Shown: positions 1 through 64,000 of the stretch, in pieces | Layout: each line of letters starts with the position of its first letter | How positions within the stretch are numbered: position 1 is the first letter of the stretch | Source: Penicillus capitatus | Taxonomy: Eukaryota > Plantae > Chlorophyta | DNA: 64,000 nt | Assembly (NCBI GenBank): GCA_965649825.1 | Contig: OZ287701.1 | Coordinates: 547,101 to 611,100 of the forward strand | Direction of reading: 5' to 3' | Translations under genes and position numbers: made by a program | The notes under the pieces: model-generated | The model's database searches: none | What the model was told of the DNA's origin: nothing | Seen by the model: only the letters and a program-made list of their open reading frames with translations

Positions 1-281
1 CTGAGAGCCTTCAACGTTTCCTGTCGACGTACTCCAACTCTTAACAGCGAAGATTTCTTGTTGTCTTCACCAGGAGCTGCAGCCGCAAGGGGGTCTCTTT
101 CTTGGTGTCGAGTGAGTCGCCGAGGTCTTCCCTCGTCTCCTCGTCGAAAGCCTTCGGCATCTAGGTAACCTCTCCGTACAACAAGCGTTAAGCAGTCGGC
201 TTCGGCGTAAGGTCCGTTTATGCTGACAGCCAAGATGGCAGGCATGTAGCGCGTTCTTGCACGGCAAGCATGACGGGACAA
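1..281 (-). CDS. 5' fragment of an ankyrin-repeat gene paralog (continues off the window); start codon uncertain
   Basis: Near-identical mirror of 51065..51345, which is the first exon region of the ankyrin gene at 51065..54229. Confidence 0.55.
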   Translation of the reverse strand, partial: MSRHACRARTRYMPAILAVSINGPYAEADCLTLVVRRGYLDAEGFRRGDEGRPRRLTRHQERDPLAAAAPGEDNKKSSLLRVGVRRQETLKAL

Positions 282-1210
282 CGAAGCATCCGAAGAGGCA
301 GAGATGGCTGTACACGTTTACATAGGTCTTCCACAGTAGAACACAACATAGAAACGCTAGAGTCAAAGCATCCATGAGCCAAAGAAGTCGGTCTCATGCA
401 TCGACGAGGCCTGATATGCTTCAATGCATCCAGCACGCTCATCTAGTGCAGGAACAAAGTAATCAGCATGATGCGACCTTCTCCCTGTTTTGAGCAACGT
501 GCATATGGACTGTGGAGAAAAACGGAGATCGGAATCAAGGTCTAGTCCAGAAGTTTCGTTCGACACATACAGGCGTTCGACTCATCTCTTGTACGAACAA
601 CTGCATAGAATCTCGCTAATCAGAGGAAATAGAAGAAACACGTGCAGAGATCCTTGGACACTGCACATCTTTGCACGTCGTCGACGAGCGGATCGTTGAT
701 CTACCGGCCGTGACTGTTGCGCCTAACCACGTTTGCAAACCTTAGATTGCAAGATGAGCTCGGAGAGATGAGAGTGTCCAGAGAGGCCCAAGGCCGGGGA
801 GAGTGTGTTTTTGTTACTTCAGAGAAGATCGCATAGAACAACAGACGGATTTAAGGCATCGAGCAAAAGCAGCACTTCGTGACTCACTCTGCACGTTTGG
901 CAACTCACAAAGACCGTTCAAGAACGCTGAAGTGACAGTCATTCTGATTCGCGCCACTGCTCTCAGCTGGGAGAGTGCAATGACAGCAGAATATGCACAG
1001 GTTACTTCCACACGAGACGGTTGAGTACAAAGAGCCACGTCAGATTCAATAAGTTCAGTTTCGTCGGACCTGACGCCGAACTGCGGTCCGCCTGCCGCAT
1101 GAAACGACGTCTAGAAAGATAAACGACTGCGACATCGCGCATGTCATCCGTCGCCCGGCAAACTGCAACCCCTTCTTCTATCGCATCTGGCATCTGGATT
1201 GCAGTCGAGG

Positions 1211-1801
1211 ATGAGAGTTTGGCAGTGTGCGTTGCGCGGGGACGGACGGGAATCTTGTCCTGGGTCTGAAGGTGACAGAGTCGAGGCCACGCTCTTCCCA
1301 TGCCTATATGAGACCTACCCGTCGGACAACAATATCATCGGAGGAAGTCTCCAAGTAGACGAACCCGTTGGAGTCACGTTTAATAAGCTTTCCATTGCGT
1401 TTGGCGTCATAGCCCTTGTCGTCTGGGTCGTGGGAATCATTCGTTTGAGACAAGAAATCCGAAATGGAAACAGCCCCCTGATCGCCTTTCTGGTCTACGT
1501 TTTCGTTGTCGCCGTCGGAAGTGTCGTCTGTGGCGTCCTGCTGCAATTGCAACTAAACGATTCCTCGGATGTCGTCTGTCGAGGTTACACTTCTCTGTTC
1601 GGGGAGTACGTGGAGTGTGCTATCGGTTATGTGTGCAATGGCAACAAGTTGGAGAAGGAGAATGACGGTTCGGATGTTGCACTCATGCTGTTCTTTTGTG
1701 CCTCTGCTTTTCTCTCCCCTGTCTTCGGCGCAGTAGCTTTGATGGTCGTCATCGTGACAGACGTCTTGCAATGTGACTGTTTCGTGTTCTTTCCCAACTG
1801 A
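1211..1801 (+). CDS. Small orphan membrane protein with about 3 hydrophobic segments and several Cys (copy A)
   Basis: ~196-codon ORF with hydrophobic stretches (LSIAFGVIALVVWVVGII; LIAFLVYVFVVAVGSVVCGVLL; VALMLFFCASAFLSPVFGAVALMVVIV). The frame is intact in both copies despite 16 amino-acid differences. Confidence 0.6.
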   Translation: MRVWQCALRGDGRESCPGSEGDRVEATLFPCLYETYPSDNNIIGGSLQVDEPVGVTFNKLSIAFGVIALVVWVVGIIRLRQEIRNGNSPLIAFLVYVFVVAVGSVVCGVLLQLQLNDSSDVVCRGYTSLFGEYVECAIGYVCNGNKLEKENDGSDVALMLFFCASAFLSPVFGAVALMVVIVTDVLQCDCFVFFPN

Positions 1802-3022
1802 CGGATCAATTCTGAATGTCGCAGTCGACGTCTACAGATTCTGAGATGTTTGGCAATCGATACGGTTCATTCACACTGGAAAACGAGAATACGTTCAATC
1901 TAATAAAAAATACGTCCGTCGTCTGGTTGTCGTAGTCACAATTCATATCCTTCCAACCTCACCTGTTGCACATTGGTGTCTGTCTGTTAGCATCCATACG
2001 ATTCATTAAGCACGTACGTGGCAATGATGTGAGTATACACTTCAGATGTCAAGAATAGTGGATCTCTGGATTGTTTGTGTTTCCAAACGCCTGTTCTTCC
2101 CTGTAAGCCAACAAACCGTGAATGTGAGCTGTCGTTTCGGAAAAGGAAATCAATCACCAACCTGAGATCAGACAAAAGGAATCGAGACTGAACGCATAAC
2201 AGCCAGAATCGTGGTGCGCGGCATTGTCCGTCATCTGACTGTCTACCGTAAGCGACGTAGGGATCTTAAAGGCAGAGTTTCGATTGACCATAAGAACTTC
2301 ATGTGAATCGACACGACAACTCTGCAGCGCGGCACAGGACTTGAGATCTAGTAATTACGAGAACTGCGTCTGAGTGACTTCACGGCAGGATTATCGCCGG
2401 GTAACTGTCCCTGGACGCGAAGCGTCCTGCGGCTCAGATGTGCGAAGATTCCCTAGCGAAAGAGAGCAGCTTCTTCTGGAATTTTTACATCCAATACGCA
2501 CTTCCAACACGCTGTGCTACACCGACGTCGTGGGCGACATGGTCGAGCGATCAAGAATCACCATGACGACGTCGGCAGCTGCGAAGCCGATGATTCACAT
2601 GCGTAGCTCAATACATGGATGTTGGCGTTAGGTCGCCCCGCTAGACATCTGATCGTGTCGACGCACGTCGAGAGGCGTGGCACGATAGAAGCAGAACGCA
2701 AAGATTCACGGCGCCTGTCTGAGGCGTTGCGTCTGTTATCTTCTAGAGGTCTTGTCTCACCTGTCTTCTCAGTGGCAGTCAACAGTCGATGTGCCACTTA
2801 CGCGACTTCAGCGTTGTTGATTGACGCGTCCAGTCAAAGTACATTCAACTACTACAGCATGAATCCATCATCCGTGAAGCGATTTTGATTTTAGTTCGCC
2901 CCGACGCGCATGAACAGTTTGTTCGTTCGCATTGTTCTACGCAGTTCTCCATATTCTACCGCACAAGCTCTTTTCGTTCGCGCGACAGCAAAGGGAACGG
3001 CGGTGTTTGCCGAAAGGAAGAC

Positions 3023-6000
3023 ATGTCTGAGCGAAGGTGCCGTCTGTCGTCGAAGACGCCGTTGGTGCACATTCTGGTCTTGCTGTTTCTGCTGCGCCGA
3101 GGAGAGGCGTTTTCGCTCTTCCCAGGTGAGGCGTTTCACGGCAGCTTTCTTCTACGCAGTCTGTAGTAACGCCAGCTGCCTGTGCTGTCTGGTTGCGAGG
3201 TTCAATGACTGTTTGATGCTCAGGTGGCCGCTGGAGAGTACGCGCTACGCCTACAGAGGTTCACGTCAAAACGACTAAAGAGGCAAAGACGGCAATCGCG
3301 CAGCTTCGAAGCAAACAGACGATCGTCTTCGACTTGGACACCATGCAACTGACAGAGAAGCTTGTCATCAAAGGCGTATCTGACGTCACCATCCGCGGAG
3401 TCCGCCCATCGACGACGCTCCTTTGTCCTGCCAAAGAGAGCATCTTCTTCATCAGGCACTCCATCGCAGACGCTGCCTGCCGCTATACGGAGTCGGTTTC
3501 TTTGCACGCAGAAACTGTCGAAACCTTCGAATCGAATCTCTGGTATTCAGAGGGTGCAAGAATGCTAGCGCCATCGAAGTCTTGGGATCCCGATGGCCTT
3601 TCGCCGTCGGACCAAGAGAGCGCAGATATGCGACGGCGTTTTCGAACGATTTTGACGAGGACTGGCAGTCGGCAGGTACGAATAGCGACTGAATGCATCA
3701 TCAATCCTCGTGGCGATCATGAATAGGGTGCTCGGTGACTCTGGAACGCTGCGAATTTAGAGACAACTCCAAAAAGGGATCGACTGTTCCATCTGCTAAC
3801 CTTCCACACGAGAACCCTTCACCGCAAGATCTGGGCGGGAGTGCGTTATCAGTTTATCGCTGTGCGCTGAACCTGAGCGAGACGCAGTTCACAAACAACA
3901 GTGCCGACATTGGAGGTGCTGTGGATGTGCGGAACGCTCCTGTGAGGGCCAAGCGATGCGAGTTTCGCAACAACAAGGCGATGCTGATTGCGGGGGCCAT
4001 TTTCTGTGACAAAATTGATGCAAGCTTTCAGCACTGCCGGTTTGAGGGAAACAGTGGCGAAGACGGAGGGGCAGTTCTTGTGTTTTCAGGAAATGTGACC
4101 TTTAGTCGATGCAGCATCACAAAAAACAACGCCACCAACGAAGGCGGCGGCGTTATTGCTTTCGGCGATGCTACCTTTTATGATTGCGACATCTCAAATA
4201 ACACCGCCCTCCGCCGCGGCGGACTCTTCGTGGAAGGCGTCGCCAAGTTCAGTCGCTGCAGTTTTAAGCACAACAGCGCTGGATTTCAAGGAGGTGCTCT
4301 TGACGTAAGAAAAATGGCGACATTGAATAACTGTACGTTCACAAACAACGTAGCTGGTCGCAGTGGAGGAGCCATCATGTCGGTTGCCTGCAGTTTGACG
4401 TGCAATGAGCTCATCATGCGTCACAACCGGGCAGAAGAAGGCGGTGCCATTTTGACTGTTGACGGCGTTGTCAACTTCACTGACTGCAGATTCGAAGAAA
4501 ATTTAGCCAAAATAGGCGGCGGAGCAGGAGCATTTCGACGAACGAATGTGACGGTAAAAGTCACTACTGTTTTTAAATCAAACTATGCTCGTATTGGTGG
4601 TGCATTGGAACTGCAAGAAGGAAGCTACTTTAAAATTGCAGGAGGGTCCATACACTCCCAGAGCATTACAAGGTTCATATCCAACATGGCTTACATGACA
4701 GGAGGTGCAATTGCTTGCATCCAATGCGGTACGTTGCTTTTCTACACTTACTTCGCTAGGCGTGTGTTTGTTGCATGATAGGCAGTATCGATTTTCAAAA
4801 TTACAGCCAGGCACACTTCAGTGAGAATCTGGCAACAAATGCTGGCGGTGCAATGCTCTTCGAGGGAGGGACTCTGTTTTCGGACCAGCATTCAGATCTC
4901 CTCTTTGCGAGAAACATCGCTTCGATTGGAGGAGCGATATGCCTCAGAAACGCCGGAGGGATCAAGAACGAATGCCAAGCATCGCCCTGTTTCACCTATG
5001 CGAACAACACAGCTGTGCTCGGCGGTGCTGTCTACATCAGTTCCGAGCACGAACTATCTCAATCCATTGAGGTAAATAGCACTCAGCAGTGTTCCTCCTG
5101 ACTCCTTTTTGCTTTCAGATTCGAGGGTGGCATTTGACAGATAACCGAGCACTCGGTCTGGAATGGCTGGGAGCTGATGGCGACTCTCTCGTTCGAACGT
5201 GGCTTCACGTGAGGAAGCTGACTGATCAGTACCTCTCACATATCGAGGATCGCCATCAAGGCGAAGGAGGTGGCTTCTACCTTTCTCTCAATAACACCAG
5301 GGGTGGATCGAGTGTCAATGTGGTGCTGGAAGAAATCTTGATCTTAAGGAATAAGGCCTTCACTGGAGGTGAGTTTTTCCGTGTGCGAAATACAGACTGA
5401 GAGACTGACTTCACTAGGTGGTATGTATCTCGAAGGCAGCTACGAAAACGGGGTACGCTTTTGCAAAGCTCCTTGTCCTCGTACCGTCTTCCCAAATCAG
5501 CGCTACCGTCGTGTAATGTTTAGTAATGTAAATGTAACCCAAAACACTGCCGAAAACAGTGGAAGCGGTTTGTATGTGGGTTCAATATCGAACTTCACAT
5601 ATGTTTGTCATGATAATGATACTGGGACAGATGACGTCTTAGAAGGACATGTTTTTGGAAATCGAACATGCCTTACTGTGACGGACAACCGCATGCTCGT
5701 GAGTTTGTTCCCCATCTCCATGATCACACTTTCTCTGTTATCATTTAGACTGACAGGAATAGCAGATTTAATGACATCGGGACGGATGCTGTGTCTTTGA
5801 AGATAGAAAACGTCGATGGACCTTTGTCATTATCTCCTGGAGATCTTCTGGGCATCTCTTCCAAGGTTAACGAGAACTCAGAATGTTTACCCAGAGACAT
5901 CAGGATCTCCGTGAGAGACATCTTTGGCGAAACCATCGAATGGCCAAACAAAGATAGCGGTGAGATCATGCTGCAGCTTCTTCGAGGTTCATGCGTGACC

Positions 6001-8459
6001 CGTAGATCTTACTGTGGTGCTCGAATCTCAACATATCAGCGGAACAACTGAATACACTGCTAAGAACGGGATTGTGAGCATCGACAACACAAACGTGGTC
6101 GGAGCAGACATTAATGATACGATAGTGATTCGTTCGAAGGACGGAAGGGATCTGTCGACGTCGCTGCTCTTCGGCACGACACACTGTCAACACGGAGAGC
6201 TCATGGATGAAGACAAAGCCACCTGCTCTCGATGCAAGTACTCGTACTACAGTTTTTCGACGATAGACGAATGCCGAGAGTGTGAGGAGCATGGGATATG
6301 CGTTGGAACCATGGCATTAGTGCCAGAGGAAGAGTACTGGCACTCGACGCCCTTCTCGCCTCGAATGATCAAGTGTCCCATCGACAGAGCATGCAAAAGA
6401 AAGAACAGAACAAGGGATCTGGTCGAGTACTATGAAGATACGACGCGCGTCTCAGAAGAACTACGAACATGGAACCAACGCGACAGAGAGCCGGAAGACT
6501 TTACAGAAGACTATCGCCAGTGTTCAGATGCATACAACGGGACACTGTGCGCCTCATGCGCCGAAGATCACGGACGATCAGTAAGCGGCCAATGCGAGCC
6601 TTGCGGCGGCAGCCGTTTGGTATCTGTTGTCATGACCCTAGCTTCAGCAGTTTTGTTCTTTTTTGCTTTTTCTTTCAAGTTGTGGCTGGCCTGGAGAAGC
6701 ATGCACACAGATCTTGCCATCCAAGCTTCGCAGAGACTGAGGATTGCCCTCGGATTGGATAAGCCATCCTTGTCTTCGAGAAGCTCATCGGACGCTGAAG
6801 ACAGTTCGTCGGAGCCACTCATCCAGTACCGTACAGACCATCCAGATCCAGTCAAAGACGCCCAATCGCTTGATGAGAAGGCGACCGGACCTTCCACCTC
6901 CGAACAGCGAGCTATAGAGATCAGACGCTTGTCGCGATCCGACCCAACGACAGATCAGCACAGATGTCGCGTGTGCACGGATGGTTCTAACTGTCCTGAC
7001 TTCAGCGGAGCAGTGGGATCCGTCTTGACGATCTATGGAGTAAGAAAATCTACCGTCGATGGGCATTGCTGATGTCATTTTGTTCTCGTAGATACTGTTC
7101 GACTACATGCAACTGTGCAGTTTGGCCTTTTCTCTTGGCGTCAAGTGGGAAACGGGCATGAAAGCGATGCTCCGCGTTCAAGGTAGCCAGACTATTCATC
7201 TGTGGCCCAGGTTCACCATTCGACGATGAATCGTAGGCGCAGCGGCGAGGATGAGCAACATTATCCGCTTGCACCCATTCGAGTGCAACTTCTCAAATGA
7301 ATACCGTCATGAGCACGAGAAAGGCTTGACACTGATGATTCTGTTGATTCGAACTCTCTTCCCTTTCGTCATACTTCTCTTCTATGTCCTCGTGTTTGCA
7401 TTGTGGAGGCTCAGTCTCAAACGACGAGGAGATCGATCAACCGAAGACGGTGTGACTCCACATGTCCAGTTTATTTTCTTTTTTGGGTTTTTCACTTACG
7501 TTATCGACATCGCTGGTGAACTGTTCCGCGTTGTCAGTTTTGCCAAGCTGCCAGAGAAGCTCTCCGATCACGAGTTCAATCGCTACGATCTCCTGAACGA
7601 CAGTTTCATCTGGTCAGAAGACTCGTCCATCAAATACATGGAGGGCCCTCATTTGTGGGTATCTGTGCTTTCTCTGACTTTGTTGTTTTGTTGCCTCGTT
7701 GTTCTCGGCTACTCGGCATCCATCATATACCGTGGTAAACAGCAAGACCTGTTGGAGGATGTCGATTTCGTGCACAAGTACGGATTCCTGTACTCTGGAC
7801 TCCGTTCCACAGGACTGGCTCTGTACTGGAACATTTTCGTGGCAATGAGAACGATAACGCTGTCGTTCGTCATCATTGTTTTCTCGCCGATCAATGTGAC
7901 CACGAACATCAGACTGGGTTTGGTGTTCATTGTGATTTTTATATCTTACTCAATGCATGTCTTCGTTCAGCCGATTGACAGCGAAGACATTCACAAGACG
8001 CTGCCTTCCTGCATGGGCAGCACTCTCAGATGGCTGGGTGCTGATCAACTGGCGTCGTCGTGGATATGGTTCAACAACAGAATCGGTTACAACTCGATGG
8101 AGGCAACATCGCTGCTGATGGCTCTCTTCGTCTATGCCATTGCGACATCCATCACCGACGAAGAAGCATCCATGCTCTCCATCAACGCGCTTTCCACCAT
8201 CTGCGCCACTCTGAATTTCATTTTCATGGGCTTCTTGTTTTGTCGCCTGTGGTTAGGCGTCCACAGAATACTGGACGTGCATGCAAAACACTTGAGGATA
8301 TGGTTTCAAGGAATCCACGATCTGGAGGAAGATGAAGACACCTGGCTGGTTCACAAGCTCTGGGTCATCTGGCAATCGGGCCGGGCGGATAGGGACACCA
8401 GTGGATTCTGGAAGCTGCGTTCTGAACTCGCTTCTCTCAATGACCCCTTAAAAACATAA
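3023..8459 (+). CDS. Large receptor-like protein (copy A): signal peptide, Pmp-like right-handed beta-helix repeats, Cys-rich region, multi-pass TM C-terminus; about 10 exons
   Basis: ATG 3023 followed by a hydrophobic leader (PLVHILVLLFLLRRG). Repeated GGA(I/L/V) and FxxN motifs at 3735-5070. Cys-rich CQHGELM..CSRC..C..C..C..GYNGTLCASC at 6180-6610. Several TM helices at 6620-8270. The exons can be joined in frame through GT/GC-AG introns (e.g. 3126-3223, 3456-3510, 3676-3726), ending at TAA 8457-8459. Confidence 0.85.
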
Positions 8460-9417
8460 GTCTCTTTTTGAACTCAGTTCCCTGCCAGTAATGAAAGGAG
8501 AACTTGGAACATCTCTAATAATTGCACTGATGAACGTCAGTGCTGCTGCAGTCTATAAACTCAACCATTCTTTCAGCCGTCTTCTGATGAAGGATGACGG
8601 TTTGCTTTTTCAGTTTACGTCTGTATAAATCTTACTCGTTAATTGTCTTTGCCTTCTGTTATCAGCAGCATGGGTGCGCATCTAGACTATCGCAGCCATG
8701 TTTAATGGTATGTCATTGGAATTTGAATGTCGATAAGATCCTTCAATCCACATGTTCAGTGCTCACATGTTATGTAGAGTTTCCGATCCCGTGAAACGCA
8801 TAGATGTGGCATTGCGTGTAATCAAAGTGTTTATTGAGCATGAAATGATTTCAGCTCATCGTTCCAGCTTGTTTGACATCCCCAGCACAAAGCATTTTCG
8901 GGTCGCAACCTCGTTTCGTTCCTAGATCAAAGATCAAAAACTGTCCAGTGAGAGACAACACATGAGATCATCGACGCGCAGATTCAACGGATAGACTGAA
9001 AGGAATCTGTGAGAAGCTTCATGCACGATGTGACAGCTATGCAATGGCCAATCCCATCCCGATGTTAATGTGACACTCGGCATGCGCGTTTCCACAACGG
9101 GGCGCGGCAAAAGAGAATACAGACGTGTGAGTTCAGAATGCGGCACAATGCCTGATTCGTAGCGCGCCACACTCTAACAGGCGAACACATGAGGCAGACG
9201 TCAGGAGAGCTATCGATTTTATGTACGCACTGACGTGACAGATGGATGATCTTTGTTTGCGTCGTTTCGCGAGTGTCATCAGCTGTCTTGTCACAGCAAC
9301 TTTCAATTGCGGACCACAAAACGATGGCCTCATTTAGTGTCGGCGCATCCTTGACAACTCTCTGTTTGTCTGTCCGTTTCTTGAACGGCACCTCTTTCAC
9401 GAACCTGCTTTGTTATC

Positions 9418-10036
9418 ATGACACTTTTCTCCGTTTCCTGGGCGGCCCGTATTCTCTGCCTAATTTCCTGCATCTCAGTTGCCGCGGCTATTGAAGTTAC
9501 CGTTTGCAAAGATGCGCCAACCTTCGAGCTGCCCGAAGTGAAGGTGGTACCCGACCCACCAGCGTTTGGCAAAGATGTGACAGTCTCCGTCACGTTTAAC
9601 CCAGGTCCGCCGACAGCCGCCATGAGCAGACGTTCAATTTCTCTGTAGATGGCGTCAGGGAGTCAGGCGCTACTTTCGAGTGGGAGGTTTTCTTCATCAT
9701 GTTCGACTTCTTTTCAACGGAGTACCAAAGAAGAGACGCATCTACTCGCAAGCTGTGCGACTACACGAAATGCCCTATTACAGGCGATAAAGTCACGATC
9801 AATTACAAAACGTTGATACCAGACGTCGGAGACGTCGGAGGTCTGGCGGGATTTCTCGGACAGGTAATACATAAGACACTTTACAGCGCACTGCATTCCG
9901 TTTGTGGCAGTTCATTGACGTCCTGCTTCGCGTGAAAGTGAAGAGTAACGAAGACAATCTTGTCGCGTGTTTCGAAATCAAAACTAAGATCAAAGACACG
10001 TCTGGATACGATCACACACACTGGGTCTCTGTGTAG
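9418..10036 (+). CDS. Secreted ML-domain (MD-2-related lipid-recognition / NPC2-like) protein, 3 exons (copy A)
   Basis: Signal peptide MTLFSVSWAARILCLISCISVAAA, then VCKD..VKVVPDPPAFGKDVTVSV, LCDYTKCPI and ACFEI, matching the ML-family Cys spacing. Two ~50-nt GT-AG introns give a continuous frame to TAG 10034-10036. Confidence 0.85.
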
Positions 10037-11263
10037 AGGATCCGTCCGATCCAGGAGGACGCTCGATTCAGAGATCTGCCGATCGAACCGTATACAGCAG
10101 CTTTGCATTTGTATGGCATCTATCTCTGTCCTGATTGGTTGGATCATTTCAGGCAGTCCGTTTTGTTGGGCGAGGGAATCGATTTCTGAATGGATTTTTG
10201 GTTTCTTCTCCGAGTGTTTTGCACTCTTCAACGTAGTATGTTCTCTCATAATGGATTGGTGTTGGACAGTAAGACATGAACACTTTATGAGTTGTTGCCG
10301 TCTGCTCACCATTGTTCAAAATGGTGTCTGGACAGTTTTTTTGTTTTGTCTATCAGCGCCTGTTGAAAGTGGACAACTTTTAAGAGGAATGATTGGTTTA
10401 CTTGCGTTGTGAGCGATTCGCTTCTTCTCGGTCACACCTATCACACTCTCGGATCCAATCGATTGATTCTCCGATCGCCTAAAAGAGTGTCGGATTCGTA
10501 TTGATTCACTGCTTGACTGGGTTTAGATCATCTGCGACTCCATGCACAATGTCGGATTTGAGTGAACGCTAAAGACTGTGCGGTGTGTTCCCTGAAATAC
10601 CGCTTTTCTGTGATAAACACATTCTGCAGAGACGAAGCTATGAACAGATCGATGAGATTCGCACTTCAATGAGATAGATCTTGGTAAGCAGGACGAGTGC
10701 TTCACGGAGTTTGTTCGGAAGGCAAGATCAAAAGAAACATCTAGCTTTGATGTCAACCAGGTTAAGGATACAGAAGCTTCTCAGCATGACATTTCATGGT
10801 TACTACATAAGCCTTGTGTAATCTGCCATCGTCTGGATTTCCTTCCAGTGAATGTTTCTGCCTCCGTTAACTCTCGATAAAGCGCTAAGTGAGAAGAAGA
10901 GCTTGTCAAGGTTCTCTCTCAATAGAGCACGATGTATGAACATCAATGACATTGCCCGTGGCTCACTGACATTTCCACTGTTCACGTTGCGTTTGACAAC
11001 TGGACAACCAAAGAGATACCAGTCACACGATGGTCATTTCTCCACTATTCCAGTCCATTGTTTAGATCTCACGAAAAACACACGACTCACGAATACTTCA
11101 TCGACGACCGTTTCAGCATACTAACATTGTGCGTAAGTGAGACGACCCTTTTGTTGTATCATAGAGAGTCCCTTCATTTACATAGTGCTCGAAATCGTCA
11201 TTCGTTCATGTGAGAAAACTCCGAACAGAAGTTCAATCCAGCAGCTAAACGGCCGGTACCTTT

Positions 11264-13544
11264 CTATTTCTCAGCATATCCAATGTCTTTGACCTTCACA
11301 GAACAAAACACATGGACTCTTTTAACACCGATGTAAAGTATACTTTGAAGGTCCACGTGCCGTATCGGTCGTAGGACACAAATTCACCTCCAATCGATCT
11401 TGTATGTCTCTTAAATCTTTCCACCTCTTGCGTCAGCTCGGCACCACTCTTAAGAATCTCTTCCCTTATCTTGTTCTTGCTGAACACCTGCTCAGGCCTT
11501 TCGCTGATATGAACAGCTCATGTAGGTTATTACCTTGGAGAGTGTCACGACGGCCGGGATGCCAGTCAGTGCCGAAAACTGTGTTCCCGGTTCGATGCGA
11601 CCTCTCCGAATAGACAACGCTTCATCGATGTTCAGACCCTCCAGATTCAGATTCCCTTCGAAGCAGATCTTTCCATAGGCCAAACGACCAATCTCCACAG
11701 CAGGCACAGATTGCAGAGCATCGCGTCCACTGGAAGTGATCTTTTGTTTCAGCTCTCTGACAGTCGGTGCAATGTAGTAGCCCACTCTTGTCAGTGTAGG
11801 CAGTAACTGAGTCACAGCTTCTTCTTCGCCAGCGTCCTGACCCTCGTGTGCTGCTTTGATCAGCATCAGTGATGCCTGTCTGTATTCCTCGGCATTCGGT
11901 CGCATGTCGACATTGGCGTTGTTACCTCCTCTGTTCAGTGAGGGAGGAGTTTGGTTCGTTGCTTCCTGTGATCGGTTGAAGCTTCGAATGCTTTCTTTGA
12001 TTTCGTCAGCCAGAGAGATCTTCGACGGACGGGATAGAGTGAAGGATTCCCAACCCAGATCTGACTGCACGGCTGATTTCTTTGCATCGGCAGGACTGTC
12101 GTCCAGAACAAACTGGACCCCTTGTGTGGCTAAACGATTTCGGAATCTGCTTTCCTGGCTGAATCGCATGTACTCGTACGAAACGGCCTGACAGAAAAGA
12201 AACTCTGTAGGAAGCGGCTCGTTAGAGACAAGGGATGAAACTTACGGCTGGTGCTGGGTTGTATGTCTCTGGATCATCTTTGAAGACTTCAGCTGGATCG
12301 GGTGCCACAATGCCCCACTCCGGAAACCAATTTGGATGGGTGGTGGGATCTGACTTCATTGAGTGCGCAGGAACAAATACTAACTGCTGTGAGGAAGGCG
12401 GCTGAGAGGCAGCTGCTTGTGGGAACATGCCGCCAGCAGAGGCAGCTGTTGTCTGAGGACCAAAGAGACTCGGTGTCTGAGATTGGCGTTGAAAAAGGGA
12501 GGACGAGCTTGCAAAGGCAGACGCGTTTTGGCCAAATCCCGTGAAGATACTGGTAGATGATTGCTGACCGAAAATAGAACTCCCCGAAGAGAAGTTGCCA
12601 AAGATGCTGGCAGATGACACCATGCTGGAACCGAACCCTCCCGATGCCTGGACGCCAAACAATCCACCAGAGCTCTGCTGTGCAAACAAGCCTCCACTGC
12701 TGCCAAAACCACCGCCGCCTCCAAAGGGATTGGTCGGTCGTTGACCAAAGACAGAGGTTGATGATGACTGACCAAAAAGCCCTCCGCCACTTGATGCTCT
12801 CTGCGCAAACGCTGACGATCCGAAGACAGATGCTGGCTGGTTTCCAAAGACAGATGGTCTCGATTGCTGCTGAGATCCAAAAACAGAAGGATTTGATTGC
12901 TGTCCGAATGCAGACGATCCTCCAAATATAGAACTGCTGGACATGCCGAAACTGGGTCCAAATCCACCACTGCTGGCGGCTTGACCAAAGGAGCTGCCAG
13001 CTTGGCCGAAAGATGACGCCATCCCGGTGGAAGGCTGAGGTGTGGACTGTCCAAACATTCCACCAGAGCTAACACCAAACCCTGCGGAGCCACGAAAGCC
13101 GCCGCCGCCAAACGGGGAAGAGCCACCAGATGGCGTCGTGTTTCCGCCAAAACCTCCTCCACCAAAGACGCCGCCGGATGCCGATCCCATTGTCTGAACT
13201 TGGCCGCTGCTGCGTCTGTGGCCCTTCTTATAGTCTGCAGCTCTCAGCATCTCTGGCTGACAGTCAACGAAATCCTTCATGGCCACGATCGTCATCAAGT
13301 ATGCTTTGGCTCCACTCGATCCAGAATCTGTTGTCTCAGGAGTCCGTTCAAAAGCACGTCCTTGGGTTCCTTGAGATCCGTCTGGTGCTATGCCTGTTGG
13401 TCCTGTTTGCATTGGGAATGTCGAGCCGCTGCCTCCAAAGGGCACCATTGCTGAACTGCTCCCAAATCCTCTATTCTGCTGTCCAAATGAGCCAAAGAGC
13501 TGAGAAGTGGTATTACCACCGAAAACACTCCCCTGAGAAAACAT
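11264..13544 (-). CDS. NUP98: Nucleoporin Nup98-like (FG repeats, GLEBS motif, C-terminal Nucleoporin2/autopeptidase-type domain)
   Basis: FG-rich ORF 12222-13544. GLEBS-like AYLMTIVAMKDFVDCQPEMLRAADYKKG. C-terminal YYIAPTVREL..IGRLAYGKICFEG.LNLEGLNIDE and GEFVSYDRYGTWTFK. The last exon is uncertain (stop at 11264 if spliced, 11296 if not). Confidence 0.88.
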
Positions 13545-14242
13545 CACCGATCAGCTCAGATCCGACCAATTCTCGACGCAAACGTACTCCTGAGTTTGGA
13601 GAGGTGGGTGTCGAATTGAAGAACGCAGAAGTCGATGTCTGGCCGAATCCTCCAGGTGTCTAACAAAGACGTCGTATCGAAAAACGCAAAATCTCGAGAG
13701 AGTTACCGCCGAGGAGCCAAAAACGCTCGACATTCCGAACGCTCCAGACGACTGTACAACATAAACCGTTGAGTAAGCACACCGAAGAGGAGGAGGTCGA
13801 CCTGCGGAGGACTAAATCCCGGTTGACTGTCTGCTCAACACATCAAGGACGTTAGCGATATCGAGACATGCGGCGAAACATATAGGTTACTTGGTCGAAA
13901 GCCACCACTGAAACTCATTACTCGCGGACTGAACGGGATGAATACGTCATTCCCGTCATCATGCGTCCATGTGAAGGGAGGCGACTAATGAAACCATTAC
14001 CTCTCATCGAAGAAACAGCCAGGCATGCCATCTTATGGCCATGATTTCGAAGTCAAACCCTCTTCTCTTGCGCATGTGACGGTTATAATTTCTTTGCTGA
14101 CGCTATCCTTACGTGTTTGTGCGTTTTCAGTTCATGTCCGCACCGGCTGGACTGTTTTTCGGAGTGAAAAGACGCGCTGTCTTTTCTTGTTGAATGTCGA
14201 GATGCGTCGTACACGATCGTGCATTGCCGTCTGTGCCGATCG

Positions 14243-16389
14243 ATGTCTCTGCATTCGATCCGCCATCTGCGACATCGCAGAGGATGGCAGACGTCTTCAG
14301 GATGTTCATCGGTCGATGCGCTCTCCTCCCACGCGTCACATCGAACATGGTCCAGAACACGATGGCGTCGGCGACAACGTCTGTTGCGAAGACCACGCAA
14401 CAAAGGCGGCATGAGTTTCCTCTCAACAGAAGTGCGTCTATCTGACATCTTTTATCGACCTCTTCTTCCAGTCAAACTCTTCTCCGATTTCAGGGAGTCT
14501 CTCCAGGCCCATCGAGTGCATCGCCATCTGAGTCCTCTCAAGTCTCGAGTGGCAAGATCTCTCCGCTGATGATGAGGCGATTGGATGACAGGGTGCACGG
14601 GAGAGAACTGTCATAGCGAAAGACGACGTCGATGATCTGCTTACCGATACAACGTTCCTGAACGAGGTCTCCCGCTCCCAAGACGCAAGAGAAGCATTGA
14701 GTGTCATGTCATCTGCCCTGGCAGCGAAAGGGCTCGTCGCCCAGGAGGTTGAACTGACAGCAGATCATATGCATCAGCTGCTGACTGGATGTCTGGAACG
14801 CAATGCCGTTGAGCTCTGTCTGTCGATTTTTCGTCAGATGACATCGACACCTCGCCTCAGTGCCTCACAAGACGACTATCTGGAGTGGCCCAGCATCAGC
14901 GTGGACATGATCTGTTTGTTGGTGCTGGCACTGGCAAAGCGACTACGTGTGAATGATGCCTTGACCGTGATGCAGATTCTGGCATTCAATGTCACATCGT
15001 CTGATGCACAAGAAATCGTGTTCGGAAAGGTCATCAGTTCACCGATGCCGCCTTACAACCCATTGGCCGTTGTCCAGCCACAAGAAGGCATCAAGACTGT
15101 TGCCTGTTCTGCCTCCAGGTCACAGAGGTTGGGATGTGTGCGAAATGACTGACGTTGTGGTGGTCTAGGTACCTGTTCGAGATTTTTTCGGGCGAGGTGA
15201 CATCCATTCGATCGGAGGCAACGGAAGCATCCAACGATGTTCTTGTCTCTGTTGCCAGATTTCTGAGGCTCTGGAGGAAGCCAAAAATCCGTGCGATACA
15301 TGAAGTGATCGTAACGACGCCCGGCGGAATTCCGAGGAGTTTTCGTTTTGGGACAGAGTTTTCGGAGGTCCCCGCCAAAGAATCGGATCGAGTGTCCATC
15401 GTTTGTGCCCCGGCAGCAGCGGAAGAGCGAAACTACATCTTCTTTGCGCCCATTCCTCCGTCTGCTCGACCAGGAGAGGCGCTTTCTCTCACAAATCACA
15501 CAACCTCTCTGACTGTTCCCCTCATCCGAGCACCAGGAAAGAACAGTGTTGACACAGTCCCTTCCTGGATCTTGCCTGCTGCTATCCTCTTAGCTGGTAT
15601 GGATGGTATCCCATGATGTGACATGACAAGACGTTGTGGTACAGGGTCGGATGCAGCATCCAGCATGTTGGATCCAAACCTTCCATGGATCGGTGCCGCT
15701 TCCATTGCAGCCATTGGTGCCTCAGTGGCCATCAGTAGGTGTCCAGGGAGATATTCCCCTTGACTGTGTAAGGGACATGGCTGTCAGGTAACAGCGCTGT
15801 GCTGCCTCGGTTAAGACAACTCCCAACGAATCGTCTGGGAGCAGAGCCTTTGAGACAGGAGCTGTTGGGACGGCATCAGATACTGATCTCCAAGATCGAA
15901 GCTATGATGCAGGAGGCCTCCAACGATGTTCGTTCTCTGGCTAAACTCTGGCAACTTGAATCGAAGATGACATCTGTCGACGCCACAGGAAAGTACGAAG
16001 CCAGAATCCAACGCATCGACAAGGCTCGGCGCTCGTTAGAAGTGAGTGAGATGCACACCAGGTCACACTTTGTGTCATCCTGTGTACCTTGCACGCTATG
16101 CAGAATCGATTGACGGGTCGAATGGAATTGATGCAAGGCTATCGCCGTGTGGCTAACATGATTGAGATCGAGGTGGAGATGGATGTTGACGTACCCGCTG
16201 CCGAGGTGGAAGGCATTGAAGAGCAGCTTACAAAACTTGAAGAGGTCGAGAGTCTGCAAGCAGAGATGGAATATCAGGCCGAGGCCCAAGACGAGGTCTG
16301 TCCCCTAAAACACAACTCCTCCTTGTCGATGGATCGGCTTTCAGGTCGAACGGTTGCTGCGAACGACCGATGGCTCTATCCTGTCGTAA
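14243..16389 (+). CDS. Conserved green-lineage protein similar to Arabidopsis At1g64430 (annotated PPR-superfamily, probably plastid-targeted); start uncertain
   Basis: Motifs recognised from memory: AVVQPQEGIKTVACSASRYLFEIFSGEVTSI, HEVIVTTPGG..RFGTE, MIEIEVEMDVDV..AE, QAEAQDEVERLL. Multi-exon, stop TAA 16387-16389. Confidence 0.78.
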
Positions 16390-16481
16390 GATTTTGAACA
16401 ATGATGATCGGTCACTCTTTTTCATGTTATACAAGGCGTTGTAAGATGGAACATTCCTATACATGTGTGAGTGAGATGCCG

Positions 16482-17815
16482 TCATGCATCGTCTAACAGG
16501 TCAATGACATCGAACTCATGCTTGGATGGCGGTTCCGAGATTAACGAGGAAGGAGATGGCATCGCAGACGGTTTCGGCATGCGGATAGGTGTCACACATT
16601 CTGCCCCGAGTAGATTGACAACTTCCAACTGCGGCGATCTCTTTGCGGGCAGTGATAGATTCTTCAAGAAGGATGGCGCTGGGGCTTTAGGAGGAATGCC
16701 TTGTTGTGGGATGCTTTTCTTTGGCTGATAGACAGGTCTGGGTGTCAGACATTGTCTATCGCTCCTCTCTTGCTTCATAGCTAAGGACTCCGCTGCCTCT
16801 GTGGCATTGACGATTGGCGATCTGATTTGGACATTCCGATTGACTCCATCAGCTGTCTCTCCTGCAAAAGATGTGACAGGCGGCTGTCTTTTCGGAGGCG
16901 TGGTCGGCCTATTTGATGTGACAGGCACAACATCCGCATGCACAGGATTGGACACAGAAGACGTCGGGAGACACTCGAATTCCCAGGCCACAAGTTCTGC
17001 TTCGCTGTACATCTGATCGATCTTCATTCTCTCACTCCCCTTGACTAGACGACAAACACGCGAACTTCTTCAGTAGATGGCCATCAACAACATGCGTCCA
17101 AACCTGTTGTTCTGCTGAGCGCTGTCTTTGCGGCTTCGCATGATCGGATCAATCTCGGCACCGAGCCGCCCAACACCTCGACATTCTCAGGACAGAGGAA
17201 CAGAATCCCACGATGCACGAACACATCTGTCACCAGAATCTACGCACCTCATCGTCACACTTGTGCATGACGATATCGCTCGCACTTTCATCCCAGGCGT
17301 GCTGTTGACGGACAGCGCCTCTATGTATCTATACTCGATCCCAATGACCTGCTGTTTTCCTTGTACGCCAAAACAAGTTATGAAAGTGTGAGAAAGTGTG
17401 AGAACTACCGTCTGTCAGATGAAGCTTTAATGTTCTCCCTTTCCCCTTCTCTTCAAATCTGGTCCGCAAAGAGATGACCCAGATGCGGGTCATCGAGGAC
17501 AGGATATTACCGACCCTTCAGTGGCGCCCCGATGTTCACGATCTCATCCACTTGCAGAAAATGTCGTCCAGAGAGAATCCCTTTCGATAACACCTGATCA
17601 GCATGGCCATCCTCACTCTTCACGATCACACTTCAAATCATCGCCTGCTTCACTTTAACATTGTTTGGGAGTGATCCCGTCGCTGTCAAGTGGAAATCGG
17701 ATGCCAGAAAGGACGCTAGGAGAGTGGCGACACGATTGGCGTCCCTCGGCAACCGTCCATGCCTATCTAACGCTCTCGTGAATTCGGGATCCACCGGCAC
17801 GTGCGGTATCTGCAT
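16482..17815 (-). CDS. RMI1: RMI1-like protein (N-terminal helical region, OB-fold, disordered C-terminus)
   Basis: Spliced translation gives FLQVDEIVNIGAPL..RTLKLHLTDGKQQVIGIEYRYI..TPGMKILV..VHRGILFLCPENVEVLGGSV, the RMI1/TDRD3 OB-fold signature. No UBA or Tudor domain seen. Last exon is ORF 16482-17027. Confidence 0.75.
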
Positions 17816-17918
17816 GTTCGTCGACGAACGTCGCGGAGAAGCGTCCAATTGAACGGTACGCGCACCGGCACTATCCGTCCAGCCACGGTGGACTGTCCAT
17901 CTGGCATGACGGATCACC

Positions 17919-18876
17919 ATGCATTATTCCGCTCGAGCTGGCGTCAGAGGAGGCGCCATCATCTCCCTTGCCCGATTGAATATGCGCTCTACCGCCGCCC
18001 GCGCCAGTCCCTCCGAGAGTCCTTCGCAACCGGCACCTTCTAACCGTCTCCGCCACGGCGTTTCCACATGGAATGGTCTTCACACGATCTTCCATTCCCT
18101 TTCAAATCCCCTCCGTGTCGCAGGGTCCTCTACACAGGAAGATTTTATGAAGCACGACACTTGTATCGTGGTGGACTCGGAAGACAACATGGTCGGCAGT
18201 GGTTCAAAAAAGGAATGCCACATCTTTACTGATCAGCAACCTGGTATCTTACATCGAGCATTCTCTGTTTTCCTCTTTGACGAGGAGAAGCGTCTACTGC
18301 TGCAAAAACGTGCTGCGCATAAAATCACGTTCCCCGAACACTGGACCAATACGTGTTGCAGTCATCCACTCCACGGCTTCGATCCTCCGGAGGTCGATGT
18401 ACCCGAGGCCATTCGAGATGGATCGGTGACGGGTATACATTTCATAACATCTCACTCTTTTGGCAAAGTGTGATGCAGGGATCAAGAGAGCCGCCATTCG
18501 AAAACTGGAACATGAACTGGGCATCCCGTCACATCAATTCAGCGTACAAGATTTTAAGTATCTCACGCGATTGCACTACTGCGCCTCGGATGTACGACCA
18601 CCGGGACAAGACTGGTCCTGGGGCGAGCACGAGATGGATTACATTCTCTTCGTGCAGAAATGCGTCTCCCTTCAGGTCAATCCAGAAGAGGCGAGCGATC
18701 ATCGTTATGTCGATCTCGATGAGCTTCGTGAAATGATGAAGGCCGATTCCGGCCACAAATGGACGCCATGGTTCCGTCTGATCTTTGAGAATTTCCTGAT
18801 CTCGTGGTGGCAGGATCTCCCTACCGCGCTGTCGACCGATCGCTACGTGGATCTCGAGACAATCCATCGTCTCTGA
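17919..18876 (+). CDS. IDI: Isopentenyl-diphosphate delta-isomerase type 1 with N-terminal targeting extension
   Basis: GILHRAFSVFLFD..LLLQKRAAHKITFPEHWTNTCCSHPL, AAIRKLEHELGI and WGEHEMDYILF motifs; intron at ~18432-18478. Confidence 0.96.
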
Positions 18877-19395
18877 TGTGACAGATGTGACCTGTAAAGA
18901 CGATGTCTACGACGCCCATCACGTTTCGTCGTGCATTCGAGAATTTCTCGCTACGCTTTCGAACGGCTCGTTACTTTCTTTCTCGACTCCACTCTGCACG
19001 ACTAAAGGGTTTCACGTTCCTCAGTTGTTGTTGTTGATTATTAGTTTTGACGAATTTTCATTTTCTTTTTAACTATCTCTCTCTCGTTCTTTCGTTCTTT
19101 TCTTTGAATTCGTTGGCTCGTCTTCACTCCGTCCAATTGTTCCTCACTCCGTCCAAGAAAAGCACTTCGGTCAGCAGATTTTATTGATTGATTTCCGTCA
19201 GTCGGTCAGTTGAGCGAACGAGACGAAGTGGCATTGCGCTGCGCTGTTTGAAGAAAGAAGGAAGAAACGACAAGGACAAAGACCACCCCACCACCACCAC
19301 CACCATCACTAACCACAACGTCTACGATTACGAAGCCGGCCGCAACGACGAAGACGAAGTGTGCGACGACCAGTGACTGGAAGCGGCAGTGAAAG

Positions 19396-22300
19396 ATGTC
19401 TTACAATCCCTATTATACCCCAACGCCGCCTCACGCTTATATGACATACACTCCGGCGAATTGGAATGCCGCTGCAGCACCACCGACATCGGCGCCACCC
19501 GCGTCCGGAGGAGCAAGTAAGACGCCAACGAGGCATACCGACACGGAACGCACTTACCCTCAACGTGATGTGGGTCTAGACTCGATTCAATTCGGCTCGC
19601 TGCATCCAGGACAAGTGGTAAGACCACAGCTGCCTCGAAATCATGACTTGGATGTGGTCTGTTGATGTAGGAGGCCTTGCAATACGGCGCACAGCATATG
19701 TATGCTTATCCACCCTATCATGTCCATATGATGCCACAGCCATACTATCCTGCCCCTCCTCACATGGCGGCGGCGCCGACACATGGTTCTCAACCACACG
19801 GAGTGCCACCTCAAAGAGAGGGTCGGGGAGGGGGAGGTGGCGGCGGAGGTGGCGGCGGTAGCGGTCCCAGGAATTATGATCCTCGGCAGCGTGTAGGGCG
19901 TACCGGTCAACATCAACATCGAGAACGCAACAACAGCAACAATACTAGTAGCAGTAACAATGACCAAAAGGAGAGTGGGGGTGGGGGTGGCGGCAGCGGT
20001 GGCGGCGGACATCGCGAGACGTCCCATCACAACAAGCCAATGCGTGAGACGACGAGTCATGGACATGCATCATCTCAAATCAGTCGCTCGGCAACGCCGA
20101 CGTCGCAGCAACCACAGCACAGAGAGACGCCTCCTGTGCATCATCCGCCACCCATGTCCGCTGGATATCCCTCTCAGAGCATGCCAATGACAATGGCGAT
20201 GCATCATCCCCATTACGCTGCTCCGCCGATGCATTACTACTACGGGGCGCCATATCCGCATGGCTACCCCATGCCTGCTCCTGGCGACGCCCCAGTTCCA
20301 GATGCCTCCCAAGGATACCATCAGAAATCCAATCCCAGATATCAGTTGGAGCCCAGTTCGGCCCCCATGTCTCATGGGACAACACATTCCGTGCCGATGT
20401 CGGAAAGCGTAGAGTCATCGCAACGACCCACTCCCACGGCAGCAACATCAAAGAAACGTCTGCCGTTTGTCAACCCTAATACCCAGGCGCCACTTGGTAA
20501 GATCAAAATGATCAGTATCCTGCACTCTTTGAAGATGGATTTGTGGCAGAGCATCCACCAACAGCACAAGTTGAGAAGACAACTCCCCCATTGACGGAAT
20601 CTGCTAGTCACTCTTCCAGTCGACCCTCGAGCCCCAGAAATAAAACAGGTAAACAAGATTGCTCATTGCACGCGATGATCGATTCACAGCTGCAGTATCT
20701 GTAGCCATAGACAAAACGGTGTCTGACGTTATAACATCCTTCGCAAGAACTGAACGATCTAGTAGCAAAGTAGTCACGAGTAAGGTGCAAAGGACTGAAT
20801 TGAAGACAGGGGAATCCACAATGATCAAGAAGTCGGCGAGAACTCCTCTGCAATTTACGGACCCTCCTAGGAAAATCATTGACCCCTCTAACGTTGTCGC
20901 CCATCCTCTTTCGTGGTCAAATGAAATGTGTGGTTGTGATGTAGGGTACACATACTCTTGGATCTTTTAAGCCCAGTGCCGTGAAGAATGCCTCAGAGTT
21001 GCCTGCCATCCCTTCCAAAATCAAGGAGACGTCAAATGTAGCAGCAGATGTTCTGAGGACAGTGGAATCCGTCGAGAGAAAACTCGAAGCGAAACCGTCG
21101 CCGTCACTCCAACCCCAATCACAGCCGCCAGTAGCCGCAGTTTTGCCAACAGAAAGAAAAGAAGCTGTAGAGCATTCTGAAGTCGCCGCCAATCCAGAAG
21201 AGAAAACCAAGGTCGGCAAGTTAATCTTGGATGCCTCGGCCAGGAAATCAGTGACAAAGCCATCGGATGTCATTGCCGATGTGGTGCCAGGAACGCTCGT
21301 CGTGGCCGAGAAAACAGAAGTGAAAGCCCCTGCCAAAGAGACAGAAAAGGAAGAGGCCAAACTGGCACCACCACCACAGCCACAACAACCACAGCCATCC
21401 CCTGTTATTGTCGCTCATCCAGTATCTGTATCCAAATCGGATATCACACACGAAAGAAAACCAGAGGAGCCAAAGATCGAAGAACAAACGAAAACAGAGG
21501 AGAAAATGGAAAAGACAGAACTGGCCGCGATTGAAACAAAACGAGAGGTGGCGCCTGAGCCGAAGGCTGATGATACTCCATCCAAGTCACACTTTTACCA
21601 CGTTCTGTCAAAGAGTGAGATTTCATGACCTGCTGCTGTTTAGGAATGTCTATAGTCCAAGTGTCTTGTTTGAGTTCAAAGACAAAAATAAGGAGCCGTT
21701 GCCTGATATGGGTTCAGGACCGTGGCTTGAGGGTACGTCTGAGTTAGACAGTCCATCGAGGGAAACGTTACCACGTCGCAATTCAAGTGGAAAGATGGGA
21801 TCACGGTCAAACAGTTATCAAGGATTGTCTCGTCGCAACAGCAACAACGGAAGAGCATCCCGTCAAGCCAAGTCGGATGCAGAGGATGTCTTTCATACAT
21901 CAACCAAACAACGCGTCTACAGCGAAGATTTCATGCTGGTGGGTCATGACCCATCCTGTAAGCGTCTCTCAGTCAGGGTGTGTTTGCAGAACATGAAAGC
22001 ACAGTTTACAGAGAAGCCATCGTTTCAAGAAAGCATGCAGTGCATGAAGGATTACGAAGGTGGAATCCGTCGTTCGGGATCGGATCGATGGAACAAACCT
22101 GGCAGAAGCAACTTTGGTGAAGGCGGAAAGCCATCTCTTAGTCGTTCCGGTTCAGGAAGAGATTGGCAGAAGGATCCATCGAGTCGAAGCGGAAATGTCG
22201 TTGTCGGCGGTCGACGGATGGCACGACAGTTTTCTGGGCAGACAAGAGGTGCTGATGATTCGAAATGGGGGAAAACGGATATCTCCATGCTTTCTCCGTT

Positions 22301-24192
22301 TGCACCGACTTCTGCACCAGGCGTTGGATTGCATCATTCGGACAACAGATACGTTGTGGGTGAGAACGTGACGGATGATCCGGAAGAGGAGAAGAGGCAA
22401 AAGATCTTTAAGGGACTCCTCAATAAGCTTACACCCAGCAACTTTGCACGCATGTATGAGAAGGTATGTGCCATGCAAATGAAAATCTGTGATGTGACGG
22501 CTGTGATGTGACGGCGGTGGTTTTCAGTTTAAAGAAGTGGAGATTATGGATCCCAAAACATTAAAGGGGCTTATTGATCAGATTTTTGATAAGGCTTTGA
22601 CAGAGACCACATTCTGTCCATTGTATTCAGATCTCTGCAAGCTTTTGACGAGTGAAATGCCAGAGTTTGAGGAAGAAGGTGACAAGAGGAAGCTGACATT
22701 TCGTAGACTGCTTCTAAATAAATGCCAGAATGAATTCGAAAAGGGTGATGCAGCTGTACGCGCTGCGGAGGAGGCAGAGAAGGCAGACGATACAACCATG
22801 TCTGCCGAGGAACGCCAGAGTCGGTTGATAATTGCCAAGAAAGAACGACTGCGTTCCTTGGGCAATATGCAGTTTATTGGATTCTTGTTTAAGAAAGGCA
22901 TGCTCACCGAGAGGATCATCCATAATTGCATCGTTGATTTGCTCAGTGAAGAAGTTAAGCCGAAACCAGAAGACATCGAGTGCCTTTGTCAGTTATTGAC
23001 GACAGTGGGAGCACTGCTGACAACACAGAAGGAAGTACTGGACGCCTATTTTTGCCGAATTGGCCGTTTGACAAAGCATCCAAACTTGGAAACGCGACAC
23101 AAGTTCATGTTGTTGGACCTTATTGAATTAAAAGACCGCCATTGGGTGGAGCGCCGAGAGAAGGAAGGGCCAAAGAAGATTGAAGAGATTCACAGGGACG
23201 CTCAGATCGAACAGATGGCACAGAATTCCCGCAACCGTGGCGGCGGATTCCGAGGCGACTACGGCGGACGCAGTTCCCGAGGCGCTGGATGGTCCAGAGT
23301 ATCCAGTTCGACCTCACGTCCCATAACATCCTTCAACTCACACGAAGAAGTGAAACCCTTGACCAAGAATTTGAGCTTGGGACGCACCGCCTCGTCCGAC
23401 ATTTCATTGCGCCCAAGCAACATCGGGGCGCCAAAGTCTGCCGTTGTTTCCATGCCACGCCCACGATCTCCATCATCGAGCCATCCACCGCCTCCACAAC
23501 AGGCACCACCCATCGACGAATCGGTGGCTGAAGCATCGACGAGGCCAACGACTATGGATGCAGATGTGCTGAAACGCAAAGTGAAGAACTTCCTGGCAGA
23601 GTATTATAACAACAAAGATTTGGAAGAGGCTCTGAGTTGCATTGAGGAGCTTTTCGAGCAAAACGCACCGAAGCCAGAGATTCTGTTGAATATTTTGCTC
23701 TGTGCTCTGGATATCCGTGGTGTGGATGTGAATGAACGGCTCAGACCGATCACGCCAATCCTCAAAGAGCTTCTCTCGCGGAAGCTCTTTGCGCCGCCGG
23801 ATGCCAAAAGAGGATTGCAGCTGACGATGGCGGCTCTGCCAGATGCAGCTGACGAATTCCCAAAGGCCCCTGTCTTGATCGCCAAGATGCTGGGCTCTTT
23901 GGTCTCTGAAGGAATCATTCCTCTCAAACCCATCCTCGACACAAATGGAATTATCTTGGGTGCTGGCCGCGAAAATCTTCAGTCCGAGGACGATGACACA
24001 CCGCTTGTCGAATGTGGTATGGCCAGCGAAATTCTTATCGAAATTCTGAGGCAAATGAAGAGCGAAGAACAAGAAGACGCATGGGTCCGGGACGCCTTGC
24101 GCAACGAAAATGCGGATCTCACCCTATTCTATCCATTTTGTCAACGAGATGACACTGATATGTCAGAGGAGCTGCAGTTTCTGGACTGGTGA
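19396..24192 (+). CDS. EIF4G: Eukaryotic translation initiation factor 4G (long low-complexity N-terminus, MIF4G and MA3 domains)
   Basis: KIFKGLLNKLTPSNF; LIDQIFDKALTETTFCPLYSDLC; TFRRLLLNKCQNEFE; RLRSLGNMQFIGFLFKKGMLTERIIHNCI; MA3 region KNFLAEYYNNKDLEEALSCIEEL. Multi-exon. Confidence 0.95.
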
Positions 24193-25150
24193 TATCCTGA
24201 TTGCAAATCCATCGTCGTCGTCGTCTTCGAATGAAAGGATGTGCTCGTGATGAACCATCCAATAAGCTTTGTTGCATAATCTTATGAGCCATGAGACTTT
24301 GCACCATCCGTAATGGACTTGTGACGATCTCTGTGTTGGCGGATGCTTGTCTCTGTCATTGTCGTTGTTGTTATGCATGCATACGTACATACATAATGAC
24401 AGACAACCAACTTCCCATGGCTTCCTCTTCTGGTGTAACTCCCTCTGTTCTCCGATGCGTTGGCCTTTTGTGTATAAGCTCAAAGAGCACGAATGCATTT
24501 ATCTGTGATGTCTGTCTGCCATGATGCATGGGTGTTCTTCCTTTGTTGAGTCGTCGGTCAGAGACCAGATTGGAGAAAATAAAATCTCATAGTGTAACAG
24601 GTTTGGATTTAAAAAACAAGCAGCCGCCGCCACAGAACACAGAGACACACTCTCCACAAGCATCTGTCTGTTTGCTTCGTTGATTGGAGGACGTGTGGTC
24701 TTCTGGATCGATCTTCTGCAGCACGTGTGTCGACCAAGGATACTTACTCCTTGACAAACGCCCATTCGATAGGAGGTCCCCGATTTCGCTACTCAGGCTG
24801 TCGGTCGAGAGACATGCGAGGGAGGATGCAGTGGAGCAACTTTGAAGTTTTCAGTAAGACGTGTTGGGCCTCTTTGAACTCGGGAGTGGAAACAGTCAAT
24901 CGAGGATCTTTACTTCGTCTAAGCTTTACGATCTGGAGGGCGACGATATTTCGACATATGACGAATCCGACATCTAGAATGTCAAGGGAACATCTGCCTC
25001 GGTGATAAAGTACTTAAGACAAAGTGCATCCATCACACGACTAAAGTACTACAGATTAATGATGTGACGTATCGTAGACGTCTTGTCGCTATAGCTGTTT
25101 GTTTTGCCTTTGATGCCATCGAAAGGAATCTTTTTTTTCTCGGATTGTTG

Positions 25151-28100
25151 ATGTCGATATCTCGTTCGTCGAAAAAGCCCCGCGTCGATCATGCGTCGCT
25201 CACGAATACGCAGCCAGGCGCGTTAGAGGAGGTGCCGCCGCGGACGGTTAGGAAGTCGTCTGCAACGCGATCCGGCATTGATCCCGATGTGTCGTTTCTT
25301 GTCGCAGCGATCGAGAATCGAGCGAACGAGGTGGGCGTCGCGATCTTCGATCCCACGCGTCAGCGACTTCTCTTGACGCAATTCATCGAAACTTCACGTA
25401 CTTACACGACGACGTTGACATTTTTCCATCGCTATCCACCCAAACCGCTGATTCTTGTCAACGAAAAGACAAAATCGCGAGCGGGAGGACTCACCTGTGC
25501 GGTTCAAGATGTTTGCGATCACATTGCGCTGCCCCGCGGTTGTTTCGATGATGCCAAGGCAGAGCTCATGATCGAAGAGCTCGCGATGGAAGGCCAAGAT
25601 TCGGAGAGCCACGTGTCCATTCGGCGGCGCCACTATCTTGCGATCGGTGCCGCCGGTGCACTCTTGGGCTACCTACAAGAGGAACAACACCGAGTCTTGA
25701 CGCAAAAATCACTCGATGTCATCTTCATCGGAACAGAAAAGTATGAATGATCATTTTGATCGGCAAAAGATCCGTCCTTCTGGGGTTTCTGTGACGTAGA
25801 CATTTGGAATTGGATCTGATGAGCATCGAATGTCTCGGCATTGCAAAGCCGACTCGAGTGTTGGACAAATGGAGCCCGCCCAGTCTATTCCAGACGATGA
25901 ATCGGACAAAGACGGCTTGCGGAGCAAAACTGCTAAAGGCCAATCTACTCCAGCCCCTCACACATGTTCCCACTCTAAACTGCCGGTTTCTGTCACGCTT
26001 GGATTGCCATAGAAATGATTTGTGATATCTCTGCATCAGCTACGAGGCAGTAAAGGAGCTCGTAGACAAGGAAGCGTTGAAAACCGCATGCGGCGCTGCA
26101 CTCGATGCCATACCTAAGGATCTCGATCGACTATGTTCCATCTTCACCTGGCGGACATCCGAACCGACAACAGACGGTCCGTCACATCCGGGCTGCTATT
26201 GTTCCTACGCTGTCAAGGACAGGCGTCCGGTCGGAGAAGGACGACACACTCTGTCGCAAGATCTCGACGTGGATCGATGGTGTGATCTTGATGAAGGATA
26301 CACTTGAATCGCTAACTCGCCTGGGTGAGGCCCTTCAAGACAGTAGGTGGGTGACACATCTCCTGCTACTTTGCTGTCGCATCATTGTTCCGTAGTTCTG
26401 TACTACTGAGAGGCATTCATGAGACCATCACACATCCTGTGTTCGATGGGATCTTGAACAAGGTCTGTGCTGTGTTGGATGACCAAGTCCATCGACAGAG
26501 AGCTGCGGCGCTCAAGAGAATCGAACAGTGTTATGCAGTCAAGTCTGGATTCGATGGTTTCTTGGATGTTGCCCGCACGAACTTCTGTCACATCACGGAG
26601 CGGATTCACGCATTGGCCAACCGACTTCAGGAAGAACACCGACTCGAGAGCATCAAAGCACTGTCACATCTTACATACGGTACAGTGACCTGCTGCTTTT
26701 CAGGTCTCTTTCAATTCGAAGAGAGGGTTCTCTTTTCTTGTGACCGCGTCCGGGACATCTGTCTCATCCCGCTCTTCCATACCAGAGTGAGGCTGCACGA
26801 GATGCATACCAGCAGTGCGATGTGTGATTTAGTGGATGGATGGTGATTGAGAAACGCGGAAAGAATGCCATGCATTGCGTTACGCATGAGCTGATTGCAT
26901 TGAATGCCCGACTGAGAGATGCCACACACGACTGTATGGTTCTGACACAACAGGTCATACGCACAGCGAGATCCCTTTACACCAGTAGGTGGCTGTTAGG
27001 CACTGGAGAGTGTGACAGAGATGGTGGTCACTCATCTGGTGCCCGTTCGCAAAATGGTCGACAGTGTGGCGCTGATGGATCTGTTGTGGAGTTTTGCAGA
27101 GTTGGTAATTACATCTGCCGGGCCCTATACACAACCATGCATAACAATGCATAGCCTTTTCGCTATCTCGGCTGGCAGACATCCTGTCTACGAAGTGTGG
27201 TCACTCTTTTCGGTCTGTACAGAAGTGTGACTATTCTCTTCTATGTCGAAGATTGTGGAGGGCGTCGAGTTCTGTCCTAATGACACATTTTTCTCTCCTT
27301 TTTCAAACGGTCACATCATTACAGGGCCCAACATGAGTGGCAAATCCACCTACCTCAAGCAAGTTGTGCCCATTGAGTGTATATCGTACATTGGGAAAGA
27401 TTGAATGACAGGTGGCTTTGATATTGATCATGGCCCAAGTGGGTTCGTTCGTTCCGGCCGAGCACTTTCTCTTCAACCCTCGCGAGCAGCTCTTTACTCG
27501 GATGGGATTCGCAGATTCCATCGAGACCAACTCAAGCAATTTCATGGTCGAGATGCAAGAGATGTCACACATTCTCGAAAGAGTGACCAAGAAAAGCCTC
27601 GTCATCGTCGACGAGCTCGGAAGAGCCACGAGCACCATGGACGGAGAGAGCATTGCGTGGGCTGTCAGCGAGAAGCTCTTGAACATTGGAGCCTTCTCAC
27701 TCATTGCCACGCATTTCAATGACCTTCCTTATCTCACACAACTCTACCCAAATGCCAAGTATGACCAGAAACGCATGCTTTCTTTGATGACGACGAGGGT
27801 TTTGCAGATTGAAGCATTTTGAAGTGATTGTTGCATCGGACGGACTGCATTTTACTTTCAAGCTCTGTCCCATCTCCTATGCATCTCTCAAGACAGCATT
27901 ACCAGAGCATTACGGCATCCAACTGGCCAAGATTCTCGATTTCCCTCAAGAAATCATCCATCGTGCTGAAGACATTGCACGTCATGTGCGTTTTCATCCC
28001 ATGACAGGCGCCTCAGAGGAGACGCGCGTCGTCCGAGGCATTGGCGACGTGGACGCGCGTGCGGCCAATGACCTTGGCCAGAAGTTACTGTGTCTGGCGG

Positions 28101-28207
28101 TTAGTGCAGATGAAATGGCGACCGAACGTCTCCGAGAAGAGGTGAAGCAGCTCCAATGCCATCTGTCGTCAGGAAGCCATTCACCGTTTCGACGGCGTAC
28201 ACCTTAG
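25151..28207 (+). CDS. MSH4: MutS homolog 4 (meiotic crossover protein)
   Basis: N-terminal [29 protein letters not shown] typical of MSH4. Also [52 protein letters not shown] and FSLIATHF. Many short introns, and the frame appears intact. Confidence 0.92.
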
Positions 28208-28428
28208 GATCAATTTGATGTACCGACAAACCGTCGAGAGAATGCAGCGAAGCAGCGACGGATCCAATCGCTTTGGACCGAGAACAGGTACTTAACTACG
28301 AACTGTACTGCAACTTCATGCGATTCGGATACTTACCTTGTTAGATTTTCAGTTGCACTTGGCATAAGAAAGCCATACCTATCAAGCTTGTTTAGCTCAA
28401 CGATATCAGACTTTTGTTTGTTGCTCTG

Positions 28429-29719
28429 ATGATTCGCCAAACGCCGCTCGTCGTCGCCGTTCTCATCTCGACGGTCTTCGCTCTAACAGGTGCCCATCTC
28501 GTCGACCGTTCGCTGTGCGTTGACAATAGCTGGGGTCTGATGTGAACAGGGGCGTGGACGGAGACAGCTCTTGGAGATAAGGCCCTTTCGACGGGCCGCG
28601 GACTGCGCACGATTCCTTCAATTGAAGATGTCAAAGCGACATGCAAGACATCCGCAAAGGCGACCGTTTTCCTCGACGCGACAGGCAAAGCGAATCTGAA
28701 GGCGCAGTCCTCATGCAAGGCCTTTGCGACGTCCATTAGCAACGTCGAGAATATTGTCAAAGAGTTCATTCGTCAAGTCGAGCACAAGCCTCTCGAGGGA
28801 TGCACGACTGTCCGCGTGGAGGAAGTGATTAATCTGTGCGCTCAAGCGATTGCGAAGGTCTATACCGAAGCATCCGTGGCCATCAAAGCCAAGGGCAATG
28901 TCAAAGCGTGTGCCAGCGCATCGGCAGAGGGTGATGCGTTTGCCAAGGCATACGCGGCCCTGCTGGTGAATTTGTGGCTCGGCGTGACGACGGGCGAAAA
29001 CTCGGCTGATGCCGAAGCTCAGGTTGGGACGTTGTCGTATACATTGGCGGACGTCTGGGCTGCCGCCAAAGCAGAGAGATGTCTGAAAGGCACGGGGTCG
29101 GTGAAGGACTTTGAAAAATCTGTTGCCGAACAAGTCCGCGTGGCGTTGACCTGTGTCACCATTGAACTCGCTGTCAAGCTCTGCGATGTCGCTTTCGCAG
29201 GCAAAGCAACGGTGGAAGGCGACTGTACGGGATGCAACAATGGAGGTCAGCGCTTGTGGTTTTGTGCTATCGCCATGACATGCGCTTTGCCTTTGTAGAA
29301 CTCAAAGCATTATTGGCGAAAACGAAATCGTCGGTCGAGGTCAATGTGTGCTCCACCACAAAGACCCTCATCGATAACACCAAAGGAACTGCCAAAACGT
29401 CTGATCTCGATGCCGAGCAGTGCAGCAACAAGATTTACGACGAATGCTGCAAGCCGTTCTATGAAGATAAGTCCGAATGCCTTTGCGGCAGAAAGTAAGC
29501 ATCTCGATTGTTGGCACACAGCGACCGATGCGTCTTCGATGACTCAGGTGCCATGCAAGAAAGCACGAAGACAGTCAATTCTGGGAGGACATGCTTCATC
29601 CTGGAAAGCTCTGCTATTGCAAGAAACCCAATATGGACATGTCGGCCAAAATCGTTGCTTCAAAGACGGCGGAGTCCGAGAAGGTTGTGAAGAAGGTGGT
29701 GGCCGGTGGTCACAAGTGA
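28429..29719 (+). CDS. Secreted Ala/Thr/Lys-rich, Cys-containing protein of unknown function, 4 exons
   Basis: Signal peptide MIRQTPLVVAVLISTVFALTG. In-frame splicing joins 28816-29298, 29299-29495 and 29549-29719. Cys clusters ECCKP..ECLCG..LCYCKKP. Confidence 0.72.
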
Positions 29720-29867
29720 AGAGTATCAAGATTCCAAAAATCGACTGGAGTTTGCTAGTCGCCGTTGATTTAATTCCCGTGCCGCTATGCATGAAATAAA
29801 GCCTTTTTACTGATCTGTAGCTAGCGTGATCGCAGGGACTCTGTCTGCCTTTAATGGTTATTCGCAA

Positions 29868-31466
29868 TCATAAGGGCGGAGATCGTGACGTTGAGATCTG
29901 AATAATAACTTGAATTCCATTCCCTTGCTGTAATGGCACGCATCTTACACGTAGTTCGATGCGATTCCACCGAGCATAGGTAGAGAATTCGGATTCGTCG
30001 TCCGTATGATCTTTAGAAAGGCCCAACAGCTCCATGCCTGACGCGCGGAGATGAGAATCTGCGAACAGGATCCAGTACATAGATGCACATTCGGCCGCCA
30101 TTACCTGCTCTTCGGACAGTTCTGGCTCGGCCCATAAATGGCAAGGCACTTCATCGGCGTCGTTGGCGACCTCCACACCCGCTAGGACGCAGTTTTGGCA
30201 TCGGAAGCTGTGATAAATGTGTGGCGGTCTTACTGACGGAGCGCAGGAAGACGTGAAAACCGGCGCGGTGGAGGACAATCTTCATCTGCTCGCGTTCTCT
30301 GAACCGACGAAGCGTTTTCAGAAATATCTGACACCCACCAGACACACAGTATAAATCTCGTGCACACAGGACTGCAAACCTTCGTGATGTCGTCTCCGCC
30401 GATGATCTTCACACCATCTTCGCGTAGTACTTTACGAAATTCGTTGAAGTGAGGGCCCGCTTTGCGAATGAATGGACTTTCCAAGACGGTCCTGTGACAA
30501 AAGAGTGAGAGAGTGAGCAGTGTTCTGTGAGCTGCTATGCCTGAGTTCTGGTCCCACGACCTTCATCTGACGCAGTTGCAGTAACATGACGCTCTTTTCC
30601 GTGGCCAATGTCATCAACGCAATCATGTTCTCTTCTCTTAAGCGCAACGGTCCTCCCGGATTCAACGGAGGTGGGCCCATCGGTCGATTCTCCTCACGAA
30701 ATCGCCGTTTGGGTCGTTTCTTGACGGAAGGCAAGGGTGGTGGTGCAGGAAGCAGAACATGATGCAGACGGACACCCATGAGACGCCCATCCTCTTTCAG
30801 GCATCGCTGACTCCATGCCTCACAAATCTTGTAATCATTCGTGACCGTCACCTCGATCCTCTCACATCGATCCGGCATAACGCCTGCAAATTTTTCGCTG
30901 TACTCCGATCTGACATTCCCTGACATCAGGAAACACGTGGATAACGTGATACAACGAGTGACCGACCGTTCAATGTCCATCTCCAGTTTCCTCGTGGCGA
31001 CAGGGATCGTCTCAAGGTCCACTCCACCAACGAGCTCTCGCTGTACGGAGATACGATGTCGTGATGTCCCCGGCGGTTTCGATGAGGGTTTCTGAGATGG
31101 AAGGGGAGGGTAGACGGGTTTTGACGACGGACGGTAACCCTTTGGACGTGATTGAGGCGCATCCAACGCGTCACTTCGCCCAGCGCCGTTGCGCGTGGCA
31201 CTGAGGCGATCGACCCTGTGGACCGTCGAGTAGGCCTTCATCGAGCAGGACACGCCACGATTTTCACAGTCATCTAATATCCATGGTCCAGCAACGGCCC
31301 ACGTGGCAGCGGCGCATTGGCACTGCCCCAACCACCAGAAGCTCTTTAAGGCGATCACGACGAGCGTCTTAATCGTGTTCGATCTTCGATTTTTCGATTG
31401 GGCGCAAGAAACGCTTTGTGCGTTCATGATACAGAGACATCTGCAAAAATCGACCTCCGGAAACAT
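29868..31466 (-). CDS. Unknown protein (multi-exon, Pro-rich segments)
   Basis: 344-aa ORF plus downstream same-strand ORFs (30230-30484, 29868-30278) separated by plausible short introns; no recognised domain. Confidence 0.5.
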
Positions 31467-31732
31467 CGTTCACTCACAGGTTCTCTTGTCCGTTCCAATC
31501 TCAGGCAAGGCCCGAGCGTGCAAAACGAAAACCCTTTTCTGCCATCGCGAAAGAGCGATGCATCCGTTGCCCTTGTTGTGTGTCGTCTGTGTTGACGGTA
31601 AACGATGGAAAGCGGTCGGTCTGATGCTCGCGTCTGAATGCGCTATCGAGTGCCGCGTCTATCGCGAACCCTACTCTGCGCTTCTGTCGCTGATGCTGGG
31701 CATCTGTGTAGAATCTGCTTCACGCAAGAAAC

Positions 31733-33587
31733 ATGCTTCGTCGAAAACCTCTCTGTGCGCAACATGAACTGTCTCCAAGCGAGACATCTCTGACGAACCG
31801 AACAAGCTCCTTTACTCTACGTTCGACTACGAATGAAACGGATGGGGAGGCATTCATCCGAAATAAACCTATAAGAGTGGACGAACCCAGTCCACGACGT
31901 ACTGTTAAAACGAGGTAGATGCATAAGCAGCATCATCATCCAGAGCATACATGGTCTGTGTAGATTCCGCTTTCCCGGTGTGGGCATGTTCCGAGCTGGT
32001 TTGGCAGGATTCCGACGCCATATTCATACACCTTCTGCCACAAAGCCATGCGTTTGGATTGATACGCCCAAAGATGGCGGGTCGGATGTCGACACGCTTT
32101 GTGCAAAACGCGCCAAGAGCACCACAGCCCTCCGTGATCGATGCTACAGTCGAACGACAGATCCCTGTGCATCAGCAGACGACATCGACGTTCTCATAAG
32201 TACGTTGTACATTATAACATGACATGACGTCCTCACACATTCTCTCACTCTTTGACATGTGTGTTGGCAGATGATGCGGTGGTCGATCTCCCACTTAACG
32301 GTCCTCTGCAGAGGTCCATGTTCACGCTTTCCCGTTTGCCAGAAATGGAGGCGACACCGTATGTGGATTCTTTGAACGGCAGCCCTCATGGCGCGAGTTC
32401 GCGGTGGGAAGGAAAGCCAAATCCTTCACACCGTATGCGCACTTCCGCCTCCAGCATGGCCAATGCAACACCCAGGAATCCGAAGCTCACGTTACAGGAC
32501 AATAATAATCTCAATAGCGACGCCGAAAATCTCTTCGATTATCCGAACGCTCTACAGGAACAGAAAGAAAAACTCGATCACGAGTATCTAAAGCGTCTGG
32601 AACGTCGCTCCTTCTCCCATGTCGATTTTATCAAGCCGGTTTATGGAGATTCCCTTAGTAGCTCGGACAGTCCAGTTCAGCCTCCCGAACGTCCGGTGAC
32701 GCGTTTGGACACACGTCTCTATCATGGAAGGTCTCAGCACAAATCCGCCGCAGATTTCGTGGCAGGCGAACTGAGTACGGTCGATGACAGTACTCCATCG
32801 ACAGATTCGGTTTGTGATCCGCCGACATCTTTCCGTTCTGACCAAATTCTCTTCCACAATTCTTCTGGGTACAAGCAGTTGCGAATGGACGCTGGATTTC
32901 TTATCAGCACTGGACGGTCTGAAGAGAATGCTTGTATAGGAAAAAAGGCCCGTGGACCATCACTTAAGCACGGGACAGACCTGCGACGCATGAAGTTTCA
33001 TTCAGTCGATCCTGCCTCTTCTCTCAAAGCTTCGGCATTGCCTATCCATATGACTATGGGAAAAGAACTCCGAGAAGACCTTGCAGAAGAGGTCCTTGCT
33101 GAGCCTGATGGTCACATCTCTGCTCGGTCAAAGATCTCACACAAGGACGATGACTGCAGTGTTTTGGAAGAACCCAGAAATCTCTCCATGTGGCTCGATT
33201 GGCTCGAAGAGAGATCTGATGTGACAAGGAAAGAGATTTTGTATCGTATGGGATGCCAAAGAGCTTTTATCCAAGAAGCACGTGAGAAACTGAGAAGCCA
33301 TGCGTTGGCGAAGGAGGCATTGGAGGACATGTGGGAACCTAAGATGAAAGACCGCTTGGCGGTCATCCGACGCCGTTGTATTGCCAAAGCGTACAGGAGA
33401 AATAAATATGCAAGAAGAAAATCATGTGACATAAACGCCGATGAGATTGCCGACATTAATTTGGACGAGGTGCGATCCGAGCGATCGATGCATCAGCAAA
33501 GAAGCCACGATCTGTGTTTTGTAGGCGGATGATGATGTTTGCGCTTCAAGGAACGGGGCACTCATGCGTCTTAGCTTGAATCTCTAA
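31733..33587 (+). CDS. Unknown protein, Ser-rich disordered N-half and helical C-terminal region, 4 exons
   Basis: 426-aa ORF 32252-33532 joined in frame to upstream exons (31733-31914, 31963-32199) and to a last exon ending TAA 33585-33587. Confidence 0.6.
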
Positions 33588-35456
33588 GTTTCTATCTAAT
33601 TCGTGAGAAAGGCTTTTTGTGCCTTCTCGGTAGGTTTTGATGGACTATGTCATAAAATTCAGTAAGATAACGTTACGATCGCTCTTTACATAACTGTAGA
33701 TCTGTTCATCGATTCGAGTGTGGGAAATGACTTTTCTGGTGAGCAAGCTCTGACGCATATGTTGGAGGGGATATGTCAATCGGCGATGGAGTCGAGAAAT
33801 GGGAGAGGAGACAAAACCTACAGATCTAGTACATACAATCCATGGCGCTGTTCTTAGGTCCGGCAAAAGTTTACCTTCTTTTCGGAAGTTCTTTGGTGGG
33901 AAGTACCTTATCATCATTCTCTGCCTAGATCATCCTCGGTTTCGGAATCTCCTTTAAACGAACTCGACTCCTTGACGTGAGTGTGCACCATTCGTGACAA
34001 ACACATGTCTACCCTTTCATCGCCACAAAACGGAGGGTGCCGCCTCATGTACGCTTTGTTCATTGTTTCGTCGTTGGTTGTTTGGGGTGTTGGTTAATGG
34101 TTTAGTCGATTGATTGGTTTTGATGGTTGGGCGGGCGGGCAAATCACTGAATCCGATCGTTGAGAGGCGGGAAGGGATTAGGTTGATGCAAGGTGGCTTA
34201 CTGGTGGACAGAAGGGTTGGGGAAAACGGTCGTTGTTCATCTTCGTTCTTTCTTGCCAATTCTATTCGGTCCAGTGTCCCAAACACACAAGGACCGTAAG
34301 CCACCGCCCGCAAGCAAGTCTGTCAGACCTTGACAAGGAAGTCTATACTGGGAGTGTCGCCGCTCTTTCGATGCGGCTACAGTATGATGGTAACTCGATG
34401 TTTTTGAGATTCCCCATTGAGATCTCATGCACTTGGGTGTTGCTAGCCGTCGCTCTTTCCACACTTTTGTCGTTTTATTCTTTTATTTTTTACGGCCGGA
34501 CCTGCGCTGAATTTTTGACGGCCAAGTGTTCCCTTTTTTCATCTGTTGAACCTGGTGGCGGTAGTGCCAGGTCTTGGCAGAAGACAGCGCTGTCACTGCG
34601 ATTCTGTAGCTGTCTCTGTCCATTCCGCACTACTTGCGATTCTTTGGCCTTCCAAGAAGGCGATGGGTGTCATTATTAATGACAGAGAAGATGCGTCGAC
34701 CGCAGATTTTTGCATCTTCTCTTGCATCATGGCCCATTCCGCCGCTCCGATGCACAACACGTATCACCACCTGACTGCAATGCAACAACAGCAACAACAA
34801 AGATCTCACAAATCCATGATTTCTCTCTCTCTCTGAAAACACCAAGGAATGGAACAGTCAAAATCGGAGACTTGAATGATGATGCCAACTGACGATGGAT
34901 GACGTACATATGACAGTTTTCCGATGCACTCTTCCATGGCAGCGTATGCTATCGACGACCTTAGAACTGCGTATCGCATTTTTTTCTCAATGGGGTGCCA
35001 TGCTTGTCCGTTAAAGGGTGTTGTTCTGTTTGACGCGAGATGGGGTTACACTGTAGCATCTTGACAACAAATGGGAACCGTATTGCTATTCTTCATTTCA
35101 CCCTGGACAGTTTGGAGGAGGTCGGTTTATCAAGCACCCTCAAAGTGTAATGCATGATCGCACATCGCAGTTCCTCACTTTTTGTGTAGCTTCCGTATTC
35201 GATGAGGGACTCTCATGCTTATTACCACTCACCATTCGTTTTTTCCTTCCCTTGTCACATTCAGCAGGGAACCATGACACGATTATGTAAAATCCTTAAG
35301 TATTGGTCTCGATGACGCAATGCGCCCCGTCACATCGATCTGCGTTTTGGGCTCAGATCTGACCCCCCCCCCCTCTGACGTTTCGCATTCTACGACGACG
35401 ATGCAAAGACGACCAGCTGAGATGGTTTCCACTTCTGTCACCCCTGTTGGCGGAAG

Positions 35457-38400
35457 ATGCGCCATGCCGCGTCGCCAGATCGCATTTCTCGTGCGTCGCC
35501 TCCCATCCCGAACGAGACCCTGCTCATGACTGACAGCCACGCTTTACAGGGATCGACGTTGAAGCATCCCCGCCCTCTCCGCTCCTCTGTTCTTCGAAGA
35601 ACCGTGTGCTCTTCTCTGTTGAGCAACGCCTGTCGCGACATGCTGCGTCCTTTAGGTCTCTCCTCAGATGGTGGCGACGGGACCTAACACGCGCACCGTC
35701 CAGGTCGACATTCGCGACAACCAAGGTACGATCATACACACGATGCCTTCATCTCCGAGGTCTCCGATCCGTAGACAAGGGTCTGTTTACTTCAACGAAT
35801 CCCGAAATGCGCCGGATCATTCCTGAGCCCAACGGCCGCGTCGTGGTGCGTGTGGTCTACACTGTCCTCGAGGCCCAGTATCAGTCCGCACTCTCAGCTG
35901 CCGTACGTCAAATCAACGCAAAGAATGAGAAAGTGTGTTTTGAAGTCGTGGGCTATCTCCTGGAGGAATTACGCGATGCCGACGTTTACGCCACTTTCCA
36001 GAGAGACGTCGCATCGGCCAATGTCTTTATTGGATCTCTTATCTTTATCGAAGAGTTGGCAGATAAAGTCATTGCTGCCGTCGAGCCCGTGCGTGAGGCA
36101 CTGGATGCCTGCTGCATTTTTCCATCCATGCCAGCCGTGATGCGACTGAACAAATTGGGCACCTTCTCCATGTCCAAGCTCGGCAAATCGAAATCCATCT
36201 TCTCGGACCTCGTCAAAAGCGCCCGGCAAAACAACGAGAGATTCGAAGAGAACCTCCTGGCCATTGTCCGAACGCTGCCAAAGATTCTAAAGTATCTGCC
36301 GTCGGACAAGGCACAGGATACACGGAACTTCGTGACGGCGCTACAGTACTGGCTCGGCGGCAACACTGCAAACCTTCAGAATCTCTTACTCAACATTTCC
36401 GCCTCCTATGTGCCACAGCTGAAGGATGTGGATTTTGACGTCCAGGATCCAGAGCTCTTTCCGGAGGTGGGTATCTGGCATCCCTGTGCGCCGACAATGT
36501 ATGAAGATCTGAGAGAATATATGAACTGGTACGATACGAGAAAAGATATCACGTTTGCGGAGGATGCCCCCGTCGTCGGTCTTGTCCTCCAGCGTTCGCA
36601 TCTGGTGACCGGAGACGAGGGGCATTACTCGGGAGTGATCTCGGATCTGGAGGCGAAAGGAGCGCGAGTGATCTCGGTGTTTGCGGGAGGACTGGATTTT
36701 TCCTCCCCTGTGCGAAAGTTCTTTTACGATCCGTTGAAACCGACGGAAGCGTTTGTCGATGTCGTGGTGTCCTTGACGGGATTTGCTCTGGTCGGAGGCC
36801 CAGCTCGGCAAGATGCACCCAAAGCGGTGGAAGCTCTGAAGAAGCTGAATGTACCGTACCTGGTTTCCGTGCCATTGGTGTTTCAGACAACGGAGGAGTG
36901 GGTCGGTTCGCAACTGGGAGTGCATCCCGTTCAGGTGGCCCTTCAAGTGGCGCTTCCCGAGATCGATGGCGCGTTGGAGCCCATCATTTTTGCAGGAAGG
37001 GATAGCAATACAGGCAGAAGTCATTCCTTGCCCGACAGGATCGATGCCCTGACATCTCGGGCGATCAAGTGGGCAACGTTGGGAAAGAAAAAGAATTTTG
37101 ACAAGAAAGTGGCCGTCACTATTTTCAGCTTCCCACCGGACAAAGGAAACGTCGGGACAGCTGCCTACCTCAACGTCTTTGGATCTATCCACCGTTGTCT
37201 CCAGGAACTGCAGAGAGAGGGATACAACGTTGGGGACATCCCTGAAAGCGCCACCGATCTCATTCGATCCGTAATGCCAAACTGTCACCTCCCTTCTCAC
37301 CCTCGTTGCTATGCACGGTCTGTCTGACAGATTCTGAATTCGGACGAGGCACGATTCAACAGTGCGGATCTGAATGTGGCTTACAAGATGCCTGTCAGTG
37401 AGTACACAAGGCTGTGTCCATATGCCGAGGACTTGGAAGAGAATTGGGGCAAACCGCCTGGTAATCTGAACTCCAACGGTCAAGAGCTGTTGGTTTATGG
37501 CAAGCAGTTTGGCAATGTCTTCATCGGCGTGCAGCCAACTTTTGGATACGAAGGCGATCCGATGAGATTGCTCTTCAGCAAATCTGCCAGTCCTCATCAT
37601 GGATTTGCGGCGTACTACACCTTTCTGGAGTACGTCTTCAAGGCAGATGCTGTTCTGCATTTCGGCACACATGGATCTCTGGAGTTCATGCCTGGAAAGC
37701 AGGTGGGAATGTCGGGAGGCTGTTATCCGGATTCTCTGATCGGCAGCATTCCGAATCTCTACTACTATGCAGCGAACAATCCATCGGAAGCAACCATTGC
37801 CAAACGACGGTCCTATGCTAATACCATATCCTATCTGACGCCTCCAGCCGAAAACGCAGGACTGTATAAGGGGCTCAAAGAGTTGAAGGAGCTGATTGGA
37901 AGCTACCAGTCTCTTAGAGAAGGTGGTCGAGGGGTGCAGATCTGCAATACCATCATCGAAACGGCCAAACAGTGCAACTTCGATAAGGATGTCGATTTGT
38001 CGGTGGAAGATGCAAAAGACATCGATATCGACGCACGGGATACTATTGTCGGTAGTGTCTACCGCAAACTGATGGAGATCGAATCGAGACTGCTGCCTTG
38101 CGGTCTGCACGTCGTCGGAGATCCCCCTTCTGCCGAAGAAGCTGTGGCGACTCTGGTCAACATTGCCGAGATCGATCGACCAGATGCTACGCCACCCATT
38201 CGTGGATTGCCCTCCATTATGGCAGAAACCATCGGACGAGACATTCAAGAGATCTACTCCAAGAGCAACCAAGGAAACTTAGATGCCGTCAGTCTCCTCG
38301 AGCAGATCACAGAGGCCTGCCGTTCCAGCGTCAAGAATTTTGTCGATGCTCGGACAGATGAGAACGGACGCGTCAGTGTGGATGCGCTTAAAAATATGAT

Positions 38401-39820
38401 GTCCATGATTGGACTGGTGCAGGATCCCTGGATCACTGCTCTCCAAGACACGCCGTTTTCGAAAGCAAATCGCGATGCACTCAAGGCGACATTCAGTTAC
38501 CTCCAGTTCTGTCTGGAGCAGGTGGTGAAGGATAACGAAGTGGGGGCCCTCATGACAGCCTTGAGTGGAAGCTACACAGAACCTGGCCCCGGCGGCGATC
38601 CGATTCGAAATCCAGCTGTCTTGCCGACAGGAAAGAACATCCATGCCCTGGACCCTCAATCCATCCCTACGGCGGCAGCTGTCAAATCTGCAGAGCTCAT
38701 TGTGGATCGTCTATTGGATCGGGAGAAGAACAACAACAATGGCGTCTATCCAGAGACCATCGCCATCGTTCTGTGGGGCACAGACAACATCAAGACATAC
38801 GGAGAGTCGCTGGCCCAGGTGATGATGTTAGTCGGCATTCGACCAGTGGCCGATGCTTTGGGCCGCGTCAACAAGCTCGAGGTCATTCCTCTTGAAGATC
38901 TCGGTCGACCCAGAGTCGATGTCGTGGTCAACTGCTCTGGCGTGTTCCGAGATCTCTTTGTTAACCAGATGAATCTTTTGGATCGTGCGATCAAGATGGC
39001 AGCTGAACAGGACGAGCCGATAGAGATGAATTTTGTGAGGAAGCATGCGTTGGAACAGGCGGCGGATCTGGAGATCTCCGTCAGAGAAGCGGCGACCCGT
39101 GTCTTCTCCAATTCCTCTGGATCGTACTCGTCCAATGTCAATCTGGCCGTAGAGAATTCTTCGTGGTCTGACGAGCAGCAGCTTCAGGAAATGTATCTCA
39201 AACGCAAGTCGTTTGCTTTTAACAGCGATCGACCCGGAGCAGGTGGCGAAGCATCGCGGGAACTCTTCGAGACGGCGCTCAAGACCGTCGATGTCACTTT
39301 TCAGAACCTGGATTCCTCAGAGATCAGTCTGACAGATGTGAGCCATTACTTTGACTCGGATCCTACCAAACTCGTTCAGGGGTTGAGAAGTGATCGGAAG
39401 ATACCCAGCTCATATGTGGCGGACACAACGACGGCTAATGCGCAGGTGCGGACACTCGGAGAGACCGTACGGCTGGATGCACGTACGAAGCTGTTGAATC
39501 CCAAGTGGTATGAAGGGATGTTGGCATCAGGCTACGAAGGCGTTCGAGAGATTCAGAAACGACTGACCAATACTATGGGATGGTCGGCCACGAGTGGCCA
39601 AGTCGACAACTGGGTCTACGACGACGCCAATGCCACATTCATCGATGATCCTGACATGGCGAAGAGATTGATGGAGACAAATCCGAACTCGTTCCGCAAA
39701 CTCGTGGCAACATTCTTGGAAGCCAATGGACGTGGGTACTGGGAGGCCAATGATGAACAGATCGAGAAGCTCAGGCAGCTCTACACAGATGTGGAGGACA
39801 AGATTGAAGGCGTGGAATGA
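35457..39820 (+). CDS. CHLH: Magnesium chelatase subunit H (GUN5), nuclear-encoded with transit peptide; ATG at 35457 or 35526
   Basis: [27 protein letters not shown]; [37 protein letters not shown]; [15 protein letters not shown]; [14 protein letters not shown]; C-terminal DKIEGVE*. Three short introns. Confidence 0.98.
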
Positions 39821-40764
39821 GAGCTGTTGTAAGAGCAACGGTGATTCTTTTTTTCAAGTCGTGCTTGAACGATTATTGATTGTTGTAATTGGTCATATGT
39901 TTTGCCACGATCGGCATTCTTGCTCGGCAGCTTTGCGTGTTTCTTCGTTGCAGTGCGCCACTCGATACACATACAATGCATCGTAAAATATTCACAAGGC
40001 TTATGTAGAAACCATGAAGTGTCATGCTATGAAGTTCTCTATCCCTAACTTGTTCGAGGGCAAGCGCGATGTCTCGTTTGATCTTGCCTTTAGAACTCCG
40101 TGAATCAGCAGTCCTGCTTATTAAGATCTCGTTGAAGTGCGAATCTCGTCGATCTGTTCATCCCTTCGTCTCTGCAGAATGCATTTATCGCAGCAAAGCG
40201 TTACGTCACGGAACACACCGCACAGTCTTTAGCGTTCACTCAAATCCAACATTGTGTGTGGAGTCGCAGATGATCTAAACCCAGTCAAGCAGTGAATCAA
40301 CACGAATCTGACACTCTTTTAGGCGATCGGAGAATCAATCGGCTGGATCCGAGAGTGTGACAAGTGTGACCGAGAAGAAGCGAATCGTTCACAACGCAAG
40401 TAAACCAATCATTCCTCTTAAAAGTTGTCCACTTTCAACAGGAGCTGATAGACAAAACAAAAAAACTGTCCAGACACCATTTTGAACAATGGTGAGCAGA
40501 CGGCAACAACTCATAAAGTGTTCATGTCTTACTGTCCAACACCAATCCATTATGAGAGAACATACTACGTTGAAGAGTGCAAAACACTCGGAGAAGAAAC
40601 CAAAAATCCATTCAGAAATCGATTCCCTCGCCCAACAAAACGGACTGCCTGAAATGATCCAACCAATCAGGACAGAGATAGATGCCATACAAATGCAAAG
40701 TTGCTGTATACGGTTCGATCGGCAGATCTCTGAATCGAGCGTCCTCCTGGATCGGACGGATCCT

Positions 40765-41383
40765 CTACACAGAGACCCAGTGTGTGTGATCGTATCCAGA
40801 CGTGTCTTTGATCTTAGTTTGGATTTCGAAACACGCGACGAGATCGTCTTCGTTACTCTTCACTTTCACGCGAAGCAGGACGTCAATGAACTGCCACAAA
40901 CGGAATGCAGTGCGCTGTACAGTTTCTTATGTCTTACCTGTCCGAAAAATTGCGCCAGATCTCCGACGTCTCCGGCGTCTGGTATCAACGTTTTGTAATT
41001 GATCGTGACTTTATCGCCTGTAATAGGGCATTTCGTGTAGTCGCACAGCTTGCGAGTAGATGCGTCTCTTCTTTCGTATTTCATTGAACGGAAGTCGAAC
41101 AAGATGAAGAAAACCTCCCACTCGAAAGTAGCGCCTGACTCCCTGACGCCATCTACAGAGAAATTGAACGTCTGCTCATGGCGGCTGTCGGCGGACCTGG
41201 GTTAAACGTGACGGAGACTGTCACATCTTTGCCAAACGCTGGTGGGTCGGGTACCACCTTCACTTCGGGCAGCTCGAAGGTTGGCGCATCGTCGCAAACG
41301 TTAACTTTAATAGCCGCGGCAACTGAGATGCAGGAAATTAGGCAGAGAATACGGGCCGCCCAGGAAACGGAGAAAAGTGTCAT
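40765..41383 (-). CDS. Secreted ML-domain protein (copy B)
   Basis: Mirror of 9418..10036 with the same intron positions and an intact frame. Confidence 0.85.
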
Positions 41384-42353
41384 GATAACAAAGCAGGTTC
41401 GTGAAAGAGGTGCCGTTCAAGAAACGGACAGACAAACGGAGAGTTGTTAAGGATGCGCCGACACTAAATGAGGCCCTCGTTTTGTGGTCCGCAATTGAAA
41501 GTTGCTGTGACAAGACAGCTGATGACACTCGCGAAACGACGCAAACAAAGATCATCCATCTGTCACGTCAGTGCGTACATAAAATCGATAGCTCTCCTGA
41601 CGTCTGCCTCATGTGTTCGCCTGTTAGAGTGTGGCGCGCTACGAATCAGGCATTGTGCCGCATTCTGAACTCACACGTCTGTATTCTCTTTTGTCGCGCC
41701 CCGCAGTGGAAACGCGCATGCCGAGTGTCACATTAACATCGGGATGGGATTGGCCATTGCATAGCTGTCACATCGTGCATGAAGCTTCTCACAGATTCCT
41801 TTCAGTCTATCCGTTGAATCTGCGCGTCGATGATCTCATGTGTTGTCTCTCACTGGACAGTTTTTGATCTTTGATCTAGGAACGAAACGAGGTTGCGACC
41901 CGAAAATGCTTTGTGCTGGGGATGTCAAACAAGCTGGAACGATGAGCTGAAATCATTTCATGCTCAATAAACGCTTTGATTACACGCAATGCCACTTCTA
42001 TGCGTTTCACGGGATCGGAAACTCTACATAACATGTGAGCACTGAACATGTGGATTGAAGGATCTTATCGACATTCAAATTCCAATGACATACCATTAAA
42101 CATGGCTGCGATAGTCTAGATGCGCACCCATGCTGCTGATAACAGAAGGCAAAGACAATTAACGAGTAAGATTTATACAGACGTAAACTGAAAAAGCAAA
42201 CCGTCATCCTTCATCAGAAGACGGCTGAAAGAATGGTTGAGTTTATAGACTGCAGCAGCACTGACGTTCATCAGTGCAATTATTGAAGTGTACATTAGAG
42301 ATGATCTGAGTTCTCCTTTCATTACTGGCAGGGAACTGAGTTCAAAAAGAGAC

Positions 42354-45300
42354 TTATGTTTTTAAGGGGTCATTGAGAGAAGCGAGTTCAGAACGCAGCT
42401 TCCAGAATCCAGTGGTGTCCCTATCCGCCCGGCCCGATTGCCAGATGACCCAGAGCTTGTGAACCAGCCAGGTGTCTTCATCTTCCTCCAGATCGTGGAT
42501 TCCTTGAAACCATATCCTCAAGTGTTTTGCATGCACGTCCAGTATTCTGTGGACGCCTAACCACAGGCGACAAAACAAGAAGCCCATGAAAATGAAATTC
42601 AGAGTGGCGCAGATGGTGGAAAGCGCGTTGATGGAGAGCATGGATGCTTCTACGTCGGTGATGGATGTCGCAATGGCATAGACGAAGAGAGCCATCAGCA
42701 GCGATGTTGCCTCCATCGAGTTGTAACTGATTCTGTTGTTGAACCATATCCACGACGACGCCAGTTGATCAGCACCCAGCCATCTGAGAGTGCTGCCCAT
42801 GCAGGAAGGCAGCGTCTTGTGAATGTCTTCGCTGTCAATCGGCTGAACGAAGACATGCATTAAGTAAGATATAAAAATCACAATGAACACCAAACCCAGT
42901 CTGATGTTCGTCGTCACATTGATCGGCGAGAAAACAATGATGACGAACGACAGCGTTATTGTTCTCATTGCCACGAAAATGTTCCAGTACAGAGCCAGTC
43001 CTGTGGAACGGAGTCCAGAGTACAGGAATCCGTACTTGTGCACGAAATCGACATCCTCCAACAGGTCTTGCTGTTTACCACGGTATATGATGGATGCCGA
43101 GTAGCCGAGAACAACGAGGCAACAAAACAACAAAGTCAGAGAAAGCACAGATACCCACAAATGAGGCCCCTCCATGTATTTGATGGACGAGTCTTCTGAC
43201 CAGATGAAACTGTCGTTCAGGAGATCGTAGTGATTGAACTCGTGATCGGAGGGCTTCTCTGGCAGCTTGGCAAAGCTGACAACGCGGAACAGTTCACCAG
43301 CGATGTCGATAACGTAAGTGAAAAACCCAAAAAAGAAAATGAACTGGACATGTGGAGTCACCCCGTCTTCAGTTGATCGATCTCCTCGTCGTTTGAGACT
43401 GAGCCTCCACAATGCAAACACGAGGACATAGAAGAGAAGTATGACCGAAGGGAAGAGCGTCCGAATCAACAGAATCATCAGCGTCAAGCCTTTCTCGTGC
43501 TCATGACGGTATTCATTTGAGAAGTTGCATTCGAAGGGGTGCAAGCGGATAATGTTGCTCATCCTCGCCGCTGCGCCTACGATTCATCGTCGAATGGTGA
43601 GACTGGGCCACAGATGAATAGTCTGGCTACCTTGAACGCGGAGCATCGCTTTCATGCCCGTTTCCCACTTGACGCCAAGAGAAAAGGCCAAACTGCACAG
43701 TTGCATGTAGTCGAACAGTATCTGCGAGAACAATGCACATCAGCATTGCTTCTCAACGAGAGCTTTCTTTACTCCATAGATCGTCAAGACAGAGCCCACT
43801 GCGCCGCTGAAGTCAGGACAGTTAGAACCATCCGTGCACACGCGACATCTGTGCTGATCTGTCGTTGGGTCGGATCGCGACAAGCGTCTGATCTCTATAG
43901 CTCGCTGTTCGGAGGTGGAAGGTCCGGTCGCCTTCTCATCAAGCGATTGAGCGTCTTTGACTGGATCTGGATGGTCTGTGCGGTACTGGATGAGTGGCTC
44001 CGACGAACTGTCTTCAGCGTCCGATGAGCTTCTCGAAGACAAGGATGGCTTATCCAATCCGAGGGCAATCCTCAGTCTCTGCGAAGCCTGGATGGCAAGA
44101 TCTGTGTGCATGCTTCTCCAGGCCAACCACAACTTGAAAGAAAAAGCAAAAAAGAACAAAACTGCAGAAGCTAGGGTCTTAAGAACAGATACCAATCTGT
44201 TGCCGTCGCAAGGCTCGCATTGGCCGCTTACTGATCGCCCGTGTTCATCGGCGCATGAGGCGCACAGTGTCCCGTTGTATGCACCTGAACACTGTATATA
44301 GTCTTCTGTAAAGTCTTCCGGCTCTCTGTGGCTTTGGTTCCATGTTCTCAGTTCTTCTGAGACGCGCGTCGTGTCTTCATAGTACTCGACCAGATCCCTT
44401 GTTCTGTTCTCTCTTTTGCATGCTCCATCGATGGGACACTTGATCATCCGAGGCGAGAAGGGCGTCGAGTGCCAGTACTCTTCCTCTGGCACTAATGCCA
44501 TGGTTCCAACACATATCCCATGATCCTCACACTCTCGGCAGTCGTCTATCGTCGAGAAAGTGTAGTACGAGTAGTTGCATCTAGAGCAGGTCGCCTTGTC
44601 TTCATCCATGAGCTCTCCGTGTTGACAGTGTGTCGTGCCGAAGAGCAGAGATGTCGACAGATTCCTTCCGTCCTTCGAACGAATCCATAACGTATCACTA
44701 ATGTCTGCTCCGACCACGCTTGTGTTGTCGATGCACACAATCCCGTTCTTAGCGGCGTACTCGATCGTTCCGCTGATGTGTCGAGATTCGAGCAACACAG
44801 CAAGATCTACGAGTCACACGTGAATTGTGAATCGCACTGCAGCATGATCTCACCGCTATCTTTTTTTGGCCATTCGATAATTTCGCCATAGATGTCTCTC
44901 ACAGAGATCCTGATCTTACTGGCTGATAATTCTGAGCTCTCTTCAACCTTGGAAGGGACGCCCACAAGATCTCCGGGAGATAGCGACAAAGGTCCATCGA
45001 CGTTTTCTATCTCCAAAGACACAGCATCCGTCCCGACGTCATTCTGTCTGCTATTCTTGCCAATCTAAATGACAACAGAAAAAGTGTGATCATCAAGGTG
45101 GGAAATGAACTCACGAAGATGTGATTGTTCGTCACAGTAAGGCATCTTCGATTTTCTGTTATATGTCCTCGGATGACGTCATTCCCCGTTTCATCATGGC
45201 AAACATATGTGAAGCTTGATATTGAACCCACATACATTCCGCCTCCACTGTGTTTGGCGGTGTTTTGGATCACATTCACGTCAGTGAACATTACGTAACG

Positions 45301-48300
45301 GCAGCCGTCATTCGGAGGCACTGTAGAAGGACAAGGAGTATTGTTGAAGTGCACCCGGTCTTCATAGCTGGCTTCAAGGTACATGCCACCTAGTAACCTT
45401 TCTCAGTTTGCCTTCCACACAGAGAAAAAATCTACCTCCAGTGACGGCCTTACTCATTGATATCTTGATCTCTTCCAGCACCACATTCACACTCGATCCA
45501 CCCCTGGTGTTATTAAGTGCAAGGTAGAAGCCACCTCCTTCGCCTTGGCGACGATCCTCAACATGTGGCAGGTACTGGTCACTCTGTTTCCTCGCGTCGA
45601 GCCATGATTGAACGACGGAATCGCCATCGGTTTTCAGCCTTTTTAGACTGAGTGCTCGGTTGCCTGTCAACTTCCATTTTTTTATCTAAAGGCCAGAAAA
45701 AGTCAGGAGGGACACAATGGAGTGCTTCTTACATTAATGAATTGAGACAGTTCGTGTTCAGAACTGCTGTAGACAGCACCACCTAGCAGAGCTGTGTTGT
45801 TCTCATACGTGTAACAGGGAAACACTCCACAAAGATTATTGACTTCTCCGACGTTTCTGAAACATATCGCTCCTCCAATCGAAGCGATATTCTGCTTGAA
45901 GAAGATATTTGACTCCCAGTCCGAGGACAGACTCCCTCCCTCGAAGGACATGGCACCGCCAGCGTTCGTTGCCAGATTCTCAGTGAAGTGCACCCAGCAG
46001 TAAGTTTGGATATCGATGCTGCCTATTACGCAGCAAACACATGCTGCGCGATGCAATGTAGAAATGCGACGTACCGCATTGGATGCAAGCAACTGCGCCG
46101 CCGGTCATGAGAGCAGTGTTGGATGTGAACCGTATGGTGTTCAGGGAGTGTACGGATCCCTTTTCAATCTCAAAGCGGGTTCCCCTTTGAAGTCCAAGTG
46201 CACCGCCCACGAGTGCACGATTCGATGTGTAATTGGCCATCCTGACTGTCACGCTTGTTCTTCGAAATGCACATGCACCGCCGACGTCTGCCGCATGGTT
46301 CTCCTCGAACATGGAGTCAGCAATGTTCACATCGCCGCCAACAGTCGAAATGGCACCGCCTTCTTCTGCTCGGTTGCGACGCATGATGAGCTCATTGCAC
46401 GTCAAACTGTCGGCGATCGACATGATGGCTCCTCCACTGCCACCAGCTGTGTTGTTTGTGAAGGTACAGTTATCCAGTGTCGCCCAATCTTCGACGTAAA
46501 GAGCACCTCCATCCCCTCCAGCATGGTTGTTTTCAAAGATGCACTTTTCAAATGAGCCTTTGGTTAGCAAGATCGCGCCAGCTATCCCTTCGGCCGTGTT
46601 GTTTATCACACTGCAATTGACAAAATACGCTTCGTAGACATCGAGTACACCTGCTTTTAGAGCAATGTTGTTCAGAAAGCTGCAATTGGTGAAATGCGCT
46701 ATCCCTATATCCACGGTGCAAATCCCAGTGCCGTTGACCACGTTGCTATCCAGCTTGCAGTCCGTGAAATTTGCGTCTCCTTTGACAAAAACTGCCCCTA
46801 CATCACGATCGGCGGAGTTCCCAGAGAAACGACAGGTTTTGAAAATCACGTCGCCGAACACTGCGATCGTTCGATCAAGTCCAGCACTGTTGTTCGTGAA
46901 GTCGCAGTTTACGAAGCGCGCGCTTCCCTTAACATAGACAGGTGAATTTGCCACGGCAACGTTGTCCTCAACGATGCAATTGACCAACGTCACATCACCA
47001 TCGACGGAGATCGCAGTGTTGTCCCATCCCGACCAGTTGTTCGTTATGTTGCAGTCTTCAAGGCTGGCACTGCCTTCAACGGAAACCGCGGCATTGCTTC
47101 TCCAAGCTGTATTGTGCTTCAAACTGCAGCGACTGAACTTGGCGGCGCCTGTCACGGTAAGCGCGCTGTTGCGTCTGGCGGTGTTATTCGAGATTTCGCA
47201 ATCATGAAAGGCAGCATCGCCGACGACGTAAACGCCGCCGCCGTTGTTGGTGGCATTGGTGTTCGTGATGCTGCATTGACTGAAGGCCACGGTTCCTGCA
47301 ATCACGACAACTGCCCCTCCGTCAACGCCACTGTTTCCCTCAAACCGGCAGTGCTGAAAGCTAGGATCATTGTTCACACATAAAATGGCCCCTGCAAACT
47401 TCATCGCCTTGTTGTTGCGAAACTCGCATCTCTCGGCCTTCACAGGGGCGTTCCGCACGTCCACAGCACCTCCAATGTCGGCACTGTTGTTTGCAAACCG
47501 CGTCTCGTTCAAGATCAATGCGCAGTCATGAACTGATAGCGCGCTCCCTCCCAGCCCTTGTGGTAGCGGGTTCTCGAATGGAAGGATTCCTGGTGGAACA
47601 GTTAATCCCTTCTTGGAGTTGTCTCTGAAAACGCAGCGTTCCATGGCTATCGAGCACCCTAGTCAACATCGCCATGAGGACTGGTGATGCTTCCAGTCGC
47701 TGTTCGTACCTGTCGACTGCCAGTCCTCGTCGGAATCGTCCAAAAGCGCTGTCCTCGATCTGCGCTCTGATCCCAAGACTTCGATGGCGCTGAAAGCACC
47801 GTTGCACCCTCTGAATACCAGAGATTCGATGCGAAGGTTTCGACAGTTTCTGCGTACAAGAAACCGACTGTCCGTATGGCGGCAGGCAGCGTCTGAGATG
47901 GAGCACCTGATGGAGAAGATGCTCCCTTTTGCAGGACAGAGGAGCGTCGTCGACGGACGGACTCCGCGGATGGTGACGTCAGATACGCCTTTGATGACAA
48001 GCAGCTCCGTCAGTTGCATGGTGTCCACGTCGAAGACGATCGTCTGGTTGCTCTGAAGCTGCGCGACTGCCGTCTGCGCCTCGACGGCCGTTTTGACGCG
48101 GACCTCTGTCGACGTGGCATGCACGCCACAGCCACCTAAGCATCAAATGGTCGTTGAGCGGCGAAACCAGACAGCACAGGCAGCTGGCATTGCTGCAGAC
48201 TTCGTGCAAGAAAGTTGCCACGAAACACCTCACCTCGGTTCAGTAGAAGCAACAAAATCAGAATGTGCACCAAGAGCGTCCTCGGCGGCAGTTGGTACCT

Positions 48301-48312
48301 TCGTGCAGACAT
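42354..48312 (-). CDS. Pmp-repeat beta-helix / Cys-rich / multi-TM receptor-like protein (copy B, longer ectodomain)
   Basis: Mirror of 3023..8459. ATG at 48312. The 554-aa beta-helix ORF 45980-47644, the 352-aa Cys-rich ORF and the 402-aa TM ORF join in frame at the splice sites I checked. Confidence 0.85.
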
Positions 48313-49540
48313 TTCTTCCTTTCGGCGAACACTGCCGTTCCCTTTGCTGTCGCCCGAACGAAAAGTGCTTGTGCGGTAGAACATAGAGAACTGCATAGAA
48401 CAATGCGAACGAACAAACTGTTCATGCACGTCGAGGCGAGCTAAAATCATAATCGCTTCACTGATGATGGATTCATGCACGTCGTGGTTGAATGTACTTT
48501 GACTGGACGCGTCAATCAACAACGCTGAAGTCGCGTAAGTGGCACATCGACCGGTGAGGGCAAGTGAGAAGACAGGTGAGACAACACCTCTAAAGAATAA
48601 CCGATGCAACGCCCAAGACAGGCCTCCTGAATCTTCGCGTTCTGCTTTTATCGTGTCACGCCTCTCGACATGCGTCGACACGATCAGATTTCCAGCGGGG
48701 CGACCTAACACCAACATCCATGAATTAAGCTACGCACGCGAATTATCGACGCTGCAACTGCTGACGTCGTCTTCTGCAACTCTTGATCGCTCGACCATGC
48801 CGCCTACGACGTCGGCGTAGCACACCGTGTTGAAAGTGCGTATTGGATGTGAAAATTCCAGAAGAGCTGCTTTCTTTCGCTAGGGAATCCTCATACATCT
48901 GAATCTTAGATCACTCTACGTAAAGAGAGTTACCTTGCGAAGATCCTGTCGTGTCGCAAGGTCACACAAACGCAGTTCTCGTCATTTCTAAACGTCAAGT
49001 CCTTCGCCGCGCTGTAAAGATGGCGTCGATGCAGATGATGTTCTGAGCGACAATCGAAACTCCGCCTCTAAGATCCCCACGTCGCTTTCGGCAGACAGTC
49101 AGATGACGTAAAGTGCCGCGTACCACAATTCCAGCTGCTATGCGTTCAGCCTTGCTCTCTTTTGTTTAATCTCAGGTTGGTGATTAACAACCGTCTCCAA
49201 AAAGTCAGCTTGCATTCACGACTTGTTGGCTTGCAAGAAAGGCAAGCGTATTGGAAACACAAACAATCCAGAGATCCACTATTCTTGACATCTGAAGTGT
49301 ATACATACTCACATCATTGACACGTACGTGCTTAATGAAACGTGTAGATGACAACAGACAGACTCCAATGTGCAACAGGTGAGGTTGGAAGGATACGAAT
49401 TGTGACTCCGACAACCAGACGATGGACGTATTTTTTTATTAGATTAAACGAATTCTCGTATCCCAGGATGAATGAACCGTATCGATTGCCAAACATCTCA
49501 GAATCTACAGACGTCGACAGCAACATTCAGCATTTATTTG

Positions 49541-50131
49541 TCAGTTGAGAAAGAACATGAAACAGTCACATTGCAAGACATCTGTCACGATGACGACCAT
49601 CAAAGCTACTGCGCCGAAGACAAGGGAGAGAAAAGCAGAGGCACAAAAGAATAGCATGAGTGCGACACCCGAACCGTCATTCTCTCTCTCCAACTCGTCG
49701 CCATTGCACACATAACCGATAGCACACTCCACGTACTCCCCGAACAGAGAAGTGTAACCTCGGCAGACCACATCCGATGAATCGTTCAGTTGAAATTGCA
49801 GCAGGACGCCGCCGACGACACTTCCGACGGCGACAACGAAAACGTAGACCAGAAAGGCGATCAGGGGGCTGTTTCCATTTCGGATTTCTTGTCTAAAACG
49901 AATGATTCCCACGACCCAGACGACAAGGGCTATCACGCCAAACGCAATGGAAAGCTTATTGAACGCGGCTCCAATTGGTTCGTCTACTCGTAGACTTCCT
50001 CCGATGATGTTGTAGTCCGACGGGTAGGTCTCATATAGGCATGGAAAGAGCGTGGCCTCGACTCTGTCACCTTCAGACCCAGGACAAGATTCCCGTCCGT
50101 CCCCGTGCAACGCACACTGCCAAACTCTCAT
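49541..50131 (-). CDS. Small orphan 3-TM protein (copy B)
   Basis: Mirror of 1211..1801, same length, open frame. Confidence 0.6.
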   Translation of the reverse strand: MRVWQCALHGDGRESCPGSEGDRVEATLFPCLYETYPSDYNIIGGSLRVDEPIGAAFNKLSIAFGVIALVVWVVGIIRFRQEIRNGNSPLIAFLVYVFVVAVGSVVGGVLLQFQLNDSSDVVCRGYTSLFGEYVECAIGYVCNGDELERENDGSGVALMLFFCASAFLSLVFGAVALMVVIVTDVLQCDCFMFFLN

Positions 50132-51064
50132 CCTCGACTGCAATCCAGATGCCAGATGCGATAGAAGAAAGGGTTGCAGTTTGCCGGGCGACGGATGACA
50201 TGCGAGCGATGTCGCAGTCGTTTATTTTTCTAGACGTCGTTTCATGCGGCAGGCGGACCGCAGTTCGGCGTCAGGTCCGACGAAATTGAACTTACTGAAT
50301 CTGACGTGGCTCTTTGTACTCAACCGTCTCGTGTGGAAGTAACCTGTGCATATTCTGCTGTCATTGCACTCTCCCAGCTGAGAGCAGTGGCGTGGACCTG
50401 AATGACTGTCACTTCAGTGTTCTTGAACGGTCTTTGTGAGTTGCCAAACGTGCAGATTCAGTCACGAAGTGCTGCTTGTGCTCGATGCCTTAAATCCGTG
50501 TGTTGTTGTTCTATACGATCTTCTCTGAAGTAACAAAAACACACTCTCCCCGGCCTTGGGCCTCTCTGGACGCATTCTCCTTTCTCCGAGCTCATCTTGC
50601 AATCGAAGGTTGACAACTGTGATCGGGCGCGACAGTCACGGCCGGTAGATCAACGATCCGCTCGTCGACGACGTGCAAAGACGTGAAGTATCCGAAGATC
50701 TCTGCACGTGTTTCTTCTACTTCCTCTGATTAGCGAGATTCCGTGCAGTTCGTACAAGATATGTGTCGAACGATTGTATGTGTCGAACGAAACTTCTAGA
50801 CTAGACCTCGATTCCGATCTCCGTTTTTCTCCACAGTCCATATGCACGTTGCTCAAAACAGGGAGAAGGTCGCATCACGCTGATTACTTTGTTCCTGCAC
50901 TAGATGAGCGTGCTGGATGCATTGAAGCATATCAGGCCTCGTCGATGCATGAGACCGACTTCTTTGGCTCATGGATGCTTTGACTCTAGCGTTTCTATGT
51001 TGTGTTCTACTGTGGAAGACCTATGTAAACGTGTACAGCTATCTTTGCCTCTTCGGATGCTTCG

Positions 51065-54000
51065 TTGTCCCGTCATGCTCGCCGTGCAAGAACGCGCTAC
51101 ATGCCTGCCATCTTGGCTGTCAGCACAATCGGACCTTACGCCGAAGCCGACTGCTTAACGCTTGTTGTACGGAGAGGTTACCTAGATGCCGAAGACTTTC
51201 GACGAGGAGACGAGGGAAGACCTCGGCGACTCACTCGACACCAAGAAAGAGACCCCCTTGCGGCTGCAGCTCCTGGTGAAGACAACAAGAAATCTTCGCT
51301 GTTAAGAGTTGGAGTACGTCGACAGGAAACGTTGAAGGCTCTCAGGAATGATGACGAATCCACAGTGGGGGTTGGCTTTGTCGGAGAACTGTCGACAAAT
51401 GCGACATACTACGATGACAAGGCGAAACGTGATTATCTTGTACAGGGCTCGACACTTCTTCACTGGGCAGCGGCTTTCAATGCCCGCCGAAGTGTTGAGG
51501 TTGGTCGCTCCTCGAGCGGGGGGAGTGTTCCCTCGTCGGTGTCGGTGTCTGTGCATGGCTCACAGTGGATGTCTTCAGGTTCTCAAAGCGAAGAATGGTG
51601 ATATTGGCAGAAAGAACAAAGACCATCTGACTCCGTTGCACATTGCAGCGAGATATGGTTCGGAACTGGTGGTCAAGGTGAGCAGTACACACAGCCCGAG
51701 TTTCTTACTGTGCTAACACAAACGGCAACTGTGGGCGAATTGCTGCGAAGCAGTTTTCTTTGCTTTCTGCTTCGGAAGACAATAAAGTGACCAGAACCGT
51801 CGCATAGTCATTGCCTATATCTGCCATTTTTGTCTTTCTGTGGAAATCCTAGATAGAAAACGGTGCCTGCTTTAGGCTCTGTTAGATTTCGGGGTCGACA
51901 TCGATGCTGTTAGCATCAAAGGAGAGACGCCACTGAGCCTGTCGTCGAACAACGGACACCTCGACGTCACTAAGGTAACCCATGTGCCAGTATGCTGACG
52001 ACTTCTCATACACATGTGGACTACAGATTCTCTTGGAGAAGGGAGCGAACCCTGACTCTTCGGACAGGAACCATGAAACCCCTGCACACAAAGCCGCAGT
52101 TTCTGGACATGCCGAGGTCGTCAAGGTAACGTCTAGCTCTGTCTATGACCTGCTGCACACCATCGTGTCATCGACAGGCACTCATCGAAGCTGGAGCGCG
52201 TATCGAGGCGAGGGATCTCTATGGACAAACGCCTTTGCACGTGGCGGCGAATCAAGGACGAAAGGATATCGTCGAGGTCAGTCAGTCCGTCTTCTCCCCC
52301 AAGTTGATCATCAAATGCCATCGAGAACAGATGTTGATCGGTCTACGAGCCCATGTCGAGGCCATTCGGGAGGACGGGTGGACTGCATTGCACGTCGCAG
52401 CAGAGAACGGACATGCAGAAATCGTGCAGGCGACAGCACCGTTTCGCGATTCACGAACTTACAGATGGACGGTGTAGGTGCTTGTTACCAACGGGGCGGA
52501 TGTGAATGCAAGGAACAACGAAGAACAGACACCACTGCTCATCGCCTCGGCGTCTGGACAGCTGAATGTCGCGAGAGTACTAAACCTCGACCCCTGCTCC
52601 TCTCTTTCATGTGAAAGGTGTTCAGATGCTCGTCGAAAATGCAGCAGATAAGGAAATGGCCGATGCAAATGGATGGACGCCGTTGCTCGTAGCGGCAGAC
52701 GAAAAGCAGTTCGAGATTATGAAAGTGAGTTCCTCGTGCCCAGAGATCTGTTGGACGCTCATCGTCGATTAGTTGCTCATCGATGTGAACGTCAACATGA
52801 ACGAGGCGACGACCACAGGATGGACACCTCTCCTCGTTTCGTCGGTAAACGGCGATGCAGAGGCCGTCGATGTGAGTGGAGTTGTGTCCTGTATCTGCTC
52901 TGATGTGTCGCCGTCAGTGGCTGCTAGATCACGGAGTGAAAATAAATGCCGTCGACAAAAATGGAGTGACGGCTTTGCACAAGGCGGCACAGTTCGGAAG
53001 TGTAGAAGTAGTGGAGGTGCGTTTTCCGCCGACAGTTAACATATAAGGTCGGGCTGTCTGACAAGATGCTTATCAGCAGAGGGGCAAAGGTTTTGGCGGT
53101 CGACGTGGAAGGACAAACAGCGCTGCATTGTGCATGTTTTTACGGCAAGCTAGAGGTTGTCAAGGTGCGCCCGTTTGCCTCGTGATGCGTCATGCAAAGC
53201 AAAGCTATCATAGGCGCTTGCAACTGAGGACAGTGTAAACGTCGTCGTTGATGATGGCAATCTTCTGGAGTATCATAAAGAGCGAGATCGTTTATGCTCG
53301 GAGGTGAATGGTATGTCGATTCTCCTCTTCTGAAAGTGTTTTGCAGCTATGGATCTCCTCGTCTTTCTGTGCATTCATACGGCCACGCAACGGAATGACG
53401 CCATTGTACATAGCTGTTACAAGGTGATACCATGACCTCGTAAAGGTGCATCTCACTGAAGCTTGTGCAATACTCTAATGAGATCAACAGGAACTCTTAA
53501 AAAGAGGCGCAGATCCAAACGTCGGCAATGACTACGGCTGGTCTCCAGTGTTTTACGCAGCAGAGAAAGGTCTTACGGATGTCGCGAAGGTGAGCTTGAG
53601 AAGCATCTCGCAGATTCTTGGCCTGAGCACAAGTTTCCTCAGGCTCCTCTCGATGCCGGCGCCAATGTCGACGCTAGTGACGAAGAAGGGAACAAACCGC
53701 TTCACTCAGCTGATGGAAATGTTACCGCGGAGATGGTCAAGGTGAGCACCAAACACGTTGCTATGCACGGTGCTTGACCAGTTGTGCTGTCAGGTTCTCC
53801 TGGACGCCGGAGCGAAGGCCGACGTTGTCGGCTTTTTCGGATCGACACCCCTTCACCTCGCTGTTAGCAATGGCAATACAGAGATCTTCAAGGTGAGCAC
53901 ACCGAATACGTTTCTTTCATTTCGCTCAACCAGTCTACACTTAGGTTCTCCTGGGCGGCGCAGCTAACGTAAACGCCGCGAATGAAAAAGGACGCACATC

Positions 54001-54229
54001 GCTTCATATCGCCGCAGAAGATGGCGAGATAGAGATCGTCATGGTAAACACCAGATACGTTATTTCTCATTTCGCTCGACCGGCCTTGCTTCAGGTTCTT
54101 CTGGACACCGGGGCATCCAAGTTAATCACCGTAAAGGGTAAAATACCTTTGGATCTCATTGGCACAAAAGCTAGCACACCTTGTCCCAAAGATGTTCGGT
54201 CTAAGCTCGAAGACTTGTTGGCCCCTTGA
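51065..54229 (+). CDS. Ankyrin-repeat protein, about 17 repeats in 18 exons; one exon has an in-frame TGA; true start uncertain
   Basis: Successive exons translate to TPLHIAARYG, TPAHKAAVSGH, TPLHVAANQG, TALHVAAENGH, TPLHLAVSNGN etc. Phase-0 introns; terminal stop TGA 54227-54229. Confidence 0.9.
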
Positions 54230-56543
54230 ATCTTTTGCTCTAGTTCTAGCAGTTTTTCATCCCTCTAGTGCCATTCTGTTTTCTTCTTCAAGATGCCTGT
54301 TGCGGAGAGGGGAATAATGTCTGTAATCTGTTCGGGCGGGTTGTGTGACTGTGGGTGCGCCGCATCTGCCATTCTTGGTAGAGAGGTTTTGAGACATCTA
54401 TGGCCTGTTCCTTTTCCTGCCTGCGACTCCAGACGAACTGCTTGACTCTCTAAACATTCTTCTACAGATCCTCATCAAATGAGGAGCTTTCGGTGCATTT
54501 GCGCCAATACAAACATACAGCAGCTCTCGATTTGCAATCCTCTTTCTCGGCAGTCTAGTCGGGAAGGATCGGATTCGTAAGAAAACTGCTGATTGGGTTG
54601 TCTGCATCCAAACAGATTTGTAAACAAATGAGAGAGCTTCCTAGACCGTTGCCTTCCTAGACCGTTGCACTTGTCTGTCTCAGAACACCATCGTAATCGA
54701 CGCGCAATAAGTATTCATCCAGCCACTAATCGGTCTACGTCTCTGCGGACAGAACGTTCGATTTCGCGAATGGTAAAAAACTGTCCACCGAAGTTCGGAC
54801 TTTGCTCGGATTCAGAGGATGACGCTGTGTTGCATCCTGGATTGCATGTCGTCAGTTGAAAGGAAGACCTTTCCGTCAGCTACGTGCATGTTGGCAGAGA
54901 TATGTGTGCCCCGCTGAAACTGCGAAACCGTCGATGGGATCGCACATATGATCTGGTCTCGTTCTCGATCGTCCACCGTTTCGCTTTCTCGTCGCTTGCG
55001 CGTCTTTGAGCTGCAGTCAAAACGACTGCGCGATCATCGCCGGCATCTGTCTCTCCCCCAGAAGCGCGTCGCAATAGTACGGCCATTGCGCACCGTGGAT
55101 CTTAGTTTCGGATAAGGGTCCTGATACAGGCTCCATATGCGGCCTTTCGGCCAAAGCGGTTGACACGTCGCTTTCTCATTGTGGACACTCTGCGTTTACA
55201 GACAGAAGTTTGGAATGCGATCGTTGGCGTCTTAACACGACAGAGATCCAATGGGTCATTCACGAAATCACTGATCGCGATAACATGAAGTTCTGCAGCT
55301 GTACGCGTTGCATGGACAACACGGTCGAACCCGCGTCCGTCTCGATCGTCCGGTATCCGTCTGGCCGCATGGACACCGCATGACATCCCAGGTTCTGATC
55401 AGCAAGGTAGCCGAGAGAATGCGATTCGAGATACAGACACGGGAGAAGCACGTGAGTGGTTTCTCGACTGTACTCGAGACACACCTATGCACCTGTTTCG
55501 AGACGGCGGGTGGTTCCGGGGTGTTCGATAAACGATTCTATGAGAGCGAGAGGCAACAAACGTCGAATCACGTATAGACACTGCAGATGTCGAGAGATCG
55601 GGGGGACTCGGTATCGACCAAGGACCGTACGTCGGCCGCGCGACGTCGTTCTCTCCGAGAATCTCGCTCTGTCAAGAGAGGAGGTTATCCGTGTTGTAGG
55701 ATCAGCGTCACCCGCTGCATCGCGATTCCGTCCAGTGAACCGTTTCAGTCAAAACAGAAGAATATTACGCGTATCGTTCGTTCACATCTCTCATCGCAAT
55801 CGCCAGAGCTATATGCATACACACAGGCCATGCGCGTCCTCTGTATCTGTGCCCATCCACACATCCTCCTGATCGTCGTTCCGTCAGAAGCAGTTCATCT
55901 GCATCGCAACATCGACTTCGACGACTTCGTCCGTGGCGACCTCGACACGCTCTCGAGACTTGCTCTGACTCGCCCCCCTGCATGATGTGCCGCGGATGAT
56001 GTGACATCTTTCGACATCGTCGTCTTACACTTCGTCGCGTCGAGTCTTCTTTCGGCGCTCCTCCCGGCCGTTCATCGTCTCGAGCGCATCTCCGATTCGC
56101 TGCAGGTCTCTCTACAGCGCATAGAACCGTTCGGCGATCCGCGACAAAACCAAGACGCCACGGTCAACGCCATCAACGCCCGGAGAGACGCGAAGGAACG
56201 CCGACGCCGTCGGCGAGTGTCGGCGGCGCGATGTTGGAGCATCCGACGACGCCCTCTCCATTCGGATGCGACGTGAACGAACATACACAACGACGATACC
56301 TGGACGTCTTCGTGTGTCGCCTGCATTTGAAAAAGGTGTTTGAAGTCGAACGGCAATCCCTTGGTCCCCTTCCGCGCGCGCGTTCGACTCTTCGTCATGA
56401 TCGCGAAACGCCGCTGTCGTTGATGACGTCACAGCGAAATACAATCGATCGCGTCCGAGACAAGAATCCAACAGCAGCGTCGTTGCGGTACGAAATGACA
56501 GGCGTCGACGTCGACATGGCCGACCGTAGATGACGTCCATCTA

Positions 56544-57068
56544 TCAGCTCCATCGAACACCCACGAAGAACCCAGTGCAGAACGACCCCACGCTCGGAAT
56601 GCCCTGCACGCACAACGCTCGTGCACGTGTGATCGTGGCATGAGTCCCTTGCTTGGGCCAGCAGACGCAGGATGCTGGGCGAAGCGACTTGCAGATCGTC
56701 CTCGTCGAACTTTCCGTCCCCTGTCAGATCCAGCCTCTTCTCGATGACGTCCCAGTGAATGTCCACGACGCCAGCGTACACCAGACCCTTCGGACATCGA
56801 GATCTCTCTGTTTCGACGCGGAAGTTGACACCTGTAGGAGTATGAAACTGACGCCCACGGCGACGACTGCCTTCCTTTCGAGGTGCTTAAGCGCAGCGCC
56901 GCACGCGAAACCGATCATGCCACTCAGACCGACAGACGACAGAAGAGGACCGATCCAGTCCCAAGCTTCGTCCACCGCCTCGTCGACTTGATCCGCTTCG
57001 TCGACCGGATCCGTCTCGGCAGCTTCGACCGGACGACTACGAAAAGACGCATGGGCCACGCCCGCCAC
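56544..57068 (-). CDS. FUN14-family mitochondrial outer-membrane protein, 3 exons
   Basis: SGMIGFACGAALK..AVVAVGVSFILLQGLVYAGVVDIHWDVIEKRLDLTGDGKFD..GIPSVGSFCTGFFVG* after removing one GT-AG and one GC-AG intron (56604-56652). Confidence 0.8.
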
Positions 57069-57312
57069 AGACAGCCAGTGAAGACGCGAGGGACGACCAT
57101 TCGAATCTCCGTCTCCTCCACCGCCTTGGGATCACACGGTGATGAGGGAACGGCCAGGTTTAAGACGGCCTGTCTTTCGTCCCGGTCCCCGACCGCCGTT
57201 TCCTGATCCCAACGCTCCAAAGCGATGGCGATTCCTTCGCGGTCGAAGTCGTCGTCGTTTTGGACCGTCGGACAACAGACGTCCTGATGAGAGGAAGGGC
57301 GCGTTCGAGCAC

Positions 57313-57987
57313 ATGGTGCTGCTCCGAAACCGCGGTTATTTTTCGCCTGGATGGGCATTATTGTCTGTCACGGTCAAGGCAGCGAGGCCTTCGATTTGCA
57401 TCATTAGGCGCATCGTTCTGATTTCGCCATCTGCCTGCTATCAGAAGTTTCGCATCTTCCGTCTGCGTTTGTTTGTGCAGGTATTCCGTCTGCGAAAAAA
57501 ACGACGCGTTCGTCGTTGCCAGGAAACCAAAACCTCTCTTCATGAAGAATCGTGACATGCGCCGTCCGCAGAACATCGACGACAGCAGCGGCATGTCGCC
57601 GCGCATTGTGGAAACGCGCGACGGTTGTTTCTTCTGCGCGAAGCGCTTCGAAGGGCCAGGCAGAGTGGGCGACCCATGCGAATCCGTCAAGACGGTGAGG
57701 CCACTGACGCATTCGTTGCGCCGTCACGCCGAGCGTTTGGACTTTTCCAGTGTGTGCGTTCGCCGGCTTCCATCGGAGACGGGTCGACCGGAATCCGTAC
57801 GACGGAGCCGGTAGCAGACGCGGAGTGGATGTCTTTCCACGAGGGAAGCTTGCATGGGACGGACGCGGCCGACGGCGAGAGACGCAGACCGCCTCTTCGT
57901 GTCGAGGCGAGTGCCGACTGCGCGAAGCTTTTTTATCCGAGTCGCGTGTTCTCCATCAGGGCCTACGATCCGGAGAGTGCTCACTGA
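57313..57987 (+). CDS. Possible small 3-exon gene of unknown function
   Basis: Three ORF segments can be joined in frame (GC-AG intron 57408-57480; GT-AG intron ~57694-57749). No recognised motif. Confidence 0.3.
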
Positions 57988-59871
57988 GTCCGAGCCAAGT
58001 CAGCGTTTACGCAGTTACGAAAGTAACAATCCCTCTACCGAGGACTCATGTTTCGACGCGGCATTCGACAGATGTGGGATCCTGTCAGCGTCGCGAGGAC
58101 GTTTCCCTCGCTCCCGCCTCGTCATCGCCGCCACGGGGAGACGTCGTCAGGCATCTTCTTCAGAGGACACGGCCGTGAGCGGGCTCCCCGAATCAGATCG
58201 CATGTGCAGAGGAGCATGACAAGCGGGGACCATCCGTCGTTCCACTCGCGTGGATCCTCTTTCAGTCAGGCAGAACGGTCTCGCTCCCAGGCTCTCGGAG
58301 GCGACTGTGCAGAGGTGCTCACGTCTTCTCCCTGCTACAGCTTTCAGCCCTCTGCTCATGGAGTCTCCGAGGAAATCTGCGAGGTGGAGGTCGAGGCGCA
58401 TGGCCTCGTGCAGATCTTTCGGACGGGAAAGAAGTTCGCAGCGAGGAATCTGGAGCGAGTGGGACCGTTCTCCCGGAATCTTGACGGTCCCGCTCTACTG
58501 CAAGGGCTTCTGCGATCCGGGAGAGGCGACGAGAGACCTGGCCCGCCTGCCGCCGGGGGGCCGCACGTCATCGCGTTCACGTTCTGTCCGATCCGGCTCG
58601 CGGCGCGGAGAGACTCGTCTTCGTGGGCGATCTTGGTCTCAGAGGCGGCGGAGACAGAGACCCTCCGTCCGGCAGCGATTCGCCGGGACGCCGGGCTGCC
58701 TCCCGGTTTCGGCGGAGGAGGGACCATCGTCTGGTCGAGCCTTACATCGTTCGCTACTTTGTCGGGAGGAAGGACCAACTCAGCGAGATGATTGAAGCGT
58801 TCGAGTCGAGCGACGAGTCGCTTGTCGTCAGGGCGATCGTCGGCCCGGGCGGCATCGGGAAGACTCAGCTCGCGACACGGCTGTTCGACCTTTTCAGGGG
58901 AAAGCGCCACTACGACGGCGCGTTCTGGATACCTTCAAGCTCCAGAGAGACCCTCACTGCCACGTTCCTGCAAATCGCAGAGTATCTGAGAGTTCGCACC
59001 GACACCGAAACCCCGGAGCTCATCAAACGTGTTCGAGAAGAGCTCGGACGATCTCACTGTTTCTACGTCTTCGACGACGCTCTGAGTTTCGAACTGATAC
59101 GCGAGTACTTTCCTGCGACAAGCGGACATGTCATCGTAACGACGAGGGAGGCTGGAGGCGGAGACTGGGAGAACAACATGCTTCGACTGGGACCGTTCGA
59201 CGAAGACGAAGCTCGGATTCTGGCAGAGAGACTCGAATGCGGCAGGTCAATGCGGCCGAACGATCTAGACGACTTGATGGACCTGTTGTCTCGGATCCCG
59301 CTGGTCCTCGCTCAATTCTTCTCCGTGATGCGGGACGAAGAGAGGTCGAGCCCCGCCGAATGGGTGCAGCGTCTGCTGCGGTACGAAGTCACGGGACGAG
59401 AGGCCAAAGCGATAGAAGAGCTCTCAGCGACGCGAATCGGCGAAGAAGCGAGCGGAATGGTCTTCGTGTTCAACTGGAGCGTGCAGAGGATTTCGGAGGA
59501 ACCCAACGACCTCGGCCCCCGTTCGCTCGACATTCTCGCCAAGCTAGCGCTGCTCGATCCGAACGGTGTGCCCGTCGAGTGGATACACAAGTGGCACGAA
59601 TGTGGTGATGGACAGTCCGGGGAAAGAACGCAGAATGCCATAAGGATCCTTGAGCGCTTCTCTCACGTCGCGTGGGACACAAAGACGAATCAAATCTACA
59701 TCCACGCCGAGAGGCAACTTTTAGCGAGACACCTTCTCCTAAAGAGCGACGACAGTGTTTCCAGTCACGTTCGAGAATCCGAAGAACAGCACAAGAACGA
59801 GATCGGAGACCACGTGAAGACCATAGTGGATTCAATCGGACGATACATTGACGGGTGGAGAACGGACCGTT

Positions 59872-60172
59872 GTCGTGTTAAGGCGTAATGCTCACAATAA
59901 TGCGCTCATCTACCTACACTTGTATCAATCTCCAAGTGACAGGTCGTAGGTTCTCTATAGCTTCCCATCCAAAAATAGACCCGCGGCTATACGTCGCAGA
60001 TTCCAAGTAGATTCCGGAATCTGCGCAGAATATTCCTTTTTGTGACTTAATAAAGTACCCTATAAAAGCGTTGTAGATGTACTGATCTCGTCTTTCGTTT
60101 ATCAGACTTTACGTTTCAAAGGTTTACGTGCGCCCACCATTCAAATTGTCTCCATCTAAAACTCTACGCGAC
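59872..60172. mobile_element. 301-bp AT-rich insertion with a 6-bp target-site duplication (ACCGTT); MITE-like non-autonomous element
   Basis: ACCGTT at 59866-59871 and 60173-60178. Short imperfect terminal inverted repeat GTCGTGT...ACGCGAC. Removing the insert and one TSD copy restores the frame (WRTDR-SNQELWSSLARNG). Confidence 0.75.
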
Positions 60173-60339
60173 ACCGTTCGAACCAAGAACTTTGGTCCTC
60201 GCTCGCAAGAAACGGGTCGGCACTCCTGAAACACTGCGCGAGCTCGGAGGACACTGGCGTGGAAATAAAGTTACTCCAACACACAACACGGTCGTACAGA
60301 GAGATATGCATGTTTCAAGAATCGCTCACCAATGCTCAA

Positions 60340-62600
60340 AAAGCACTCGAGACGTGCGAGCGCCTTCACGGCGACGCAGATCATCCGGACACCGTCCAGT
60401 GCATCAAGAGCTAGGCCTTCGGACTCGACCGAACGGGGAGAATCAACGAAGCCGTGCCGCTCTACAAGAGGGCCCTCGACATGTGCGATCCCCTTCACGG
60501 CGACGCGGACCATCCGGACACCGTCGATTGCATCAAGATCTACGCCATCGGACTCGACCGAACAGGGAGAATCAACGAAGCCGTGCCGCCCCTTCACGGC
60601 GATGCGGACCATCCGGACACCGTCCAGTGCACCAAGAGCTACGCCATCGGACCGAACAAACGGGGAGAATCAACGAAGCCGTGTCGCTCTACAAGAGGGC
60701 CCTCGACATGTGCGAGCGCCTTCACGGCGACGCGGACCATCCGGACACCGTCCAGTGCATCAAGAGCTACGCCATCGGACTCGACCGAACGGGGAGAATC
60801 AACGAAGCCCTGTCGCTCAGAAAGAGGGCCCTCGACATGTGCGAGCGCCTTCACGGCGACGCGGACCATCCGGACACCGTCCAGTGCATCAAGAGCTACG
60901 CCATCGGACTCGACCGAACGGGGAGAATCAACGAAGCCGTGCCGCTATACAAGAGGGCCCTCGACATGTGCGAGCGCCTTCACGGCGACGCGGACCATCC
61001 GGACACCGTCCAGTGCATCAAGAGCTACGCCATCGGACTCGACCGAACGGGAAGAATCAACGAAGCCGTGCCGCTCTGCAAGATGGCCCTCGACATGTGC
61101 GAGCGTCTTCACGGCGACGCGGACCATCCGGACACCGTCCAGTGCATCAAGAGCTACGCCATCGGACTCGACCGAACGGGGAGAGACAACGAAGCCGTGC
61201 CGCTCTACAAGAGGGCCCTCGACATGTGCGAGCGCCTTTACGGCGACGCGGACCATCCGGACACCGTCCAGTGCATCAAGATCTACGCCATCGGACTCGA
61301 CCGAACGGGGAGAATCAACGAAGCCGTGCCACTCTTTAAGAGGGCCCTCGACATGTGCGAGCGCCTTCACACCGACGCGGACCATCCGGACACCGTCGAT
61401 TGCATCAAGAGCTACGCCGTCGGACTCGAACGAACGGGGAGAGACAACGAATCCCTGCCGTTTAGAAAGAGGGCCCTCGACATGTGCGAGCGTCTTCACG
61501 GCGACGCGGACCATCCGGACACCGTCGATAGCATCAAGATCTACGTCATCGGACTCGACCGAACGGGGAGAATCAACGAAGCCGTGCCGCTATACAAGAG
61601 GGCCCTCGACATGTGCGAGCGCCTTCACGGCGACGCGGACCATCCGGACACCGTCGAGTGCTTCAAGAGCTACGCCATCGGACTCGAACGAACGGGGAGA
61701 GACAACGAATCCCTGCCGTTTAGAAAGAGGGCCCTCGACATGTGCGAGCGTCTTCACGGCGACGCGGACCATCCGGACACCGTCGATTGCATCAAGATCT
61801 ACGCCATCGGACTCGACCGAACGGGGAGAATCAACGAAGCCGTGCCGCTATACAAGAGGGCCCTCGACATGTGCGAGCGCCTTCACGGCGACGCGGACCA
61901 TCCGGACACCGTCGAGTGCTTCAAGAGCTACGCCATCGGACTCGAACGAACGGGGAGAGACAACGAATCCCTGCCGTTTAGAAAGAGGGCCCTCGACATG
62001 TGCGAGCGTCTTCACGGCGACGCGGACCATCCGGACACCGTCGATTGCATCAAGATCTACGCCATCGGACTCGACCGAACGGGGAGAATCAACGAGGCCG
62101 TGCTGCTCGACAAGAGGGCCCTCGACATGTGCAAGCGCCTTCACGGCGACGCGGACCATCCGGACACCGTCGAGTGCTTCAAGAGCTACGCCATCGGACT
62201 CGAACGAACGGGGAGAATCAACCAAGCCTTGCCGCTCTACAGGAGGGCCCTCGACATGTGCGAGCGTCTTCACGGCGACGCGGACCATCCGGACACCGTT
62301 GAGTGCATCAAGAGCTACGCCGCCGGACTCGACCGAACGGGGAGAATCAACGAAGCCTTGCCGCTCTACAGGAGGGCCCTCGACATGTGCGAGCGTCTTC
62401 ACGGCGACGCGGACCATCCGGACACCGTTGAGTGCATCAAGAGCTACGCCGCCGGACTCGACCGAACGGGGAGAATCAACGAAGCCTTGCCGCTCTACAG
62501 GAGGGCCCTCGACATGTGCGAGCGCCTTCACGGCGACGCGGACCATCCGGACACCGTCGAGTGCATGCGCACTTATGCTGCTTGTTTGTCAAGAATCGGA
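60340..62600 (+). repeat. Coding tandem repeat, 129-nt unit (43-aa TPR): 15 intact units plus ~2.7 degenerate 5' units
   Basis: ttcacggcga recurs at 60721 and 60850 (period 129). Unit RINEAVPLYKRALDMCERLHGDADHPDTVQCIKSYAIGLDRTG. Confidence 0.97.
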
Positions 62601-64000
62601 AGGGACAATGAACTTTGCTTTACATGGAGAGATTGAACAAAATGCGTGAACGTTTCGGTGACATTTAAATTGTTGGATGTTGCCTAGCCTATTTTACTTG
62701 TTTTCCTGTTGAATGGCATGCTAAGGCTGTTGAAATTCTTCGGTTTGAATTCACTGTGTCTCTTAGCGAGAGAAACATACAGGTCAACAATTGCTATCAA
62801 TGTTGAAAGGATTTTTTCGTAAAAAGAAGTCCCTATTGTGTTCTTTTGCGTCTTAGTTGTCGGACATCACCGTTCGCCTAGCATTAACTTCGCGCCGGAT
62901 TGGTGTTCACTCGATCGCGCTTACCATGAGATTTATATAGCCTCTCTACCAAATCACAAGGTCTTATGTCTGCATGGCGCCACCTCTAGCTTTGCTTACC
63001 GATTAGAAGTTTACATTCTTTTTGAACAATACACCGCATCGATCTCCGGGAAGTCTGTCTGCCGCCTACTCACTACTAGTCTCTAAGTCGCGATTTATCA
63101 TCGATACATAAATGCTGGCATCTGTTTGTTTTCAAGGTGTTATGCGCCTCAAAAGATTCTTACTTAAATTCGTTAATCTTTAAAGAATTACAGAGGAAAG
63201 GGTTGCAGTTGTCCGCCAACTCGACATTTTCTTCTGGGTGAAGGCGAGCTCGTTCTCGACGTAGGTGTCTTTTTCCTTGCGGATGACTCTACCGGCGTTG
63301 TTGTCCAAGTTCACCACGTGTAGTGCTTGAGACCTACCGTATGGATCACCATTGACCAATAGTCGGACGTAGAATTGCAGGACAGTCGTCAATGCCAATA
63401 AATGGCGGCCGACTGAACGACAGTTTTTCTCGAAAAAACTATCTGCTATCTTTCTCGATCTAAATTGACGCTTGAGATCTCTTTCTTCGCAGCGCTCTGA
63501 CAGAAGATTGGTTTATTCTTGATCGAGTCGTTGTTTCCTTCGAAGATAACGCTGCTACTAACGGGCATGACACTGACAGACATTAAGACTGAAGACGATC
63601 ACTTTGCACCCCATCATCCAGTACCCTGCACCAAGTACTAATTGATGCACACAATTTCGCGCGCACTCCTCAGTTTGGCAACGAGATCTTTCTTTTGTAC
63701 TTAGGTGCACACCGACTGACCATTTGTGTCGCGCGTTTACTTCTGAGGTTTTATCTATATTCTTGCTGCGGCTTTTTGCATTGCATACAACACAACCATG
63801 ACACTGATGCAGTTTAAAGTTCGATCGAGGAATGACTGCTTGTCTAAATTCCTTCGTGTGCCAGATACGAAAAACTGCAGTGAGTGTTTTACACAGGAAT
63901 ACTGCGATCAGAGCCTCCAATCGTCGCGGCAAAGACACCGTGCATGTTGACGACAATGCTCACGATTAAAGAGACTGTGCATTTGCAAGTCATTCTTTTA

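Follow-up and report, generated by a model that had tools for sequence, protein, structure and literature searches.

In the NPC2/NPC1 system, a soluble ML protein passes lipid to a multi-pass membrane protein. Fungal proteins of the FLC/Pkd2 "TRP-like" family (PF06011) have an ML-like (PF14558) or ML (PF02221) domain fused on at the N-terminus, and the roles assigned to them are in wall integrity, osmotic stress and calcium homeostasis (PMC9600462). In S. pombe, Pkd2 consists of a lipid-binding domain and nine TM helices (bioRxiv 10.1101/2022.08.11.503631), and membrane stretching is reported to activate its calcium permeability (PMC9727806).

We analyzed a 64,000-nucleotide stretch (hereafter the window) of nuclear DNA from a siphonous green alga of the bryopsidalean type, whose introns are very short. 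An earlier note on this DNA had proposed a recognition locus in which a secreted ML protein serves a large membrane receptor as a lipid-presenting co-receptor, by analogy with MD-2/TLR4. In our view, it is best explained as a duplicated four-gene block coding for an FLC/Pkd2-type surface protein and an ML partner encoded in trans, a reading to which, taken as a whole, we give a probability of roughly 55%.

A duplicated four-gene block

The window contains an inverted segmental duplication of ~15 kb whose arms are separated by 29 kb of single-copy DNA with mostly housekeeping genes. Positions 1-10675 match 40126-51345 in inverted orientation with 74-98% identity (inverted repeats I1-I22); arm A (1..10675) is on the forward strand and arm B (40126..55564) on the reverse strand. 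Because the duplication runs 4.27 kb (4267 nt) upstream of the window, in L002, the ankyrin gene is also duplicated (90.7%). Each arm has four genes: one for an ankyrin-repeat protein, one for a small 3-TM protein, one for a membrane protein of 1626 (A) or 1801 (B) aa and one for a secreted ML-domain protein of 172 aa. The spacer (10676..40125) codes for a nucleoporin with FG-type repeats and a Nucleoporin2 domain, IDI, an eIF4G-like protein, a MutS homolog, CHLH and several ORFs without a domain match. The duplication described in the earlier note is real, and so are its ML, receptor, 3-TM and ankyrin genes. However, the range that it assigned to the locus (1-62636), although its genes are real, takes in the whole spacer, and the statement that every non-housekeeping gene encodes a solenoid or binder was overstated: the interval also holds a FUN14 gene and several ORFs that gave no domain match.

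The arms have a mosaic gene-conversion history, visible in the identity and dS profile among arms A and B and a third copy, C. The tract covering the TM domain and ML is 97-99% identical between arms, and the receptor ectodomains are old diverged lineages (dS 0.4-0.6) that differ by about 7-8 beta-helix rungs.

The 5' end of ankyrin copy A lies at 1..281 (reverse strand; the remainder is upstream of the window) and is homologous to 51065-51345 of copy B (98-99%). Copy B (51065..54229, forward strand; Ank_2 E 1e-99; 5' limit uncertain) has at least 14 repeats, and its exon-by-exon translation showed mostly one 99-nt exon for one repeat. The repeat number is unchanged between the copies and dN/dS is 0.29; this gene is under ordinary purifying selection. 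The small 3-TM protein (about 196-200 aa; ORFs at 1199..1801, forward strand, with its hydrophobic segments, and 49541..50143, reverse strand) gave no significant match in Pfam; its copies A and B give a dN/dS of 0.32, and the gene in copy C is broken by a pair of frameshifts. The FUN14-family gene (56400..57070, reverse strand; PF04930, 24.9 bits; homologous to L003 918-2609) is a bystander that is found upstream of copy C too. In the preferred explanation, the ankyrin, 3-TM and FUN14 genes would simply be co-duplicated or neighboring genes.

The receptor and its membrane domain

The receptor is composed of a signal peptide, a Pmp-type right-handed beta-helix, a Cys-rich DUF7630-like stalk and eight TM segments (PF06011-like), and Pfam searches matched its Chlam_PMP and Beta_helix repeats with E values from 1e-19 to 3e-24. 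Copy A (3023..8459, forward strand; Chlam_PMP) has no stops in its model (exons 3023-3125, 3224-3455, 3512-3675, 3727-4728, 4782-5071, 5119-5368, 5418-5698, 5749-5959, 6006-7039, 7092-7182 and 7237-8459) and shows 13 GGA[ILV]-like motifs, 14 FxxN motifs (13/14 in the ectodomain) and eight hydrophobic segments. Copy B (42354..48312, reverse strand; Beta_helix E 3e-24, Chlam_PMP E 7e-21) has GT-AG at 10/10 introns. Models of copies A, B and C are all intact with 11 exons, and the 10 introns are common to all three with conserved splice sites. Exon 4 varies in length (A, 1002 nt; B, 1584 nt; C, 1518 nt); the extra 582 nt in B relative to A add beta-helix rungs. The dN/dS of the ectodomain is 0.4-0.55.

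By transitive homology, the membrane domain is probably a divergent member of PF06011. The TM domain of the window receptor did not match PF06011 directly even at E <= 10, and its membership is therefore transitive, running through members from Ostreobium and Bryopsis. The family members P0058 (49.8 bits) and P0044 (29.6 bits) match PF06011 above its cutoff, as do 7 of 24 TM-domain ORFs, and the window receptor matches P0044 with an E value of 1.4e-8. Searches of 1.84 billion representatives yielded 72 relatives of the TM domain, of which the long ones (1400-1760 aa) all have Pmp or beta-helix repeats, DUF7630 and a C-terminal TM domain. Named members are from Caulerpa, Ostreobium or Bryopsis only, so that among named sequences the family appears to be confined to Bryopsidales. 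An AF2 model of the TM domain (pLDDT 74) matched no solved structure. This large protein is probably an FLC/Pkd2-type sensor in the plasma membrane, with a TM domain that would conduct or regulate Ca2+ and a beta-helix ectodomain that would touch extracellular material, e.g., foreign surfaces or the cell wall. Microbes, wall state and wounding are all candidates for what it senses.

The ML protein and its possible association with the receptor

The ML gene is located 960 nt 3' of the receptor gene on the same strand. Copy A (9418..10036, forward strand; PF02221, 26.2 bits) has exons 9418-9576, 9630-9863 and 9911-10036, separated by introns of 53 and 47 nt; copy B is at 40765..41383 (reverse strand; 28.2 bits). 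The ML copies score 26-30 bits against a gathering cutoff of 22.7, and the second-best match of copy A is TRP_N (PF14558, E 0.017). A search for relatives of this ML protein found none. Copies A and B differ by 17 nonsynonymous and two synonymous changes: since the last, recent homogenization of the tract, the changes are almost only amino-acid replacements. These occupy 17 of 399 nonsynonymous sites (4.3%) versus 13 of 1175 neutral proxy sites (~1.1%; Fisher p = 4e-4), and dN/dS alone is 2.5, which does not exceed 1 significantly. Some of the changes, which are clustered, could have come from an unseen paralog by conversion of short tracts.

The ML protein may be a trans-encoded counterpart of the ML or ML-like lipid-binding domain that is fused to this type of TM domain in fungi. 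Its partnership with the receptor gains indirect support because the TM domain of the receptor is placed in PF06011 and fungal PF06011 proteins are fused to such domains. By this analogy, the fungal fusion is a closer precedent than MD-2/TLR4, and a putative co-receptor role of ML is plausible.

A rather unlikely alternative is that there is no functional link: the receptor would be an FLC/Pkd2-like Ca2+ sensor for the cell wall, turgor or wounding, and the ML, ankyrin and 3-TM genes would be chance neighbors. Among the loci examined, ML adjoins the receptor only in this duplicated block, and the adjacency therefore represents one evolutionary event. Nine other receptor-family members or fragments, the closest paralog among them, have no ML beside them; loci without a neighboring ML are those of paralog C, Ostreobium, two of Bryopsis, three of a related alga and one JGI contig. 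The conserved adjacency in relatives for which the earlier note had called was thus absent at every other family locus examined, which is part of what that note had named as counting against its proposal. Copy C has an intact receptor with neither ML nor ankyrin gene and with a broken 3-TM gene, the neighboring genes at other family loci are unrelated, and the known functions of fungal FLC/Pkd2 proteins (PMC9600462) agree with a sensor acting by itself. However, the fungal fusion lowers the odds that these two domain types adjoin by chance (PMC9600462), a single homogenized tract is common to ML and the TM-domain exon, and the change in ML is non-neutral.

The NB-ARC-TPR gene and the proposed immune role

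The earlier note had also counted an NLR among the components. An NB-ARC domain and a TPR array are indeed present (58234..62636, forward strand; NB-ARC 38.2 bits, TPR_12 E 4e-120), yet alignment to the intact relatives P0076 and P0077 showed this gene to be a decayed pseudogene, disrupted by frameshifts, an insertion and a premature stop codon. Its N-terminal region (58234-58552) is spread over three reading frames, and the N-terminal domain matched no known family. The NB-ARC domain (58554-59870) is followed by a ~304-nt insert with stops (59871-60174). The TPR array (60297-62629), listed unit by unit, has about 18 TPR_10/12 units of 129 nt and carries a TAG (60412-60414), lacks 30 nt and is frameshifted by -1 near 60560-60655. 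In a related alga the reverse case was found: the NLR is intact, and the receptor fragment next to it has decayed. With the NLR dead in one case and the receptor fragment in the other, neither gene needs the other.

These data bear on an integrated recognition/immunity locus, in which ML would present microbial lipid to the beta-helix receptor, the linked ankyrin gene and NLR would serve immunity downstream or in parallel, and the diversification of all of them would be pathogen-driven. We consider this improbable. Signs of diversification do exist: receptor repeat numbers change, ML alone has a replacement excess, and rung indels and mosaic conversion affect the ectodomains of the three paralogs. 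The homogenized TPR array with few hypervariable positions resembles that of fungal NLRs (PMC4986451), and NLR and receptor sequences are near each other in the second alga too. On the other hand, dN/dS is only about 0.45 for the receptor ectodomain and 0.29 for ankyrin, the ML adjacency is not conserved, the window NLR and the receptor fragment of the other alga are both dead partners, and neither a receptor nor ML or ankyrin lies close to two further intact NLR paralogs. In addition, the receptor lacks LRR and TIR domains and there is no sign of a microbial ligand. An immune role is unsupported at this locus, where nothing points to microbes or immunity.

Finally, an assembly artefact, with haplotypes or collapsed repeats misjoined as an inverted repeat, is very improbable: the source is a metagenome assembly and the contig of the third copy differs in coverage (28x vs 39x), but the arms are 1-26% different with large structural differences, are kept apart by unique genes within a 724-kb contig, and both encode intact, differing proteins.

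Comparison with known systems

The NB-ARC-TPR gene is similar to NLRs of fungi, brown algae and bacteria in its NB-ARC domain with a P-loop, followed by a highly homogenized TPR_10/12 array in which variation is limited to few positions (PMC4986451); unlike them, the window copy is disabled by several lesions, its intact relatives being in a related alga. The receptor and ML resemble MD-2/TLR4 in pairing a small secreted ML protein with a membrane receptor that has a solenoid ectodomain. The fit is nevertheless poor, as the algal solenoid is a beta-helix instead of LRRs and the receptor is multi-pass and lacks a TIR domain; the ML fold family is the sole common element, and neither binding nor a lipid A-like ligand is supported here. 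NPC2/NPC1 likewise combines a soluble ML protein with a multi-pass membrane protein, as the algal pair might do, but the algal TM domain belongs to neither the sterol-sensing nor the RND type, and comparisons with Pfam and with solved structures showed no resemblance to NPC1.

The ectodomain is similar to chlamydial Pmp autotransporter adhesins in its GGA[ILV]/FxxN repeats and right-handed beta-helix (Chlam_PMP E 1e-19 to 7e-21; PMC11166332). However, the algal protein has no autotransporter beta-barrel, is anchored by an alpha-helical 8-TM domain and is encoded by a nuclear gene of a eukaryote, interrupted by 10 spliceosomal introns. With fungal FLC/Pkd2 proteins it would share the multi-pass TM domain, assigned to the same Pfam family by transitive homology, an extracellular N-terminal part after a signal peptide, and an associated ML-type lipid-binding module. 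It differs from them in that the ectodomain is a ~900-aa Pmp beta-helix with a Cys-rich stalk instead of an ML-like domain, ML is a separate secreted protein encoded downstream, and the window protein is below the PF06011 threshold, its channel role being predicted. The receptor is thus an uncharacterized variant of a known membrane-protein family.

Genomic context of the duplicated block

The contig that carries the window is 723,813 bp long and belongs to an ENA metagenome assembly (ERZ25074695, ctg340429_39x_l). It is eukaryotic nuclear DNA, in which conserved genes are split by very short GT-AG introns, for example the 60-nt intron in CHLH (37271–37330). The introns modeled in the CHLH, receptor and ML genes, both in the window and at the locus of a third receptor paralog (L003), were 44–98 nt long, mostly 46–60 nt (e.g., 7040–7091 and 9864–9910). 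Homologous genes in Bryopsis and Ostreobium occupy 9–13 kb at similar coding length, in contrast to the short-intron genes found here. A non-standard code, in which TAA and TAG specify Gln as in some ulvophytes, was also considered, as CHLH, eIF4G and IDI stop at TGA and TAG occurs within TPR unit 1. However, neither TAA nor TAG occurs in frame over the approximately 1380 codons of CHLH, and the remaining long ORFs are uninterrupted when read with the standard code, which therefore applies. A Mg-chelatase H gene (CHLH) in nuclear DNA is indicative of an alga, and the ulvophyte origin assumed in the earlier note is reasonable in view of this gene and of the named receptor relatives described below. 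No rRNA or tRNA was found in the 64-kb window.

Positions 1–10675 (arm A) are duplicated in inverted orientation at 40126–51345 (arm B) with 74–98% identity. The duplication runs 4.27 kb further upstream of the window, and that part is 90.7% identical to 51346–55564. Thus, the arms are ~15 kb each and flank 29.4 kb of single-copy DNA. Genes identified in this spacer encode a nucleoporin with FG-type repeats and a Nucleoporin2 domain, isopentenyl-diphosphate isomerase, an eIF4G-like protein, a MutS homolog and CHLH. Further ORFs of 150–426 aa (within 14697–17027, 28816–29298, 30432–31466 and 32252–33532) had no Pfam match, and therefore the spacer is not purely composed of recognizable housekeeping genes.

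The gene inventory of the earlier note was essentially correct: each arm contains an ankyrin gene, a gene for a protein with three hydrophobic segments (3-TM), a receptor gene and an ML gene. Past arm B, a FUN14 gene is followed by an NB-ARC ORF and by ~18 TPR_10/TPR_12 units of 129 nt. GC content is 58–59% across the FUN14 and NB-ARC-TPR genes (56001–62000), compared with ~50% in the rest of the window. The ankyrin protein has at least 14 repeats, mostly encoded by one 99-nt exon per repeat, and the 3-TM protein is ~200 aa long without a known domain. For the ankyrin, 3-TM and FUN14 genes, nothing beyond co-location was shown. The best-supported description of the block is an inverted segmental duplication that was recently homogenized, with the receptor as its key gene.

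Receptor copies and their divergence

The receptor gene was modeled in full as 11 exons with ten introns of 44–98 nt. Its product carries eight hydrophobic segments in addition to a signal peptide, a beta-helix and a Cys-rich region that resembles DUF7630. The protein is 1626 aa in arm A (3023–8459, + strand), 1801 aa in arm B (42354–48312, − strand) and 1784 aa in copy C, the third paralog, which was found in the same sample on a separate contig (ctg332023_28x_l). Given the coverage of this contig (28x, versus 39x for the window contig), copy C may come from a second, closely related genome. All three receptors are intact and their ten intron positions are identical. Intron 2 of receptor A (3456–3511) is of the GC-AG type, with a GT donor at that position in B and C; left unspliced in receptor B, intron 2 would keep the frame.

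Pmp repeats were detected in both arms (Chlam_PMP, E 1.6e-19 in A and 7.5e-21 in B), and receptor A has 13 GGA[ILV]-like and 14 FxxN motifs. Such repeats also occur in chlamydial Pmp autotransporters, but the C-terminal beta-barrel is present only in the latter: a Pfam search found no autotransporter beta-barrel in the receptor, whose C-terminus is instead alpha-helical and multi-TM. The beta-helix exon 4 is shortest in A (1002 nt) and longer in B (1584 nt) and C (1518 nt), so that receptor A is ~7–8 rungs short. Repeat-number change, previously proposed as a sign of diversification, thus holds for the receptor; the number of ankyrin repeats is unchanged between the arms.

A three-way identity profile of the receptor copies was mosaic. 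The ectodomains are approximately equidistant (dS 0.35–0.6) and the closest pair switches locally, whereas past position ~6800 A and B are 94–99% identical, with C as the outlier. This profile indicates that gene conversion between the paralogs occurred repeatedly. dN/dS in the TM domain was ~0.1–0.6 between A and B, where changes are few, and 0.2–0.3 versus C.

Membrane domain and receptor family

An exhaustive profile search with the last receptor exon (402 aa) against 1.84 billion proteins yielded just 72 representatives with a related TM domain. The long ones (1400–1760 aa) share the same order: Chlam_PMP or Beta_helix, DUF7630 and the C-terminal TM domain. All named relatives are from Caulerpa lentillifera, Ostreobium quekettii or Bryopsis sp. 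KO-2023. The view best supported by these data is that of an uncharacterized family, so far restricted to Bryopsidales among its named members, in which a beta-helix ectodomain is joined to an FLC/Pkd2-type membrane domain. None of the papers retrieved by our literature searches dealt with a Pmp-beta-helix/DUF7630/PF06011 family or, in Bryopsidales, with NLRs, ML genes or receptors of the Pmp type.

The link to FLC/Pkd2 is indirect. PF06011 ("TRP", fungal FLC/Pkd2) has a curated cutoff of 28.5 bits, which was passed by relatives from Ostreobium (P0058, 49.8 bits) and Bryopsis (P0044, 29.6 bits). It was matched by 7 of the 24 aligned TM-domain ORFs and was by far the commonest family among them. 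The window receptor did not match PF06011 directly at E ≤ 10, but its TM domain matches P0044 (E 1.4e-8) and P0058 (E 1.5e-4) over overlapping segments. Through this transitive homology, we treat the receptor as a putative divergent member of PF06011. Its eight hydrophobic segments follow a ~1040-aa ectodomain led by a signal peptide, in agreement with the layout of PF06011 proteins, in which ~9 TM helices follow an extracellular N-terminal region. AF2 modeled the last 402 aa as a bundle of long helices (pLDDT 74). When this model was searched against PDB, the best E was 0.95 and TM-scores were below 0.3, and the resemblance to GPCR, Kv and ABC proteins was rejected as noise.

In Ostreobium quekettii (CAJHUC010002994.1, L005), a DapB gene separates two family Pmp/beta-helix genes that lie at a distance of ~9 kb, and thus the family is locally clustered in this organism also. 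A trypsin-family protease gene adjoins a Pmp-TRP-like gene in a related alga (sample ERZ26696514; L006, 13667–15158) and in Bryopsis sp. KO-2023 (L009, 20115–23001), and may be a conserved neighbor of such genes.

The ML gene

The ML gene (9418–10036, + strand, in arm A; 40765–41383, − strand, in arm B) has three exons, lies 960 nt downstream of the receptor on the same strand and codes for 172 aa. It matched PF02221 with 26.2 bits (A) and 28.2 bits (B), above the cutoff of 22.7, over profile positions 2–133 of 133. The second-best Pfam match was PF14558, full length but weak (E 0.017). By inspection, the protein has a signal peptide, with an N-terminal hydrophobic core and an end at AAA followed by I, and four Cys spaced like two of the three disulfides of NPC2/Der p 2. 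A comparison with PDB sequences gave no meaningful match, including to any solved ML structure, and a word-based homolog search found no relative at E ≤ 0.01. An AF2 model from the single sequence was of low confidence (pLDDT 46).

A frame change at 9600–9630 could be taken to mean that the ML gene is a pseudogene. We read it as a 53-nt GT-AG intron (9577–9629) because introns of 44–60 nt are usual here and this one is kept in both copies. The pseudogene reading was rejected since the spliced protein is still above the ML threshold and its change is non-neutral. The first intron (41172–41224 in arm B) is identical between the copies; after a frame correction of 1 nt, it would add a strand-like segment (VTVSVTFNP...) and raise the Pfam score from 26.2 to 30.0 bits.

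ML A and B differ at 19 positions, within a tract where neutral sites differ by ~1%. Codon-path counting assigned 17 of these as nonsynonymous and 2 as synonymous (dN 0.044, dS 0.017). Compared with neutral proxies, i.e., upstream intergenic DNA, introns and ML synonymous sites, nonsynonymous differences were in excess (17/399 versus 13/1175; Fisher p = 4e-4), and p was 5e-5 when 339 nt of downstream DNA were added to the proxies. The replacements fall into three short clusters and many alter charge. Thus, of the signs of diversification listed in the earlier note, replacement excess was found for ML only (17 versus 2); dN/dS between paralogs was 0.4–0.55 in the receptor ectodomain, 0.32 in the 3-TM gene and 0.29 in the ankyrin gene.

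The NB-ARC-TPR gene is a pseudogene

The NB-ARC-TPR gene (58234–62636, + strand), designated NLR, matched PF00931 with 38.2 bits, has the P-loop GPGGIGKT and carries a clear TPR array (TPR_12, E 4e-120). Its reading frame was judged by alignment to two relatives from the related alga (P0076 and P0077), which are 49–52% identical and are encoded by uninterrupted single ORFs of 701–726 aa with an N-terminal region, NB-ARC and 4–6 TPR units. The frame of the window gene is broken at several sites. The N-terminal region passes through three reading frames within 70 nt (two frame changes, 58480–58554), an insert of ~304 nt with stop codons separates the NB-ARC part from the first TPR unit (59871–60174), TAG occurs at 60412–60414 where every other unit has TAC, and the third and fourth units have a 30-nt deletion and a 1-nt deletion (−1 shift). 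The small frame changes were rejected as introns, as the protein alignment to the single-ORF relatives is continuous and leaves no intron space. Fourteen full TPR units remain (60699–62504), together with a divergent terminal unit; this stretch is open in all three frames, and its open frame is therefore uninformative on function. Among units, pN/pS was 1.1 and variation clusters at few positions. We conclude that the window NLR is a pseudogene whose repeat array expanded recently. At 61344–62117, units of the types VDCIKI...RINEAVPLYKR and VECFKS...RDNESLPFRKR alternate to form a higher-order repeat of 258 nt, which is indicative of block duplication.

Gene neighborhoods at other receptor loci

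The earlier note proposed conserved ML-receptor adjacency as a check, and when this was run, ML was absent at all nine other family loci (9/9, including decayed fragments at L011 and L012 in the related alga). Downstream of copy C, homology to the arms stops just past the receptor stop codon, no ML follows, and a BAHD-like acyltransferase gene and another gene occur there. FUN14 is present in the flank of copy C, the ankyrin gene is absent and two frameshifts break the 3-TM gene. Neither an ML sequence nor an ML annotation was detected within 10 kb of family members in Ostreobium (L005), the related alga (L006), Bryopsis (L009 and L010) or a JGI contig (L004), where tblastn has limited power with so divergent an ML query; for the Bryopsis and Ostreobium loci, however, eukaryotic gene models with precomputed Pfam matches are available, and none of these matches is ML. 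The adjacency of ML to the receptor is thus a single lineage-specific event, which the duplication then copied.

Within the related alga, the window TM domain is closest to P0004 (63% identity) and P0008 (55%), located on two loci (L011 and L012) that are 94.5% identical. In both, the receptor remnant lies directly downstream of a very large, intact NB-ARC-TPR gene that encodes 2073 and 1328 aa, respectively, and whose 129-nt TPR array is ~75% identical to that of the window; gene and remnant together occupy L011 2349–10549 and L012 4811–11107. The remnant consists of the last two exons alone and is full of stop codons and frameshifts. Receptor and NLR genes are thus neighbors in two species, but their order differs, and the dead partner is the NLR in the window and the receptor in the related alga. 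Such reciprocal pseudogenization of adjacent genes in two related algae fits a shared, unstable neighborhood with gene birth and death, and argues against mutual dependence of receptor and NLR. Near the intact paralogs P0076 and P0077, no receptor, ML, ankyrin or FUN14 gene was found. Conserved linkage as an immune-type cluster did not hold: ML is missing elsewhere, the ankyrin gene is missing at copy C and the NLR-receptor pair is half decayed.

Possible role of ML and receptor, and relation to known systems

An immune role of the locus, as first proposed, is not supported by these analyses. Judging from the roles of fungal relatives, wall, turgor or wound sensing is at least as likely as immunity; S. 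pombe Pkd2 reportedly has a calcium permeability activated by membrane stretching. To our knowledge, hardly any molecular details of wound and microbe sensing have been described in giant single-celled algae.

PF06011 is present in all fungal Flc1 homologs, most of which also have an N-terminal ML-like domain, PF14558; in Mucoromycota, this domain is true ML, PF02221 (PMC9600462). S. pombe Pkd2 is reported to carry a putative lipid-binding ML-like domain in addition to its signal peptide, nine TM helices and cytoplasmic tail (bioRxiv 10.1101/2022.08.11.503631). As the ML module and the PF06011 TM domain form one polypeptide in fungi, the classical domain-fusion argument can be made for a link between ML and the receptor. 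Neither PF14558 nor PF02221 was matched within the receptor or 11 long family members; ML is encoded separately downstream. A partnership of the two proteins is plausible on three grounds, namely the fusion of the domains in fungi, the conversion tract that both genes share and the non-neutral divergence of ML, with their adjacency counting as one genomic event.

A more specific possibility, to which we assign a probability of roughly 0.15, is that ML is a trans-acting, ligand-presenting subunit of a beta-helix TRP-like channel, and that the arms hold two cognate pairs diverging under positive selection, forming an undescribed recognition system of siphonous algae. Siphonous green algae would then have two separate genes for what is one polypeptide in fungi, and the locus would sit in a birth-and-death neighborhood shared with NB-ARC-TPR genes. 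If ML and receptor do cooperate, they would represent the fungal ML-plus-TRP-like architecture in a naturally split form, offer a handle on the role of the poorly understood ML-like domain of FLC/Pkd2 and define a surface-sensing family of giant single-celled algae. If they do not cooperate, the locus is still a clear case of a lineage-specific membrane-protein family with mosaic gene conversion and ectodomains of varying length.

The proposed analogy to MD-2/TLR4 fits poorly on the receptor side. TLR4 has an LRR ectodomain, a single TM segment and TIR, whereas the receptor described here has a beta-helix ectodomain and eight TM segments, and no LRR or TIR family was found in it; the ML fold family alone is common to both systems. 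With fungal FLC/Pkd2, both the ML module and, by transitive homology, the PF06011 membrane domain would be shared, one difference being that they are fused in fungi and encoded by two genes here. Therefore, FLC/Pkd2 and, more loosely, NPC2/NPC1 appear to be better precedents for this gene pair than MD-2/TLR4.

Follow-up and report, generated by a model that had tools for sequence, protein, structure and literature searches.

Two copies of one gene lie in the window (by which we mean the whole stretch of 64,000 nucleotides analysed here), and almost everything that separates their coding sequences changes an amino acid. The question raised by this locus is [quoted passage not shown] The copies, A and B, align over 619 nt with 22 mismatches and no gaps; 19 of the mismatches are coding and three fall in the first 18 nt of intron 2, while intron 1 has none. 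Fourteen codons are replaced and a single one, L151 (ctt/ctc), is purely silent. All of these changes had been listed by the first-pass annotation, and all are present when the codons are compared under our splice model; the intron differences were absent from that annotation.

The differences are gathered in four patches, whose replacements are given in Table 1. The clustering in short patches and the two-hit codons, which had also been pointed out before, stand up to a formal treatment: of the 21 intervals that separate neighbouring differences, 14 measure at most 10 nt, a count that none of 20,000 permutations reaches, clustering is seen at the residue level as well (p=0.002), and in each of four codons two bases have changed (AAA/GAC, TTT/CGT, GAG/AAA and GGA/CAA). 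The remaining 146 codons, with their 103 silent sites, and intron 1 contain no A/B difference at all. The net charges of the two proteins are nearly equal (-6 and -7), and charges are redistributed between A and B.

Table 1. Positions of the features discussed in the text, in window coordinates unless another record is named.
Feature	Position	Strand	Details
Arm A	1-10822, with at least 2,750 nt more left of the window	+	Self-BLAST; L001 match
Arm B	54115-39990	-	Self-BLAST (51345-39990) and L001 1-2900, which matches 54115-51196 at 95.7%
Homogenised block	7590-10430 (2,841 nt)	.	~1% from arm B ~43223-40371; sliding divergence
ML-domain gene, copy A	9418-10036	+	Exons 9418-9604, 9649-9863, 9911-10036; splice model, translation
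Introns of copy A	9605-9648 (44 nt), 9864-9910 (47 nt)	+	GT..AG
ML-domain gene, copy B	41383-40765	-	Exons 41383-41197, 41152-40938, 40890-40765
Patch 1	9493-9510	+	B 41308-41291; E26K, T28N, K31D; first beta-strand, beside Cys30
Patch 2	9699-9726	+	B 41102-41075; 7 differences in 28 nt; M80L, F84R, T86M, E87K, Q89E; strand 4-strand 5 hairpin
Patch 3	9826-9881	+	B 40975-40920; 8 differences in 56 nt: five coding (V122A, G127D, G130Q, L132F) and three in intron 2 (9868, 9877, 9881); strand 6-strand 7 loop
Patch 4	9956-9980	+	B 40845-40821; N150D, silent L151, K158Q; private to B
ML homolog of the related species, near ChlH	L007 19453-18936 (ERZ26696514)	-	Syntenic

Both copies have three exons and a spliced product of 175 aa. 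The two products exceed the gathering threshold of the ML profile PF02221 (36.4 and 38.6 bits, cut-off 22.7; E-values 8e-9 and 2e-9) and cover positions 2-133 of its 133, in agreement with their earlier description as ML-domain paralogs. The intron positions and phases are the same in the homolog of a related species, which supports the gene model. Four cysteines (C30, C99, C104 and C154) are invariant in an alignment with distant homologs, and the N-terminus is hydrophobic, ends in AAA and, judged by eye, resembles a signal peptide. The AF2 model is an immunoglobulin-like, eight-stranded beta-sandwich of moderate confidence (pLDDT 68.5, pTM 0.63). Its best PDB matches by Foldseek are yeast NPC2 (6R4M/6R4N), followed by the GM2 activator, human NPC2 and MD-2/MD-1 (E down to 1e-7, TM 0.47-0.57); a profile search also matches yeast Npc2 (E 1e-13). 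At most of the NPC2 tunnel-lining positions the alignment places hydrophobic residues of the ML protein. Taken together, profile and model predict that A and B are secreted, NPC2-like lipid-binding proteins of the ML family. What they share with NPC2 and with yeast Npc2, the latter annotated as a phosphatidylglycerol/phosphatidylinositol transfer protein, is the ML domain, the predicted beta-sandwich, the cysteines, the PDPP..G and CPI motifs, and the signal-peptide-like N-terminus.

Other readings of the gene structure were tried and rejected. A splice donor at the GGT of codon 127 would shift part of patch 3 into the intron; it breaks the frame and would cost the fold a core strand, the site is lost in B (GAT), and the modelled intron positions are kept in the related species. 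Two open reading frames that overlap the gene copies, 9960-10412 (+) and 40489-40998 (+), have no Pfam match reaching the curated cut-off, the second having only a weak match to Med1 (15.6 bits, cut-off 25). They are treated as artefacts and attributed to a prokaryote-style gene caller. The introns of this region are very short, 44-51 nt (both introns of copy A, one at ~7042-7092, and those of the related species), which is unusual for a green alga.

We turn to the ratio of replacement to silent change, which the first-pass annotation had read as positive selection. By the Nei-Gojobori method there are 17 nonsynonymous and two synonymous differences, with dN 0.043, dS 0.017 and an omega of 2.6 (Fisher p=0.15). 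The pairwise codon likelihood gives an omega of 3.5, with a likelihood ratio of 3.78 against omega=1 (p=0.052), and it rejects omega=0.3 (p=2e-5). For three ORF pairs next to it in the duplication, omega lies at 0.17-0.33, and their N:S of 60:58 differs from the 17:2 of the ML pair (p=0.002). Strong purifying selection on the ML pair is rejected. On the deep branch, which separates A from B and from an allelic copy B' introduced below, nonsynonymous sites change at 14/404 and silent plus intron sites at 4/212 (p=0.32); inside the divergent tracts that make up this branch the corresponding figures are 14/59 and 4/34 (p=0.18). None of these four within-gene tests is significant for omega >1. An MK-like contrast of fixed differences between A and (B,B'), 14:1, with those between B and B', 4:1, gives p=0.45 at very low power.

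An omega above one is thus borderline at best, and the proposal of positive selection survives in part: the excess of replacements is real and patchy, and its two main patches align with loops at the mouth of the lipid tunnel (as mapped below), but the dN/dS ratio is not clearly above one. For codeml-type tests no usable orthologue was found; an exhaustive representative search with the ML protein returned only fragments from the window itself and distant ML relatives of at most 42% identity. The ratio is moreover misleading, because dS has been lowered by gene conversion between the inverted arms in which A and B lie. The low dS of the ML pair is a gene-conversion artefact, and the ratio is no measure of an adaptive burst.

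The case for conversion starts from the surroundings of the two genes. The arms of the inverted duplication are at least 13.5 kb each and are separated by ~29 kb of unique spacer, which includes the nuclear ChlH. Their divergence falls into strata, ~21% at 4290-6000 and 10.6% on the A versus (B,B') branch at 10431-10822, with indels several hundred bp long. Between these strata lies the homogenised block of Table 1, in which, outside the gene, A and B differ at 21 positions in 2,222 nt. A young block inside older duplicated sequence points to gene conversion and not to a recent duplication. Over 7000-7600, furthermore, B' switches between A-like and B-like segments. The arms, in short, exchange sequence by repeated short-tract gene conversion.

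Such mosaicism is not confined to the ML gene. In arm B, 16 private differences are packed into 46 nt (~43768-43723, equivalent to 7044-7089 of arm A), all of them inside a GT..AG intron of ~51 nt in which A, B' and two further arm copies, C and C', are identical. This patch is either an old remnant of the B type or a tract from an unseen copy; a micro-inversion was considered as its source and does not explain it. Since short-tract mosaicism occurs at neutral sites too, patchiness alone is no evidence of selection. A second dense patch, seven differences in 14 nt, is private to B' and sits in the flank 3' of the ML gene, beside a small indel (window 10347-10360). Two ORFs of the arms have no Pfam match, one of 402 aa (7251-8459 + and 42354-43562 -) and one of 352 aa (6014-7072 + and 43740-44798 -); comparison of the arms shows purifying selection on both (omega 0.17 and 0.33, respectively), and the 402-aa ORF has five copies in the assembly ERZ25074695. 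In the spacer, ChlH is split, with an interruption between 37327 and 37376; its best named relatives are the chlorophytes Bryopsis sp. (82%) and Tetradesmus (81%), and the window is nuclear DNA from a green alga.

The three-way comparison rests on this same long-read metagenome assembly (ERZ25074695), in which the contig of the window is ctg340429_39x_l (723,813 bp). The contig ctg340446_32x_l (L004) supplies the third member of the exon-1 ORF cluster at 90% identity, namely B'. Over 17 kb it follows arm B and the spacer collinearly, with 98.6% identity, and it ends inside the spacer at window position 31343. From this collinearity and identity we regard B' as an allelic haplotype, or a very close strain, of B. 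An allelic partner of arm A was sought in the 90% clusters of the exon-1, 402-aa and 289-aa ORFs, and none was found, as these contain A, B, B', C and C' only.

Could the two arms themselves be haplotypes or strains that were misjoined in inverted orientation, so that the comparison of A with B is really an allelic one? A metagenome assembly of long reads in which a separate allelic contig exists does leave room for the thought. A fold-back, however, would yield a near-perfect palindrome without a spacer, whereas here 29 kb of unique genes separate the arms, the arms differ by anything between 1% and 21% and by indels several hundred bp in length, and B' runs along both arm B and the spacer with a uniform 1% of differences. 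We consider a misjoin extremely improbable.

With B' in hand, the differences can be assigned to the branches of an unpolarised three-way comparison of A, B and B'. In the 2,222 nt of block that flank the gene, the counts are 9 for A, 12 for B and 24 for B', so that paralog A is no further from B than is B's own allele, and the sites form either a star or ((A,B),B'). For the gene itself the counts become 18, 4 and 1 (chi-square against the flanks, p=8e-6), and 18 of the 22 differences instead group B and B' against A. Deep-branch differences are 7.4 times as dense in the gene as in the flanks (p=6e-7). These 18 deep differences occupy three tracts, 9500-9510, 9699-9726 and 9826-9881, which total 95 nt and whose divergence, 19%, is that of the old strata of the arms. 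All three lie inside the ML gene, two being wholly coding and the third crossing from exon 2 into intron 2; at the flank rate, three intron changes within 18 nt have p=0.0009. The chance of all three falling in 619 nt of a 2,841-nt block is ~0.22 cubed, or ~0.01 if they are independent. Of the ~16 silent sites within the tracts, one differs. The replacement E26K and all of patch 4 are private to B, with B' in the A state at both, and this is what additional haplotype-specific conversion would produce.

These patterns bear directly on the proposal of a recent burst, in which, after full homogenisation of the gene or a recent duplication, one copy would have fixed ~14 adaptive replacements while neutral sites gained ~0.4-1%. 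Much of what suggested it is real: nonsynonymous sites on the deep branch exceed the flanks by an odds ratio of 8.8 (14/404 versus 9/2222, p=7e-7), several replacements alter charge, several codons are hit twice, and the replacements have a tunnel-mouth position. Yet selection on amino acids does not predict that neutral sites in the gene should also be raised (4/212 versus 9/2222, p=0.02), nor that the cluster of intron-2 changes should adjoin patch 3. The tracts are as diverged as the old strata, and they are common to B and B' although the distance from A to B in the flanks is no greater than that from B to B'; and since the block that contains them is surrounded by duplicated sequence of greater age, it is not a recent duplication. 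A recent burst is improbable, in view of the changes in the intron and of the old level of divergence in particular.

If the tracts are older than the sequence around them, they might instead have been copied, into A or into the ancestor of B and B', from a more divergent ML paralog that we do not see. Conversion is active here and further copies of the arm do exist. Copy C (L005, record 531383-552591) is a part of the arm, equivalent to window 1348-8463, that lies ~70 kb upstream on the same contig; C' is its allele, on the 37-kb contig ctg332023_28x_l (L006). Over 1348-8463, C is nearer to A (93-97%) than to B (85%). As third ML paralogs, C and C' were examined and dismissed: they match the arm no further than window 8463, shortly past the 402-aa ORF, and contain no ML gene. 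No other ML match occurs within the window, the exon-1 ORF cluster at 90% identity consists of A, B and B' only, and an exact look-up places both exon-1 ORFs only on their source contig. A word-indexed search with the spliced ML protein gave no match, missing even the short ORF fragments of the window itself, and is therefore uninformative on paralogs, and a representative library at 50% hides paralogs of 50-90% identity, which leaves some cover for such a donor. On the other hand, a much older donor would have brought more silent differences than the one that the tracts contain. Conversion from a third, older paralog had been offered as an alternative by the first-pass annotation; the searches of the cluster, the window and C/C' lend it no support, and we think it very improbable.

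The related species offers another view of the gene. Its ML homolog (Table 1), probably a pseudogene, lacks the signal peptide and the first strand, is interrupted by an in-frame TGA immediately ahead of the conserved LCDY motif, and borders on a PMP-repeat ORF that is read in a different frame. The ML protein is ~37% identical to that of the window, compared with 97% for ChlH and 88% for the spacer DNA, and the segment of patch 2 has no identity. A value of ~37% beside a ChlH of 97% implies that the family is weakly constrained, or diversifying, in general. As an outgroup to polarise the changes, this homolog was rejected because it is too diverged and probably a pseudogene. The A-arm orthologue was sought in the related species through the neighbouring nucleoporin-like gene, which is on another contig with no ML gene nearby. 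The 402-aa and 352-aa ORFs of the arms are absent at the related locus.

The next question is "where on the protein do the surviving differences fall?" To place them, protein A and human NPC2 were aligned to the family profile by hmmalign, a mapping made at ~20% identity and with a model pLDDT of 68.5. The changed residues of patch 2 (80, 84, 86, 87 and 89) correspond to NPC2 59, 63, 65, 66 and 68, within the segment 59-68. In patch 3, residues 122 and 127 correspond to NPC2 97 and 104, in the 96-104 loop, and residues 130 and 132 are inside a 10-residue, lineage-specific insert of the equivalent loop. The residues V59, V64, F66, Y100, P101 and I103 make up the sterol-tunnel entrance of bovine NPC2 (PMC10855982). 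Among the NPC2 tunnel-lining positions that hmmalign can map, none differs between A and B. As aligned, the two copies appear to share a cavity and to differ at the mouth of the lipid tunnel.

The tunnel mouth of NPC2 is also the docking face for NPC1. The most likely functional difference, as judged from this mapping, is that A and B would bind the same lipid class but differ in gating, in the preference for a ligand head group or in the docking partner. The earlier suggestion that ligand or partner specificity is involved gains from the fact that the two main patches align with the tunnel-mouth loops of NPC2; the positive selection to which it was tied is not established. The protein differs from NPC2 in several respects: identity to the closest solved structure is ~20%, the loop equivalent to 96-104 carries the insert, and in place of the aromatic entrance residues F66 and Y100 there are E/K87 and an unaligned loop rich in Gly and Asp. 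With such residues at these positions, the protein is unlikely to treat its ligand in just the way that NPC2 treats cholesterol. Arthropod NPC2 families (PMC10855982) and vertebrate MD-2/MD-1 also comprise duplicated ML proteins whose copies differ in residues around the cavity. Those families change the residues that line the tunnel, whereas the aligned lining of the algal pair is identical and only the mouth loops differ.

Combining the mosaic with the loop mapping, we arrive at concerted evolution of an old inverted pair, in which the divergent tracts are most likely kept by selection against homogenising conversion; we give this reading about an even chance of being correct. A and B lie in the two arms of a segmental duplication, old and inverted, in the nuclear genome of a chlorophyte. 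Short-tract conversion has homogenised the 2.8-kb block to ~1%, wiping out nearly all silent and intron differences, while the three tracts common to B and B', and a fourth found in B alone, escaped and kept the old divergence of ~19%. The two largest of the surviving tracts align with the two loops of the tunnel mouth, and the aligned lining is identical. Most likely they persist because conversions that erase the difference are selected against, as in a divergence peak under concerted evolution. Dense mismatches may resist conversion mechanically, through the anti-recombination activity of mismatch repair, and by hindering heteroduplex formation those of the tracts may also help them to persist. 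If selection does hold the tracts, the case would single out the two mouth loops as determinants of specificity in this uncharacterised ML protein of an alga.

The pattern matches a known signature and implies no new kind of system. A divergence-peak model was reportedly described by Teshima and Innan in 2008, with red/green opsin exon 5 as its case. In such systems near-identical paralogs under conversion carry short divergent islands, centred on amino-acid differences and set in flanks of low divergence, and paralogs on one chromosome, such as A and B, are as close as alleles. Both elements are present here: interlocus conversion is evident in the stratum mosaic and the discordant site patterns of gene and flank, and the peak is sharp, with 18 deep differences in 95 nt as against nine in 2,222 nt of flank. 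The algal pair is unlike the known examples in that its arms are inverted with a 29-kb spacer, and not tandem, and in that neutral patches of similar size lie nearby. Those examples include exon 5 of the human red and green opsins (reviewed in PMC3924837) and the GOT1 paralogs of Tigriopus (PMC3728101).

The reading by selection has points against it. The N:S ratio between the alleles B and B' is also 4:1, and B' carries neither patch 4 nor K26, which means that losing them to conversion is tolerated at the least. The ML protein may simply be weakly constrained. This leads to a serious rival, a neutral mosaic in which the surviving tracts are chance or conversion-refractory remnants in unconstrained loops with an omega of ~1. 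In its favour, the comparison within the tracts (p=0.18) and the MK-like test (p=0.45) are both null; the intron patch of 16 differences in 46 nt and the seven-site patch private to B' in the 3' flank are comparably dense; and patch 2 falls in a segment that has no identity to the related species, whose copy looks pseudogenic. Several results sit less well with it. The confinement of all three deep tracts to 619 of 2,841 nt has a chance of only ~0.01, and the codon likelihood leans the other way (omega 3.5, p=0.052). In A, B and B' alike the ORFs, the splice sites and the four cysteines are intact and identical, as is the aligned tunnel lining, and the two main tracts are both loops of the tunnel mouth rather than arbitrary loops. 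We judge the neutral mosaic possible but rather unlikely.

The locus is a clear illustration of the way in which conversion between duplicated genes can imitate a dN/dS above one. Conversion erases the silent differences everywhere except in short retained tracts, and the allelic contig makes the resulting mosaic directly visible.

A broader reading would take the region as a fast-diversifying recognition locus, with the secreted ML proteins, beta-helix PMP-repeat proteins and an NB-ARC-TPR gene set in conversion-active duplicated DNA. Conversion together with diversifying selection on the mouth loops would then maintain variant lipid or partner specificities, in loose analogy to MD-2-type lipid sensing or to the conversion-driven diversity of immune loci; we find this quite improbable. 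Chlamydia-PMP-type repeats with a right-handed beta-helix (PF02415, PF13229) are encoded by the ORFs 3735-4778 (+) and 45980-47644 (-), which belong to the most diverged stratum of the arms (~20%), where arm B is ~600 nt longer; here they occur in an algal nuclear genome. An NLR-like gene of this green alga at 58048-62700 (+) encodes an NB-ARC/NACHT-like ATPase followed by a long TPR_12 array, the units of which are 129-nt tandem repeats ~90-94% identical to each other. A paralog of this NLR-like gene, 90-95% similar, adjoins the arm copy C' (L006 15854-19679).

Follow-up and report, generated by a model that had tools for sequence, protein, structure and literature searches.

The locus and its host

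The window, a stretch of DNA 64,000 nucleotides long, carries an ankyrin-repeat (ANK) gene on its forward strand, the repeat exons of which each span one repeat length. The window also bears nuclear genes of a photosynthetic eukaryote, among them the gene for Mg-chelatase H (ChlH) and an eIF4G-like gene. The nearest named taxon for ChlH is Bryopsis, at 82%, and the window groups with Bryopsis in the ChlH tree with a support of 100/99. On the evidence of this tree, the host is judged to be a Bryopsis-related (siphonous) green alga, an ulvophyte, in agreement with the earlier note, which had placed the DNA in a green alga. Scans of the window for Rfam families and for tRNAs found nothing.

The ANK gene is part of an inverted segmental duplication of about 15.5 kb. 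The right arm, with the ANK gene at its outer end, extends from about position 39,993 to 55,564 of the window; the left arm starts at position 8438 of the neighboring piece L003 and reaches about position 10,818 of the window. The left arm contains its own copy of the gene, on the minus strand and just left of the window. The earlier note had mentioned an inverted paralog left of the window; the paralog was recovered and is collinear with the window copy.

A separate NB-ARC gene lies 4 kb downstream of the ANK gene, at 58.0 - 62.6 kb, outside the inverted duplication. It contains 17 near-identical, intronless TPR units of 129 nt each. A search for a fourth ANK copy, using a 402-aa open reading frame of the duplication arm, led to a 37-kb contig that stops before any ANK gene. 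The same contig joins the duplication arm to a paralog of the NB-ARC-TPR gene.

Structure of the ankyrin gene

The repeat region of the gene spans positions 51,579 - 54,043 and consists of 16 exons, 15 of which are exactly 99 nt long and one of which is 90 nt long (the coordinates were verified by a script). An AG precedes all 16 repeat exons and a GT follows each of them except exon 5. Translated in phase 0, the exons give 33-residue units of the form 'xLLxxGAxxNxxDxxGxTPLHxAAxxGHxxVVK'. The introns are 43 to 54 nt in size, with a single outlier of 198 nt (51,678 - 51,875). The position of the intron is constant across the repeats: it falls after position 19 of the Pfam Ank repeat, inside helix 2, and the Pfam repeat register starts at exon position 15. 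Thus each exon represents one repeat length, but in circular permutation relative to the structural repeat.

The first ten repeat exons (E01 - E10, 51,579 - 53,164, plus strand) are all 99 nt long, in phase 0 and of one ANK repeat length each. They are located at 51,579 - 51,677, 51,876 - 51,974, 52,027 - 52,125, 52,178 - 52,276 and 52,331 - 52,429 (E01 - E05), and at 52,478 - 52,576, 52,626 - 52,724, 52,773 - 52,871, 52,918 - 53,016 and 53,066 - 53,164 (E06 - E10). Intron 5 (52,430 - 52,477) begins with a non-canonical GC donor at 52,430 (GCGACA...TAG). This GC is kept in the left paralog, in a second contig and in a related taxon, where the donor reads GCGATA.

The next two exons are degenerate. 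E11, the 90-nt exon (53,214 - 53,303, plus strand), encodes 30 residues that are recognizable as an ANK repeat in the first half only, and it is nearly identical in all three copies of the gene. E12 (53,347 - 53,445, plus strand) has the full length of 99 nt but contains an in-frame TGA at 53,425 - 53,427, its translation being LWISSSFCAFIRPRNGMTPLYIAVTR*YHDLVK. In the left paralog a glycine codon, GGA, stands in its place. A disabling mutation of the kind that marks an unprocessed (duplicated) pseudogene is therefore present in a formerly coding exon, as the comparison of TGA with the GGA of the paralog shows. A non-standard genetic code is ruled out as an explanation of the TGA, because TGA is also the terminal stop of the ANK gene and long open reading frames, such as that of ChlH, read normally. 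A rescue of the stop through the GT that was created by the G-to-T change is ruled out as well, since it would yield a 77-nt exon and a frameshift.

The last four repeat exons, E13 - E16, are 99 nt long and are found at 53,491 - 53,589, 53,643 - 53,741, 53,794 - 53,892 and 53,945 - 54,043 on the plus strand. Their introns measure 51 to 53 nt, giving a period of about 151 nt. They belong to the youngest cluster of units in the gene, and similarity between introns (z = 3.5 - 6.7) is limited to this cluster.

The gene reaches further in both directions than the repeat exons described in the earlier note. A tentative first coding exon of 133 codons (51,101 - 51,499, plus strand) is an open frame in phase with the repeats and ends in a partial ANK repeat, '...GSTLLHWAAAFNARRSVE'. 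Its start codon is uncertain, ANK is its only Pfam domain and the copy on the second contig has indels here. The terminal exon (54,095 - 54,229, plus strand) encodes a non-repeat C-terminal tail of 44 residues followed by a TGA stop. In total the gene would encode 16 to 18 ANK repeats.

The sequences on either side of the TGA in E12 were submitted separately to a Pfam search. The upstream piece, which includes E01 - E10, matches Ank with an E-value of 2.8e-83 (269.5 bits; cutoff 21.1) and the downstream piece, which includes E13 - E16, with an E-value of 6.6e-29. Both contain tandem repeats of about 33 residues with the G-x-TPLH-x-AA...G...VV..LL..GA signature, score above the gathering thresholds and thus belong to the ankyrin-repeat family (PF00023 / PF12796). 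The spacers between the exons cannot be read through, as 11 of the 17 have lengths that are not a multiple of three and several of the others carry in-frame stops. To keep the frame open, 16 AG...GT removals in succession are hence needed, far more than chance could produce, and the introns are presumably spliced out. A strict YTRAY branch-point motif is within range in 6 of the 17 introns and was not counted as support for splicing.

All exons are in phase 0 and are multiples of three in length, so that the omission of E11 and E12 would preserve the frame. The array of constant-length, phase-0 exons with one repeat per exon was found in the window and is kept in the left paralog, in the second contig and in the ortholog. 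The earlier note had described an ankyrin gene of this design, with the intron at a constant repeat position, and both the exon check and the Pfam search bear this out. All 16 of the exons that it listed are right; it was silent on the TGA and the degeneracy of exon 12, on the GC donor of intron 5 and on the place of the gene at the outer end of the inverted duplication.

Copies of the gene

Three further copies were available for comparison. The left paralog (L001/L003) is complete, collinear with the window copy and 95.7% identical to it. Its 16 repeat exons correspond to those of the window copy and follow the same order, and its intron 5 likewise starts with GC. Its E12 is intact, with GGA in place of the TGA, but it carries lesions elsewhere: a 12-nt deletion takes out the core of E08, and a single nucleotide is deleted in E15.

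A second contig (L006) comes from the metagenome assembly to which the window also belongs (ERZ25074695). It shares 98.6% identity with the window over the spacer, and thus represents a haplotype or a strain. Its ANK copy has the same exon order as the window copy and shares the TGA in E12. Since the TGA occurs on two independent contigs, it is not a read error. The copy on the second contig has lesions in addition to the TGA: E09 lacks a single nucleotide at two places, and the first exon contains indels. These contigs are a long-read consensus from a metagenome, so the indels could in part be assembly errors, and one of the E09 deletions lies in a run of A. Furthermore, between E13 and E14 the second contig carries an additional, exact unit of 151 nt, which is absent from both the window and the left paralog. 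The unit, a 99-nt exon encoding ALILNQADVNFTFFGGSAPLHRAKLNAHTETVK plus a 52-nt intron, is inserted relative to the window at 53,637 - 53,638, within intron 13 (plus strand). The site patterns of the three copies are mosaic in a three-way comparison, which suggests exchange between the arms of the duplication.

An ortholog comes from a related alga (ERZ26696514), the ChlH of which is 97% identical. It still shows the exon length of 99 nt, the GC donor and the same placement of the introns. An LTR retrotransposon is inserted in its intron 1, the acceptor of E02 is lost, E03 and E04 have 1-nt deletions, and everything 3' of the middle of E07 is deleted. Such lesions mark the ortholog as a pseudogene that is clearly dead. 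The window copy has one disabling change only, all of its 17 splice-site pairs and its other exons being intact. An assembly artefact is ruled out as the source of the architecture, because three contigs of two assemblies show it.

The exons follow one another in the same order in all three copies and in what survives of the ortholog. The earlier note had proposed to compare the order and number of exons with the inverted paralog and between isolates, and had named a single constitutive isoform and an identical order in all paralogs and strains as evidence against its own reading of the locus. The order turned out to be identical in the paralog and in the second contig, and the contrary evidence that the note had named was thus largely what was found.

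Selection and decay

The mismatch between the window and the left paralog is 3.2% in exons and 4.2% in introns; between the window and the second contig the values are 2.3% and 2.5%, respectively, so that exons and introns have diverged to nearly the same degree. The dN/dS ratio is 0.50 between the paralogs and 0.37 between the taxa, the latter being calculated for four frame-intact exons only. The p-distance between the taxa is 0.197 for exons and 0.219 for introns. In the comparison of the three copies, non-synonymous variation affects 27 codons, and a further 17 codons show synonymous variation only. The six canonical (DARPin-type) positions of the binding surface account for 10 of the 27 replacements and for 1 of the 17 synonymous changes (p ~0.02, in a small sample), and core framework residues are hit by 7 of the 27 replacements. 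The dN/dS values below 1, together with the bias of the replacements towards the surface, indicate that some selection acted recently. This pattern would fit a gene that was once functional, was weakly constrained and is now decaying, and does not amount to a demonstration of diversifying selection.

A homology search with the 463 residues upstream of exon 11 returned generic ANK matches only, at no more than 39% identity, with neither an ortholog nor a transcript-derived product among them. The 44-residue terminal exon was compared with 1.84 billion representative proteins and nothing relevant was found.

The TGA of the window copy itself, the different lesions in its sister copies and the dead ortholog point in the same direction. 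The most likely status of the locus is that of a gene under weak constraint which is in decay or has already lost its function, and the window copy is probably non-functional.

Growth of the array

Most of the exons are only 40 to 55% identical to one another at the nucleotide level and, by this measure, seem to be old. Units 13b (the extra unit of the second contig), 14, 15 and 16 are 58 to 66% identical over both exon and intron, other pairs of units being about 50% identical. When the 120 intron pairs are ranked by similarity, the top five all fall within the I13/I13b/I14/I15/I16 cluster. The similarity of exons and introns goes together in this 3' cluster, and hence exon and intron were duplicated together. 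The older units probably arose from unit duplication as well.

The left paralog has, in addition, a conversion tract of about 43 nt: the first 33 nt of its E15 and about 10 nt of the upstream intron equal unit 14 and differ from E15 of the other copies. Change at the level of units is therefore real, and comprises the gain or loss of one 151-nt unit and one conversion tract between units. The exon shuffling that had been suggested earlier holds to this extent, as an evolutionary gain or loss of a unit and a conversion tract, but it has not altered the order of the exons, which is fixed in all copies.

The array would have been built by tandem duplication of a unit of about 150 nt, consisting of an exon of 99 nt, which is in phase 0 and spans one repeat length, and a minimal intron of about 50 nt placed in helix 2. 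As phase and repeat register do not differ between the junctions, whole units can be gained or lost in frame. Unequal recombination or slippage between adjacent introns may add or remove them, and short tracts may be copied from one unit to another. The periodic design is thus best taken as the footprint of array growth and as a lineage-typical way of encoding ANK repeats, and not as a device for programmed diversity.

Comparison with other repeat-per-exon genes

The closest precedent in kind is that of the brown alga Ectocarpus, the LRR-ROCO and NB-ARC-TPR genes of which have one repeat per exon, with phase-0 exons that measure 72 nt in the LRR arrays and 126 nt in the TPR arrays (Zambounis et al. 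2012, PMC3341825). The earlier note had cited this precedent, and it is genuine. The Ectocarpus arrays include inactivated or degenerate repeats, and their loci are situated in duplicated stretches that also contain pseudogenes (PMC3341825). The window gene resembles them in its constant-length phase-0 exon per repeat (here a 99-nt ANK exon), in the gain or loss of units in frame, in its degenerate repeats and in its duplicated surroundings. However, it is an ANK gene to which neither ROC-COR nor NB-ARC is fused; only ANK families were detected by Pfam in the two pieces. Its introns are about 50 nt long, and most of its exons are old and keep their order, so that the copies and the two loci compared give no indication that exons are intensely shuffled from one locus to another. 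An overall signal of diversifying selection was not found either (dN/dS 0.37 - 0.5).

Similar ANK genes exist in green algae. An 'Ankyrin-3' gene model of Tetrabaena socialis (P0059, GCA_002891735.1) has about nine exons of 99 nt, each of one repeat length. The Tetrabaena introns are hundreds of nucleotides long and are positioned at the canonical repeat boundary, so that the exons begin with 'xGxTPLH', whereas the exons of the window gene begin with 'xLLxxGA' and its introns interrupt helix 2. The different intron register in Tetrabaena, a member of the Chlorophyceae, implies that the periodic structure originated independently. Another ANK gene of the related alga, on L009 (19,294 - 18,432, minus strand), is closer to the window gene in its architecture. 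It has six consecutive intact 99-nt exons, introns of 48 to 57 nt and the same register. It is a separate locus with similarity at the Pfam level only, shows no lesions in the part seen and adjoins a trypsin-like open reading frame.

In the vertebrate genes ANK1, ANK2 and ANK3 the membrane-binding repeats are largely encoded on 99-bp exons. The window gene has in common with them a long ANK solenoid and one repeat per equal, in-frame exon. The vertebrate proteins combine 24 repeats with ZU5-UPA and death domains, whereas the window gene has 16 to 18 repeats and none of these domains. It belongs to an unrelated lineage and shows no detectable orthology to the vertebrate genes, its best database identities not exceeding 39%. 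The animal gene that was inspected (P0081) is an intronless CARD-ANK gene and is uninformative about the exon precedent of animal ankyrins. A literature search on the exon register of ANK genes gave general background only (PMC1553488).

Decay, exon skipping or diversity

The interpretation that is held to be probable, although by no means certain, is that of a lineage-typical ANK gene which was built by duplication, is weakly constrained and is probably non-functional in the window copy. The main rival to decay is a functional gene that leaves out its damaged exons, and on the sequence it is possible but rather unlikely. E12, and perhaps E11, would be skipped, E10 would join E13 in frame, and the product would be an intact ankyrin protein of about 14 repeats and about 640 residues. 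The symmetric phase-0 design would thus buffer nonsense and frameshift hits in single repeats. The loss of E11 and E12 is indeed frame-neutral, and in both the window copy (E12) and the left paralog (E15) each lesion that disrupts the frame is confined to one exon that could be skipped. Moreover, the TGA persists in two diverged contigs while the rest of the window exons and splice sites are intact, dN/dS is below 1 and the replacements are biased to surface positions. However, E11 and E12 have normal-looking AG and GT signals and the left paralog has an undamaged E12, so both were once coding exons. The copy on the second contig is frameshifted in E09 and in the first exon too, the ortholog is unambiguously dead and the tail of the gene is matched by no transcript product in public data. 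The decay of a weakly constrained gene accordingly remains the preferred reading.

The earlier note had gone on to propose a combinatorial repertoire of binding surfaces, generated by alternative splicing, frequent exon shuffling or both, as has been proposed for the candidate immune receptors of Ectocarpus. This is quite improbable here, although the symmetric exons of equal length are the architecture that Zambounis et al. (PMC3341825) linked to shuffling, and although the whole-unit difference in copy number, the conversion tract, the modest enrichment of replacements at binding-surface positions and the NB-ARC-TPR gene 4 kb downstream would all be in keeping with it. The exon order is identical in three copies and in what remains of the ortholog, most exons are old (40 - 55% nucleotide identity) and not recently exchanged, and the array is not joined to any signalling domain, whether NB-ARC, ROC-COR, kinase or other. 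All copies bear disabling lesions, dN/dS is below 1 (0.37 - 0.5), and other ANK genes share the design without any hint of an immune function. The fixed exon order, the damaged copies, the pseudogene ortholog, the dN/dS values and the missing signalling domain leave the proposed repertoire unsupported. It is extremely improbable that the periodic introns were gained secondarily, by insertion (of introner-like elements, for example) at one motif per repeat of an intronless array. All introns are near the minimal size of this genome, the ChlH intron being about 60 nt, and most of them lack detectable similarity to one another, as such insertions might allow; but intron and exon similarity go together in the young units 13b - 16, the polymorphism that was seen is a whole exon-plus-intron unit, the introns have no element sequence in common, and the related alga has its introns at the same positions and the same GC donor. 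Growth by duplication of whole units is the account that is retained for the array.

Implications

The architecture is of a known kind that recurs in other green-algal ANK genes. The gene carries a warning for annotation, because bacterial-style gene calls on metagenome contigs miss such genes entirely and because a stop codon can hide inside a tidy array of exons. By analogy with the brown-algal receptors, the ANK genes of the Bryopsidales might systematically use symmetric one-repeat exons, exploited by regulated skipping or by somatic or unit-level recombination. Damaged repeats would be bypassed and binding surfaces varied, and the locus would form, with its NB-ARC-TPR neighbor, a fast-evolving recognition cluster; this broader picture is considered very improbable. 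If the design did serve isoform diversity, the idea of repeat-per-exon receptors would extend from brown to green algae.

The periodic design has arisen with different intron registers in two green-algal lineages. The gene provides a clean and dated case of a solenoid array that grows and shrinks by units of exon plus intron, caught between haplotypes and between paralogs.

The inverted segmental duplication

The inverted segmental duplication is about 15.5 kb long. One arm runs from L003:8438, in the sequence left of the window, to window ~10,818, and the other occupies window ~39,993-55,564. The ~29-kb spacer between them contains the gene for Mg-chelatase H (ChlH) and an eIF4G-like gene. 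Identity between the arms is uneven, ranging from 74 to 98%. In a three-way comparison the site patterns turned out to be mosaic, which suggests that the arms have exchanged sequence by gene conversion.

Each arm carries an ORF with Chlam_PMP repeats and right-handed β-helix matches (window 3,735-4,778, forward strand, and 45,980-47,644, reverse strand). This family is unusual in a green alga. An intact version of a 402-aa ORF is also present in both arms, the left-hand one at window 7,251-8,459 (forward strand) and the right-hand one at 42,354-43,562 (reverse strand). A Pfam match was looked for in this ORF and none was found. Its relatives are located solely on contigs of the window's alga, comprising a cluster of five members and further matches with 88% and 54% identity.

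Introns and gene calls

The ankyrin (ANK) gene contains a GC-AG intron at window 52,430-52,477. The GC donor has been kept in all three copies of the gene (in the window, in the inverted left paralog and on a second contig) and in the related alga, where it reads GCGATA. Judged by this conservation, the donor is ancestral and presumably functional. A GT-AG intron of ~60 nt in ChlH (window 37,271-37,330) shows that an intron size of ~50-60 nt is normal for this genome. The stored bacterial-style gene calls for the window's contig cut ChlH into two pieces and overlook the ANK gene completely.

The ANK locus of the related alga

The stretch upstream of the ANK gene in the related alga is occupied by three LTR retrotransposons (L008 1-14,055; L009 1-15,431), one of which lies within intron 1 of the gene. 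These elements, which encode gag-aspartic protease, RT and integrase, are absent in the window's lineage. A second ANK gene, in which six or seven exons are 99 nt long, is found at L009 18,432-20,207 on the reverse strand. A trypsin-like ORF of the same orientation lies immediately upstream of it, and the two could constitute a protease-ANK fusion gene.

The NB-ARC-TPR gene

An NB-ARC gene with a TPR_12 array is situated at window 58,048-62,636 on the forward strand. Behind the NB-ARC, 17 TPR_12 units of 129 nt (43 aa) each are arranged head-to-tail, with a mutual identity of ~91%. A paralog, 91-95% identical, is found on a separate contig of the same assembly (L012 15,919-19,679, reverse strand). 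The gene is similar to those fungal NLRs whose internal repeats are highly conserved. However, whereas each TPR of Ectocarpus is encoded by its own exon, the array described here has no introns.
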